In this document: in pieces, positions 1-64,000 of the stretch
Layout of the letters: every line of letters begins with the position of its first letter
Numbering within the stretch: position 1 is the stretch's first letter
Notes under the pieces: model-generated
What the model was told of the DNA's origin: nothing
The model's input: only the letters and a program-made list of their open reading frames with translations
Database searches by the model: none
Program-made: the position numbers and the translations under genes
Assembly: GCA_030141605.1 (NCBI GenBank)
Contig: JAQGDQ010000531.1
Location: forward strand, 88,608-152,607
DNA from: Tubiluchus corallicola
Lineage: Eukaryota; Animalia; Priapulida
DNA length: 64,000 nt
Reading direction: 5' to 3'

Positions 1-2982
1 TGAATGAAGTCCATCCTCAAGTATTCTATTTTATAGGCACAACAACGCACTTTTCTCCTGTTGACATAATATTGCTGCACAAGTAGATGGCATTTTAATC
101 ACTACAGCTAGATCGCGGAAATCTTTGTCAGTTTATGAAATGTCAAAGTGGAATTTAATGTTTAGTTTTAATATTATTAAGTCATTTGTGAATATTAATA
201 AATAAATTTTGTATATTCATAATGCATTTATTAATATCAAAAAATACCATTTGTATTATTGATATCAAAAATGAGTTATTAATATTCAAAATTGATTTAA
301 TAATCAATATAGGTATTAGTAAACCGATTTTGAATAATCATAAACATTTTTTAATATTACAGTAAAAATTAATTTGTGGATATTCAGAATTGATTTATTG
401 ATCTTGAAAAATAAGCATTAAATTACACTTTGGGGTTACATACAGGTTTAAAATTTTTTTAGTAGAGTTCTTTTCCCAATGCAAGAAAAACGAGAGGTTG
501 TGTCAAAGCCGACTGAAAGCTCCAAGAACTAGTTTCTCCTTGTACTGTTAAGTTGATTCCAGACACGTATTTTTTCGCTCTTGTCTTTGGCTCAGATTAA
601 AGAGGGAATTGTGACATAAGATGATGTATTAGACAAACAGAATAAGAAAATCTGCATAATCACCGGTAATCACCGTGTTTGTTGTGGCGACAGAGTCTGC
701 TGCTTTTTGCAGTATAAGAAGATCAGCATAACTCGGGGCAAGCGACACCTGACAGTATGTTTTCTATAAGTGCAGACCAGGCATATTGGTGAACTGCTGT
801 TTGTTTGTTTTGTACATAAGGAATTTGCTTTTATTCTTTCCTATAAGAATATAAACATCTACAAAGAGATCACAGAGAGGTGGACACATGGCCAATGGTC
901 AAGTTAAAAGCCATTGCTTGGATAATCTATGAAAGACTGTTGTAAAAACCATCTTTACTCACATCCTGAGGTTGCTCCGGTTCCATCCTGCTGAACATGA
1001 CCTGTTATTTCCAGAAGACTTGGTCGGAGGAGGTCAGAGGTGACATCTGGTACTGCTCATTTAGGTGGCTGATGCAAAGTCCTTTGATGCTTTTGCTACA
1101 ATTGTGAGGCATTGGAATAGTAGCTCAATGTTCACATGAATTTCTTCTCTGTTAATCTTGACTGAAGACCTTGTAGTGAAGGTGACCTTCTTAAATATGA
1201 GCTCTGCTGATTTCTATCAATCCATGCTTAAGAAAATGGTTTTGCCGATTTCCTTAGGTGCACGTGTAGGAAATACATTGAACGGTATGCAACAACTGCA
1301 GTGGATCAGACTGTGAAAATGCCTTTCAGATGACAGCCACCGTTGTTAATGACATTGATAAATAATTAGAATGGTTCATTAAATTACTTCAATGCTTTAA
1401 ATTCATTAGTTAAAGTAACTAAAATTAATTAATTTCATTTAACGATTTATTTATTATTGATTAGTTAATTTTACATATTTCCTTACGTACCATATTGGTT
1501 TTGGTGCAAAATACTGTTTTGGTTGGTTGCGGATAATATTAAATTTTTCTCGGGATGCGTATGTAAACATGTTTACGTAAGCAGAAATTTGACGTCATCA
1601 AATTGGCACATTTCAATCAATATTTTTTTTTCACATCGGTACAACACTACAGAACAAATACATGTACAAAAAGTAAAATAACCAAAATAACGAAATAATT
1701 AACATCAAATCAGAAAAATTTACGTAGGTCGTACATATTGTACTGCAGAACACTGAAGAATGTGAGGGCTTGTAAAAGCTTTCTGAAAATGTGAAGAAGA
1801 GAAAATAGGTTAGTAGTAGTAAGAATGGTTGGGGGGAAAATAGTGCCAAGAATGGAGATCAACGGGGGTATTGCGGTAAAAACTGTATTCTTAAATGATA
1901 AGTACAACGTACAAAGACAAAGATAGACATAAACTCCAATAAATGTTTGTAAATTTGACAGTTGACAAAGACGTTCGCTATGTGCATATATTAACAAAAT
2001 AAGCAAAAAAAACAATTATTATACTATAATAACAGATTTACTAGGGCAGATTCATGCAACTTTAAACACTTTTACTCAAGAAGTGTAGTTCTCAGCAACA
2101 ACGCCTTGCAGTAACAGTTTTAACAGCTAGCTAGAACTTTACCTAGTTCATTTTTTTCTTATCAAGATCTTGCTAGTAAATCACCCTACGCGCAGACGAA
2201 CACATGCGGGTTTTTGCTTATTCACGTATCTCATGACAGTTATAGCTAAGACTCATTGCTGTGGCACACTTAACCTTTGATCTACAGCAACTGCGCCTGC
2301 GCACAACGAAACTGCGAAAAGGTATATTCATAAAACTAAAAATTTCATCTTTATAAAATTCTGTTGCTATTAGTGGATGGTTCCTCCTTTATTTTTTACA
2401 AAATGTCTGGACTATATATGTTGTGCGCCTTACATAATACAGCTAAATGAAATAAATAACAAAGTCTTAGGAATCTGGATAATTTACCCAAAAAATACTG
2501 TTATGACTAAAGACAGATATTAATTTATCGTAAGACATTAATCAAGGTATGGGTCATTTAACTGGACCTTACACAACATACAAATGCAAAGAATGCCAAC
2601 ATTTCAGTGCGTATAATAATTTTTGTGTTAACTCAGCTTTGCTAGGCTAGAAGAACGGCTTAAAAGCCTCAGTCTGAAAACACGTAACCATGAAAACCGA
2701 ATACAAAGAACTAAGAGCTATTTCGCTTCATTTTTATTGTTGTTTTTACAAGAACCCATTTCACAAAATGTATTTGACAAAAATATATTTAATTATAACA
2801 GACGCTTTTATCATTTCTAGGAAACCGAAAAACTCGTTCAACTGATTTATTCAACTGTTTTTTTTCTTTTCTCTTAATCCAATTAAACGTTCTCGTCTTA
2901 TGGCAGTAATTAGCAATGTTTTTTGATGACTCACAAAATCGAAATAAACTAACGCTAGTCTCCATCAGCAATTAACGCATCC

Positions 2983-3990
2983 TTATTTAAATGGCTTCTT
3001 TCTTCCTATGAAATATACTCCTGTCTCATTGCACTTTCGCTTTAAACTTTCTGAAGTTGGTTCTCTATTAACAAAAATGGGTTCGAATGCAGCTAAGAAC
3101 TTTTCCACCACGAGTAATGATATTCTAATTGGGTGAAGCTTAAACGATCCCAACACACAGTTGCCTTGTTCTGGATCTTTGTACCATCTTTCATGCCAGA
3201 TTATTGTGCCATTGTCTTTCAATAATGTGTGGGCGTTGTGAAGAAACAATAGAGCATCCTGTACATGTTCTATTACATTGATACTAATGAGCGTATCGAA
3301 TGTACCAGGTTTAGAGAACGTTTCTGCTGGAGAAGAGACAATTGTTGTTGGGTAATTGAGAATTTTACCATTTTTGTATGTACATGTTTTTACGTGTTTC
3401 ATGTACAAATCAGCCATTGGTTCAACAAGTGTGACGTGACTCACATTTACTTGTTGATTGTCTTTTAAGATATAAAAACTTTGAGTAAATGGACCGGCGC
3501 CAATTTCCACTAAGTTACCCACGTCTTTTAGTAGCCGTTTGTAACCATGGAAACCTTCTACATGTTCATTTGCACGGTCACCTTGAGGCCTTTTAATAGT
3601 CCATCTACTTAGCTCCTTCTCCTGGGCAGCTTTCCATAAGAACATTGGCACTTGGACTATACCCGTTTGTGGATTCATAAAACAACTCGCCGACAAAGAA
3701 GTTTTGGGCATGTGTTTGTCATACGTTAAAGATTGCCTTAAATTAGGGCACTCGTTCAGCCTGTTGTTATTAATCAGAAGCTTTTCACAACATTGTTCTC
3801 CACTGTATCCAGGATGGCAAAAACAATAGTTAAAATACCAACTTCCATGAGGATGACAGGCACATCTGCTGCCAATAAACGATTTTGCGCTATTTTGCCG
3901 TTGATTTTTCAAAATCATACAGAAAACTGTTAGTAACAACAACGTGGCAGGTAACTTCAATTTTGCCGTGTTCCTCAAAAAAGAATACAT
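2983..3990 (-). CDS. Type II membrane class I SAM-dependent methyltransferase with an EGF-like stem domain (335 aa, single coding exon)
   Basis: First ATG at 3990 (the ORF track starts at an upstream TTG). Hydrophobic anchor LPATLLLLTVFCMIL, EGF-like CACHPHG..YCFCHPGYSGEQC, SAM motif I LVEIGAGPF, acidic VEP, and FDTLISINVIEHV..LLKDNG typical of Methyltransf_11/23-like enzymes. Confidence 0.85.
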   Translation of the reverse strand: MYSFLRNTAKLKLPATLLLLTVFCMILKNQRQNSAKSFIGSRCACHPHGSWYFNYCFCHPGYSGEQCCEKLLINNNRLNECPNLRQSLTYDKHMPKTSLSASCFMNPQTGIVQVPMFLWKAAQEKELSRWTIKRPQGDRANEHVEGFHGYKRLLKDVGNLVEIGAGPFTQSFYILKDNQQVNVSHVTLVEPMADLYMKHVKTCTYKNGKILNYPTTIVSSPAETFSKPGTFDTLISINVIEHVQDALLFLHNAHTLLKDNGTIIWHERWYKDPEQGNCVLGSFKLHPIRISLLVVEKFLAAFEPIFVNREPTSESLKRKCNETGVYFIGRKKPFK

Positions 3991-3997
3991 AGCTTCG

Positions 3998-5013
3998 TTA
4001 AAAATGAACAACTTTGAAGATAAATGACCTGAGCTTTTTTATCACAGAAATTTTAGTTTCATTAACACCCACGGATTTATACAGATCAAATAAGTAAGAA
4101 AACATCCATTTATATTTTTGTTTGTAAAAAGTTCCCCAAGATCCGTGCAAAATTCCTATGCGTATGCTATGTGCTTGAGCAGGCTTGCAGAATTTATTTT
4201 TTAATCCATGTCCCCACCAGCGACAAGGGACGAAAGTGCAACCCCAACTCCTACAACAGAGTGTTTTGTGATAAAAAGTATGCAGTAAAAACTCTTTTTT
4301 TCAGTTGAACATTCACTGGTAAGTTTAAATATTCGCAAAACTTCCATTTTCCAGTTCGATTTTCGCATTTTGCTTAAATCTAGTAAAACAGTTCCATAAT
4401 TTAAACCTTTTTGGAGTCTAGGAAATGCCTCTGATTTTGTTCATACGCTAATAACGGTCATGTAGACGAAAATTGTGCGGTAAAGAAAAATGAATCGCAA
4501 GTTTTATCGTCTGAGATTGAGACATATAAGTGACACTAGAGCTGTTCTAGAGGCTTCATTAGAATAACATATAAATCTACTGACAAAACCTCCACATTTT
4601 GTAAAACACCCGGTAGGAATTTCTATGCAGTGTTGCAACGTTTATACCCTGGATTCAACCACTTCGTATAGTTTTCACCTGGGGGATACCAGGGATAGTA
4701 AAAGTTTTTCACAGATTGTTTCGACTTTCTCATTTAGCTAAGGTCTTCAGTCAATGCGCTATTAGTGATGTTATTGTCAGTAAAAATATGAAAGTGAATA
4801 CAGGGAGATGTTACCATAAGAGAAATTTCGCTGCGAAGTAAAATTGCTCCAAAATCTTGTCTCGTTATCAGAACAACGTGAATTGTAGTCCTTCTTTGTT
4901 CATACTGATTAACATAATAATTTGGGAGAGAATTAATCCTGTAAAAAGTTCATTATAAAATAGTATAACAGCATAAATATGAAAAAAAACTAGCAAAAAA
5001 GTTTAAACTTCAT
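3998..5013 (-). pseudogene. Intronless GT8 glucoside xylosyltransferase (GXYLT1/2-like) pseudogene
   Basis: Manual translation: MKFKLF.. hydrophobic N-terminus; TIHVVLI..LLRS..IHFHIFTD..YPWYPPGENYTKWLNPGYKRCNTA*KFLPGVLQNVEVLSVDLYVILMKPLEQL*; GLNYGTVLLDLSKMRKSNW (~4350-4407); FCKPAQAHSIRIGILHGSWGTF. Colinear with GXYLT motifs (LQFHIF, KPCASQRLFLP, YVDTD, GVNSGVMLMN, ILHGNRG). In-frame stops at 4734-4736, 4623-4625 and 4536-4538, plus frameshifts. Confidence 0.8.
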
Positions 5014-6896
5014 TGCCAAACTATCTATTACTACCAAAATGACTTGACGTTTTTTTTTCAATGCATCTTTAGAGAACTCAATCTGGCTTCTCTAGTTAAG
5101 AAAAAATTACACGATAGCCAAATGTGACCAGCACGAAGAGGATAGAAACGCTGAACGTTGGCGTGTAGACACACACATTTTAAAAAAAGACTTAAAGAAG
5201 CCTACTTTGCTGTTCGAATTTTCAACTTAAATATACACCTACTATAGGAAATGGTAATATATCAACGCAGATCTAAAACGCTGGCTATTTGAAAACTGAT
5301 CAACACACAACATTTTTCAGTGTTTTCACTGAGAAAGAACTGTCTTTCAAGAAGCAATCTGTGAGTCGACGTTTTCCAAATATTCACTCTGCCACAGCTC
5401 ATTAAAGCAGAAGAAATAGAGAAATATTCTTCTTTCGCAGAAATAGCCTGACGCGATTTAGCAAAGGATAAGAAGCACAACTTCTCAGAAATATCTTTCT
5501 GAAAAACTGTCAGCAAAACCTCGTATACCTGTTAAGTTTTTTTTCAAATGCGCAGTATTTTATAAAGTAAGTTTGTCGGGAGATTTTATACGTTACGACT
5601 GCTAGTTGATCAACATGAATACGAGTGTGTGACGCATGTGGAAAAATTTGAGTAGTACTTGAAAATGTACTATTGTTGTTGAATCTGTCAATAAGTATAG
5701 AACGTGTCACGTAAACGTAATGCCAGATTTAACTGACATGAACTAATAAATACTAGACACATTTGCAAGTTCAACGCTTTACATTCGATGAATAACAATT
5801 TGTGTGTTGCAAAACTCAAGCATGAGATATTTTTCTAAATCAATACGGATCAAATTCGTGTGTGTTTCAATAACATTAACGTTGGCTCTCGTTTTTTACT
5901 TATATATCTACACACATCCGTTAAACGAAGGTAAGATAAAGCAAGATGATGAGCGATCTATCAATTAATTTAGTTGATCATTAAACCCAAAAGAATGGTC
6001 AATATTCAAGAATTACTAAAACTAAAGTTGGATTTTAACGTTAATCATACAAAACGAATAAATTTTACAGTATAAATTTCCAAGAGGCTTACCAACGGTC
6101 AACAGCAGATTATTAATTTAATTCTTTTTTTTAATATTTGAATTTTGGTCGATTTATACTAAACATTGTAGTGTGTAAACAGGTAGTACTTTTTATCCTT
6201 CTGACAATGTATAAGAAACGTTGAATGCCCTTTATAACCCATAATAAGTTGAAAAATTACAGGCGGAATGTTTAAACAATACAATATCAGTGCGAAAGAA
6301 GAACATTAAAAGAAAAGTTAATAGTTGAACATAATTGACCTGAAATATGATAAAAGTTAGAGAAAGAGTAAAAAACGACTGCATAGGAAGAAAAATTGGA
6401 ACACTATGCAATTGGTATTGATGAATACGTGAATTGATTGAGCTGCTAACCTGAGAGTGGCATTTACAGAATTTGCAATAAAGGGTATTCAACGTTTTTG
6501 TACGTTAAAGGTTGCATGCTCACGAGAGGGCTCTCATATTTTTTACAAACTGGTTGAATAGCTGAAACTTCGTTGAACTGTTGAACGGTAATTAGTAAGA
6601 CAAAATACAAAGATCAAAGGTTCAGTAGGTATCATTTTCATAAAGATCTCGTTAAGTATTAAAGATCATTAATTTTGACTAGTGAGCAATTTGGCGAGTT
6701 TGTTTGCCTTTCACAAAATCTTTACAATTTTAGGAAGCTTGTTATGCAGGTCGTTAATTAGTGACGGGTCTGAGACAGGCATTAGCCCTTACTACCCAAA
6801 AATGTGATGTCGAATTTTTTGTTAACTGCTGTGGGAAACCAACGCAAAGACGTTTTCTTAGAGGTTTTAGAGGCAGAGTGGGCTTTTTAGATTTTT

Positions 6897-7002
6897 ATGA
6901 TCGGTAAGCTTAATTTTGCATTACTGGTTACATATAATTACAAAATTGGACGCCCTTTCAGTGTTCTCAAAGCAAGATTTAGATCCTTGTATCATTCTAA
7001 TG
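6897..7002 (+). CDS. Candidate first coding exon of the sulfotransferase at 9387
   Basis: ATG-open frame MIGKLNFALLVTYNYKIG..HSN ending at G|GTATGT, a phase-1 donor compatible with the phase-1 acceptor at 9386/9387. Only weakly hydrophobic, so tentative. Confidence 0.25.
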
Positions 7003-9386
7003 GTATGTTTATGTACACGGTTAATAGCAGATGATGGATAAAAGTATTATTTATTTTGATACAAAATATTGGTAAAAGAATCAACGTACCTTCCCCATTC
7101 GGACTTCAAATGCTTGATGCAGAAAAAGAAGAGGAGCAATTAAAAGTCAAATTGAGATTTAAAGTCATAAAGTATAAATGATTGATTAGCTGATCAAAGA
7201 TATTAGAAAAATACAAAAAATAAAGGCATTCTAACAGTTTGTGACGTTTTCCTCGCCACTGTTGATAAAAGATAACAAATAAACAACTAAGCAACATTAA
7301 AATATTTAAAAGGCTTTGTTAAAGTAATAATATTATTGTTATTATATTATTTATTTCGAACATATTGTTCACATTACAGTTATAAAAAAGTACAAAATTA
7401 TCTAGGAAAAAATAAAAATTTACAATTATAGGATTGGTAGACACTGACAGAAACAATAATACATAAAAAATTAATACTTTAGATTAATTACTACTTTAGA
7501 ATAGTAATTAGATCAAAACAAAGAATAGCAGTACAATACAGATATTACAATTACACATATCCCAAATAACCACATACCTATTACACAATTTTTATACATA
7601 TTACGTTATAACAATGGAAAACACCAATGAAAGGCTAATTAACACAGAGCCAATTTTTAATTTAATTTAAGTTACACTTTTTTAAAAAATCATTATTGCA
7701 TTCAGTAGCATTTTTTATATCTTCTATCACTGGGCAAACGATTTCTTCCTCAGATTACTATCTTTAATTTTTCTCCCTTCATTTTTAGTGAAATTAATGC
7801 AATAGTTATTATTGTATTTAAAGTTAAACAATTGGTGATAATAACGTAAGATAGATCTTGTTGAAAATTCAGCTTGCCTAGCAAAATTATTAACTAATGT
7901 ATTGTGGCTCTTCGCACAAGATACATAAGATTGCACGAAACGCTTTTCAAACGGTTTATTTGGTCAAGAAAATTTACTGATGTATTTACAAATTTTGCAA
8001 ATGTTATTTTGGCAGCTTCCGTATCCATTGAACAAGCCACATAACACGTTTTAACTAATTAACGAACTATAGTATTTCCACGAGACGTGTGTGGGTATTA
8101 GCCTTACATGTAAAATTAAGAAATTGGTATGGAATTGAATTCTCATGGCACTCATCTACATTCAGTACGCAGAAGGTCTATTATTGCCTTGTCTCATTCA
8201 AAGTCTCATCTCTGGAAAAGATTTAAAATATTTGGCTATCAACACTGATTAGTACAGCAATTAAAATGCCTAGCATGCCACGTAACTTTGTTAAATAGAT
8301 TTAATAAGATATATGCTGCAGTTGGAAATGTCGCATTGTGTCCTCACAATATTAGAAAACAGTTGTATTACATGTAAAAGCAAAGTTTAATTCTGATGCT
8401 AATTTACTAAAACTTTAATTTTTATAGTATTTATAAAACAGAAGCAACTTGTAAAACTCTTGATTTTAGTTAATCGATGGACATAAATGGAAACATGTTG
8501 AACTGCGTTCTTTCGCTCATTGAGCTGTTTGGTTGCACATGATAGCTGTTCAAATTTTTGGTAATTTGTTGCAAGATTTTGATTTTTTTTATAAACCCAT
8601 TTAATCAGTTTAATCGTTCAAAAATTGTTTGCAGATTTTACACCTAAGAGAATAGTGAAAGTTTTGTTATCGAAATGCCGGGATTCAAAATAAATTAGTT
8701 ATTGTGTCTCTGCTAGTATAGGCGCTTGAGACTTCCATCATCATTAATGTCGGATTCCTCATCGTAAATATGTTTAGTTTTGAGTTTTGTTGCTAAATTT
8801 TAATTCTTGCCTAATTAAACGGTTTTGGTAATTATTTGGCCTGGGATTTTTTTTGAAAGCACTGATCGCTATTACTTTTTGCCAAAATTTGTTTTATTCA
8901 TTTATTGGTTCTCTTGACATATCTTACTGGTTGTTAACTATTGAATTACTGAAAACATTTTTTTCTTTTAATGTACAAATTTTCCATTTGCTTGGTGTGA
9001 AATAAACAATCTTGAAATCCTGAAAGTCTTGAAAATTTATTTGGTTTTTTGTTTTTTAATTACTATAGCAATTTATTGATACTGCTCCACTATGGTTCTT
9101 ACAAATTCTGTCAACTTAATGTTATCGTTATCATAGTATAATGAGAGATGGGTGGATGCTCGATGACTGAGTTGTCATTCTCCACTTTGTCTCTCTTAGA
9201 CCTTGTTATTGTGTACTAACACTTTGTTTTCTCATAACAAAGATATGTGAAATGAACAAATCGATTTAAATTCAAATTAAAATTCAGTTTTATTTTATTC
9301 ACAACTAAATAATTGCAATTCTGTCTAATAAAATAGAAGCTGAACTTAAGTATTAAACGAATTTATTTTGTAAATTTTTCCTTCAG

Positions 9387-10273
9387 AAAATTTTGTCTCA
9401 GTTTCTCGGCGGACGGTGCTAGTGAAATCGGAAAATTTTAACGGAAGGCGAAAAAAGCTGATAAGAGACACGTGTGAAAAACTCACATTTGAAAGATTTA
9501 ACAGTGATATTGCGAATATTATGGATGTAAAACGTTGGCTCGAAGAAACTTATGTAGTGCATAATTACAACTTACTTTACTGTGCTATACCAAAGGTGGC
9601 GAGTACAATGTGGAAAAGCATATTGATGGAGTTAGCATTAAAAAGCAACAAAACTACTGAAACACCTCATGGTTCAAACATCCATGCTGAAACGTATTCC
9701 TTAATATTTCGCAGAATCTTTAGAGAAAAGAGACGACACGAGGTACTAGAAACTTACAAGAAGTTCCTGTTTGTCAGGGAACCACTGGGAAGACTTTTGT
9801 CAGCTTACAAAAGTAAAATAGAGGCTGGAAGAACGTTTTTCATCAAACCAATCTACTATTTCTTTCATAAGAATTTTACGAATGTCACCATATCCTTGTC
9901 AAACTGGACTCCCACTTTCGAGCAATTTCTAATCTACATTGTACAAACTAAATTTTCAGAATTAAATGAACACTGGGCGAGATATGTGGATTTGTGTAAT
10001 GTATGTTATATAAAGTATGATTTTATAGGAAAGTTGGAGAGATTTGAGAAAGAAGCAACTAGCTTTTTAAAACCCATTTTAACACCAAAACATTTAAACT
10101 TTGTTGCCAAAAAAATTCAAAACATCGACCTTTTACTGCATTCAAGTGACGTTTTAGTTAAGTACTACAAAAATATATCTTTGGAACTGGGACGTATGAT
10201 ACATCAAAAATATTATTTGGACTTCACCATGTTCAATTATAGTTTTAGGGAGGATTTATTTCGAAAACACTGA
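9387..10273 (+). CDS. Carbohydrate sulfotransferase, Sulfotransfer_2 family (CHST8-14/HNK-1ST type), terminal catalytic exon
   Basis: 5'-PSB YCAIPKVASTMWK, 3'-PB KFLFVREPLGRLLSAYK, HW..YVDLCNVCYIKYDFIGKLE, and C-terminal YYLDFTMFNY. No ATG or TM anchor at the start; preceded by acceptor tttttccttcAG (ends 9386), with the frame open from 9387. Confidence 0.92.
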
Positions 10274-10389
10274 TTGTAGTCATATATGGAAAAGGCTTAA
10301 TGTAATCACTTCCTGCAGTTTGGGATTGTAACCACAACAAATTTAAGAATGTGTTTAAAAATCATAAAAGTCAAAATCCTGCAAATACA

Positions 10390-10670
10390 CTAAAAACGTT
10401 CATACATGTTTCAACACACTGCTGGTGTCATCAGTGGAATGAAGAACTATAACAACAAAACAACATATATACTAGGCAAAGTTAATTACTGTGACTGTGC
10501 AGAAACCTGATGATGAATGAAACACGTTGATAAGTATACAGGAATTGGACAGAGGGGTTGGTAGCGTTAGAACAGTGATGATTTGAGTTTTATGATTAGG
10601 TTTGGTGTGCATACGAGGAAGACTTTCTTTGATAAGCAAGAAAAGTTCAGTAGGTGCGCGGGTTTTCATG
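10390..10670 (-). mobile_element. Penelope-like retroelement 3' remnant with a hammerhead-like motif
   Basis: LLIKESL..KP resembles the GIY-YIG endonuclease C-terminus; downstream CTGATGA..GAAACATGTA at 10434-10403. Confidence 0.45.
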
Positions 10671-11779
10671 CTTAAATAATGTTATTAATGTGATCCAAAA
10701 TTAATGTGTGTTTTTTTAGAGTTATGAATATTAAATGAGAGATGTGCTTTTACGATCAAACGCAGATGTTTTTTACTAATGGTCTCAGTATTGCAGCTGG
10801 GATGCGTATATTTGTAAATAACATTTGATGATAACAACATAGAAACCCTATCTTTGAATTTCAAATGGCACCAGTTTTAAGTGGCTATGATTTTATTTCA
10901 AAATAATATAAAAATCATTTTGAGGATGTAATCACTTGACTAATTTGACAATTTCGTTTTTCAGATCTAAACATTTTCTGCCACAGAAAGAACAGAGATA
11001 AATAATTATATGGGGTTGTTGGGTGACATTTCGTTTCCTGAAGTTTTCGTTTAAAAAATTTCTAATATCTTTTGCATCAGTGTTGTCTGTTGCTAGGATT
11101 TCTTTCAAAAATAGAACCTCGTTAATTAAAGCACGAGGTATAGCATCACAATATATGCGATATATTATAAGAATGACGAACGAGTGATTGCATTAAGTTG
11201 GACTTTCATTTTTCTGGGTAAAAAAGAGCAGTTGTCAAAATATAGTTCAGTGTAAATCTGTTTTCTAAAAACTTCAGTGGTCAAACTGCCAAAATAATGA
11301 CTGACATAGAAGTTTCACGAGTTAAAATTGATATTAGGTAATCCAAAAAAGTAAGTTGTGATGTATAGATTTACACATGTATCATATATATGTATCAGCT
11401 AAAATGTATCGTCTATGTAGTATAAATACGAAAGAGAGTTAAAATTGGAAGTATAGTTGGACATTCAAATCTTTTCCCAATAATACATGAATATTTGAAC
11501 ACAGGTACGATAAAGAGGTAAACTGATGCCTTAATCTTCATTCTTGGAATATCCCCTAATATTAAATTTCTACAGACAGACTTTCACGGGGTTTGCGATT
11601 TCGGTGACAATGCAAAAGCCCAGCAGTTCCAAAACATGTGCCAACAGCTCTCCCAAATAGTTACAAAATATTCGTGAGTGTTCAACACTGTTGCCAAAAG
11701 GTCGCTGGCTATTTAAAAAAATATCGCAAATTTGTCTAGTTCCGAACCATTTAACCCGATCATTTTAATTCGTATTAAC

Positions 11780-12190
11780 CAATCAGCCACGAGAAAAAAT
11801 TTTAGCTGATATTTCAAGCATACGTCCTAACTTTACAAGTGTGAGCAATGAAGATGAATATTTGGCTTTGGCAGGAGGTAACAATCAAGAAATACTAATA
11901 ATTGTTTGTCATTTAAGATTTATAATATGAAGAATTTATAAAATTTATATTCATACGATTTGTTAGTTAATTTTCTTATGAATTTTAGAGTGTTGTATGT
12001 GCATGTATAGTTGGGTTTATTGCATAATATCTGGGATTGCTGTTGTTTTTATGTTTCCTAATAAACGGTGTTATGCACCAACCAATGTATTTATAACTGT
12101 TTTTTGGTATCCTGTATGTAATGATAGTGTGCTCTTCTATATATGTTTTAACCAATAAACTATAAATTATAAATTACAAAATTACTTATT
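11780..12190 (+). mobile_element. Possible LINE ORF2 3' end remnant
   Basis: REKILADISSIRPNFTSVSNEDEYLALAGGNNQEILIIVC resembles CR1/L2-clade ORF2 C-termini; followed by AATAAA and a short (ataaatt)-type tail. Confidence 0.3.
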
Positions 12191-12437
12191 ATTAATTTCC
12201 TATTAAAAAAATTACACCGATTTACTTCACAGCAGTAAAATTGTTACGCAATTTAAATCTACGATTAACATTGCAATTTGACACACATTTTACATTGCAC
12301 AACTTTAAACCAAAAAAGACAACTGAGGTACCTTCAATATTGCTCATTTATTATAGCTCAAACAGGTTTTCCTTGTAAAAACTATAATATCGTAATTAGT
12401 GTTTGATAAATTAACACTCTTTAACCTGAATAGTTCT

Positions 12438-12527
12438 TGTGTGTGTGTGTGTGTGTGCGTTAGTGCATGCGTGTGTGTGCGCGTGTGTGTGAGATGAGAG
12501 CGAGCGAGTGTGTGTGTGTGTGTGTGT
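12438..12527. repeat. Imperfect (GT)n microsatellite
   Basis: Directly visible. Confidence 0.95.
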
Positions 12528-13846
12528 TCCTTTTCAATATTTATTGAGTACATTGTTTTAAGATATAGTTTAAGATTGGGTCTGTGTTTTCCTTTAAACA
12601 TTCACTGAATAATCAACATTACAGGAAATTCCATTACAAACGTTACAGCAAAAAAGTATGGCAGAAACAAATGATTAAAACGTTATATATATTATATATA
12701 TATATATAAACGTATAAATATGTATATATGTTTATATGTATGTATAATTATTATATTATATAAAATAATTTATATGCATAAACGCAATTTTGCGTTCACG
12801 CAGCTAGTTTTTCACTGTTACATGCATTTCGGAAAGGGGTCGCACAAGAAACAGGTGCTTTACATCTCAGTTCTGAGGTGTTCGTTGTGACATAGTACAC
12901 ATGTTTGACAGCTCATGCGTGAGTACAGCGCTAAATTTGAAATTTGAATTTTTATTTTAAAATTTGCTGGGCTTTTGTATATCACACTGACACTGTTGAA
13001 TGTACACTTTGAAAGCTGTACTTTAGAAGGACTGCTCCTCTTGCTATTACTTTTCAATACTCGACACGACACGGAATTGGACACAACGCAAATCATTTAC
13101 ATCAAACATCGAAGTTTAAAACCATATAGATAACACAGCACAAAAACCTGCACATCAATTATACACAAATTATTCCAGCTGAATCCTCATAATAATCCGT
13201 GAGCATAATGAACGCCAACATAAGACTTTGCAAATTGATTGAATTTCACGAACGCAACTTTCAGAACAACAACATTAAGTTGCCATGACGATACAGCTTC
13301 CAATGGCAGCAAAAATCTCCCTTCTTACTGAAATGAAAAGCAAGTTTGATTTTGGAAGGTTTTAGTAGATAAAGGCTGTTACTTTAGTGAAAATTAATTT
13401 TACTAGCAGCATAGTCTGTTTTACCAAATCTAAATATAAAAAATCTACTACATAATTCGTTACTATACTTTAACTTTATTCTGAGGTGGACTGCACACAT
13501 TATTGCAATGTCATATTGTGATCTCCCAAGCTGCATCAATCAATTCAATTCAGTTCGCATCAACTTTTATTTCGGCGATAAAATTGCAGTATGTTACTAC
13601 ACATATACAAGCACACAAAATATTAACTCAACTAATTACATGTCACAACAACAACAACAAATTTTAATATTAAAAGCTACCTACACCAAATAAGAATGAC
13701 TTCAACAACTTGAAAATCAAACACTTACAAGAGCAACCTAATTATCTCAATTTATCGTTTCTTTTCAACTAAAAGAGTAGAACTTATTGGTTTCTTCTAA
13801 TGGAATCTCCATAATAATATAAATTGAACAGACGTTTAAATATCTA

Positions 13847-14295
13847 TCAGTTCCCTTGCCACCCAACCCATATGTCAGATTTTGATTCGAAACGTGCACT
13901 TTAGCAAGGCTGCAATTGCTGCAGATTGTTAACCTCAAAAGGACTTTCTCTTTGCCAGTTGCATTTATCCATCTTTACTGGTGGAACAGAATACTTCTTA
14001 TGCAATGTTGTGTTTTTATTGTACCATACTTTACTCATATTTTCTGTCAAAAGCCATCGGTGTACACTTATATAACGTTCACACAGCTCTTCGTAATTTT
14101 GTATGTTTTCACGTTTGACAGATAAACTAACTTTGCCAGTGTAATGGCGCTGATTGTCGCCAAAGAAATTCAGTTTTTGGTTGGTTTTTTCCTCCCAAGT
14201 ACTCCGCCACCATCCAAGAGCAAATCCACCATAATTTGTACATAGAAGTTCTTCTCTACTAAGAATTACAAAGTCTTCATCCATGAAAGCGCCAC
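13847..14295 (-). pseudogene. Orphan exon 2 of a GT31 paralogue (probable pseudogene)
   Basis: Acceptor ttttcccccAG then (G)GAFMDEDFVILSRE-ELLC..W..FGDNQR..LCERYISVH..KVW, aligning to exon 2 of the gene at 21171 (GWRRMDEFFFLVSR..LLC..W..DDNAR..MCSKIIVVH..KIW) with the same phase-1 intron position. About 12 residues are missing after SR, and a TAA at 13901-13903 falls before apparent similarity ends at 13847. Confidence 0.72.
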
Positions 14296-14449
14296 CTGGG
14301 GGAAAACCAAAGGATGCTTTAGTCGTTTACACCAAGAACACATCACTAGCGACAATTTCAACAACAGTGAGAACAGAAACTGGAAAAACAATGATAATGA
14401 TATGTGAAAGATAATGTTTGTAAACTATTTTACCGTCTTTGTAACAATA

Positions 14450-15590
14450 CTTAATAATTTTTTAAGTGTTTATGTATATTTTCAGCGGAAGTATTTCAAA
14501 CTTTTGCTAAGCATGTATACATTGAACTACCAGTGCAGGTAAATGGTTCCAGTAAAGAGATGCTGTATACATGGCCAGAGTTCAATGCTCTATCACGAGG
14601 TCTATCAATGCTCTATCAAGAACTATCACGAGGTCTTGTTCAATGACGACGTTTTCCTGATTGTCAACCATTACATTAAAAGCTTGAGTTGAAACTTGTG
14701 TATTTGCAGGAAAGTCGACAACCCACATTTGCAGGTTAATTAGACTGGTTGAAAAATTGTAGACTGGTCAAATCATATTGTTCAAATCATTGTTTTAGAT
14801 CAGCAATCTGTAATTGAGATGAGAGTAGTGCGGCACTGAGAAATTAAGTTTAAAAATACAACTTATAATAATTAACAGTAAATTTCAGAATTGGAAACTA
14901 AATTCTGAAGCACAGCTCGCATCTGTGACAAACTGGTTGAAAAGCTAAAAGGTGCAATTTCATGGTGAAGTGGAATTCCTAGATAATCCAGATAAATCGT
15001 AGAGTTCTATAAAAACAAAATTACGTATTAACAATTTTGTTCAAAGAAACTACTGTTTGGACGTGGCAGTCTGTGGGACACACTTCAGTCATCATCGCAT
15101 TCATATTCTCAGCAATAATTAGAATTAGTTTGTTGGTATCTTCACTAGGTAACTCAGGCATGCCTTCTATTTAAAGGCAATCCCTGCATATACTGTTCCA
15201 GTCTGTCAACTGCACTAGTATCATGTTGATCTTGCAGTGTTGATCATACATACCCTGGCATTGATTTTCAACTTCACAACGGGTTTCAATACGACACTTC
15301 TGATCTTTGTGCTCAGCACTAAAATGCACTTCATACTGTGTGCCAATGAATTCCTGACTGTGTGTTAAGTCCGATATTTGTTTGTCTAAGTTGTCTAATC
15401 TAGCATTTACTAATGTAATTAAATTCCTCAGTGACATGGTTAACTGCTGTAGAGTAGGGGTTTCACTGTCAGCTCTGCCTTTATCACCTGATTCATCCAT
15501 TTCAGGAGCCTTCTATAGGGTTTCATAGGTAGCAAGCGTTGCTAATGTGGAGTTTTCTCTGGCATTTTTGCTATCAACAGTGGTTGGCAT
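14450..15590 (-). mobile_element. Degenerate, internally deleted LINE (CR1/L2-like)
   Basis: ORF1-like coiled coil LDNLDKQISDLTHSQEFIGTQYE followed, across a frameshift and stop, by LEQY..RDCL*IEGMPELPSEDTNKLILIIAENM; ORF2 C-terminal-like YTASLYWNHLP near 14535-14570. Confidence 0.6.
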
Positions 15591-17021
15591 ATTACCAGGA
15601 ATCCCTTAAGAGACTGTATCGGTCTGTTTAAATTGTCACAGTGGGATAAAAAGGTGCTGGTAATTTTTGATCTACACTAGCCACTTCACTGCCTGTATGA
15701 CGAGAATCTACCGTCATGCTTAATATGCAAATTAGCTGACGCCCATGCCAGTAGCAATAATACTTACACACTCCACGTGCAATTGAGGAATCTAGCTTCG
15801 AAAACAAAAAGCGGTGGTATCCTCTATTGTCTAAAAAAGATGATATAGAAGCTACAACACATTCATGGCCAAACACGTGCAAAATGAGCATGCGCCAGCT
15901 GGAATACAAATTGCACGGCAGTGAAGTGGCTAGACACACTGCCATCAAGTATTTGATCTAGGTTACACATACACATTTCATATTGGGGATCACTATCAGC
16001 CTAATCAGTTTTAGTTTCAGGCAACACAATGTCTGAACAGGATGATAAGTTAACGGATTCCTCAATAAATATTTTATCAATGGCTCTGAGCTCCGCTTCA
16101 GTAATAGCTTTACTTTCTTGCGGCTCTAGTAATTTCAGTTCCATTTCGTTTTCCAGTTTTTGTGGCTAAAATTTCCATAAGGCATTTTCAGCATCTAGCT
16201 TAGTCGTGGTTTCTCTTCTCGCTACTCTGTTTGATACAGACTCAGTCTTTGATACATATGATGCACATGTCTTCATCATAATTCGTTAAACTTACTCCAG
16301 CGCAGTAAACTTTTTGCGTTCGCCACTTGTCGAAGTGAACTCGAAGGCAACATTTTTTAATATAAGTATGTTTTAGTACAATATTTTATAATATAACTTT
16401 ATTATAATATAACTTTTTACTCGTAACTCATTTTTTGGATCTTTCTTTAATTATATTTATTGAGCACTTTAAAACGGTAATTTGCCATAACAAATCCGTG
16501 CATTGCAATAATAGAAATCCTCTGTGTCAAGGTCACTGTTACACCCATGTCATCGTTACATGAAATTTACCTGTAATATTGAATATAACGGTTCTTTATC
16601 CTTTCTAGACACACAACTTCATCATGATCAGGATGCTGTATGCTACATATGTTTTTAGAAAAAAACACGTTTACTGGTCTATACACTGATTTTGAATTTT
16701 TCTTCAAAGTGACAAGATAGAATACTGATGGAGCAGAGAGTGTTTATACTTTCTTTTAAATTTTGGAAATGATGGCAATTTCGGCGTTTGAGACGTTTCA
16801 TAAAAAACCACAGCATTTTATTGAAATTTGCGAAGATTATTATTGCGTTTAACAGATTGATAGTTAAGCTTGTATCGAATGTTGTATCCACGAATATTTA
16901 CATTTGCTCAAAGTAGTTATCGAAATACGATGGAAGTAAATTGCTGTTGTACTTGTACATAAAAATAGCAGTATAGTAGCATAGCTGTATAGCAAAAATA
17001 GCAGTACAATAAAAATAGCTT

Positions 17022-17023
<2 letters not shown>

Positions 17024-17102
<79 letters not shown>
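17024..17102. repeat. (CA)n microsatellite
   Basis: Directly visible; explains the spurious CVCVCV ORFs. Confidence 0.97.
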
Positions 17103-17104
<2 letters not shown>

Positions 17105-17829
17105 TATATCGTAAAAATCTAAAAAAATCTAGATTCTTAATAAGGCGCAGGTTGTTCTTTACAGGTGGGAATAAATGGTTTTAGCAATACGTTTTTGAAG
17201 AAGATAAAGACAAACTCGATGCATAATTGCTACACCAAATAATATTACAATGCTGATCAAACGGTAAGATTAGAGAGTTGCACAATATTGGAAGGATATA
17301 TATGGGCAGGAAATGTCTGACTTCAATTCTGTTGTAATGAGGGATACGTCCAATATGTATATTTGTAAATGAAAGAGCCAGCTTCTAAAAATCACTGTGT
17401 TTATTGAGCAACGATCGTCTAATACAGCTGTTATCAAACTATAAATCAAACCAAAAACAAGAATAAATAAAACATTAATGATTCAAAGGCACAAACAGAA
17501 ACTACAAAACAATAGACTGGCATCTAAATTATTGAAATAAATGATGATATAACTTGAAAATATGCATAGAATTGCCTTAGACATGAGAATCAGAAAGGAT
17601 CACAACACAATAAAGAATTAGAGAAAATCTACATAATAAAGAATCGTAGCAGTAAGCATTAGAAGAACAAAAACACAACTTCTACATTTTGCTCAATTTA
17701 CAACAAGGTGGAACTACAATAGGGGTAACCAGCAGCGCTGCTCTGACACAAAGAATAAATCCTCAAGGACCATTACAGTCTGTGTAACATAGTCAAACAA
17801 ATTCCAAAAGGAATAAGTACCACGGATGA

Positions 17830-18020
17830 CAGTTGATTGTTAATAATTTTGTGGTGTTTCATAATGTATAGGCCTCAGCTATCTTGAGAGCTTGAGCATT
17901 ACTTGCACTATATAAAATGCTAAATGCAGAGTCGAAGCCATGCCCTTGCAATGCTAGCCTGTTCTAGTACAAAGATGGCGCTTCGTCTGAACTTGTGTAC
18001 ATGTGTACTTTTGTACAACA
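17830..18020 (-). mobile_element. Penelope-like GIY-YIG endonuclease remnant
   Basis: HGFDSAFSIL*..SNAQALKIAEAY.. resembles the H..FD..F.IL....N...L.I.EA pattern of PLE endonucleases. Confidence 0.4.
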
Positions 18021-18210
18021 TTAGAACATCTTTTGTAGTCGCAGTTTGTGCCTTTGTATCATTAATGTGTTATTTATTATTGTTTTTGCCTTGATTTACA
18101 GTTTGATAATGGCTACAGTAGCCGCAATCATTTCTCACTAAACATAATTATATTTATATTTTGTGATAGAATTTTCTTTTGATCTTTCAAGACCTAAACA
18201 CAAAAGAAAT

Positions 18211-19197
18211 TTATGCAATGCAATTTTCCCCATATTTGTCAAGGAACCAGTGATAGTTTAATTTAGCACGGCGGATCTTTTTGTTAACACCAGTTAACCA
18301 ATTATTGTTTATCAAATAAGGATGTAGAGCTTGTCTATGAGTGTCTGAATCTCTGTAAATCATTCCATCTGCAATAAAATGATATGGATACAATGCACAC
18401 CTTGCATTTGCGAATTTGTTTTTGCACAAGAAGTCCATCACATCATCAGCATGCTCCCCGTTGGTATCTCTTTCTGCAATATGAACCATTTTTTGCCATA
18501 TGGCTATGCCACTAGATGTGGCGTTAACAAAAATATAGCTAAAGCTTAAGTTTGAAGCTGCTAAATTGCGGCCAGATTGAGCTGCCAAGATGTCATAATC
18601 TCTAAACTGAGACAAAACCAAAGGAAGTGGATTTTTTATCCAAATTGAGTCAGTTTCAAAAAGTTGGAACGAAATCTCACTTTGCAAAATAAATAAAAGA
18701 AGTTTTATCCATTCCAAGGTTAACACATGATGCTCGCGAGACCCCGATGAATACTTTCCCTGGAGATTCGCTTTAGTTCTATAATGATAAATATTTAAGT
18801 CTGGCCACTTTGTCAATAACCTTTTGGCTGTGTTTTTATCTGTTGTGATAAAAACAACTTGTTCATGAAGGTTCATATTTCTAGTGTTACATAGCCAACT
18901 CTCGACGAATTCACGAAATCCTTTGTTAAAAAGTGTGATTAATGGAAGCTTTCTTTTAGATGTTATATTCTTAAGTATAAGAAGCAAGCTATGCTTGTTA
19001 CTTGGAATATTAAATCGGCTCGGTCGTTTTTCAATTTGTCTAACTGCCATTTCGTCAAGCCATTTTTTGACAACTTCGCCTTTTGATAACAGATTGCCTG
19101 TGCTAGCACGATTAATACCATTCAGATAGACACCGACGCCGTATATCAAAAATACGCATAGCACAACCAATACGATGCAGTATATTTTGTTGCGCAT
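18211..19197 (-). CDS. GT77 nucleotide-diphospho-sugar transferase (Nucleotid_trans), type II membrane, 328 aa, intronless
   Basis: N-terminal anchor IYCIVLVVLCVFLIYGVGVYL; LFNKGFREFVESWLCN; VFITTD; FETDSIWIKNPL (metal-binding motif); INNNWLTGVNKKIRRAKLNYHWFL. Confidence 0.9.
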   Translation of the reverse strand: MRNKIYCIVLVVLCVFLIYGVGVYLNGINRASTGNLLSKGEVVKKWLDEMAVRQIEKRPSRFNIPSNKHSLLLILKNITSKRKLPLITLFNKGFREFVESWLCNTRNMNLHEQVVFITTDKNTAKRLLTKWPDLNIYHYRTKANLQGKYSSGSREHHVLTLEWIKLLLFILQSEISFQLFETDSIWIKNPLPLVLSQFRDYDILAAQSGRNLAASNLSFSYIFVNATSSGIAIWQKMVHIAERDTNGEHADDVMDFLCKNKFANARCALYPYHFIADGMIYRDSDTHRQALHPYLINNNWLTGVNKKIRRAKLNYHWFLDKYGENCIA

Positions 19198-20227
19198 TTC
19201 TAAACGTTTTTAACACTTCACAGTCTGATAATGTGCACTTTCGCCCGTTGTATGTAGGACTTATTGTTTAGGTAATGTGCATTGCATGATGCTCTGTAAT
19301 AATTATTATTATTACACACGGTATCTCATATCTTCCTGTGCGTGTTGTGAATTAAAGTAGACAGACAAGAAGAATCACAGCAAAGCGACCAAGTTCGAAA
19401 ACTCACCACGATTCCACCTAAGACGAATGCTGCTATAGTCGTTTGGGAATGGGAATGTTGCAGATTACATTTATTTATACAGTGGCTCATGACATCTGCC
19501 AACGCCTCATACCATCAATTTAAGGGAAATTCAATGAAACTTAAGTCGAGGACCTTTGTTGCACAATAACGCATTTTTGCCGCTTGTTAAGCAGTTCTGT
19601 TTAATCACTCTATTTTACTGTTAAATTGTTCTGCACGCCAAACCTGACCTTTCATGTCAGAATTCAAGTTTTATCTGCAGAAAAATAACTGTTAACCTCT
19701 TTACCAGCCACTTTGCTTTACCAGGTACTTGTTAATACACAATGATGGACTAGTTAATCTTTTCCTATTAAGGGATTAGCCATTTTTCTAAAAAACAGCT
19801 CAACCACGTGAAACTACTGCAAAAAACACCAAAAATGTTCAAAGAATTTTACAAAGAAGTATCAAATTGTGCGATATATTAATTTGCCTATCAGGACGAG
19901 GATGAAGTGGTGTTAGCCTGCAATTTAAATGGATAAAAGGAACATTATATCTTAACAGTTACGTAGCTAAAAATGAGCACGTCGAACAGTTGCGATCGTA
20001 GTTACCGCAGTATGCAGCAAATATTTCAAAATTTAAGAGAAGGAATGAGACAGCTAAAAGTTATGGTTCAGCTGTGAGTGCTGGTAGCTGATATATAATA
20101 ACTTAATAATTATAAATCCTCCTTTACTAGGACTAATCTCTCACTAATCAAGATATTGCCAAGTATCTTTCAGAAACACATACTTCCTCTACGACGTGAT
20201 TGATAAAAGCATAATTATCTAATCGCA

Positions 20228-20801
20228 ATGATAAAAGCTAACGTAACTAAAATAGCAATTCGTTTTCTAATACTAGCTGTTCTCGTTTATTATGTATGCA
20301 TTGTAGTGATGAAAACTGAACTACTGCTCTTGAAAAATCGCAATAAGTTCGACATGAAAATTCATTATGCAGAAAACGTAACTGGCACCAAAAGGAAAAT
20401 ATTGCTCTTTGTAGGAATCACAAGTGCACATAAGGAGAGAAGGGATGCAATTCGGTCATCATGGATGAAATGGTGCGATGACTTTGATGATGTGATTTGT
20501 CTATTTTTCATTCAAGCACAGGATATGTTTGGAGAAAGACTTGATGATGTGACTTTTAGCCAACTTACAGACGAAACTAAAATTCACGGAGACACTATAT
20601 TGGCAGATACACCTGGCGGTTTGAATTTTGGAAGACGTTTAGTGTGGATGTGGAACTGGGCTTTCCACAGATACGATTTCAAGTACTTTTTAAAAATAGA
20701 CGACGACACGTTTTTGTGCTTAAAAAAAGTAAGAGCAGAACTGATTGTGCTGCCATACGAAAAAGTAAATTGGGGATACAGACACTGCGAAAAAACTACA
20801 G
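20228..20801 (+). CDS. GT31 beta-1,3-glycosyltransferase (galactosyltransferase-like), exon 1
   Basis: TM IAIRFLILAVLVYYVCIVVM; LLFVGITSA..RRDAIRSSW; E..HGD; YFLKIDDDTF. Donor G|GTATGG at 20801/20802. Confidence 0.9.
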
Positions 20802-21170
20802 GTATGGAATTTTTTGTTCCAAAATGAAAATAAATCTAGATACAACTTATAATTTGCTCAAACTATATCTTTTTAGGGTTTGTAGAGTAAATGTTATTGG
20901 AAAAATGTCTTGCAGAAAATGTCTTGTTAGAATCACTGGTTTTGACATTAGCTTGCATACATTATGAGAGTTTTCTGCGTTATCTTCCAATTATTTAGTA
21001 AAAAGTGAAAAAAATAATTCGTTCTTGTCAATTCTTATTCAATTGATTCCATAAAAGAACTAGTCCTTTCTTCTTGTGACAGCTACAACCATAATGTTCA
21101 TATTGGCAGATTTTCTAAACAAAATTAGCTGTTTGTGATAGAACGTTATAATTTTTGACTTTTTTCTTAG

Positions 21171-21631
21171 GCTGGAGGCGCATGGACGAATTCTTTTTCT
21201 TAGTATCAAGAAATATTATTCAAGAGATTCTACGTAAATACTGGGCAAATTCACTTTTGTGTGATGAACATGCTGCAATATCTGCAAGAGTGTGGCTTTA
21301 TGAGATTAACAATGTCACATACTTGGATGATAATGCCAGGTTGCTCATAAACTTTGACAAGCATTTTCAGTTTCGCTCTCATGACATGTGTAGCAAAATT
21401 ATTGTCGTTCACCAGGCCTATCCACCCGAGATAAAAAAAATTTGGGATTTGACAAAGGAATCCGTGCTTTATGAAAATTATACGACCAGTTTTTTCAAAA
21501 GTTGTCCTCTCGGCAAGCCTACATATGAAAACAAACGTTTTAAATATTGCCACAACGAGACGTTTACTAGGACAGGTTTCTATGCTGGAGGAGAAGCAAG
21601 ATTTTATAAGCGATATCAACGAATGGGTTAA
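21171..21631 (+). CDS. GT31 beta-1,3-glycosyltransferase, exon 2
   Basis: Acceptor tttttcttAG ends at 21170; the phase-1 join gives a continuous 344-aa protein (574+461 nt). Confidence 0.82.
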
Positions 21632-21709
21632 ACGAATATTTTTTCTTCTCCAAGACATCAGCATTATGAAGTTAGCCAACTAACATTTATATATCCTACA
21701 TATGAAATG

Positions 21710-21842
21710 CTATATATATATATAACATATATAACGTAAAATTATACATTATAAGTTAAGGTTAACAGATTATATTAGAAATCAATAAATATATGTAATA
21801 AACTATATATATATATATATAATTTTGGAATTTACTTTGCAG

Positions 21843-21872
<30 letters not shown>
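21710..21872. repeat. (TA)n microsatellite cluster
   Basis: Directly visible. Confidence 0.9.
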
Positions 21873-21873
<1 letters not shown>

Positions 21874-24067
21874 GCTGCAAAGTAAATTCCAAAATTTTGC
21901 CTACATAAAAGACCAAACGGAGTAGCAAGTTACCACACATCATCTGGCACCCGTACTTTGTAAAAAAGTACAAATAATAATTTTCAACAAAACCAAAGTA
22001 TGATTGCACAGCAAATCGAAAAATATTTATTCAATACAAGTTTGAAAACTTTTCGTTGTGTGCATCAATACAAAAAATGTGATCAAACGCTCCTTACGTA
22101 ATTTTTTACCCCAGTTGGTCACTAACTGTCAGGCCTGCTCACATACTTTTGTAAATATTGCTTGACCCCACGTTGCTACTGCAGGACCAAATGTTACATT
22201 TTCTTGTGAAAAAAACAAACAAACAGAAACAATCAAAGCCTCTGGACTCTGGTTTTCTTTTATCTGCGACACTGTGAGAGAAAAAAATGCAGCTGCAGAC
22301 TACTTTGTGCTAGAACTTAAAGGAAAACCAGATGACTGATTAGCACTCACTTTTAATTACCGTTCAAAATATGCATTTTCTTGCCATTTTCTTATCAAAA
22401 GTTTCTTATCAATTGTTTCTAATATTTGAATAATTACTTTGGAAAGTTAATTAACGGCAACCGAACACGGCTGTAGATTACGTCACAAACTAACTATAGT
22501 TTGTGCAATGGTGGGCATCTTCCCTGCACGTCAAGCACTTTTGCATAAATGAAGGATGCTATGACGCGCTGGTGTTATGTCTCAGAAATTAGCACTACAT
22601 CACAGTGATGTCACAAACGAACACTGCAGTTCATCATCATGTTTATCACGGTATGCGCCTATATGTTGGCCAACCGAAGGTGACAAAAAGACATCATTAA
22701 GTGCCAGTCTTAAACGATTCGCTAAGCCACATGTAACTTTGAAAATTTAACAAAATTTATCTAGTGGAGGTAATTAATCTAAGCTTTGATCTAAAAAGCT
22801 GTTGTAGTTCAATATATCAGAGTATACTTTAGTTAAAAAACTACGCAATCTTCCGGATTCAATTTAATGTGGTATGAGAATTGATGTAAGGTAGTGATAA
22901 CAGTATTTTGTCTGTGATTAGAGTTGTTTTACATATGTGCTATTTTTTGTAATTAGCATTATTCACTTATATGATATGAGTATTCAGTAATATGATTATT
23001 CACTTCACGTTTTACTGATCATGTTTACTGATAAGAAATGAAGCAAATAAAAACACTAAGTGAAATGACTAAAACTAAATTATAATAATGCACACGTTTT
23101 GGCCTGCTATCTGCACCCTCAGCTGAATCTTACTGAGGGTTTATTGTCAGTCCCTTGTCAATCAAAAGGAAGCCGCAGATGGCGGATGGCTGCAGTCATA
23201 GGCAGATGGCAGACATTCGAAGCTCCAGGAGTGTCAAACGTTGGTACTTACAATGTAGTCATACAATGTAGCCAAACAATGGAGGAGAGATTAAATCAGG
23301 TGTGTGACGTCATTGTCCGTATTAAAATTATGCTGCAGTTAATTTTGTACTTCAAATAAGATATCCACTTTTCTTCCACGTTTGGGTTTGATTCCTGCCC
23401 ATCCTTTAATACCTCTCCTCTATTTCATGTTTATTGCAGCAAGTTTGAGGTCTCATGAAATCAGTTTGTTATTTTAATGGCGCCTCAAACAAAGTGGTTT
23501 TTGTCTTCTCATCGTAATCAAATTTCTCTGAGAGGAGGCCAGACGGTTCCTGGGCAGTTTTGCTAGTAGCCAGGAAACTTTGTCGTGTACGTCATCTGTC
23601 CAAGTAGATCATGACAGTTGTTAGTGGAGTAGCGGAATGCAGACGTTCAGATTTAGGAGTTTTCAGTGTAGTTTGGAAATGCCTAATGAGGTTGCCGCCG
23701 AAGTTTGAGAACGAGGAACTTTTCTCGCTTCCTCCGCCATTTGCTGACTCCTGCAGGAGTGAACGGAGACGTTTTGGAGATACTGGGATTCTTGTTTCTG
23801 GTTAAAACTGTTTTTTGGTGGAGTCTACAATGCGTGAGCCATTGCAAACTGTTCCGGTTTGATTTCTTGGTTTTGGAAGTGTGATCCTGGATAACTGGGC
23901 ACACGGTACCACGTCCTGATGATAGCCCATTGGTACAGCTGTATGTCAAATGCATTTTGGGAGAGTGTGAAGCTTCTTAATGTGAAGCGGTGAACGATTA
24001 GCGCGCGCTTCTGAATGTGAGTGGTGGCAGTGCATTTACTCATAATGTCATTTTTATCCTTTTCTTA

Positions 24068-24418
24068 CTATTCTTCTCGCCACCCCTGCATCCTACCAGA
24101 GACAGATTCGAGGACCTTCCCAAGAGAAGCTAACTTCAGCAGCAGGCATAGTTTTCAATACGGTTTTCAACCGACTTGGTCAAAAACAAAAGCTAAGCAA
24201 TCAGGCTAGCAATATGCATAACTTGCATTGGTTTACATTTGTGACATTTTTTAAATCTATTTGCTACCCGTTTCGTGACCTTGCAGTTTTCTTCTTCTTT
24301 TTTTTAACACATGCCTTCGGAAATTTTGTGAGGCTGTAAAGCTTCTCAATGCAAAGTGGTGCAGGATTAGCGCATACCTCTGACAGAGAACAGTGGCAGA
24401 GAAAATGCTATTCTTCTT
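24068..24418 (+). repeat. Dispersed repeat, near-identical copy at about 31312-31659
   Basis: Shared gagacagatt..gaccttcccaagagaagctaacttcagcagcagg..gagaaaatgctattcttct. Confidence 0.9.
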
Positions 24419-24749
24419 GGGATTACCGCGGGTATCGGCTCCAGGCGTCACAAGCTCTAACTGAGTAACTTTCTGGACGGATTGGACAATTCCGTCCAAA
24501 GGACAGAGCCACCAGTTGGGTTTAACACCCCAGGCGAACCTAAAAAAAATAAATAAATAAATCAGCTAGGAGGTCTAGGAATGAGCCACGGTAAGCTCCC
24601 CCAGCAGGACCCAGAGGTTTGATTAACAATCTCTTTTGCAGTAATATATTTCGTTTTCTATATATTCTTTCATATAATACACCATAGAGTGTCAAAAATG
24701 GTGGCAGTGGTCGTCACAATTAGTGTCAAAATGTGCAAAAACAGCCAAT

Positions 24750-25045
24750 ATTATAATTATGCATTATTTCAAGGTCTTAAAATTCTTGGTATATGGTTTC
24801 ACTAACCACAGTTTTAATTTATGCATTTTCTTCATCCTTTAATGCTCCCCATCGTTGCAGAGGAATATGCCGCCATCTTGGTTTAAATAACTATTTTATT
24901 AACTTTAATTTTGCATAACTATTAATGGCAAGTCTTTTTTTCTAATTTTGGTTTGTCATTGTCACTCTCTTTATGGATCCTTTCAATTTTGATAACTTCC
25001 TCCTGCTTTATTGTTCTACGTACAGTGCAAAGTTTGATGATTTGT
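24750..25045 (+). repeat. Dispersed repeat, diverged copy at about 29840-30145
   Basis: Shared tatgcattatttca..ggtttcact..ttttaatttatgcatt..taatgctccc..tggatcc..gcaaagtt.gatgatttgtt. Confidence 0.8.
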
Positions 25046-25051
25046 TATTTT

Positions 25052-25080
25052 TTGTTGTTGTCGTTGTTGTTGTTGTTGTT

Positions 25081-25139
<59 letters not shown>

Positions 25140-25164
25140 CGTCGTTGTTGTTGTTATTATTATT
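25052..25164. repeat. (GTT)n trinucleotide microsatellite
   Basis: Directly visible; explains the poly-Leu and poly-Val ORFs. Confidence 0.97.
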
Positions 25165-25349
25165 TAGGTGTAACAGACAACAATGTTAATCTTTTCTTCA
25201 AAAGTTTCTTTATTTGAATTAAAGTAATGAAGTTTTAAAGAAGTTTGCTTTATTTTCCAAGGCGGAAGTTAAAAGAGTTGCAAAAAAGTTGCGCTGCCAC
25301 CGCTCTTAAAAGGCGAATACTAATGTGTTACAGGATATGAATGTCACAC

Positions 25350-26600
25350 TACGTGTTTCAATTTGAAAACCCTCTCTTGACAAACTGAATAAGACGCCCC
25401 CAGCTTTCATCTGCAACCAGACATTGCTGAATGTTAAACGACAGAATAATGTCTTTCTTGGCATCATATCTCTGCGCATTTCCACCATGCATTCTGTGAT
25501 CCTCATCTATTTTCTACTTTTCCTATTTAAAACCTGACGACACAAGATCAGGAATGCCACGTAAGGCTTCAAATTTTTGAAAATAATTGTGAACAATTGT
25601 GCAGTGAGATCACCTTCCATTTCCAAGTACATCACTGGATCTTGTTACTATACATATAAACAATGCTAGCCAGGGCTTTTATGTCCCATTTCTTTGCTCC
25701 AGGAACACAATATTTAACATTGATTGGTCAATGTCAACCTTTTGGAAAACCAACATCTTAAATATTCTTGTTACTGAAAAAGGAGGCACTTCCCGTGCTT
25801 TATGAGCTGGATCATCTATCTTGCAACACAGTCTGAAGCGTGTGAGATATGATATTTACACTAGATATGTTCTGACTGTGAAAGTTACAGGGTGGTGGAG
25901 TTTTGCTGCTTGGTCCACATCATGAGGTTATGTTTGTATGGCTAAACACCAAGTTTGGTGTGAACCTGTCTTTAATGGCACTCGTATGCTGTGAGATCAT
26001 TTATCACAAAGACAATGATTTTGTTTATTTTTGTCTACTTTTGTTTATTCGTTATTTGCTGTTATGACAGTCTTGACATTCCAAGAAGCAAGTGTTTGGT
26101 AACCATATTTATACCTGCAGGATAGGACTCGAATTCTCGCTGAATAGTAGTGGAAAATCAGTTGAGGACCACGTGAGGATCAGATAGGACCAAGTTCTAT
26201 CTGGACCAATGGTTCTGTTTGTTTGAACTGAAGGTTCTGTTTGTCACCCTGCAAAAGCACGATATCTGGCTTTATTACTGGGAATCTGAATCAACCAGGT
26301 AAGGGTTCAACCGCTGGATTGCTGGAACAGTTTTAAAGCGTGGACCATGCCAGATGCTGGATTGGTGACCATTGGCAAAGAGTTGCTGGCGAGGACGTGG
26401 CTGACTACTGGAGATGAAAAGCTGATGTGGTATGGTTGGAGACTCAAGAGCATGGTTGGTGTATATATATATACCTCTTCTTTGCAATTAGAACAGCATG
26501 AGCTAGGTAAAAACCACGAGATTTGCAAGATCTTCATAAGATTATTGTCACTTACGATTGGTTTTGTGCTTTTGATATTTTCGTTTGAGCCTCGCGACAA
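25350..26600 (-). mobile_element. Degenerate BEL/Pao LTR retrotransposon (protease and integrase remnants)
   Basis: LVDSDSQ (cf. LLDSGSQ protease motif) near 26280-26298; PPFSVT..KPWLALFICIVTR..F.ALRGIP..WGRLIQFVKR (25790 to 25375), the BEL/Pao integrase pattern. Confidence 0.7.
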
Positions 26601-26872
26601 ATTAGGATAAATCGAAATTGCCAATTTAGGAAAGTTCAGAGCTTCGTCTGGAGAAGTATAACAACAGATTTGTGCAATATGAATGACACCACTGTGTGAC
26701 AACTATGAAAAAACTGCTTGATAAGCTCATTTGTTTGCATATTTGTAAAACTGTATGATAAGCTAAGTCCATGTCAGTAAATGCTATAGCTGCTATGATC
26801 TGAACAGCAGGGCTAAAAGTGTGTGCTTGTGTTACTCAAGTAACACAAAATATTTGATCTGCTTCATCAAAA

Positions 26873-27862
26873 CTATTGCGCTTTAAAACTAGTTTTCCTG
26901 TGATATCTGTTCAAATCAATCTCTAGACATGTCTTATTGTCACTGTCCATGAACCAGTGACTGTGTTTTTTAGCTATAGTCACCTTCCTGTCAATACCAG
27001 TTATCCAGTTGATATTAATCACAGCAGGATCAGGAGCAAAGTCTTTAGCACCCTGAGTAAAATAAACAAGACCATCTGCTACTTGATTGTAAGGGTAAAA
27101 ATCGCACTTTGCTTTTGCATAGCCTATTTTGCATAAATTATCTAAAACTCCCTGCTCGTATTTATGTCGAAAATCATTTTCTACTCTTTGTACCATCTCA
27201 CCCCAAATATGGCGGGCACTAATCGTATTGTTGACGAACATGAACCCCACAGAAATGTTATAATTGTCAAGTCTTTCGCCGACAAGAGATCCTATCAAAT
27301 CAACTCCACAGTGTTCTTCAAGCAGAGGTATAGGGTTTTTCAACCAAACTGCATCTGTTTCAAAGATGTGAAAGGCAATTCCTTCCAAAAGAAGTTCGTG
27401 AAGCAACCGTATTCGTTCTAGAATTATATACCTGTACCCAGCACTGTCAAATTCATATTTCATTTTTAGAGGTTTTTCAGTTGTGTGTTTGAATACGTTC
27501 AAATTTGGCCAAAGACGCAGCAGAATCACACGTGTATCCTCATCTGTAGCAACTATAATAATCTGATCTAAAATTCCCATCATTCTAATGTTGCACAACC
27601 AGCTCAATGTTATATTTACGTATCCTTGGTTAGCAATGGCAATATAAGGTATTTTGCCATTAGCAGTGATATTTTTGCACAAATCGATTAACTTTACCGG
27701 TTTTGTTGCCGGTTTGAGACTTTCCAATTGCTCAGGAAGCAGCGGTCCTTTTCTGTGCATTAACCTACTCGTACTTAATATAATTGTTTCATCAAACCAA
27801 AAAATAATGGCGACCACAAAAACTCCAAAGAGTAACTTAGATAAACGCCTGTGTGCCCTCAT
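26873..27862 (-). CDS. GT77 nucleotide-diphospho-sugar transferase paralogue, 329 aa, intronless
   Basis: TM LLFGVFVVAIIFWF; NQGYVNITLSWLCN; VATDE; FETDAVWLKNPI; EQGVL; NINWITGIDRKVTIAKKHSHWFMD. Colinear with, but well diverged from, the 18211 gene. Confidence 0.9.
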   Translation of the reverse strand: MRAHRRLSKLLFGVFVVAIIFWFDETIILSTSRLMHRKGPLLPEQLESLKPATKPVKLIDLCKNITANGKIPYIAIANQGYVNITLSWLCNIRMMGILDQIIIVATDEDTRVILLRLWPNLNVFKHTTEKPLKMKYEFDSAGYRYIILERIRLLHELLLEGIAFHIFETDAVWLKNPIPLLEEHCGVDLIGSLVGERLDNYNISVGFMFVNNTISARHIWGEMVQRVENDFRHKYEQGVLDNLCKIGYAKAKCDFYPYNQVADGLVYFTQGAKDFAPDPAVININWITGIDRKVTIAKKHSHWFMDSDNKTCLEIDLNRYHRKTSFKAQ

Positions 27863-28394
27863 TTCAGGACCGTATGTAAAACCGAGAAACCATATGCCAC
27901 ATACGGCTATGCGATGGCAAATCTATACGTGATGTTCGCACACTTTTTCAAAAATTATCTTTCGCAACTAACAACTGCGCCAAAAAGTTAACGTTACGTT
28001 GGCATTTTTCAAAAGTTCGGCAAACTTAACTACTAAATGTTGCGAAATTGAGCGTTTGTGTAGATTTGTTTATTTGCAGATGAAAAGTGGATAAAATAAT
28101 AACATATTTAATACGCAGAAACAGGAACTGGAATGTACGAACAGAAATTGAAGTATAAAACAACAATCTACACAAAAGTACCATCTTAAACTGGACAGAT
28201 TTATTGAAAGTAATTTCACTCTGATGTGCGTGATTTTTTTCTATAGTGGTGGGACTTATTAAGAAAACAATTCATTCATGCTGATGATCATTTTATAAGA
28301 CGATTTAATGTGAAAATAATGTTTTTTTGAGCTACAGGACGGATAGAAGAAATTTTGAAGTGCGCGATGTTCTGAGGTCATTAGAAAGACAAAT

Positions 28395-29462
28395 ATGCGT
28401 ATTTCACTTACTGTTATGAAGTCCCATTTTTGTCTCTTTTATCTCTGTTGCGCTGTAATACTTCTACAGATATTGAAATCATCTTACTTTTTTGTTCATT
28501 TTGCGAATTTATTTTATGACAACGAAGGAGTTACTAATTTACCAACAAAGGTAGAAGTGAATCCCTTTTCATTAAAAAATTTTGACTTTCGTTTAACAAT
28601 CACAGTTATAGCTTTTAATCGAAACTATTCGCTCAAAAGATTGCTTTTGTCCCTTGAATCTGCTCATTACATGAATGATACAGTTTTTCTTGAAGTCTGG
28701 ATTGACTGTCCTGTTGATGGTTTTGCTGATGAAAAAACTGTGCAGGTGGCACAGCAAGCAAAATGGACACATGGAAGAAAGACAGTCCATGTAAGAAGTG
28801 AGCATGCTGGTGCTTATAAACAATGGTATGACACATGGATGCCAGATTTAGACAGAAGGGGCAACGAATTTGGTCTTATCTTAGAAGATGATTGTGAAGT
28901 CTCTATACACTATTATAAATGGTTGAAGGCTGCAATTTACATGTACAAGGATCTGGTGGATTTGGCCAGCATAAGTTTACATCGAGGTCGGCTTGTTGTC
29001 AAGCCTGGAGTGGACAGGGATATTGTTTGCCCTACTTGTACAGACAGTGTTTTTCTCTATCGGCTTTTCAGCACGTGGGGTTGTGCACCAATGCCTTGGA
29101 TTTGGGCAAAGTTTAGACAATGGTATCATACAGTCAAACAAAATAAAACATTTCTACCTTTAGTGCCTGGTGACAAAGATTTGGTTATAAATGGCTGGAT
29201 GAAGCATTTTCATCCTAAAGGCAAAATGAACGAAGCTTATTTTCTTCACTATACAGGAAAACATGAACTGCACACGCTTTACCCAAATTTACCAAATAAT
29301 TTAACATTCGTGTGCAATCACAGAGATATCGGAATTCATTTTATCAAAAGTTTTAAGGGTTTAGGAATGTGCACATACCCCTTAGTAAAAAAGTGGTCAA
29401 GCTCATTTACTATGTTTCCCACTAATCCAGTCAAAGTCTACTGGGACGGTTATCCCAGTTAA
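28395..29462 (+). CDS. GT-A fold glycosyltransferase (GT2-like, uncharacterised family), type II membrane, 355 aa, intronless
   Basis: TM FCLFYLCCAVILLQIL; ITVIAFNRNYSLKRLLLSLESAHY..WID..WTHGRK..G...QWYDTW.P..GLILEDDCEVS..YYKWL, a GT-A nucleotide-binding start plus EDD motif. Confidence 0.85.
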   Translation: MRISLTVMKSHFCLFYLCCAVILLQILKSSYFFVHFANLFYDNEGVTNLPTKVEVNPFSLKNFDFRLTITVIAFNRNYSLKRLLLSLESAHYMNDTVFLEVWIDCPVDGFADEKTVQVAQQAKWTHGRKTVHVRSEHAGAYKQWYDTWMPDLDRRGNEFGLILEDDCEVSIHYYKWLKAAIYMYKDLVDLASISLHRGRLVVKPGVDRDIVCPTCTDSVFLYRLFSTWGCAPMPWIWAKFRQWYHTVKQNKTFLPLVPGDKDLVINGWMKHFHPKGKMNEAYFLHYTGKHELHTLYPNLPNNLTFVCNHRDIGIHFIKSFKGLGMCTYPLVKKWSSSFTMFPTNPVKVYWDGYPS

Positions 29463-31311
29463 ATTGTGCTAACTTCATCATAGTCCAGCTATTAAGAGAT
29501 AAATTGTACAAAAATGAAAGAGGCTTGAAACTTTAATGAAGCACAATAGTTCCCCAGACTATGGTCATTAAGGGCACCCTATTTTCGCCAAAATCTAAGA
29601 TGGCCACCAAAATAAGAATGTCAATTTCAGTTGGCAAAAGTGCTCTATACGGGTTAGCGATAAATTTCAGGTTGGTACCAAACTTGAAAAATTATCTGAA
29701 CTAAAATCCAAGATAGCAGCCAAGACGGTTCCCAGACTGAAAACATCAATAGCTCCAGACGTAATATCCCTAGAAAGCATTGCAAGTGTACTGTTAGTGG
29801 TTTTGGTGGATTGTTAGAAATTCAAAGTGGCAAAGGTCATTATTATAGCTATGCATTATTTCATGTTCTTGTAATTCTTGGAATATGGTTTCACTGACCA
29901 CGGTTTTAATTTATGCATTGCTTCATCTCTTAATGCTCCCCATTGTTACACCTCCCTAAAACATTACGCAACACCTATCTCTTTAACGTTTAAATAACTA
30001 TAAGTTTATTAGTTTTAGCAAAGACATTTTAATTTGTTTTTTCTAATTTTGGTTTGTCGTTGTCGTCCTCTTAATGGATCCATTTAATTTTGATAATTTC
30101 CTGCTATTTTATTATTCTAACTACGTGCAAAGTTGATGATTTGTTGAAGTTTGTGAAAGTATATTTTAACTTTGTTGTTGTAACATTTTCTCGGTTACTG
30201 TAAAGCTCTTTCAGACATACTGTGTAAGGTGCTTAATAAAAATATTATTATTATTATTATTGGACAAAAGAAAATCATTTTTAATTATTCTAAATTTAAA
30301 TTTATGTTGTATATTTATCCTAATGTCATCATACTTTTTTAGTTTTGGATAGTGCTGCCACCTTCAGGTGCTCTTGTTAAAATTGTTGAACTTTCTCTTT
30401 CCTGTTTAAATTTTCATTGGCTTCTACAGTCTTTATGAATGCATAATCTCTAAACCTGTTTTCACACCTAAATGATTTCACTTGTAGTTCTGGTCACTTG
30501 GTTTTCTGCTTTTCAATATGACACTACTTCACTGTTTATGTAGGCATTTCAGAATAAAATCTGAAAAATAAATCTCAAGTTTTTTGGTTTCTTCAAACCA
30601 ATTATTTTTATTATTATTATTATTATTATCGTTCTCATTTAACTGCAATGCATGCAAACAACAATGTCTTTGTTTTCTTCATAAATTTCTTTATTCTCTA
30701 CTAATGTAATGAACTTTACAGAAGTTTGCAAATTTTACAAGGCTAAAGTTCAAAGTGTTATGGAAATTCAGTTTCATTATCAGGAACTTGTAAACAGTCG
30801 AGAAGAATTTATTGCAAAATTACAGAAGTGAATCCAACTGAATAACTGACGTAAATATTATATAGACTACACACGCCCACGCACGTGATCAATTTGTTGA
30901 AATTAATTAACGATCTAAATATACTAAATCGCCTGTGCCTTTAACAGATAACATTGACAGGAATGAAATCTCCATGTGCATCATTACAAACACAAACGAT
31001 GTAAAGTCACAATGTCAAAATTTTACAAGAGGTCAAGCTATTTACATAAAATGAAAGCTATAAATGAGACAAACTGACTGTTGACCTTTGACCTGTGGGT
31101 GATGGGCTGAATAGTTAAGTGCTGAGGTTTCGTTGTGAAATTCACTTGCCTTGTTTTCAAGCAAAGAATAAAAGAAAATAAGCACTTTTAAAAAAGGCTG
31201 TCATCTCTTCATTTTTATGGCTGAATTTTACAACTATTGTTTGCAAAATCTTCAATTTCTGACCAGGTCAGAATCATTGTCAACTAGTGTTATCTTTATT
31301 CGCTTTTACTG

Positions 31312-31659
31312 TTATTCTCGCCAACACATGCCTCCTAGCAGAGACAGATTCCAGGACCTTCCCAAGAGAAGCTAACTTCAGCAGCAGGCATAGTTTTCAA
31401 TACGGTTTTCAACCGACTATGATCAACCTCAAAAGCTAAGCAATCAGGCTAGCAATATGCATAACTTGCATTGGTTTACATTTGTGACATTTTTTAAATA
31501 TATTTACTACCCGTTTCGTGACCTTGCAGTTTTCTTCTTCTTCTTTTGAACACATGCCTTCGGAAATTTTGTGAGGCTGTAAAGCTTCTCAATGCGAAGT
31601 GGTGCAGGATTAGAGCATACCTCTGACAGAGATCAGTGGCAGAGAAAATGCTATTCTTC
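31312..31659 (+). repeat. Dispersed repeat, copy of 24068-24418
   Basis: Direct sequence match. Confidence 0.9.
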
Positions 31660-32550
31660 TGCTCTCCAATCAACACACCCTATCAGAACGAGATCCAGTT
31701 CTTAAAATATTTCTTTCTTTAATAAAACACAAGTCAACCACAGGCACATTTTTAGACATGCTTATGACATGAATATGGTCAACACCAAAAGCTCAGTTGT
31801 CAAACTGACAAAATGCTTTGTTTGCATTAGTTTACTTTTGCCCAAGATTTCAAAATTAGGGCTCCATTTTTCATTTCAGATCTTTTGTCCTATTGTCACA
31901 CGTTTTGTGACCTTGGAAAGCTTTTAAACTGTTTTTTTAAACAGGCATATAAGTGAAGGAAAAACCATTTTTGTACGACTGTTTACGCTAAGAACAATTA
32001 AAAAAGAAAAAAACAAAAAAGCAATAGAAAGTGAACATATATAGTTGCAGGAGTCACAATTTCAACACTGTACAGTAGGTAAGTAAGCCCTTATTGTACA
32101 GTACTGCGCCACAGGCGGAATTAAAAGTAACTGATATTTTATTTGCTTCTCGCATGAAAACTATATAATTACACGTTGGCACGCACGAAAATTGTAGTTT
32201 TTCTATCGCCGTGCATGGTGCGCAATTACATTTTCAATTTTAAGAAATAGAAGAAATAGAAAAAATAATTCTGATAAAACCCGAAGATTCAAGACAAATA
32301 ATTGTGGGGTTTTTTACTACATAAATTGCAAAAACATGCAAAATGCCTATGATCCCGCCGTTAGCCTTTTAATACCCTGCACAATGCCAAGTCACAAAAA
32401 CGCTCATTTAATATGCTAGTATATGTGAGGAAAAGTTACAGGAGAGTACAAGTCGGTAGTCCACAGATCGGTAGTGATACAAAGTTTGAATGTGCGCGTA
32501 TAATAAGCAATCGTGATCCACTGTAAAGAATTATACCTGCAAATTAAAGG

Positions 32551-33633
32551 ATGTGGACAAACATCATATCTGTTATTTTCTCTTTCAGATATTATAAAAG
32601 TAGAGCATACTTTTATACTGGATTAGTTCTTGCTGTTTTATTGCTTAATGCACGACGAAATATTTTGCAATTTAGCATTGATAACTGCTATTCTAATAAA
32701 ATAAATTCTGTTAATTACGGTGAAGATGTGAAGAACTTTTTGTTTTCGTCCTCTATACAATTAAACAAGAGTGATATTTACTGTGGACAAGCCTGTGATA
32801 TCAACAGTCAACATTTTCAACAGTCGCCTGGCTTGGACTATCCAATGTTACATAAACAGTTTGACTGCCTTTCTCTTATGCAGCGTTTGTATTTAGAGAA
32901 ACCAGCTGAGCAATGGCCTCCTCCACGTGCGCCACCAAGTGAACTACTCGATGAATTTACAATGTATGGAAAAATGCCATTACTTTTACAGCAACGATGG
33001 TACTTTGCTTCCAACTATGCAAAAACTAGAAAAGAATTGTTTACACCGGAGTTAATGTCACAGTTGCAAAAAACTGCATCAGAAGGAAAGAACATTTCAG
33101 TTTATGGCATTCATGCAATGCAAGTCGTAGAGGAAGCTTTAGATATGTACAGAGAAATGATAGAAGGTAAACATGGTTTTGTTATTGGCACAGAATATCC
33201 ATGGATCGAAGCTCTACTGCTTAATAGAAACGTTGGTCACATCACAACTATGGATTACAGTGATCTTGTGTCATATCACAGTAAAATATCAACAATTTTG
33301 CCTAAAATCCTATCAAAGCAATATCTTCGTCATCCAAGGCCATTATATGATTTTGGTATCAGCTATTCTTCAATAGAACACAGTGGACTTGGACGCTATG
33401 GTGACGCATTGAATCCAAGTGGTGATCTTGAAACAATGGCTCAGGCCTGGTGCTTAATTAAACCAGGAGGTTATTTCTTTCTAAATGTAGAAACTGATCA
33501 TGGTAGAAGCTACTTAGCATGGAATGCACATAGAGTTTATGGAAATGAAAGGCTAAAGCACCTCACTGCAAACTGGAATGTTTCAACAGTTTTATACAAA
33601 AATAGGCAAATTCTGAGAATAATGAAAAAGTAG
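32551..33633 (+). CDS. DUF268 family putative SAM-dependent methyltransferase, type II membrane, 360 aa
   Basis: TM FYTGLVLAVLLL; GFVIGTEYPWIEALLL..TTMDY; YDFGISYSSIEHSGLGRYGDALNPSGDLETM..LIKPGG; WNAHRVYG..RL. An acceptor-like tttcAG at 32588 means the exact start is uncertain. Confidence 0.88.
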   Translation: MWTNIISVIFSFRYYKSRAYFYTGLVLAVLLLNARRNILQFSIDNCYSNKINSVNYGEDVKNFLFSSSIQLNKSDIYCGQACDINSQHFQQSPGLDYPMLHKQFDCLSLMQRLYLEKPAEQWPPPRAPPSELLDEFTMYGKMPLLLQQRWYFASNYAKTRKELFTPELMSQLQKTASEGKNISVYGIHAMQVVEEALDMYREMIEGKHGFVIGTEYPWIEALLLNRNVGHITTMDYSDLVSYHSKISTILPKILSKQYLRHPRPLYDFGISYSSIEHSGLGRYGDALNPSGDLETMAQAWCLIKPGGYFFLNVETDHGRSYLAWNAHRVYGNERLKHLTANWNVSTVLYKNRQILRIMKK

Positions 33634-35744
33634 CCCAGTTTAAAACAGTTGTACCAGTGCTAAAAGAATAGTTACAGCTTAATGCTACAGTTCATCTAAT
33701 GTAACCTAATGTATAATTTATGTTGTTTTTCTTAAAGGTACATGTAAGTAATTTATATTATTCTATATTATATGTTCTGCAGACAGAGATGATAGCTACA
33801 TACCAGCGATGATACTTACCTACTGCTGAAAACGGTTTCCTAACGCTGATGATACATAACTTCTTAAAGATTATATTTACCAGTTGTTGGTGATGTCTGC
33901 TGCTGATGGTACTTACCCGTGTTTACCTGATGTTGATGATACTGCCATTGGTGCTTCCATGCTGTGATTACGAAATTGGTGATCCTTACCTTGTGACGAA
34001 TGTCGTCATCAGGAGTCGTGAAAGTTTGGATAGTGGAAGTCGTTTGGAGAGTTTGGAGTCGTCGTTCACGTAATCAGATTCATGAAGAGATAGTGTGTTC
34101 AACCGTACTATGGTGCACCATTTCTCGCCGAAACCCACTGGTGAGGAGTCAGAGAGATGACGTCAGACGGAGGCTGGAGAAAAGTTGCCTGGTCATGCCG
34201 AGACAGTACTGATGAAAAACAAATCCCTAGCCATCAAACCTACTAATGCACACCCAACGGCTGTTCCCATTCAGACTGAAAGTTCATTTTTAGTGGCAAA
34301 GTATGTGAGGATGTGATACATTTAAGGATACCTTGACAGAAATTGGAACGAATTTAGATCTTGCAGAGAGCATTACGTGTGCCACGAAACTGTACACAAA
34401 TATGTACTCAGTAAAGGAAAAAAATTGTTTTGTCTTGGGAACTAATTCCAATGCTTTCTCGTACAGTAAAAATGGTAATGTGCGAAAAAAGGAAAATACA
34501 AGGTTAATAATGCTGTTTGTATCCCCCACCCCCAAATAAGTTTGCCAGCGTATCAAGAATACAAATTTACTTAAGTGCCACGTTTTGTTGGCATTCATTT
34601 TCATCCCAGGAATCTACTAAAATAGTTGCTAGAACTTTTCATTATGCAGCCTTTACTAGGATTTCTTAAAATTCAGTCATAGCTAGTGTACAAACACTGG
34701 ATGGTGAAAATATTTTACCCAAGCTTGCGGGTTTGTATAGAGCGGGGCAGAAACGATATGCGCTTGTACGCATGCCGGAGGAGTGAGTGTAGCGAAGCAT
34801 GTATGGAAGTAACGATGCACGTGAGATCTCATGGGTAAGAGTGATTGACAGCACTGGAGTGCTGTATAGCTCCAAGTAGCTGAATAGCATCATGTAACAG
34901 CCGTCTGGTGTACAAAAATCACAACTAATGCAACAGCTACATTAATAGCTACAACTACAACTGCTACGCTAACATATTAAATTATTAGCAAGGGAATCAG
35001 AACTGGCACAGAAATGATGACTCAACAATTTCTTGCTTTCAAGACCTTTACTACCTTTCTGCAGAACGCAAAATCGGGCAAAAAATTTAACACCACATTA
35101 GGAAAATAGTAGATTGCAAACTGGTGCACAGCACGACTCTACGTCAGATAGAGTTAAGAGTAAAAGATACAAAACCTTATAGAAAGTACTGGTACTTAGC
35201 AGGGTTTCAGTACCATTGCAGGTATTGCTCAGAAAGAATAGGAGAGTAGCAGATCGAAAATACAGATTTAGTAATTCAATGAATTTAACATGTCGAAACT
35301 GGCTCAGTTTTGAATCTGTAAACTTGTCGGTCACTTTCCATCACAAAAGCTGTAAACTGTCAAAAAGAAACAAGATTAAATTAATGACTAGTGGACGTTT
35401 TTGACCATGTCAAAAACTGTGCTAAGATTCTGCTTCTGTAACATGAGATGCTTTAAATGACGGCTTTTGTTTCGTATTTACAAATAAAAATTATTTTCAA
35501 AATAATAAACATCAGTGTATGTTGTTAAATGTACGTAAGAACAGTTGTGTCTGATTCGAATAACACTTCAACGAAATCAGAGCTGGTCACTTTTTGACCG
35601 GTGACCAGTGACTCAAGGCTCAACCAAATACGGGTCAAGATACACCATTCAATTTGTCTCACTGAGACCTTTCGTTTGATGTATTATAACATTAAACTGG
35701 AATTTCCAATTTAAATATGACCTCGTGGTCAAAGGTCAACACCT

Positions 35745-36105
35745 TACGCACACCCGCCACACAACATCCACCACACTGGACACACTACATCAACCACACC
35801 CTGCCACCCCCACCACCAACATCTCCCACACCACACCAATCACACCATACCATACCCACCACCACAGCACCCATTATGATACTATACCACACACCCACAC
35901 AATATCTCACTCACAACACAACCCGCAAAACACCATCAACACCATGCCACACCCTCTATGCTACACCAGTTACACCATACCATACCCACCACTACAACGC
36001 CTATACAATGCCACACCTGCCATACAACATCCATCACACTAGTCACACCACATCACCCACACGATGCCACCCACATCACACAACCCTCACCACAACATCC
36101 ATACC
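35745..36105. repeat. Degenerate CA/CAC-rich low-complexity tract
   Basis: Strongly C+A biased strand; explains the His/Thr/Pro-rich ORFs. Confidence 0.85.
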
Positions 36106-38729
36106 AAATGCATTTTGACCCATCAACTGATGATTATTACTACGCAAACATTCTACATAGTGTTTGTAAACTACATTTTTGACTTACATTATAACAGCCA
36201 GCAGTAGCTTAATAAAATAGCAAAGGTGCAGACATAATACAATGGACTTTGCGCACCAGTTTTCTAAGCGAGAATCACCCAAAATGGACGCCCAATCAAC
36301 TCGTAGCTGGTCCTCTTGATAGACATCTTCTTTCTACAGAACAACAAATCGCCTTTCAAGAGTCCCACCAGAGACGTTTTTCTGGACCCTGTTTGGTCAA
36401 AATTTCCAAAAAAACTGGGTAGCTTTGTTTGGGAAAACGCCGGTTGTGAGAAGAGCAACCGAGAAATCTAGAAGAGGATAAAATAACACAGGAAAAATGG
36501 CGCAGGAAAAATGGCACACTTGGTACAATATGTGTTTAGGATTAGAGTTAGAGCTGAGATACTTATTTTAGTTATTTTTACCTCTGAAAGGAAAATTATA
36601 CTTCAACGCAGTTTGTTTGTTTGTCTGATTATTTGGCTGGTTTTGTCTGTTACAGCAATAAGCCTATTACATAATTACTATCCAACATATTTGCATAGAA
36701 ATAAAACATTCAGAAACACTTCGTTGATGTCTCAGAGGACGTGTTTAGTACTTCCTTTTTATTATATCAAACTGGGCAAACAACAGAGAGTTAGTTATAC
36801 TTCCATTTCGAGAATTTCTCGCTTGTAAAACTGTGATAATAACCTTTGCTCCATGTGCATAGATTTATTAAGATGACTTGGTGGCTTGCAAATCAAAAAC
36901 CCTCCTTAAGTCGGCGTAGTTAAAACTACATTATGGTGCTGCAAAGTAGAATGCACCAAAAATTTGTTCAAATATCAATTTTTTGTTTTTTTTTATAAAA
37001 AAAACGCTAAATATATTCGAGTTTTATATTCTTATTATCAAGTTATCAAGAAATTATCAAGAAAATTTTCAAAAAAAATACTAAAAATTCAATTTTATAA
37101 TCCCATACCCTCTTCTCTGGCTATAAACTAGTACTGCAATTGTAAAAAACTTGTATTTTAAAACTCAGATTGTAGCTCGTAGAAGCAGTCATTTTGCTTC
37201 GTATTTTTTCTGTTGAAAAGCTTAGATCTTCTAAAACTTCGCCAGGAGAACCGTCTACTTTACTTAAACATAACTTCAATTTGTTTTCACAAAGTCCATA
37301 GCAACCAACATTTGTGCGTTTGCTAATGTTTAGAAACGCTTAGAAACGCGACAAAAACAATGGCTAACGTTATCAGTGATTTTCGCAAGGTTATGGTTTT
37401 CAGTGTGCAGCCTGCACCTCAACTTCAACGTGGATTATCTCAGCTTAAAAATAACGCAGAGCAATGAGCTTGATACCAAAATGATCCTCATGAAATGGAG
37501 ATTCGGAATGTGTGAATAACTAGAATGGCTTAATTGCCGACTTATGGACCTCTACTACAACCTCCAAAATTAGCGGTTAAAAGGTATATAGATACTATGT
37601 GGAACATCGTGCATTATTGAAATCTATTTTATGAACAAATATTAATTTGTGAGTCTTTTACTAGGCTCGGTATTGGCAGAGATCTGCTTTCTATTGAGGG
37701 CATTCTAGTTTTACCATAGAAGACAGTTGCAACAAAATAACATAAGTGCCATTTTTCCTGTAAAATTTTCTCCTACTTTCTCATTTGTGCTTATATTAAA
37801 CAAACAATATGGGGTGCTCCCCATATTGTCACTTGTAAACAACTTTAAGTCAAAATCTTCAGCACCATGGATTCTGCAGTTTAAGTCCGGATGCTGACGA
37901 CGGGCGTAAAACGTCTCTTTCCTCAACAGCTCATGCCGTGTATGAGGGGAATATCCCTCTTCCTCCTGGTCTGGTCGTGGACGGTTGCTGCAATCATATC
38001 GCAGCTTGGGGTGTTAAGTCCAGCACCCCACGAAATATTTTGTTTGTTTAATAAAAGCATTAAATTTTGTCAGTGGTGCCAGCTTTCGTAGCCGATTTTT
38101 CATTTGTTTCATTTTTTCATGTGGCATTTTTTTTCTGTTCCATTTTTACCAGTGCCATTTTTACCGCGCGCCACACGACTAGCAAAGGCCATGCAAAGAC
38201 GCCGGAAAAAGCCCACTGTGGGAAACAGTGGCATTCCGCGAATTCTAAATGAGCCGAATTGATATATATATATATATATGGATGAAGAGTGCTCAATTTC
38301 ATTCAATACCTGGCATGAACATTGAATAAGTTCAATTATATGACCTCCTTGAAAACAAAGTTAGCATAAACTTTCATCACCCTCAAGTTCCTTTTCAATG
38401 AATTATTTCTAATTTATATATTTGCATTGTAAAAGCCGCATGGCTAAAGTTGAGTTCTTATTGTTGTGGACACCGATAAAAAATAAACTGACATTAATAA
38501 ATAACATGAATGAAATGTAAGATAAACCACATGGACCTTAAGAGGCACAAACGTTGCCCAAATCCTTTCAAAAGTAACCTGACTTCCACCTTTATAGTCA
38601 TTGAGGATTTTGTTTTTCATTACCGATTTCGCTATTGTTAGTATTACTATTATTTAAAAAAAACTGCTTAAAACTTTTTCTTTAGGATAGAAGAAGGGAA
38701 TATTGTCTGATGATCTAATGCAAAAAAAG

Positions 38730-39340
38730 AGGAAAGAGAAAGGTTGCCATCATCTGCTGTAGACAAGGAATTGGCTCTTACTTTACTGTTGAAATTTCCT
38801 ACAAGAATCCTAATATTTTATAATGCAAAAAGAAATATAGTGAAGTTCTTTTAAGTGCAAAAAGAGCGCAGAAGCACAACATAAGACACACAGATTTTGT
38901 AGAGAAAATTTGTTTTATTTTCAGTAGTGAAATTAACATTGTGTTCTAATGATTGATGAGTTTGGTTTCGTAGCTTTCTCTGGGATGCTGTTATAGGAAA
39001 TTAACTTAAAACATAAAAATGGCTAAATATCAGAAACGGTTAATGCTTAAAGAAAAAATTAGAGAGAGAAGATACTGTGTGCTGCGATATGAGCATTTAG
39101 CAAAGAATACAGAAAATACTACAGCTAAATTTCTACACACATTAGCGTTTGGAGTACATTTATAAATGTGCAAAGACTGAACTAATGGTGAATGCAGAGT
39201 AAATGTTTGACTATGGTCATGATTACAGTACATGCGAAGTAAACTCGGCGACAACTGCATATAATTGGATAGGTCAAATACCTGACCATTATTTAAAAAT
39301 TGTGGAAAATTCTTGGTAAATTTGCTTGAAAACCATAAAA
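38730..39340 (+). pseudogene. Highly decayed Sulfotransfer_1 (CHST1-7 type) sulfotransferase pseudogene
   Basis: Three motifs in correct order: KRKVAIICCRQGIGSYFTVEISYKNPNIL* (5'-PSB remnant, 38730-38820), RYCVLRYEHLAKNTENTTAKFL (~39070-39130) and NSATTAYNWIGQIP..LKIVENS (~39242-39315; cf. RNSAATAEKWR). The middle of the domain appears deleted. Confidence 0.62.
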
Positions 39341-40853
39341 AATGTGGTGGAATTTTCTTCACAGAAATTTTGTCATAATGTCAGATAATTACACAAGTTG
39401 CATTACTTAATATTAACGTAAGAATCTTTCTACAAAAAATGACTGTAAAGATGGTGTTTAACTGAACTGAAAAAATGCAATAAAGTTGCACCAAACAACT
39501 GGTTAACCTTTACTGCCAATAAAGTAAAACTGTTTACTGTTAAACACAGAATCTTTCATCAAGCTCGTAAAAATTTACTTAAAAAATCAGGCATGCCAAA
39601 ACTGGCTAACGTTTGCTGTTGACATGGTAAAGTTTTTAACAAATGCTGGAAATTTTAACCATAAATACACAATATCTTCACCGCAAGATGTTCAACTGCA
39701 GAGCTACTTTTATCTAAACAAATTTTTCTAAAAAGCAGCTATATTAAAAATTTGTTCAATTTAAATTTTGACAATTACCAGGAAAATTGGCGTATATTTG
39801 CAGAATCGACCAACATACAGCAGCTACCAGAAAAATTAGACATACGACGCTGAATGCTAATCCATGTACAACAATATTTCAAACTCAATGCAAGTTGAGG
39901 GGTTATATAAATACTATTATGTTTTTGTTAAACTGTAAATATTTCTTGATAATCAACGCATGGACTACCGAACAAAAGCTGGAATTACCTGCCTACTTTA
40001 GGAAGCCCATCAGGCTGCAAAAACAATTATATATTCCTACTTTGTTGTGGCACATTGAAAGTGTGATCTATGAATTCTAAGCACAGACCTTGTTTGACAG
40101 CAAAAAGTGCCTATGCAGGTGGCCTAATGCAAGTTCCTAAATACCTTGTCCAAATGACCTACGGTCTAAATTGCCAAGTGTGAAGAGATATCCAAGGGTC
40201 CAAATTGCCTTCTGCGCAAATGACCGATGTGTCCCCAAATGTCTATGTCGAAATGTTTGCACACCTTTATGCTTGATCCCTTAATCGTCTCATAATGCCG
40301 GTTCTGTTGTTTTGTTCTTTAATTTCATTTTGTTCTATTTGCCTGTGTATTATAGAATGCCAGCTCTAGTGAGACTGCCTTTTGAATATTTACAGAATTT
40401 TACTGACACGCAAACACGAACAAAATATCACATTTTCTTTTCAAGGTAAAGTAAAAATGGCCCTTATAAGTCTTCAAATAACATAACAAGGAAGAGGCAC
40501 TTTATGTTGGGTCCCATTCAGGTCGCTTACGTTTAAAAAAGACTGATTAGTTTGCTAAAGTCGGGCGCTTATTTTCGAAATTAAAGTCAATTATCACAAA
40601 GAAAATCTGTTTTATGCTCGGATTAGCTTTTCACACGCCGAGTGTTTGCAAATTTCTGTCATTTAGGAAATCAGCTTTACAGAGTGATCATCCAGGTAGA
40701 AAAAATAAACGCTCTCTATCACTAATAGCTTTGAGGGATTAGTGCCGTTTTCAACTTATCTCCAAACACTGATAGCAATCACAATCATTTAGCATTACAC
40801 TAACCCTGCGTTCAAGGATATTCTCTATACTTTATCTGTCTCTCAGTCTTGCA

Positions 40854-40994
<141 letters not shown>

Positions 40995-43900
40995 TTCTCC
41001 TGTCTCCCCCTATTTTCTATTCATTACAACAATCTAAAAAAGTAATTGATCGGTCGATTTTTCAGTCTGTTATACGTTTATTTTTGCTGAATTTGCAGAT
41101 CGAAAGTTAATCTGATTAAAATGCTCAGATAGAATAAATTATCCTGCCTTAAACACTTGGTAGAATAATAGTCATTGTTTGCATTATTGGCGTTTTGATG
41201 CTAATCTCGTAACTTAATCCTATTATCTGCTTACTAACTCGGATTATAGAAGCAAAGCACCAAAAAAATGACAACAGAACAATTTATTATTCCTTAACAT
41301 TCCAATAGAATGCTATTACACGTTTTTGCAGCAGGGGTTTGTGGGAACAATTAGCATGACAATCGTGATAACACTTAATACCTTATAAACTGTAAAGCGA
41401 TTTTGAACAGAAACTGTAAATGGATTTTAAGCATTTTTAGCTATGATTGTAGGGTATTTGTGAAGTTTTGTTTCAAGTTTCAGATTTCACATCACTGCCA
41501 CACAGCTGCATTTACAACAAAAATTTTATTTCGATATCTTTGTGACTGCGCTTATAAAATTCAACGTGTTTTTGTCTTAACGAGTTATTATTTTGTTATT
41601 TTGATTACATCTATTTCTAGGAGTTTTTAATAGTAATAGGAATGCTAGTCTTTTTCTATTTTCTCTAGATGTTTACAAACATTCCCATAATGGCTGTTTA
41701 AAGGATAATGTCTGACGCCTGGCTATTAGGATGTATGCCAGTCACCCTTGAGTTATTATAAAAAGACCATTCAGATAATTTCTGGTGGACTAACCAGATG
41801 GCTCATTTCTAGGATTAAAGGTAGTTATCTTAGAGTTAATCTGCTTAGATGGATTAAGCTTTTGTTGTTGAGATGAGCTAGCCATGTTTGTAAATTTCAA
41901 TAATTATGGTCTGCATTCAAGCCAGAAACTTTTATCAGCAAACAAAAAAGCTTTGAAATCTTAAGCTCCTTTGCAATGCAAAACCTGCGGCATCAAGTCA
42001 AATCCTTAATCATCAACCTTCAGCTTCGAAGGCAGGGATTATGAGATGCTATAATCTGTATCTTGGCAATAGTGTGCCATTATTTAGTAATAAGTTTTAT
42101 ATTGAGAAAAGGAATGTAGGTAAACATGGAGCAGGAAAAAAGAGCATAAACGGAAATATAGGAAAAATAGCAAAATACTTGATTGTGCCATTATATTATA
42201 TGGGAGTAATGTGATTCCCTATAAAATGTCCACGTGTAACTGTGGAGCGGTCTTGCAAACTTCCCTCCATTTACAATGTGAGTGGCAGCTAGTCAATATA
42301 TCTGTTAGAAATGAATCTTTATGTCACTTAAACAACAAGATCTGGAGTGTATTATAACAATTAATTAGAATTCTTGGTCTTACTTTCAAGACAATACTTC
42401 TCTTGCTGGATTTGAGAAATGGCTTGTGATATGATGAACACACGAAACAAGGTAGTTACGCCATTGAATGTTGGACTGAGCGAAAAATTGTGATGCTTAC
42501 GAACTAGTATGACGTTCAAAAAACCTTAGCCATAAATTTCATATATGTGACAATCTATCAAAGGTCACGAGTGCAACAGAGTCTGTACTGTTTGCGCGGT
42601 CCAAACTATTTCTTAGCTACTATTTGCGGATTCGGCTTCAAAGCTGGAGTATTAAGTTTTATGAAAGCTTATTCGAGTTTTCTTTGCAGTGCGCAAACAA
42701 AAAACATGCAAAACTAGTTACTCACTACCCGCCATATTGCATAAAAATTCTTCACCGTTGATTATCAAGCTAAACCGCTCTTTCGGACAGTGCGGATTTC
42801 CTGACCAAAAATCAGTCTCTTCGTTTCAGATTCCGCGGATTATGCGGACGTGCGTAACAACTCTTGCAGATTTCCGAACCTAAAAGTTTCGCGGACACCT
42901 GGCGTGCAAATCTTCTACCTATCCATTAGCATGAGTAAATAGCCCCACTTTCCAGAGTTCATTTTACATTAATTGTGTAAGCTGTTTTTCATTCGACTCA
43001 TTTGCAAATGAAAGTTGTCTTCTCCTTTATTGTGTTATTGTGGGATTTTCTGTTAGTCAAGTGAATATAAGCTGTTTATCCTCTAGTAAAACCTGGAAGG
43101 TCATGCCCAGGATTAAACGGCAGGATATCCTACTCGTCTGGAATGATTTCTGAATACCGTGTTTGACATTATGCGATTACAACGCAGGAAAGAAAATGTT
43201 TGTCAATTTGTGAAACTCGACAAAGTGTCAGTGAAATCGAAACAGTGCGGGGTTAATAAATTGGAATAATCCAAAATCAAAATTATTTTGGATGATTATT
43301 GTGCAAATTCGGATTACGTTTTGGAATATTTTCTTGGAGAGAAATTAAAGTGGATTGCACAGAATTTGTAAGTTAATTGTTGTTTTGCATTAGATTTGCA
43401 GGGTACGCGGGCATTTCTTTCCAAATTCTTTGGTGCATCGATGTTTCTTGTCGCTATAGCACTGGCAACTCCGACATAAACGTTTTTTTGTAATTTTCTT
43501 TTTAATATAAATAAATGGATATAGGGTATACATTTTTAAATTTTCTTTTAGGATATGGCAAGGTGTTAAAGGTCCGGTTACTCCATTCGAGTATCTCACA
43601 TCTACAAATAGCCACACTGTCGTATGTCTGTTGAAGATGATCGTAGAATCTTTAACACAATGAAATATCCAATACATTTGACATTTCAAAAGTTATATAT
43701 AAGAAAAATGACAACACGAACAGACAGTACAGATTACTGATCCGAGCTAACCTACTTTGAAAGGAGAGTTACACCCCGTATTATCATGCTATGTAGTCCT
43801 TAACTCAGAGATATAAAATCATTAAACAAAGATATACTAATTAAACATTACACAGACATCGTGACACCACATGCCACGTATCTTGTCAGGGCCACCCTCA

Positions 43901-45329
43901 GCTAAAAATAATAATATTCGTTCGGCAATGGCCACTAATAAACAGAATCCTGAAAGGATCACCAACACTTACAAACTTTTAAGGGTCGCCAATACTTTCA
44001 ATTATCTGACATCCAAATCACGCTGACAGAGCTACTTCAATAAAAGTTTTAACAGACAAAAATTTTTCTCAGAGATTGTAATTTTAGTATTGTTTTCGTA
44101 CGGTTATAAAAATGATGTGGCAGTTGACAAAAGTCATTGCTTGGTCTGAGAATTTTGCAGCTTGCAAATCAAGGCGAGACATAATAAATTGTGTATGTAG
44201 TTGTCAGCGCAACAGTGAGCAAGACGAGATAAGGAAGAGATTCTGAAATAAGAAACCGTGAGTCTTCAGTCAGCACGATGCAAATGAAACCAATCTAGAG
44301 AGTGAAAATAATTAAACCAATCATCCAAATACTACAGGCGCAAAAAACGTAAATGGGGCCTGGAACAAATTATAAGAAGCGTAATATTAACTTTGTTCAG
44401 CCATTTCACTCTAATTCAATGCAATTATTTCTTTAAATGAACTGAAAAGAATTGGTTACATCCCGTTGTGACATCCCGTTGTGTTAATCTTCGTCAAATC
44501 TGAGCTTCAATGTTGGAATCAGCTGTAACGTTACTATGTTCCAAGCTTGACATCTATTATGTAAGGACAATATTTTAACCCTCTATTTCTGACTCTTGTA
44601 TGGGAATGTACTGCACATCTCAAGCTTTGTAGAAACATTTGTATTTAAATAAGAACATTTCAAAATGTATATCGCTATTGAGGACTGTTGAGAACTTTGC
44701 CGATCAATGCAAAAGAGCAACGATTTAATAACTGCCTATTGCCTGCGTAAGTAAATGCTTAGCCAGCAAATTTAACATGCAGGCCTAACACTCTAACCAC
44801 TGGATTTCGTATCTAAAGAAGTTATAGTTTTTGTGTATTTTATGTATGCAGTTACGTTACCTGCAGGCAGATTATGCTAGATTGTTACTTGAGCTGTGCT
44901 GGATTGTTACCTTAAATGCGTTCTATGTTTTTCTGTAAAACCTGCATATAACTTCTAGTAGTAAGTAGTGTTGTGTTATAATTATATTAAATATTTGTCA
45001 CCAGTGAGCAGGCAATTTAAGACAACATCTTAAAAACTTGTTTAAAGGCTTAACACATTGTGTCTACCACAAAGTTATTAATTAAGTAAAAAGTAGCTTA
45101 ATACAAATTTATATCTGTTGCATAATTATGTAACTTTTGTAATCTAAGACAAATAGCACGAAATTTCAAACTAAATGGTAATAATAGATAAATGGTGTGG
45201 GATTCATAAATTTATCGATTTTGCAATCTATTATCATACATCTCCTACTGTCGCTCCTACATGCAGTTGGTACGGAATTATTGCATGGTTTTATAGAGGT
45301 ACGAAGTACAGCACTTCTATCGTACAAGT

Positions 45330-46225
45330 CAGCATGATTCCTTAACAGCATAGCTTTATCAGGCATTATTCCAAGATAATTGTAAAAATATGTATTGAAA
45401 TCTGAAAAAAGGCTATTTTTTCCACATTAGCCTATTTTATTGGTCTTGTCCGGTATACCTTATTGGTATACCTTGTCCTGGCCAATCACTACATAAATTA
45501 CTTTCCAATATACTTTTTCCTAGTGTGGAAAATGGCTTTTGCTATATACACTGGTGCTGCTGCAGTTAGGTGCATTATATTTTCGTCTGACACATCATCT
45601 CTGCGTACTTGCAGAGATTCGAGCCAAGAACTGCTCGGGACTTTATCTTGTCTGATAAATTGTAGCTCTTTAGCTTCACGTAAGAATCTTATGTGCCAAG
45701 GCTTCGGATTTCATTACTGAATTGAAAATGTTTCCTTATCTCTTCTTTCCAATGAGCGAAGAATTTGTATCAAGCCAAATGTCCTTTTAAGCTAATATTC
45801 CTATAAGAAATGTTTGTCTTATCATGTTTATTATGTTTTTCGGTTAAATGATGAGCATTTGGAAAGAAACATTGCACCATGTTTGAGACAAACGTGCATC
45901 ATAAATCCCACGACAGTACTGGACATTGCAACGAATTAGGAAATATACTATACATTCTAAACTTTCCAGAAAGTGTAACAGTTGCTGTCAGATTATTTTC
46001 CCTTTGCTTATCCATACAGCAAGGTGTAGTGAAACAAGTTGTTGCCGAAACTTCCTGCAAACATTCTCGCTGTTATGTAACACAGAGCTGGATCTATTGA
46101 ATGCAAAATGCCTAATATTTGATGCAAAATGTAAATCTGTAGAATATTTTGATTTTGAGCCTTGCCTATGTTATAGAAAAATGGAATTTCATAATTGTAT
46201 TGAACAAAAACTAAGAAAGGCACAT
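45330..46225 (-). pseudogene. GT11 alpha-1,2-fucosyltransferase pseudogene, copy 1
   Basis: ITARMFAGSFGNNLFHYTLLYG (cf. GRLGNQMFQYA.LYG); ISLKGHLA*YKFFAHWKEEIRKHFQFS (cf. L.GYFQS.KYF..IR..F.F); LQVRRDD (cf. HVRRGD); YIAKAIFHTRKKY..IYVVIGQD; DKAMLLRNH. Multiple stops and frameshifts. Confidence 0.8.
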
Positions 46226-47586
46226 GCTTCAATGTATTAAGTGATTAAAGTGAATAATAAAAAAATAAATAACCGAGTGCGATTTCCAATAAGATTCTGC
46301 TAGATGCAGAATCTAAACTACTTGTCAAATACACACAAACAGTGATGGGAAAATTTCGTTTCTGAATTCACGGCCTTTACAGTGCACTGTTATAACTCAA
46401 AACTCAAAGTCAGGTAGGTGAGAATGCTGCGTTATTGATGACCTATTTAACTGGCACGTTTTATGCCTAATAAGTTAGAACCATCCCTGCTGTGATTAGC
46501 TGAAATCAAAATAATTTAACAGAGAATTTAATGCCATTCTTATCCAAAAATTCTTATCCAACGTCTCACACCATAAATGTGATAGCGTGTTAAGGAAGTG
46601 TAAAAGAAGATTGCCAATATGTCCCCCCGTCATGTTTTATACATTGACCGAGCAACATATAGTAAAAACTATATATGAGCTAGCTCACATCTCCCTACTG
46701 CCCAAGGAAATGATTACACAAGCAACAGGATCTTCAATTACTACAATGAACAAGACAATGTATTATTTGTGATTCTTGTCAGTGTTCTCAAGTTCTTAGG
46801 TAAACAGACTCATAGAAAATATTGTTTAATATATATATGTATACGCGTCTATTACATAGCGTTACAATGGTAATATTACCTATCAGTTCTAATCCTCGAA
46901 GAACTTGTGGAGACGTGCTGACATTGGATAACTCTGTGAAGATTTTCTTATACTGATTTATTTCAGTTTTTTGAGTGGTTGTCATGTTGCATAGGCATGA
47001 CAAATCTGTACAAAAGTATATAGCAGAGTATTTGTTTTGTAGTAATCACAAAAACTTTTATTTTAAATTCTATATTACAGATAAAGTCAAATATATGGCA
47101 ATTTCTGCACTTCCAATGAGTAGACTAAAAAACGCGCTCAATTCTGATTGGCTGACTTACTAAAATGCATATAACGAAGCCAAGTTTTACAGACAATTCT
47201 AAATAAGTACAACATTAGACTAAAGGGCAAGCAGAGAGAAACCTTCCGAACATTTCTCCCCTCTTTGATAAGTTTTAACAAAACATATCAACAAAAGCTA
47301 TTAATCTAGTCAAAATAAACAATGTAACTAGTTTTACTAAACCGTTAGTTTTCCATACAACCATCAATACACATAGCAGTGGAAGCTAAATTTTAAGTTT
47401 TGACTGTTACAAGTTATTCTAACATTTGCTAATTAAAATTTTTCATTCTGTGCTACATAACGTTTACGTTTAGCTACGAAAAACAAAATTCTTGCAAACT
47501 TTAGCAAGTAGTACGAAAACGAAAAATCGCAAAATCATAGTAATAATTTTCTGTGGTGCTGATCATCAGCAGTGTTTGTAGAAACT

Positions 47587-47724
47587 TCACTTTTTTGTCG
47601 GTTTTTCTTCCGCAATGAACTCCAGAGGCCAGAGTTTGGTAATTGGTCGTAAATGTTCACTATTGCCAATCTTCAGTTTTGCAACTCGAGTGTGCCAGTC
47701 GCTACCAAGGTAGACTTGAGTTAT
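47587..47724 (-). mobile_element. BEL/Pao Pol C-terminal (DUF5641-like) fragment
   Basis: ITQVYLGSDWHTRVAKLKIGNSEHLRPITKLWPLE matches I.EV.PG.DG.VRVA.VK......RP..KL.PLE. Confidence 0.75.
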
Positions 47725-48149
47725 GCTGGATTGTTACTTTAAGTGCGTTCTATGTTTTTCTGTAAAAGCTGCATATGACTTCTAGTAGTAAGCAGTGTTG
47801 TATTAAAGTTATATTAAATGTTTGTCACCAGTGAGCAGGCAATTTAAGACAACATCTTATAAACTTGTTTAAAGGCTTAACACATTGTGTCTACCACAAA
47901 GTTATTAATTAAGTAAAAAGTAGCTTAATACAAATTTATATCTGTTGCATAATTATGTAACTTTTGTAATCTAAGATAAATAGTACGAAATTTCAAACTA
48001 AATGGTATGAAAATTAATAATAGATAAATGGTGTGCGATTAATAAATTAATCGATTTTGCAATTCATCATTAAACACCTCCTGCTGTCGCTCCTACATGC
48101 AGTTGGTATGAATTTACTGCAGGGTTGTATAGAGGTACGAAGTACAGCA

Positions 48150-48955
48150 CTTCTATCGTACTATACCGTACTGCCAAGCTTGGCTGAGGACACCACGAGG
48201 ACACTACATAAATTACTTTCCAATATACTTTTTCCTCGTGTGGAAAATGGCTTTTGCTATATACACTGGTGCTTCTGCAGTTAGGTGCATTATATTTTCA
48301 TCTGACACATCATCTCTGCGTACTTGCAGAGATTCGAGCCAAGATCTGCTCGGGACTTTGTCTAAATTGTAGCTCTTTAGCTTCACGTAAAGAATCTTAT
48401 GTGACAAGGCCTTGGTTTCATTACTGAATTGAAATAGTTTCCTTATCTCTTCTTTCCAATGAGCGAGGAATTTGTATCAAGCCAAATGTCCTTTTAAGTT
48501 AATATTCCTATAAGAAATGTTTGTCTTATCATGTTTATTACGTTTTTCGGTTAAATGATGAGCATTTGGAAAGAAGCATTGCACCATGTTTGAGACAAAC
48601 GTGCATCATAAATCCCACGACAGTACTGGACATTGCAACGAATTAGGAAATATACTATACATTCTAAACTTTCCAGAAAGTGTAACAGTTGCTGTCAGAT
48701 TATTTTCCCTTTGCTTATCCATACAGCAAGGTGTACTGAAACAAGTTGTTGCCGAAGCTTCCTGCAAACATTCTCGCTGTTATGTAACACAGAGCTGGAT
48801 CTATTGAATGCAAAACGCATAATATTCATAATGAATGCATAGTATTTGATACAAAATGTAAATCTGCAGGATGTTTTGATATTGAGCCTTGCCTATGTTA
48901 TAGATAAATGGAATTTTATAATTGTATTGAACAAAAGCTTAGGAGGGCACATGCT
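48150..48955 (-). pseudogene. GT11 alpha-1,2-fucosyltransferase pseudogene, copy 2
   Basis: GSFGNNLFQYTLLYG near 48720-48760 and LQVRRDDVSDENIMHLTAEAPVYIAKAIFHTRKKY; duplicate of copy 1 with different indels. Confidence 0.8.
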
Positions 48956-50010
48956 TCAATGTATTAAGTGATTAAAGTGAATAATAAAAAAGTAAATAAC
49001 TGAGTGCGATTTCCAATAAGATTCTGTAAGATGCAGAATCTAAACTGCTTGTCAAATACACCCAAATAGTGATGGGCAAATTTCGTTTCTGAATTGGCAG
49101 TCTTTACAGTGCACTGTTATAACTCAAAACTCAAAGTCAGGTAGGTGAGAATGCTGCGTTATTGATGACCTATTTAACTGGCACGTTTTTGTGCCTAATA
49201 AGTTAGAACCATCCCTGCTGTGATTAGCTGAAATCAAAATAATTTAAAAGAGAATTTAATGAAATTCTAATCCAAAAATTCTTATCAACGTCTCACACCA
49301 TAAATGTGATAGCGTGTTAAGGAAGTGTTAAGAAGATTGCCAATATGTCCCCCCGTCATGTTTTAAACATTGACCGAGCAATACATAGTAAAAACTATAT
49401 ATGAGCTAGCTCACATCTCTCTACTGCCCAAGGAAATGATTACACAAGCATTTCACATATTGCCAATATGTCCCCCCGTCATGTTTTATACATTGACCGG
49501 GCAATATATAGTAAGAACTATATATGAGCTAGCTCACATCTCTCTACTGCCCAAGGAAATGATTACACAAGCAACAGGATCTTTAATTACTACAATGATT
49601 GTTGTCAGTGTTCGCAAGTTCTTACGTAAAAAGACTCATAGAAAACTTTGTTTAATATACGCGTCTATTACATAGCGTTACAATGGTAATATTACCTATC
49701 AGTTCTAATCCTCGAAGAACTTGTGGAGACGTGCTGACATTGGATAACTCTGTGAAGATTTTCTTATACTGATTTATTTCAGTTTTTTGAGTGGTTGTCA
49801 GGTTGCATAGGCATGACAAATCTGTACAAAAGTATATAGCAGAGTATTTGTTTTGAAGTAATCACAAAAACTTTCATATTAAATTCAGTATTACAGATAA
49901 AGCCAAATATGTGGCAATTTCTTCGCTTCCAATGAGTAGACTAAAGAACGTGCATAAATCATAGTAATAATTTTCTGTGGTGCTGATCATCTGCAGTGTT
50001 TGTAGAAACT

Positions 50011-50149
50011 TCACTTTTTTTGTCGGTTTTTCTTCAGCAATGAACTACAGAGGACAGAGTTTGGTAATTGGTCGTAAAAGTTCACTATTGCCAATCTTCA
50101 GTTTTGCAACTCGAGTGTGCCAGTCGCTACCAAGGTAGACTTGAGTTAT
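50011..50149 (-). mobile_element. BEL/Pao Pol C-terminal fragment, duplicated copy
   Basis: Near-identical to 47587-47724. Confidence 0.72.
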
Positions 50150-52819
50150 GCTGGATTGTTACTTTAAGTGCGTTCTATGTTTTTCTGTAAAAGCTGCATA
50201 TGACTACTAGTAGTAAGCAGTGTTGTATTATAATTATATTAAATGTTTGTCACCAGTGAGCAGGCAATTTAAGACAACATCTTATAAACTTGTTTAAAGG
50301 CTTAACACATTATGTCTACCACAAAGTTATTAATTAAGTAAAAAGTAGCTTAATACAAATTCATATCTGTTGCATAATTATGTAACTTTTGTAATCTAAG
50401 ATAAATAGTGCGAAATTTCAAACTAAATGGTATGAAAATTAATAATAGATAAATGGTGTGCGATTAATAAATTAATCGATTTTGCAATTCATTATTACAC
50501 ACCTCCTGCTGTCGCTCCTACATGCAGTTGGTACGGAATTATTGCATGGTTTTATAGAGAGACCGAGAAGTTCCGTACTGACACAACCGTCGACATATTA
50601 AATATTCCCTTGTCTTTAGACTGCGAAAATAAAAGCCACGAGTAGAAAATACGGAATTAGTAAAAAATCTCGAAATGGGGAATTTACTTATGAATGGTAA
50701 AGGGCCGGATTTAGGTCCTGGAGTTCCAGGCTAGTCCAGGTTCAGGGCCCCTCAATATAAGAATGAAATTACACAGCAAATAAAAAACTGAACTAAAATG
50801 AATTATAAACCGCATTTATTCGAAAAATATGTCAGCTGCCGACTGAAACCTTTGATTCTATTTTTCTCAATTTTAGTGACTGTAAGAATAACTTTGACTA
50901 CACTTTTCAGTTTGTAATAGAGGACATAGTGATACAAATTGTACTGGTGACTATCTGGCGGTAGTGCACGGTAAAAATGGCACAGACAAAAAAGTAGGAA
51001 AAAAATGACACGTATGTTATTTTGATGTAGCTGATTTCTAGAATAAAACTAGAATGCGTTCGTAGGAAGCAGATCTCTGTCAAAGCTGAACAATTCTAAA
51101 CTTTTTAGTCTGATACTTTTCATTATAGAAAATTAGCAAAAATGTAAACAAGAAAACGTACAACACGTAGCTGTATTTTCGTAGTAGCTGTATTTTGTGA
51201 CTAGCAACATAGTCACAAAATATTTGTTCATTAAATAGGTTTATAGTCAATAATGCACGACTGTTCCACATATTGTATATCTATCTTTTTAACCTTCAAG
51301 TTTCGCGATGGTAATAGAGAGGCAAATATACGTACCAAGTCTTCTTTAAAGGCTATACTAATTACTAAGTAAAGATTATAGATTACAGTAAAGATACAAT
51401 ACAGTAAGATTACACAGTAAAAATTACAGTTTTGCAAGGGGAATTTCTCGAATGGGAACCTGGAGACAACTCGTTGTTGTTTGTCCATGTGGAGATAACA
51501 AAAAAGAAGTTCCAATCACTCCCTGTGAGATCTCCATGAAGTGTTTCAGGAACGTTTCCGTGGTGTTCGGTCTATAAACAGGACTATAAACAGGACTATA
51601 AACAGGACTATAAACACAAAAATCGTTTAACCCACAACGCTTATTCACGACTGGCGCATTATTACAAAGCCACAAGAAATGTATACTGCAATAAACAATG
51701 TATGCATCTGACAATCTCTTTAAACTGATAGACGGAAATTCCAGTGTAGTTGAAAACATTTTTCGTTATTACTCCTGATCGTCTGAAATAACGTTGCAGA
51801 TTCTCCTTTACTTCGCCTTCTGTCATAAATGAGTCTGACCCACAAAACGGATTATTGCAAAACGCCATGTTCGTTACCCAGAGAAAGCCGTAAAGCACAG
51901 ATAATGACGGGCGACTTACGGAAGTTGGAAGATGCCTTATGGCTTACGTATTATGGATTATTGCTTGCTTCTTTTTCCTTTCTATGTGTGTCACTGGCCT
52001 AAAACAAATACATCGTGACGTTTCAATTTAACGTGATAAAATTAAATGATAGTCATACAAATTGAGAAAGTTTGTACTTTTCACAATTCACTGAAATGAA
52101 GCGACGAAGTGCATGATTGGAATATCGCCTTGTCCTGGTTTGCATTGAGATATCACATCTATAGATACGTTGGTCGCATAGTCGTCATTACTTATGTTAT
52201 GGTCTTTTATCGTTAGAATTCATTTTGCCATCCATTTTGTTTACCTTTGATTCGTCTAGCCTATGAATAAATGGTATTATGCGAACTAAAACCAGTACTT
52301 GGAATAAAGTTCATTTGTGTTTAAAGGAGATTTTATAATTTTCTACTCATACCTTTCCACTAGTTAAGTGGCGTTATTTCTTCTTTTAGTCAGAAAATTC
52401 TGGTTTGATAACAATGGCAAATTGTACAATCCAGTTATCCTTCTGACTTCGCGTTAATGCAAGTAAGCTGATTTAAAGTCTGAATCCACAGATAAACAAC
52501 TTTGTTATTTGAGCAAATCGAAGTTCTGACCCTGGGAGTGTTTTGAAACAGCAAATATATCTGGCGAAGATATTTAAAATTAAATTAATTGCTCTCCTTT
52601 ACTTTACTCCCTTGTGCAAATTAATTGAAACAACAAAAGTTAGTTTTGTTCATTTTTTTACTATGAACAATATTCGTATACTTAAATCAGTGTATGATAT
52701 GAAGCCCCTTGAGAAGATTACTTAAACAAGAGAAGTATAGTGTGTACCAATTTTAACTGAGCTGTTCTATGATATTTTTGGATCTCTGTACAAAAGTTGG
52801 ATTAGTGACTGTGAATCAG

Positions 52820-53015
52820 TTTCTCCATCGTTGTGCAGTCCTTACCACATTTTTTTGGGTTCAGGTCAAGAGCGATTCCATGCCAGTCCAACAAGCTTAT
52901 TTGATTTTCATCTAAAAAATTTTCACTTGCTTCAACATGGGGCCAGATCTTGTTGAAAAATACCAGATACATTGTCAAACAAATTTTCCATTTCTGGAAC
53001 AACTCTTCTGTGGAG
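52820..53015 (-). mobile_element. Tc1/mariner transposase remnant
   Basis: GIFQQDLAPC (frameshift) FLDENQISLLDWHGIALDLNP, matching FQQDNAPCH..W P..SPDLNPIE of Tc1 DDE_3 transposases. Confidence 0.75.
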
Positions 53016-53139
53016 TTTGTATGATTTCAAGCAGAATTCATACTGATATGATAAAAAAATTTCCCATCTAAATGAGTAATTAGATTTTTATACAATAATT
53101 TTTGTACTTTCCGTACAAAAATGTTTACCTTTCTATATT

Positions 53140-53770
53140 ACAGGCCATTGACCCGTATGGGGTCAAATCACAAAGGATTTACATCACAGGGCGTGTTGGT
53201 ACTATTGTACATGTCGTTGTGATGTAATTTGTTTATTTAAAATTGAAGGTTTTTAAATTCTATATCTTGAAATTCCAAGTGATTAATTTTATGTAACCCG
53301 ATCAAGGGAGCTGCTATTTCACAAATATTCTTCTTATTATTATTAATAAACATCATTGTGCCTATCTTTGTAGTATTGTACAAATTTCAGTTGAACGAAT
53401 TATGTACGTGTATTGTGGTATTTGTCTATGTCCATAGAATTACTTTTATACCTTTTGCATAATGCAAGTATACCTAGTACAATCTTGACTTTATACGATA
53501 TAGTAGTTCTAGCAATGGTCGATCGAGAGACATAGATACATATCGTCATCCAGTCTTAGAAAATACTCCTGTTCTCTTGCCCACTTCATGGCATAAAGTA
53601 GTCGTCTAGCAAAATTATATCCACCAGGCGTGTGGTTATCAAAAACAACGTCGCCATACAGGGCAGCTTCCTTTCGTAAGATGGCGTCCATTTTTTCTGG
53701 AACATGTTTCCGAATTCGTCCAGTTTCTCAGTGAAGAAAATGCATATGACATCAGAGTAAGAATCCGACG
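53140..53770 (-). pseudogene. GT31 glycosyltransferase pseudogene, 5'-truncated
   Basis: YSDVICIFFTEKLDEFGN / LRKEAALYGDVVFDNHTPGGYNFARRLLYAMKWA..YFLRLDDDMYLCL / DRPLLELLYRIKSRLY*VYLHYAKG, colinear with the 20228 gene. Weaker exon-2-like text (NICEIAAPLIGLHK) lies below 53450. Confidence 0.82.
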
Positions 53771-54773
53771 ACCAGTCCACGGAGCGCAGTTTCATCTCGG
53801 AGTTAGCAACCTCATTTCTCTCTCTAATTTCATAATCTAACCAAACTTTCTGCTGATCTGTTTCTTGGAGACCTGTAAATAGTAGCAGCTTTTTCCCGTG
53901 CCAACAGGATCCCTGCCTAGTTCCTCATAGCGTAGCAGCATGTAGATGTTGGGATACTTGCTGGCAATTACTTTGCTTGTTTCCAACTCTTCTAGCATAT
54001 ATCTGCACAAATCTGAAACGCCTGAAACAAGTTTTGTATTGCCTTCTTTTGCACGACGAAGCCATCCCCGAGGGTCACGGATGAGGTGTACGACTCTGAC
54101 ATCTATCAGTGGGCCATTAAATAATGGAATCACGTCTATTAGTCTGGTACATATGGTTTTAATCGCCACGTGTTTGTACAGTAGCCAGAAACCATTAGCT
54201 TTGCATTGCACAGCATCAGCGAATATCATAGATTTCACTTCACTCAAAACTGATGCATTAGTTTTTCTTAATCTATCAGGTCTTTCATGTCTCCATCAGT
54301 TTTTCTTGCCATTTCGTCTAACCAGTTAAAATCTGATGCTAATGACCTCACATTGAATCCTGCGTGTAGAGGCTCGTGTATGTAAGACACGTCCCCATGG
54401 TTATTAAAGTAGGTCCCGGGAAATGTTGATCCGGAGTGGAATCGACATAGCACAATTATTTCCTTCTTTCTAGATGTCAGGTGATCTGAGAGACTCAAAT
54501 GACCTAGTTGAAAGTGGTCTTCTTTATGATTGTTCTCTTCTAACAAAAGGCCTCCAGCTATTCTTGCAATATTTGCAAAGTAAAGTCCAGACAACTTTAA
54601 ACAGGTTTGCGTGCTGCTTCATGGACTGTAATATTTTTATGGAGAATGCTGTTAGAATAAATACTTGTTAAAAAAGTAAAAGTCAAATTCATAGAAAAAT
54701 TGCATACGATAATCTGGAAGCCGGAATGTGAGATTCTGAGAATAATAATGAGCAGCCACCACAACATAACCAT
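53771..54773 (-). pseudogene. Sulfotransfer_1 (CHST1-7 type Gal/GlcNAc 6-O-sulfotransferase-like) pseudogene
   Basis: IIVLCRFHSGSTFPGTYFNNHGDVSYIHEPL (5'-PSB), KHVAIKTI, VVHLIRDPRG (3'-PB), YMLLRYEELGRDP; split over several frames; hydrophobic MVMLWWLLIIIL start at 54773. Confidence 0.85.
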
Positions 54774-57700
54774 ATTTAAATATATAAGTGATGGCTGCTT
54801 TCAAGGTCTTATATGGTTCCTAGATATGTACAGTATTATGGCTTGACTGTGTTATTTTTTCTTAGTATTTCTCTTTCATTTGACTTTGAAATAGCATTAA
54901 ATTTTCGTCTCAAGGTCATAATTTTCCTTTTTTAACTTGCCATTGATTGATAACAAGGAGTAGCATTTTGTTCTTCTCTCTCTTGACTGTCACTCTTGAC
55001 GAGTGACACATGTGTCAGCAAATCTCCGAGAAGCTATTATAAATATAAATAATAAAAACCATTTATGAGTAAATCTGAACAGCACGGGCTTATAGGCCTT
55101 TGTGTATTATGAATATGGAATCTAGAGCTAATTAACTGTTACACCGGCCAGTACAGCAAGTCGTCCATTGCATCTTACTGTGTTATGGTTGTGTTTTGAC
55201 GTTAGAATAGGTAAGACAATAGCAAATATTTTCTTTTCATTGACAGTACTAGAAGCTTTTGTTCATTTGCTTTGCTGACTTGTGTACTCATACTGTAAGT
55301 CATAAAACCTAAACCATCAGGCAAGTATGTTCGAGTCTATTCATGTATGTAAAAACTATCATTTTAAAACTGCACCCACAACTCATTTGTAGCCAATGAG
55401 AACTATGCATGAGAAAGTATGGTTGCGGCACTGTAACTTTTGCAACACCTGTTCTCAACTTTTGACATTTTGACTTTCAAGTTATTTTTGCCGTTTACGG
55501 TAAAGCCCGTGTCAGACAGAGCTGGACATAATCCGTAAGGTGTAAGGAGAAAAAGCCACTAATCAATGATCATTGACACAGAGATAAGTCATTTGCCGTC
55601 TTCGTTGTAAAACGTCAGCCATAGTCCGCGGTAGGTTCCTCACAATCCCCTTGAGCAGCTCATAATGCGGCTTATTGTGAAATGAATTTGGCCATTAATT
55701 TCACTTGCCATAAGGCGTTTTTTGCTTACCGTCTAATGAGGTACTTAGTTTATTCGTGGTATTTACAGTATATAATTCATTTATAAAAATTCATAACACC
55801 GAAGGACTGTAAACATAAAAACATTTTAAGTTGTTTAAGTTTTTGCCAGGTATACTTAACTTTAATCATCTCTCGTTTTTCTAGTCACTTTTTTGTTATA
55901 AATGGCTTCATTTGACTTTGGAGAGAATGAGTTAACTTACTTTGAAAACCTGTGATATTTGTTAAATGTAAATTAATTTTTTTCATTTATTTATTCTTGT
56001 TCAATCTTCAGAGTTTCTTGTTAGAACATTAAGCCTTTTTTTTATTCGTTTGTTCTTGTTTTTCTTTATATTTTATCAGTACTACAGTACCGTTCACGTT
56101 GCAATCAGACCTGCTTGGGAAGACAAGAAATCTTAGTAATAATATGGTTAATAAACTTACTTCTTTTACATATGCAATGCACCTCCAATTTATGTAGCGA
56201 GCTTTCCTACTTTCGCTCTCCCACTTTGATAAAATTAAGTCAATTTTTACCACCAAAGATTTGAAAAGACACTAGTTCAAATCTAGTAGTAAACAAACTT
56301 AATCATTATTATATTTGCAGTTATTCCCCAAGAGAGAATTCGCATATTATTTTCTATTTGAATAATGACTACAGTGTTTCATCAATGTATTTGGAGTGTT
56401 CTATTTCTCATTTCAATGACATACGCAAACAAAACTGACTGAGTTTGCAGAAACGCATTACAAATTATGACAATACTTTTCATTAATGATTGTGAACAGT
56501 GATTTGAGAACAGTATCATTTTATTTTAAATGGTGGCTTAAACTTAACACTTATTACAGTATTTCTTCCATTTAAAGCAGGAGTTAAGCACATACAAAAT
56601 ATACAACAGCTTTATAAAAAATCCCCTCTCGAAACATTTCATTCACATTTTTATTAACTTTTTGTTGATTTGTGATGGAGAAAACGAATTCTTAAAATAA
56701 AAATGACAGCCAGCACCCACTTAAGAAATGACGTGGCTTTTATTTACATACAAGATCTGTAACGTTTCGACATGGTTACATGACACCCAACAATCACCTA
56801 AATAGAAATACATACAAAAGCGTAAAAAATATTTACAACAATCAACACTGTGACAAGCAAACAACACAATTCTAAATAGCAAACTTACATATCATGATAT
56901 ACAAAGCCAAAGACAGAAAATACAGTTAAGCAACTACAATACACTTTATTTTCTGACCAAAGCTTTTGGGTTGCAATGCAAGAAATCTTCGTACAATACT
57001 GTAATCGAGCAACTACAAGGACCAGCTCGTGCACCCTTTAATATTAATAATTTGTTATGTTAATTTAAACGGATAATTAAATGACGTTATATATTGATTG
57101 AAGAAAAAGCTTGCAAGATTATGATAACTTACAATGGGTAGTTGAACTAGGTACCTTGTAGAACTAAAGGGCCGCATTTGACTATAAAGTTAAGTAATGC
57201 TGACCCTTGTCATTAAATGAGTGAGTGACTGCCGGAATAAGCTTTACTGTTTCTTTCACTGAGCGAGAGTTTATTTACATTTAAAGTGGCTAAGACGCTT
57301 GTTCTTCACTTAGTGACTTTTCAGTCGGTTGCACGGGAAAATGAGATTACTTTTAGTTGCATGTGACAATGAGGGTAGTTTTTTCACCTGCTCTTGCACT
57401 CGGCTTTCAGAGTGTCGTACTGTGTACAATGTCGTAATCACGTGATAAATCTACTTCACTCACCACAGTATTGTAGAGTTTGTCTGCAATGAAATGAGTA
57501 CAATATACAAAACACAATTAGGAATCATGTTTAGCAACGAAAAAATCTTGGCCAATTTTTTCAATGATTTTGCTGCAGTTACAGATAAAAGTGTAGCTCA
57601 GCTATATAAATCGGCCCACAGCCCATACTGGGAAAAGCCTAGGAAGAGCTGGGATAACAAGGCACATAGTTCAAAGCCTGCAAAATATTTTTACTATGGA

Positions 57701-57984
57701 CACAGTGAGGAATATTCATCTCAACAGAAGATGAAAATGGTACATATAAGCAATATATTACGAAGCAGTTGTGCAAATAAACGATTGAGCCCAGATTGCA
57801 ACTTTTAGTTGTGCAATTTTTAGTTGCATATATGTGTACACTCTCATAGACTTCAGATATTTGCAGATTTTGTAACCTTTAATTGCGCAACTGTAAGTTG
57901 TATATCTTAGCCAGCCTTAATGTTATTTTTGCTGCAACTTATTAACAAGCCCATTTCTGCTTACTGTTTCATTCCATTTGCATA

Positions 57985-58350
57985 ACTTTGATTCGTCTAG
58001 CCTATGAATAAATGGCTTTGCCATGTAAACTAAATCCATAGTACTTGGAATAAAGTTCATTTGAGTTTAAAGCGGATTTTATAATTTTTACTCAAACCAT
58101 TCAACTAGCAAAATAGTTTTATTTCTTCTTTTAGTCAAGGAATTCTGGTTTGATAACAATGGCAAATTGTACATTCCAGTTTATCCTTCTGACTTCGTGT
58201 TAATGTAAGTAAGCTGATTTAGAAAATACTGCTCCTTAAGATGGGAATATTTTTAGGAAAAAAATCAAACATTTATGTACGGTACTCACTGAATCCACAG
58301 AGAAATTATTTTGATATTTGAGCAAATAGAAATTCTGACCCAGGGAGTGT
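57985..58350 (+). repeat. Dispersed repeat, copy at about 52245-52543
   Basis: Shared ctttgattcgtctagcctatgaataaatgg..ttctgaccc.gggagtgttt. Confidence 0.85.
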
Positions 58351-58354
58351 TTCT

Positions 58355-58605
58355 CCATCGTCGTTCAGTCCTTAGAACAATTTTTTGGGTTCAGGTCAGG
58401 AGACATTCCGTGCCACTCCAACAAGCCTATTTGATTTTCATAAAAAAAATTCACTTGTTTCGACACGGGGCCAGATCTTGTTGAAAAATACCAGATATTC
58501 GTCAAATAAATGTTTCAGTTCTGGAACAAAACTTCTGTGGAGAATCCCAGTGTGTTGTGGAGAATGCTCCATGCCCTCAATTCGTTGGAAGCTGCCAATG
58601 CCTTA
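58355..58605 (-). mobile_element. Tc1/mariner transposase remnant, second copy
   Basis: GIGSFQRIEGM..GIFQQDLAPC..ENQIGLLEWHGMSPDLNP. Confidence 0.78.
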
Positions 58606-58716
58606 ATAGCAGTTACTGTGACCCGCCTTTGTAATATAAATTAGGTTTTGTAATATATTCTCTATTTTTAAGATTACAAAACTCTTTAGAGAAAAATGTC
58701 AGTTTTGTATATACAT

Positions 58717-61700
58717 CATTTGATACACCTAGAAACTGGCTCAACCAGTGGGTGGTTTCTTCGTCTAAGTTTTCAAATTTGCCAATAAAGTTGTAATTAA
58801 TAAAACACATGCTGCATAAGTCCACACATCTATCAAAACGTTCGTCCATTTTATCGTCTTCTGTACGAATCATGTATCCCAAAAAATTCCACATATCTAG
58901 CAAAACGTTCGTCCACTTTATTGTCTTCTGTACGAACCATGTATCCCAAAAAACTCCACATATCTAGCAAAACGTTCGTCCATTTTATCGTGTTCTGTAC
59001 GAACCATGTATCCCAAAAAAGTCCACATATTTAGAAGAACGTTCGTCCATTATATCGTTTTCTCTTAGAGCCACGCATCCAAAAAACTCCACACATATCC
59101 AGCAAAATGTTAATCCATTTTGTTGTTTTCTCTACGAATCATGTATCCGAAACTTCGTTAAGGATTGCATACCAATGCAGACTTTGAATCAGCACAGTTA
59201 AGCATACTGCCGTGAATTTCCTGTTATCGCGGAATTTTAGTGTACTACTTTAAAACCAAATCGCAAAAACAACTTAACTCCAAAATAACTTTTTATAATT
59301 TTAATTCCATAAGCTTTGGATCAGAATCAGTAACACAGCCTTTTTTTTCTAAAGTTAAAGCCACAAAACTGGTCTTGAAAAAGTTCCCCTAAAACCAGTA
59401 TTCATCCACCAGTCAAATCTTAAGAAAAAGTAGGGCCAATTATTATGTATAAAGACATTAATGTGACTAGAGACTGTGGACTTGTTCAAGTTCACAACAT
59501 ATATAGCAGTTCTCATTCTTATATAAAAAAATCACAAAATGACTGTCATATCTTTATTTTATTTTTCATGTGACAATAATTGTGTTTCTTTAAGTAATAT
59601 CTTGTTGCGAGCAGTGCTACCAGCGTCTTTGGTTTCATCACTTTCGACAATATTTGTTTGTTCTTTCTCAACTGCAGACACTAGATGCACAGGACTGATG
59701 ATACTCACTTTCGTGTATCATAAGGATTAACTGCAAAGGACATTAGTTTATATAGTCCATGAGCCAGACAACTTCTAGATATCTCTTTTTTCTCTTAAAT
59801 GCAAACTTGCTGTTAAGGGTAAGTCGAAGATGGAGAAGATTAGAGATTATCATTGCTGTTATCAAGAAAACGTCGTTTGATAAACCCAGAAACTGGCTCA
59901 ACCAGTGGGTGGTTTCTTTGCCTAAGTTTTCAAATTTGCCAATAAAGTCGTAATTAATAAAACTCACGCTGCATAAGTCCACACATCTAGCAAAACGTTC
60001 GTCCATTTTATCGTCTTCTGTACGAACCACGTATTCCAAAAAATCCACATATCTAGCAAAACGTTCGTCATTTTATCGTGTTCTGTACGAACCATGTATC
60101 CCAAAAAAGTCCACATATTTAGAAGAACGTTCGTCCATTATATCGTTTTCTCTTAGAGCCACGCATCCAAAAAACTCCACACATATCCAGCAAAATGTTA
60201 GTCCATTTTGTTGTTTTCTCTACGAATCATGTATCCGAAACTTCGTTAAGGATTGCATACCAATGCAGACTTTGAATCAGCACAGTTAAGCATACTGCCG
60301 TGAATTTCCTGTTATCGCGGAATTTTAGTGTACTACTTTAAAACCAAATCGCAAAAACAACTTAACTCCAAAATAACTTTTTATAATTTTAATTCCATAA
60401 GCTTTGGATCAGAATCAGTAACACAGCCTTTTTTTTCTAAAGTTAAAGCCACAAAACTGGTCTTGAAAAAGTTCCCCTAAAACCAGTATTCATCCACCAG
60501 TCAAATCTTAAGAAAAAGTAGGGCCAATTATTATGTATAAAGACATTAATGTGACTAGAGACTGTGGACTTGTTCAAGTTCACAACATATATAGCAGTTC
60601 TCATTCTTATATAAAAAAATCACAAAATGACTTTCATATCTTTATTTTATTTTTCATGTGCTAATAATTGTATTTCTTTAAGTAATGTCGTGTTGCGAGC
60701 AGAGCTACCAGAGTCTTTGGTTTCATCACTTTCGGCAATATTTGTTTGTTCTTTCTCACCTGCACAAGATGCACAGGACTGATGATACTCACTTTCGTGT
60801 ATCATAAGGATTAACTGCAAAGGACATTAGTTTATATAGTCCATGAGCCAGACAACTTCTAGATATCTCTTTTTTCTCTTAAATGCAAACTTGCTGTTAA
60901 GGGTAAGTCGAAGATGGAGAAGATTAGAGATTATCATTGCTGTTATCAAGAAAACGTCGTTTGATAAACCCAGAAACTGGCTCAACCAGTGGGTGGTTTC
61001 TTTGCCTAAGTTTTCAAATTTGCCAATAAAGTCGTAATTAATAAAACTCACGCTGCATAAGTCCACACATCTAGCAAAACGTTCGTCCATTTTATCGTCT
61101 TCTGTACGAACCACGTATTCCAAAAAATCCACATATCTAGCAAAACGTTCGTCATTTTATCGTGTTCTGTACGAACCATGTATCCCAAAAAAGTCCACAT
61201 ATTTAGAAGAACGTTCGTCCATTATATCGTTTTCTCTTAGAGCCACGCATCCAAAAAACTCCACACATATCCAGCAAAATGTTAGTCCATTTTGTTGTTT
61301 TCTCTACGAATCATGTATCCGAAACTTCGTTAAGGATTGCATACCAATGCAGACTTTGAATCAGCACAGTTAAGCATACTGCCGTGAATTTCCTGTTATC
61401 GCGGAATTTTAGTGTACTACTTTAAAACCAAATCGCAAAAACAACTTAACTGCAAAATAACTTTTTATAATTTTAATTCCATAAGCTTTGTATTAGAATC
61501 AGTAACACAGCTGTTTTTTTTTCTAAAGTTAAAGCCACAAAACTGGTCTTGAAAAAGTTCCCCTAAAACCAGATCCATCCACCAGTCAAATCTTAAGAAA
61601 AAAGTAGAGCCAATTATTACGTATAAAGACATTAATATGACTAGAGGCTGTGGACTTGTCCAAGATTACATTTGATACACCTAGAAACTGGCTCAACCAG

Positions 61701-64000
61701 TGGGTGGTTTCTTCGTCTAAGTTTTCAAATTTGCCAATAAAGTTGTAATTAATAAAACACATGCTGCATAAGTCCACACATCTATCAAAACGTTCGTCCA
61801 TTTTATCGTCTTCTGTACGAATCATGTATCCCAAAAAATTCCACATATCTAGCAAAACGTTCGTCCACTTTATTGTCTTCTGTACGAACCATGTATCCCA
61901 AAAAACTCCACATATCTAGCAAAACGTTCGTCCATTTTATCGTGTTCTGTACGAACCATGTATCCCAAAAAAGTCCACATATTTAGAAGAACGTTCGTCC
62001 ATTATATCGTTTTCTCTTAGAGCCACGCATCCAAAAAACTCCACACATATCCAGCAAAATGTTAATCCATTTTGTTGTTTTCTCTACGAATCATGTATCC
62101 GAAACTTCGTTAAGGATTGCATACCAATGCAGACTTTGAATCAGCACAGTTAAGCATACTGCCGTGAATTTCCTGTTATCGCGGAATTTTAGTGTACTAC
62201 TTTAAAACCAAATCGCAAAAACAACTTAACTCCAAAATAACTTTTTATAATTTTAATTCCATAAGCTTTGGATCAGAATCAGTAACACAGCCTTTTTTTT
62301 CTAAAGTTAAAGCCACAAAACTGGTCTTGAAAAAGTTCCCCTAAAACCAGTATTCATCCACCAGTCAAATCTTAAGAAAAAGTAGGGCCAATTATTATGT
62401 ATAAAGACATTAATGTGACTAGAGACTGTGGACTTGTTCAAGTTCACAACATATATAGCAGTTCTCATTCTTATATAAAAAAATCACAAAATGACTTTCA
62501 TATCTTTATTTTATTTTTCATGTGCTAATAATTGTGTTTCTTTAAGTAATGTCGTGTTGCGAGCAGTGCTACCAGCGTCTTTGGTTTCATCACTTTCGAC
62601 AATATTTGTTTGTTCTTTCTCAACTGCAGACACTAGATGCACAGGACTGATGATACTCACTTTCGTGTATCATAAGGATTAACTGCAAAGGACATTAGTT
62701 TATATAGTCCATGAGCCAGACAACTTCTAGATATCTCTTTTTTCTCTTAAATGCAAACTTGCTGTTAAGGGTAAGTCGAAGATGGAGAAGATTAGAGATT
62801 ATCATTGCTGTTATCAAGAAAACGTCGTTTGATAAACCCAGAAACTGGCTCAACCAGTGGGTGGTTTCTTTGCCTAAGTTTTCAAATTTGCCAATAAAGT
62901 CGTAATTAATAAAACTCACGCTGCATAAGTCCACACATCTAGCAAAACGTTCGTCCATTTTATCGTCTTCTGTACGAACCACGTATTCCAAAAAATCCAC
63001 ATATCTAGCAAAACGTTCGTCATTTTATCGTGTTCTGTACGAACCATGTATCCCAAAAAAGTCCACATATTTAGAAGAACGTTCGTCCATTATATCGTTT
63101 TCTCTTAGAGCCACGCATCCAAAAAACTCCACACATATCCAGCAAAATGTTAGTTCCTTTTGTTGTTTTCTCTACGAATCATGTATCCGAAACTTCGTTA
63201 AGGATTGCATACCAATGCAGACTTTGAATCAGCACAGTTAAGCATACTGCCGTGAATTTCCTGTTATCGCGGAATTTTAGTGTACTACTTTAAAACCAAA
63301 TCGCAAAAACAACTTAACTCCAAAATAACTTTTTATAATTTTAATTCCATAAGCTTTGGATCAGAATCAGTAACACAGCCTTTTTTTTCTAAAGTTAAAG
63401 CCACAAAACTGGTCTTGAAAAAGTTCCCCTAAAACCAGTATTCATCCACCAGTCAAATCTTAAGAAAAAGTAGGGCCAATTATTATGTATAAAGACATTA
63501 ATGTGACTAGAGACTGTGGACTTGTTCAAGTTCACAACATATATAGCAGTTCTCATTCTTATATAAAAAAATCACAAAATGACTTTCATATCTTTATTTT
63601 ATTTTTCATGTGCTAATAATTGTGTTTCTTTAAGTAATGTCGTGTTGCGAGCAGTGCTACCAGCGTCTTTGGTTTCATCACTTTCGACAATATTTGTTTG
63701 TTCTTTCTCACCTGCAGACACTAGATGCACGGGACTGATGATACTCACTTTCGTGTATCATAAGGATTAACTGCAAAGGACATTAGTTTATATAGTCCGT
63801 GAGCCAGACAACTTCTTGGTATCTCTTTTTTCTCTTAAATGCAAACTTGCTGTTATGGTTAAGTCGAAGATGGAGAAGATTAGAGATTATCATTGCTGTT
63901 ATCAAGAAAACGTCGTTTGATAAACCCAGAAACTGGCTCAACCAGTGGGTGGTTTCTTTGCCTAAGTTTTCAAATTTGCCAATAAAGTCGTGATTAATAA
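58717..64000 (-). repeat. Higher-order tandem array (2952-bp period) built from a Sulfotransfer_2 pseudogene fragment; runs off the window end
   Basis: Marker gaaactggctcaaccagtgggtgg at 58732, 59889, 60973, 61684, 62841 and 63929 (spacings 1157, 1084, 711, 1157, 1088). Each unit encodes FLEYVVRTEDDKMDERFARCVDLCSVSFINYDFIGKFENL or a variant, homologous to FLIYIVQTKFSELNEHWARYVDLCNVCYIKYDFIGKLERF of the 9387 gene. Confidence 0.92.

What the first reader, a model, noticed from the sequence alone, without database searches (positions are those of the whole stretch)
2983..64000. Putative glycan biosynthetic gene cluster in an animal genome: unrelated glycosyl-, sulfo- and methyltransferases physically linked
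Seen: all seven intact genes and all recognisable pseudogenes in 64 kb are GT8, GT11, GT31, GT77 or GT2-like transferases, Sulfotransfer_1 or Sulfotransfer_2 enzymes, or one of two kinds of SAM methyltransferase. Six of the seven intact genes show an N-terminal signal anchor, and no housekeeping gene was recognised among them. Established: these families have different folds, so tandem duplication of one ancestor cannot produce the set; clusters of non-homologous pathway genes are typical of bacterial capsule/O-antigen loci and fungal or plant metabolism and are rare in animals. Inference: a locus that builds and decorates one Golgi-made glycan (sulfated, O-methylated, formerly also fucosylated and xylosylated), for example mucus, glycocalyx, egg coat or a recognition glycan.
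Basis: partly seen in the sequence, partly recalled or inferred. Interest (0 to 1): 0.93.

Follow-up and report, generated by a model that had tools for sequence, protein, structure and literature searches.

The report
Head-to-head glycan-enzyme gene island, animal
This animal-type DNA holds seven intact genes, all for sugar-, sulfate- or methyl-transferring enzyme types, six of them in three head-to-head pairs, plus broken copies of the same kinds; they likely build a sulfated, methylated surface glycan, much like untested clusters already noted in the worm C. elegans.

Summary
Seven intact genes lie in 30.7 kb: two GT77-type (PF03407), one GT31, one orphan GT13-like GT-A enzyme, one Sulfotransfer_2, one class I methyltransferase (MT1) and one DUF268. 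Relics of GT11 (two), GT31, a second sulfotransferase type and Sulfotransfer_2 follow; GT8 could not be confirmed. No other intact gene was found.

Two features are new. Six of the seven genes form three head-to-head pairs of unrelated families, with start codons 0.5-1.8 kb apart. In other organisms the same families are fused: the orphan enzyme to GT77 (16 of 33 long relatives), MT1 to GT64, once also to GT77.

The kind is not new. Mixed 'glycoclusters' of glycosyltransferases, methyltransferases and DUF268 were reported in C. elegans (PMC7614267), function untested. No genome, synteny or expression data were available, so one shared pathway and the genome-wide background remain untested. Best reading: a fast-turnover glycogene island making a sulfated, O-methylated Golgi glycan (0.55). 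Main rival: expanded families collecting in a turnover hotspot (0.3).

The parts
2983..3990 (-). MT1: intact single-exon class I SAM methyltransferase, 335 aa, signal anchor then Cys-rich EGF-like stem
   Evidence: Pfam; EIGAG motif; 97 relatives; anchor
3991..5821 (.). Head-to-head spacer MT1/sulfotransferase, 1831 bp between start codons; putative shared promoter
   Evidence: promoter role inferred
5822..10273 (+). Sulfotransfer_2 gene, 331 aa; exon 1 5822-5930 (signal anchor), GT-AG intron of 3456 nt, exon 2 9387-10273
   Evidence: Pfam; in-frame splice predicted from sequence; PAPS motifs PKVAST and REPLGRLLSAY
18211..19197 (-). GT77-type glycosyltransferase a (PF03407), 328 aa, single exon, signal anchor
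   Evidence: 38% identical to copy b
19198..20227 (.). Head-to-head spacer GT77a/GT31, 1030 bp
20228..21631 (+). GT31 (Galactosyl_T) gene, 344 aa; exons 20228-20801 and 21171-21631, GT-AG intron of 369 nt, signal anchor
26873..27862 (-). GT77-type glycosyltransferase b (PF03407), 329 aa, single exon, signal anchor
   Evidence: nearest relative 55% identical, unnamed
27863..28394 (.). Head-to-head spacer GT77b/GTx, 532 bp
28395..29462 (+). GTx: orphan GT-A glycosyltransferase nearest GT13, EDD motif at 164-166, 355 aa, signal anchor; family often fused to GT77 elsewhere
32551..33633 (+). DUF268 protein, 360 aa, likely SAM methyltransferase, short N-terminal hydrophobic stretch; no head-to-head partner
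   Evidence: Pfam; atlas (one of the three best clusters is auto-named SAM-dependent methyltransferase); fold not obtained
42373..43110 (+). Possible GT8 (xylosyltransferase-like) relic; unconfirmed
   Evidence: recalled motif likeness only, positions; negative
45510..46070 (-). GT11 fucosyltransferase pseudogene, copy A (stops and frameshifts)
   Evidence: profile score 76 against at most 44; motifs
48190..48780 (-). GT11 pseudogene, copy B, in a 93% identical local duplication
53524..53894 (-). GT31 pseudogene fragment, frameshifted
   Evidence: tblastn E 7e-14; Pfam E 8e-5, just under cut-off
53903..54618 (-). Pseudogene of a second sulfotransferase type (Sulfotransfer_1/CHST1-like by recalled motifs), frameshifted
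   Evidence: score 84 against at most 48; weak hits to a gene annotated sulfotransferase; no Pfam hit
58670..63998 (-). Six Sulfotransfer_2 fragments in 96-99% identical tandem duplications with 66-67 bp internal repeats; runs off the window end

Best explanation
The window is an island of seven intact glycan-enzyme-type genes, six in three head-to-head pairs, whose products are predicted to be Golgi membrane enzymes that likely build and decorate a surface or secreted glycan. Shown: gene content, anchors, layout, relics. Inferred: each pair shares a bidirectional promoter; GT31, the two GT77-type enzymes and the GT13-like enzyme add sugars; the Sulfotransfer_2 enzyme adds sulfate from PAPS; MT1 and the DUF268 protein O-methylate sugars with SAM. 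Relics of GT11, GT31 and sulfotransferases point to birth-and-death turnover, as expected of a variable mucus, glycocalyx or egg-coat glycan. Whether all seven act on one glycan or on several is open.
For: Seven of seven intact genes are of these types and no other gene was found. With independent genes and an assumed glycogene share of 5% or 10%, six such loci in a row are expected 0.0005 or 0.03 times per 30,000 positions. Three head-to-head pairs: P 0.062 by orientation alone, 0.0026 with the observed spacing limit, which was chosen after seeing the data. GTx relatives carry PF03407 in 16 of 33 hits of 479 aa or more, and GTx and GT77b are the closest pair here (532 bp). A profile of the window's two GT77 proteins matches 13 of the 150 GTx hits, best E 1e-29. 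MT1 relatives are fused to GT64 in two Mytilus proteins and one unnamed protein. In 10 of 14 scanned loci they are fused or adjacent to a glycosyltransferase or nucleotide-sugar enzyme; L025 holds GT77, GT64 and MT1 in one 1421-aa frame. DUF268 and methyltransferases sit in partly co-expressed C. elegans glycoclusters (PMC7614267).
Against: There are no expression, synteny or genome-background data. Orientation alone is not significant (P 0.062). None of the 12 GTx-GT77 fusion proteins looked up is named as an animal protein. In 4 of 14 MT1 loci no glycan neighbour was seen, three of the ten positives (L007, L011, L016) resemble each other, only 14 of 65 loci were scanned, and no control family was run. 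No nucleotide-sugar, PAPS or SAM transporter and no carrier protein gene lies in the window. DUF268 as a methyltransferase rests on atlas names; its fold failed (pLDDT 34). Donor sugars and acceptors cannot be read from sequence.
Confidence: 0.55

Rival explanations
1. Turnover hotspot without a shared pathway: these families are expanded across the genome and their near-intronless copies collect in a permissive, fast-evolving region, each serving a different glycan.
For: The right half of the window is relics, local duplications and repeats. Five of seven intact genes have a single coding exon. The two GT77 copies are only 38% identical. C. elegans has 11 DUF268 genes (PMC3534327), and PMC7614267 itself warns that its clusters hold several members of one family.
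Against: It does not explain why only glycan enzymes collect here, nor the tight GT77b/GTx pair, whose families are fused elsewhere.
Confidence: 0.3
2. An old block gained by horizontal transfer from an alga, protist or giant virus, later mixed with native animal genes.
For: MT1 and GTx relatives are patchy across animals, protists and at least one viral contig. In a FastTree tree the window's GTx and two Priapulus proteins sit among protist and GT77-fused sequences, apart from the Mya and Owenia proteins.
Against: The nearest named GTx relatives are animal (Priapulus 42% and 39%), atlas clusters for GTx and DUF268 are mostly mollusc or rotifer, and two genes have GT-AG introns. The tree was quick, unrooted and not tested.
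Confidence: 0.1
3. The purity of the gene set is overstated: unrelated multi-exon genes with short exons lie in the gaps, or the window is a chance run.
For: Intact coding sequence is 11% of the window, no gene predictor or transcripts were available, and some ORFs are unexplained (13901-14326, 36487-36828, 57449-57808).
Against: No ORF of 47 aa or more gave a non-glycan Pfam match above cut-off. The seven genes would still lie within 30.7 kb.
Confidence: 0.05

Closest known systems
C. elegans glycogene clusters C13A2, K06H6 and T15D6 (PMC7614267; section 17 and passages read, Fig. S15 not seen)
   Same: Animal clusters of type II Golgi-like genes: glycosyltransferases of several CAZy families, putative methyltransferases and DUF268; several members of one family; function untested.
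   Different: The authors explain co-expression there by polycistronic operons; here six genes are head-to-head. The passages read name nucleotide-sugar transporters, DUF273 and DUF1647, which were not found here, and no sulfotransferases or GT13-like orphan. This organism is probably not a nematode (inferred from nearest relatives; not shown).
Small outlier chromosome of Ostreococcus and other Mamiellales (PMC5371798, passages)
   Same: A hypervariable eukaryotic region rich in glycosyltransferases and methyltransferases, tied to surface change and virus resistance.
   Different: Algal and chromosome-scale, with expression evidence; here an animal-type locus of at least 64 kb with introns and pseudogenes.
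Giant-virus glycogene clusters (PMC10117803, PMC9614988; search listing only)
   Same: Linked glycosyltransferases and methyltransferases; an MT1 relative fused to GT64 lies on viral contig L068.
   Different: Viral and gene-dense, often polyproteins with sugar-synthesis enzymes; none of these features is seen here.
Animal small-molecule clusters such as mollusc bur-ox (PMC11869996, passages)
   Same: Non-homologous enzymes linked in an invertebrate genome.
   Different: There the linkage is conserved across species and enzymes were assayed; the product is a small molecule.
GT13 (GnT-I, POMGnT1), for the orphan gene GTx
   Same: GT-A fold, best Z 18.9 and 18.8, EDD motif.
   Different: 14-17% identity and no PF03071 match; a separate family of more than 900 relatives at E 1e-10 or better.

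Membership tests
Eukaryotic biosynthetic gene cluster | Three or more non-homologous enzyme genes physically adjacent | tested here: met
   Six families in 30.7 kb; no cross-family similarity in tblastn
Eukaryotic biosynthetic gene cluster | Co-expression of the genes | not testable with these tools
   No RNA holder listed; run X1 covered only short non-coding stretches
Eukaryotic biosynthetic gene cluster | Enzymes act on one product | not testable with these tools
   Indirect support only: fusions elsewhere
Eukaryotic biosynthetic gene cluster | Linkage conserved in relatives or enriched over genome background | not testable with these tools
   No genome held; only a calculation with assumed shares
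C. elegans-type glycocluster | Mixed GT families with methyltransferases and DUF268, type II membrane topology | tested here: met
   definition from PMC7614267
C. elegans-type glycocluster | Polycistronic, co-directional organisation (as the authors propose) | tested here: not met
   Strands alternate - + - + - + +
PF03407 / GT77-type | Pfam match above cut-off, with a DxD-like motif | tested here: met
   87 and 91 bits against 22; ETD motif. CAZy GT77 assignment itself was not tested
GT13 | Sequence match to GNT-I PF03071 | tested here: not met
   No Pfam match; fold and EDD motif are GT13-like
Sulfotransfer_2 | Pfam match and 5'/3' PAPS-binding motifs | tested here: met
   138.6 bits; motifs
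Class I SAM methyltransferase (DUF268 gene) | Rossmann methyltransferase fold | tested here: inconclusive
   Atlas neighbours share Methyltransf_11 at scores under 0.9; model unusable; no PDB match
GT11 (relics) | Colinear match to a GT11 profile | tested here: met
   Scores 76 and 66 against at most 44; no Pfam hit in single frames
GT8 (relic) | Match to GT8 profile or proteins | tested here: inconclusive
   No hit; the only protein query on hand was bacterial

The most novel reading that the evidence does not exclude
Animals outside nematodes carry true glycan biosynthetic gene clusters, the animal counterpart of O-antigen loci: bidirectional gene pairs that encode every step of one sulfated, O-methylated surface glycan and swap modules over time. 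MT1 and DUF268 would be the still unidentified animal glycan O-methyltransferases, and GTx with GT77 an ancient enzyme pair, fused in algae and protists and head-to-head here.
Probability: 0.3. Interest if true: 0.88.

Novelty: new variant of a known kind. Interest (0 to 1): 0.62.

Why it matters
Whether animal glycogene clusters are pathways is an open question stated in PMC7614267. The methyltransferases that modify C. elegans glycans are described as unidentified there and in PMC6422873. This locus names two candidates (MT1, DUF268) and an uncharacterised GT13-like family with a predicted partner, in a layout where co-regulation is easy to test. If such islands are general, invertebrate glycan pathways could be mined from genomes as bacterial ones are.

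Tried and rejected
Genome background and synteny: no genome held. Expression: no RNA holder listed; the one run with the same species label laid only short non-coding pieces on 17900-33900, which says nothing either way; 2700-10600 has no read data. DUF268 fold from a single sequence failed (pLDDT 34), with no PDB match and no bacterial loci. The GTx alignment could not be used for a locus scan. The GT77 search gave only two unnamed relatives, so linkage in named animals could not be read from locus tags. GT8 relic: Pfam, PDB and a bacterial GT8 query all negative. GT11 relics: Pfam, plasmid tblastn and a single E. coli query were not significant; only the 78-protein profile was. No further relics of the window's own families or of 863 fetched proteins and ORFs. 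NCBIfam added nothing. The MT1 profile found one weak PDB match (E 0.006). Earlier findings: none in four look-ups. Literature searches showed no mixed glycogene cluster in an animal other than C. elegans; most subscription journals are not in the library. The DUF268 hit in PMC4520260 was DUF2683. A bacterial or viral origin of the window was rejected: two GT-AG introns, microsatellites, 11% coding density, animal nearest relatives.

Full report
Setting. The window is 34-35% GC with microsatellites and local duplications. No genome is held. Two genes have GT-AG introns, intact coding sequence covers 11%, and the nearest named relatives are invertebrate proteins (Priapulus, Owenia, Mya, Mytilus, rotifers). 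An invertebrate animal is therefore inferred; the phylum is not known.

Intact genes. There are seven between 2983 and 33633. Six pass Pfam cut-offs: a class I methyltransferase (MT1), Sulfotransfer_2, two PF03407 (GT77-type), Galactosyl_T (GT31) and DUF268. The seventh (GTx) has no Pfam match. Its atlas neighbours are GT13/GT2-like, its model is confident (pLDDT 92.7), and its best structural matches are POMGnT1 and GnT-I (Z 18.9, rmsd 3.0, 215 aligned; Z 18.8, rmsd 3.1, 214 aligned), above GT2 enzymes (14.6 or less). Its EDD motif is nearly invariant in 99 aligned sequences. The sulfotransferase gains a signal anchor from an exon at 5822-5930 that splices in frame to 9387 (predicted, no transcript). 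Six genes have a clear anchor; DUF268 has only a 13-residue hydrophobic stretch. DUF268 as a methyltransferase rests on atlas names; its fold failed.

Relics and other genes. GT31 and Sulfotransfer_2 relics are found by the window's own proteins. Two GT11 relics score 76 and 66 with a frameshift-tolerant profile of 78 bacterial GT11 proteins, against at most 44 elsewhere and in a reversed-window control; a second sulfotransferase type scores 84 against at most 48. GT8 was not confirmed by any tool; a likeness to xyloside xylosyltransferase motifs near 42.4-43.1 kb is recalled only. Pfam scans of 28 long ORFs and 343 further ORFs of 47 aa or more gave no non-glycan match above cut-off. Short-exon genes could be missed.

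The strands run - + - + - + +. MT1/sulfotransferase, GT77a/GT31 and GT77b/GTx are head-to-head, with 1831, 1030 and 532 bp between start codons. In 200,000 random placements three divergent pairs arose in 6.2%, and three within 1.9 kb in 0.26%; that limit was set after seeing the data. Shared promoters are inferred.

Chance. With independent genes and assumed glycogene shares of 5% or 10%, six such loci in a row are expected 0.0005 or 0.03 times in 30,000 positions. For scale, PMC7614267 counts about 700 candidate Golgi genes in C. elegans (about 20,000 genes in all, recalled). This argues against a plain chance run but not against a hotspot where expanded families collect. The real background could not be measured.

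Links between the families elsewhere. Of the 150 best GTx hits, 33 are 479 aa or longer; 16 of these carry PF03407 in a separate region, four of them also a methyltransferase domain (10 shorter hits scanned, none matched). A profile of the window's two GT77 proteins matches 13 of the 150, best E 1e-29. None of 12 fusion proteins looked up is named as animal; one is from a red alga. MT1 relatives are fused to GT64 in two Mytilus proteins and one unnamed protein. Of 65 metagenome loci, 14 longer ones were scanned. Ten have a glycosyltransferase or nucleotide-sugar enzyme fused or adjacent (three of these resemble each other); four have none. L025 joins GT77, GT64 and MT1 in one frame, L030 has MT1 head-to-head with a GT31, and L002 has a GTx-like domain next door. 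No control family was run. These links make a glycan substrate for MT1 and a partnership of GTx with GT77 likely; they do not show it in this animal.

Mechanism. By established knowledge of the families, type II Golgi enzymes of GT31, GT77 and GT13-like type add sugars, Sulfotransfer_2 enzymes sulfate them with PAPS, and SAM enzymes can O-methylate them. I commit to an island of co-regulated pairs that builds a sulfated, methylated surface or secreted glycan under birth-and-death turnover (0.55); one glycan made by all seven is less sure (0.3). Rivals: a turnover hotspot without a shared pathway (0.3), an old transferred block (0.1; a quick untested tree puts GTx with two Priapulus proteins among protist sequences), and missed genes or chance (0.05).

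Prior art. PMC7614267 (section 17 read whole, further passages, one supplement searched; Fig. S15 not seen, and it may list families shared with this window) reports C. elegans clusters of mixed glycosyltransferases, methyltransferases, transporters and DUF268, partly co-expressed, function unknown. PMC6422873 (passages) calls the worm's glycan methyltransferases unknown. PMC5371798 (passages) describes the algal outlier chromosome. PMC11869996 and PMC7036892 (passages) cover animal small-molecule clusters. PMC3534327 (passages) lists 11 DUF268 genes in C. elegans. PMC3355507 (passages) called GT77 unique to plants in 2012; a PF03407 match is not a CAZy assignment. Ten searches showed no such cluster in another animal.

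Verdict. The feature is real and probably not chance. It is a new variant of a known but untested kind: head-to-head pairs, sulfotransferases, an orphan GT13-like family, probably outside nematodes.

Noticed in passing
window 36487-36828 (+): ORF with a hydrophobic stretch after basic residues (at 36610), like a signal-anchor first exon; it could belong to the possible GT8 relic 5.5 kb downstream, as with the sulfotransferase gene.
   Followed up: partly
window 58700-64000: Near-identical tandem duplications (96-99%, units of about 0.8-1.1 and 3 kb) with 66-67 bp internal repeats that copy a piece of sulfotransferase coding sequence; very recent amplification or an assembly artefact.
   Followed up: partly
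window 47590-47733 (-) and 15171-15512 (-): Likely retroelement scraps: DUF5641 below cut-off (E 4e-4) and an ORF that recalls a LINE ORF1 coiled coil (recalled, no hit).
   Followed up: no
window 13901-14326 (-), 57449-57808 (+), 26290-26702: ORFs of 106-141 aa with no match above cut-off in Pfam or NCBIfam.
   Followed up: partly
window 24043-24417 / 31285-31660, 24746-25046 / 29838-30145, 52231-53015 / 57973-58542, 17386-18156: Dispersed repeats (76-93% alike) and an inverted pair like a small DNA transposon.
   Followed up: no
P0101-P0250: GTx belongs to a large family without a Pfam match (938 proteins at E 1e-10 or better), also fused to GT61, DUF273/GT34, Cas1 acyltransferase, an epimerase and methyltransferases.
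   Followed up: partly
L007, L011, L016: Compact, gene-dense loci with MT1, FkbM methyltransferase, GT90, GT61 and DUF2334 side by side: a mixed glycan cluster in another organism.
   Followed up: partly
L019/L068, L021, L022, L025: Polyproteins of 1100-1600 aa joining GT64 with two or more methyltransferase domains; L068 is a viral contig.
   Followed up: partly
P0021, P0024, P0030, P0035: Mytilus proteins with MT1 joined to Methyltransf_24 or GT64; two are labelled EXT2 and EXTL3 by their source, probably from the GT64 domain alone.
   Followed up: no
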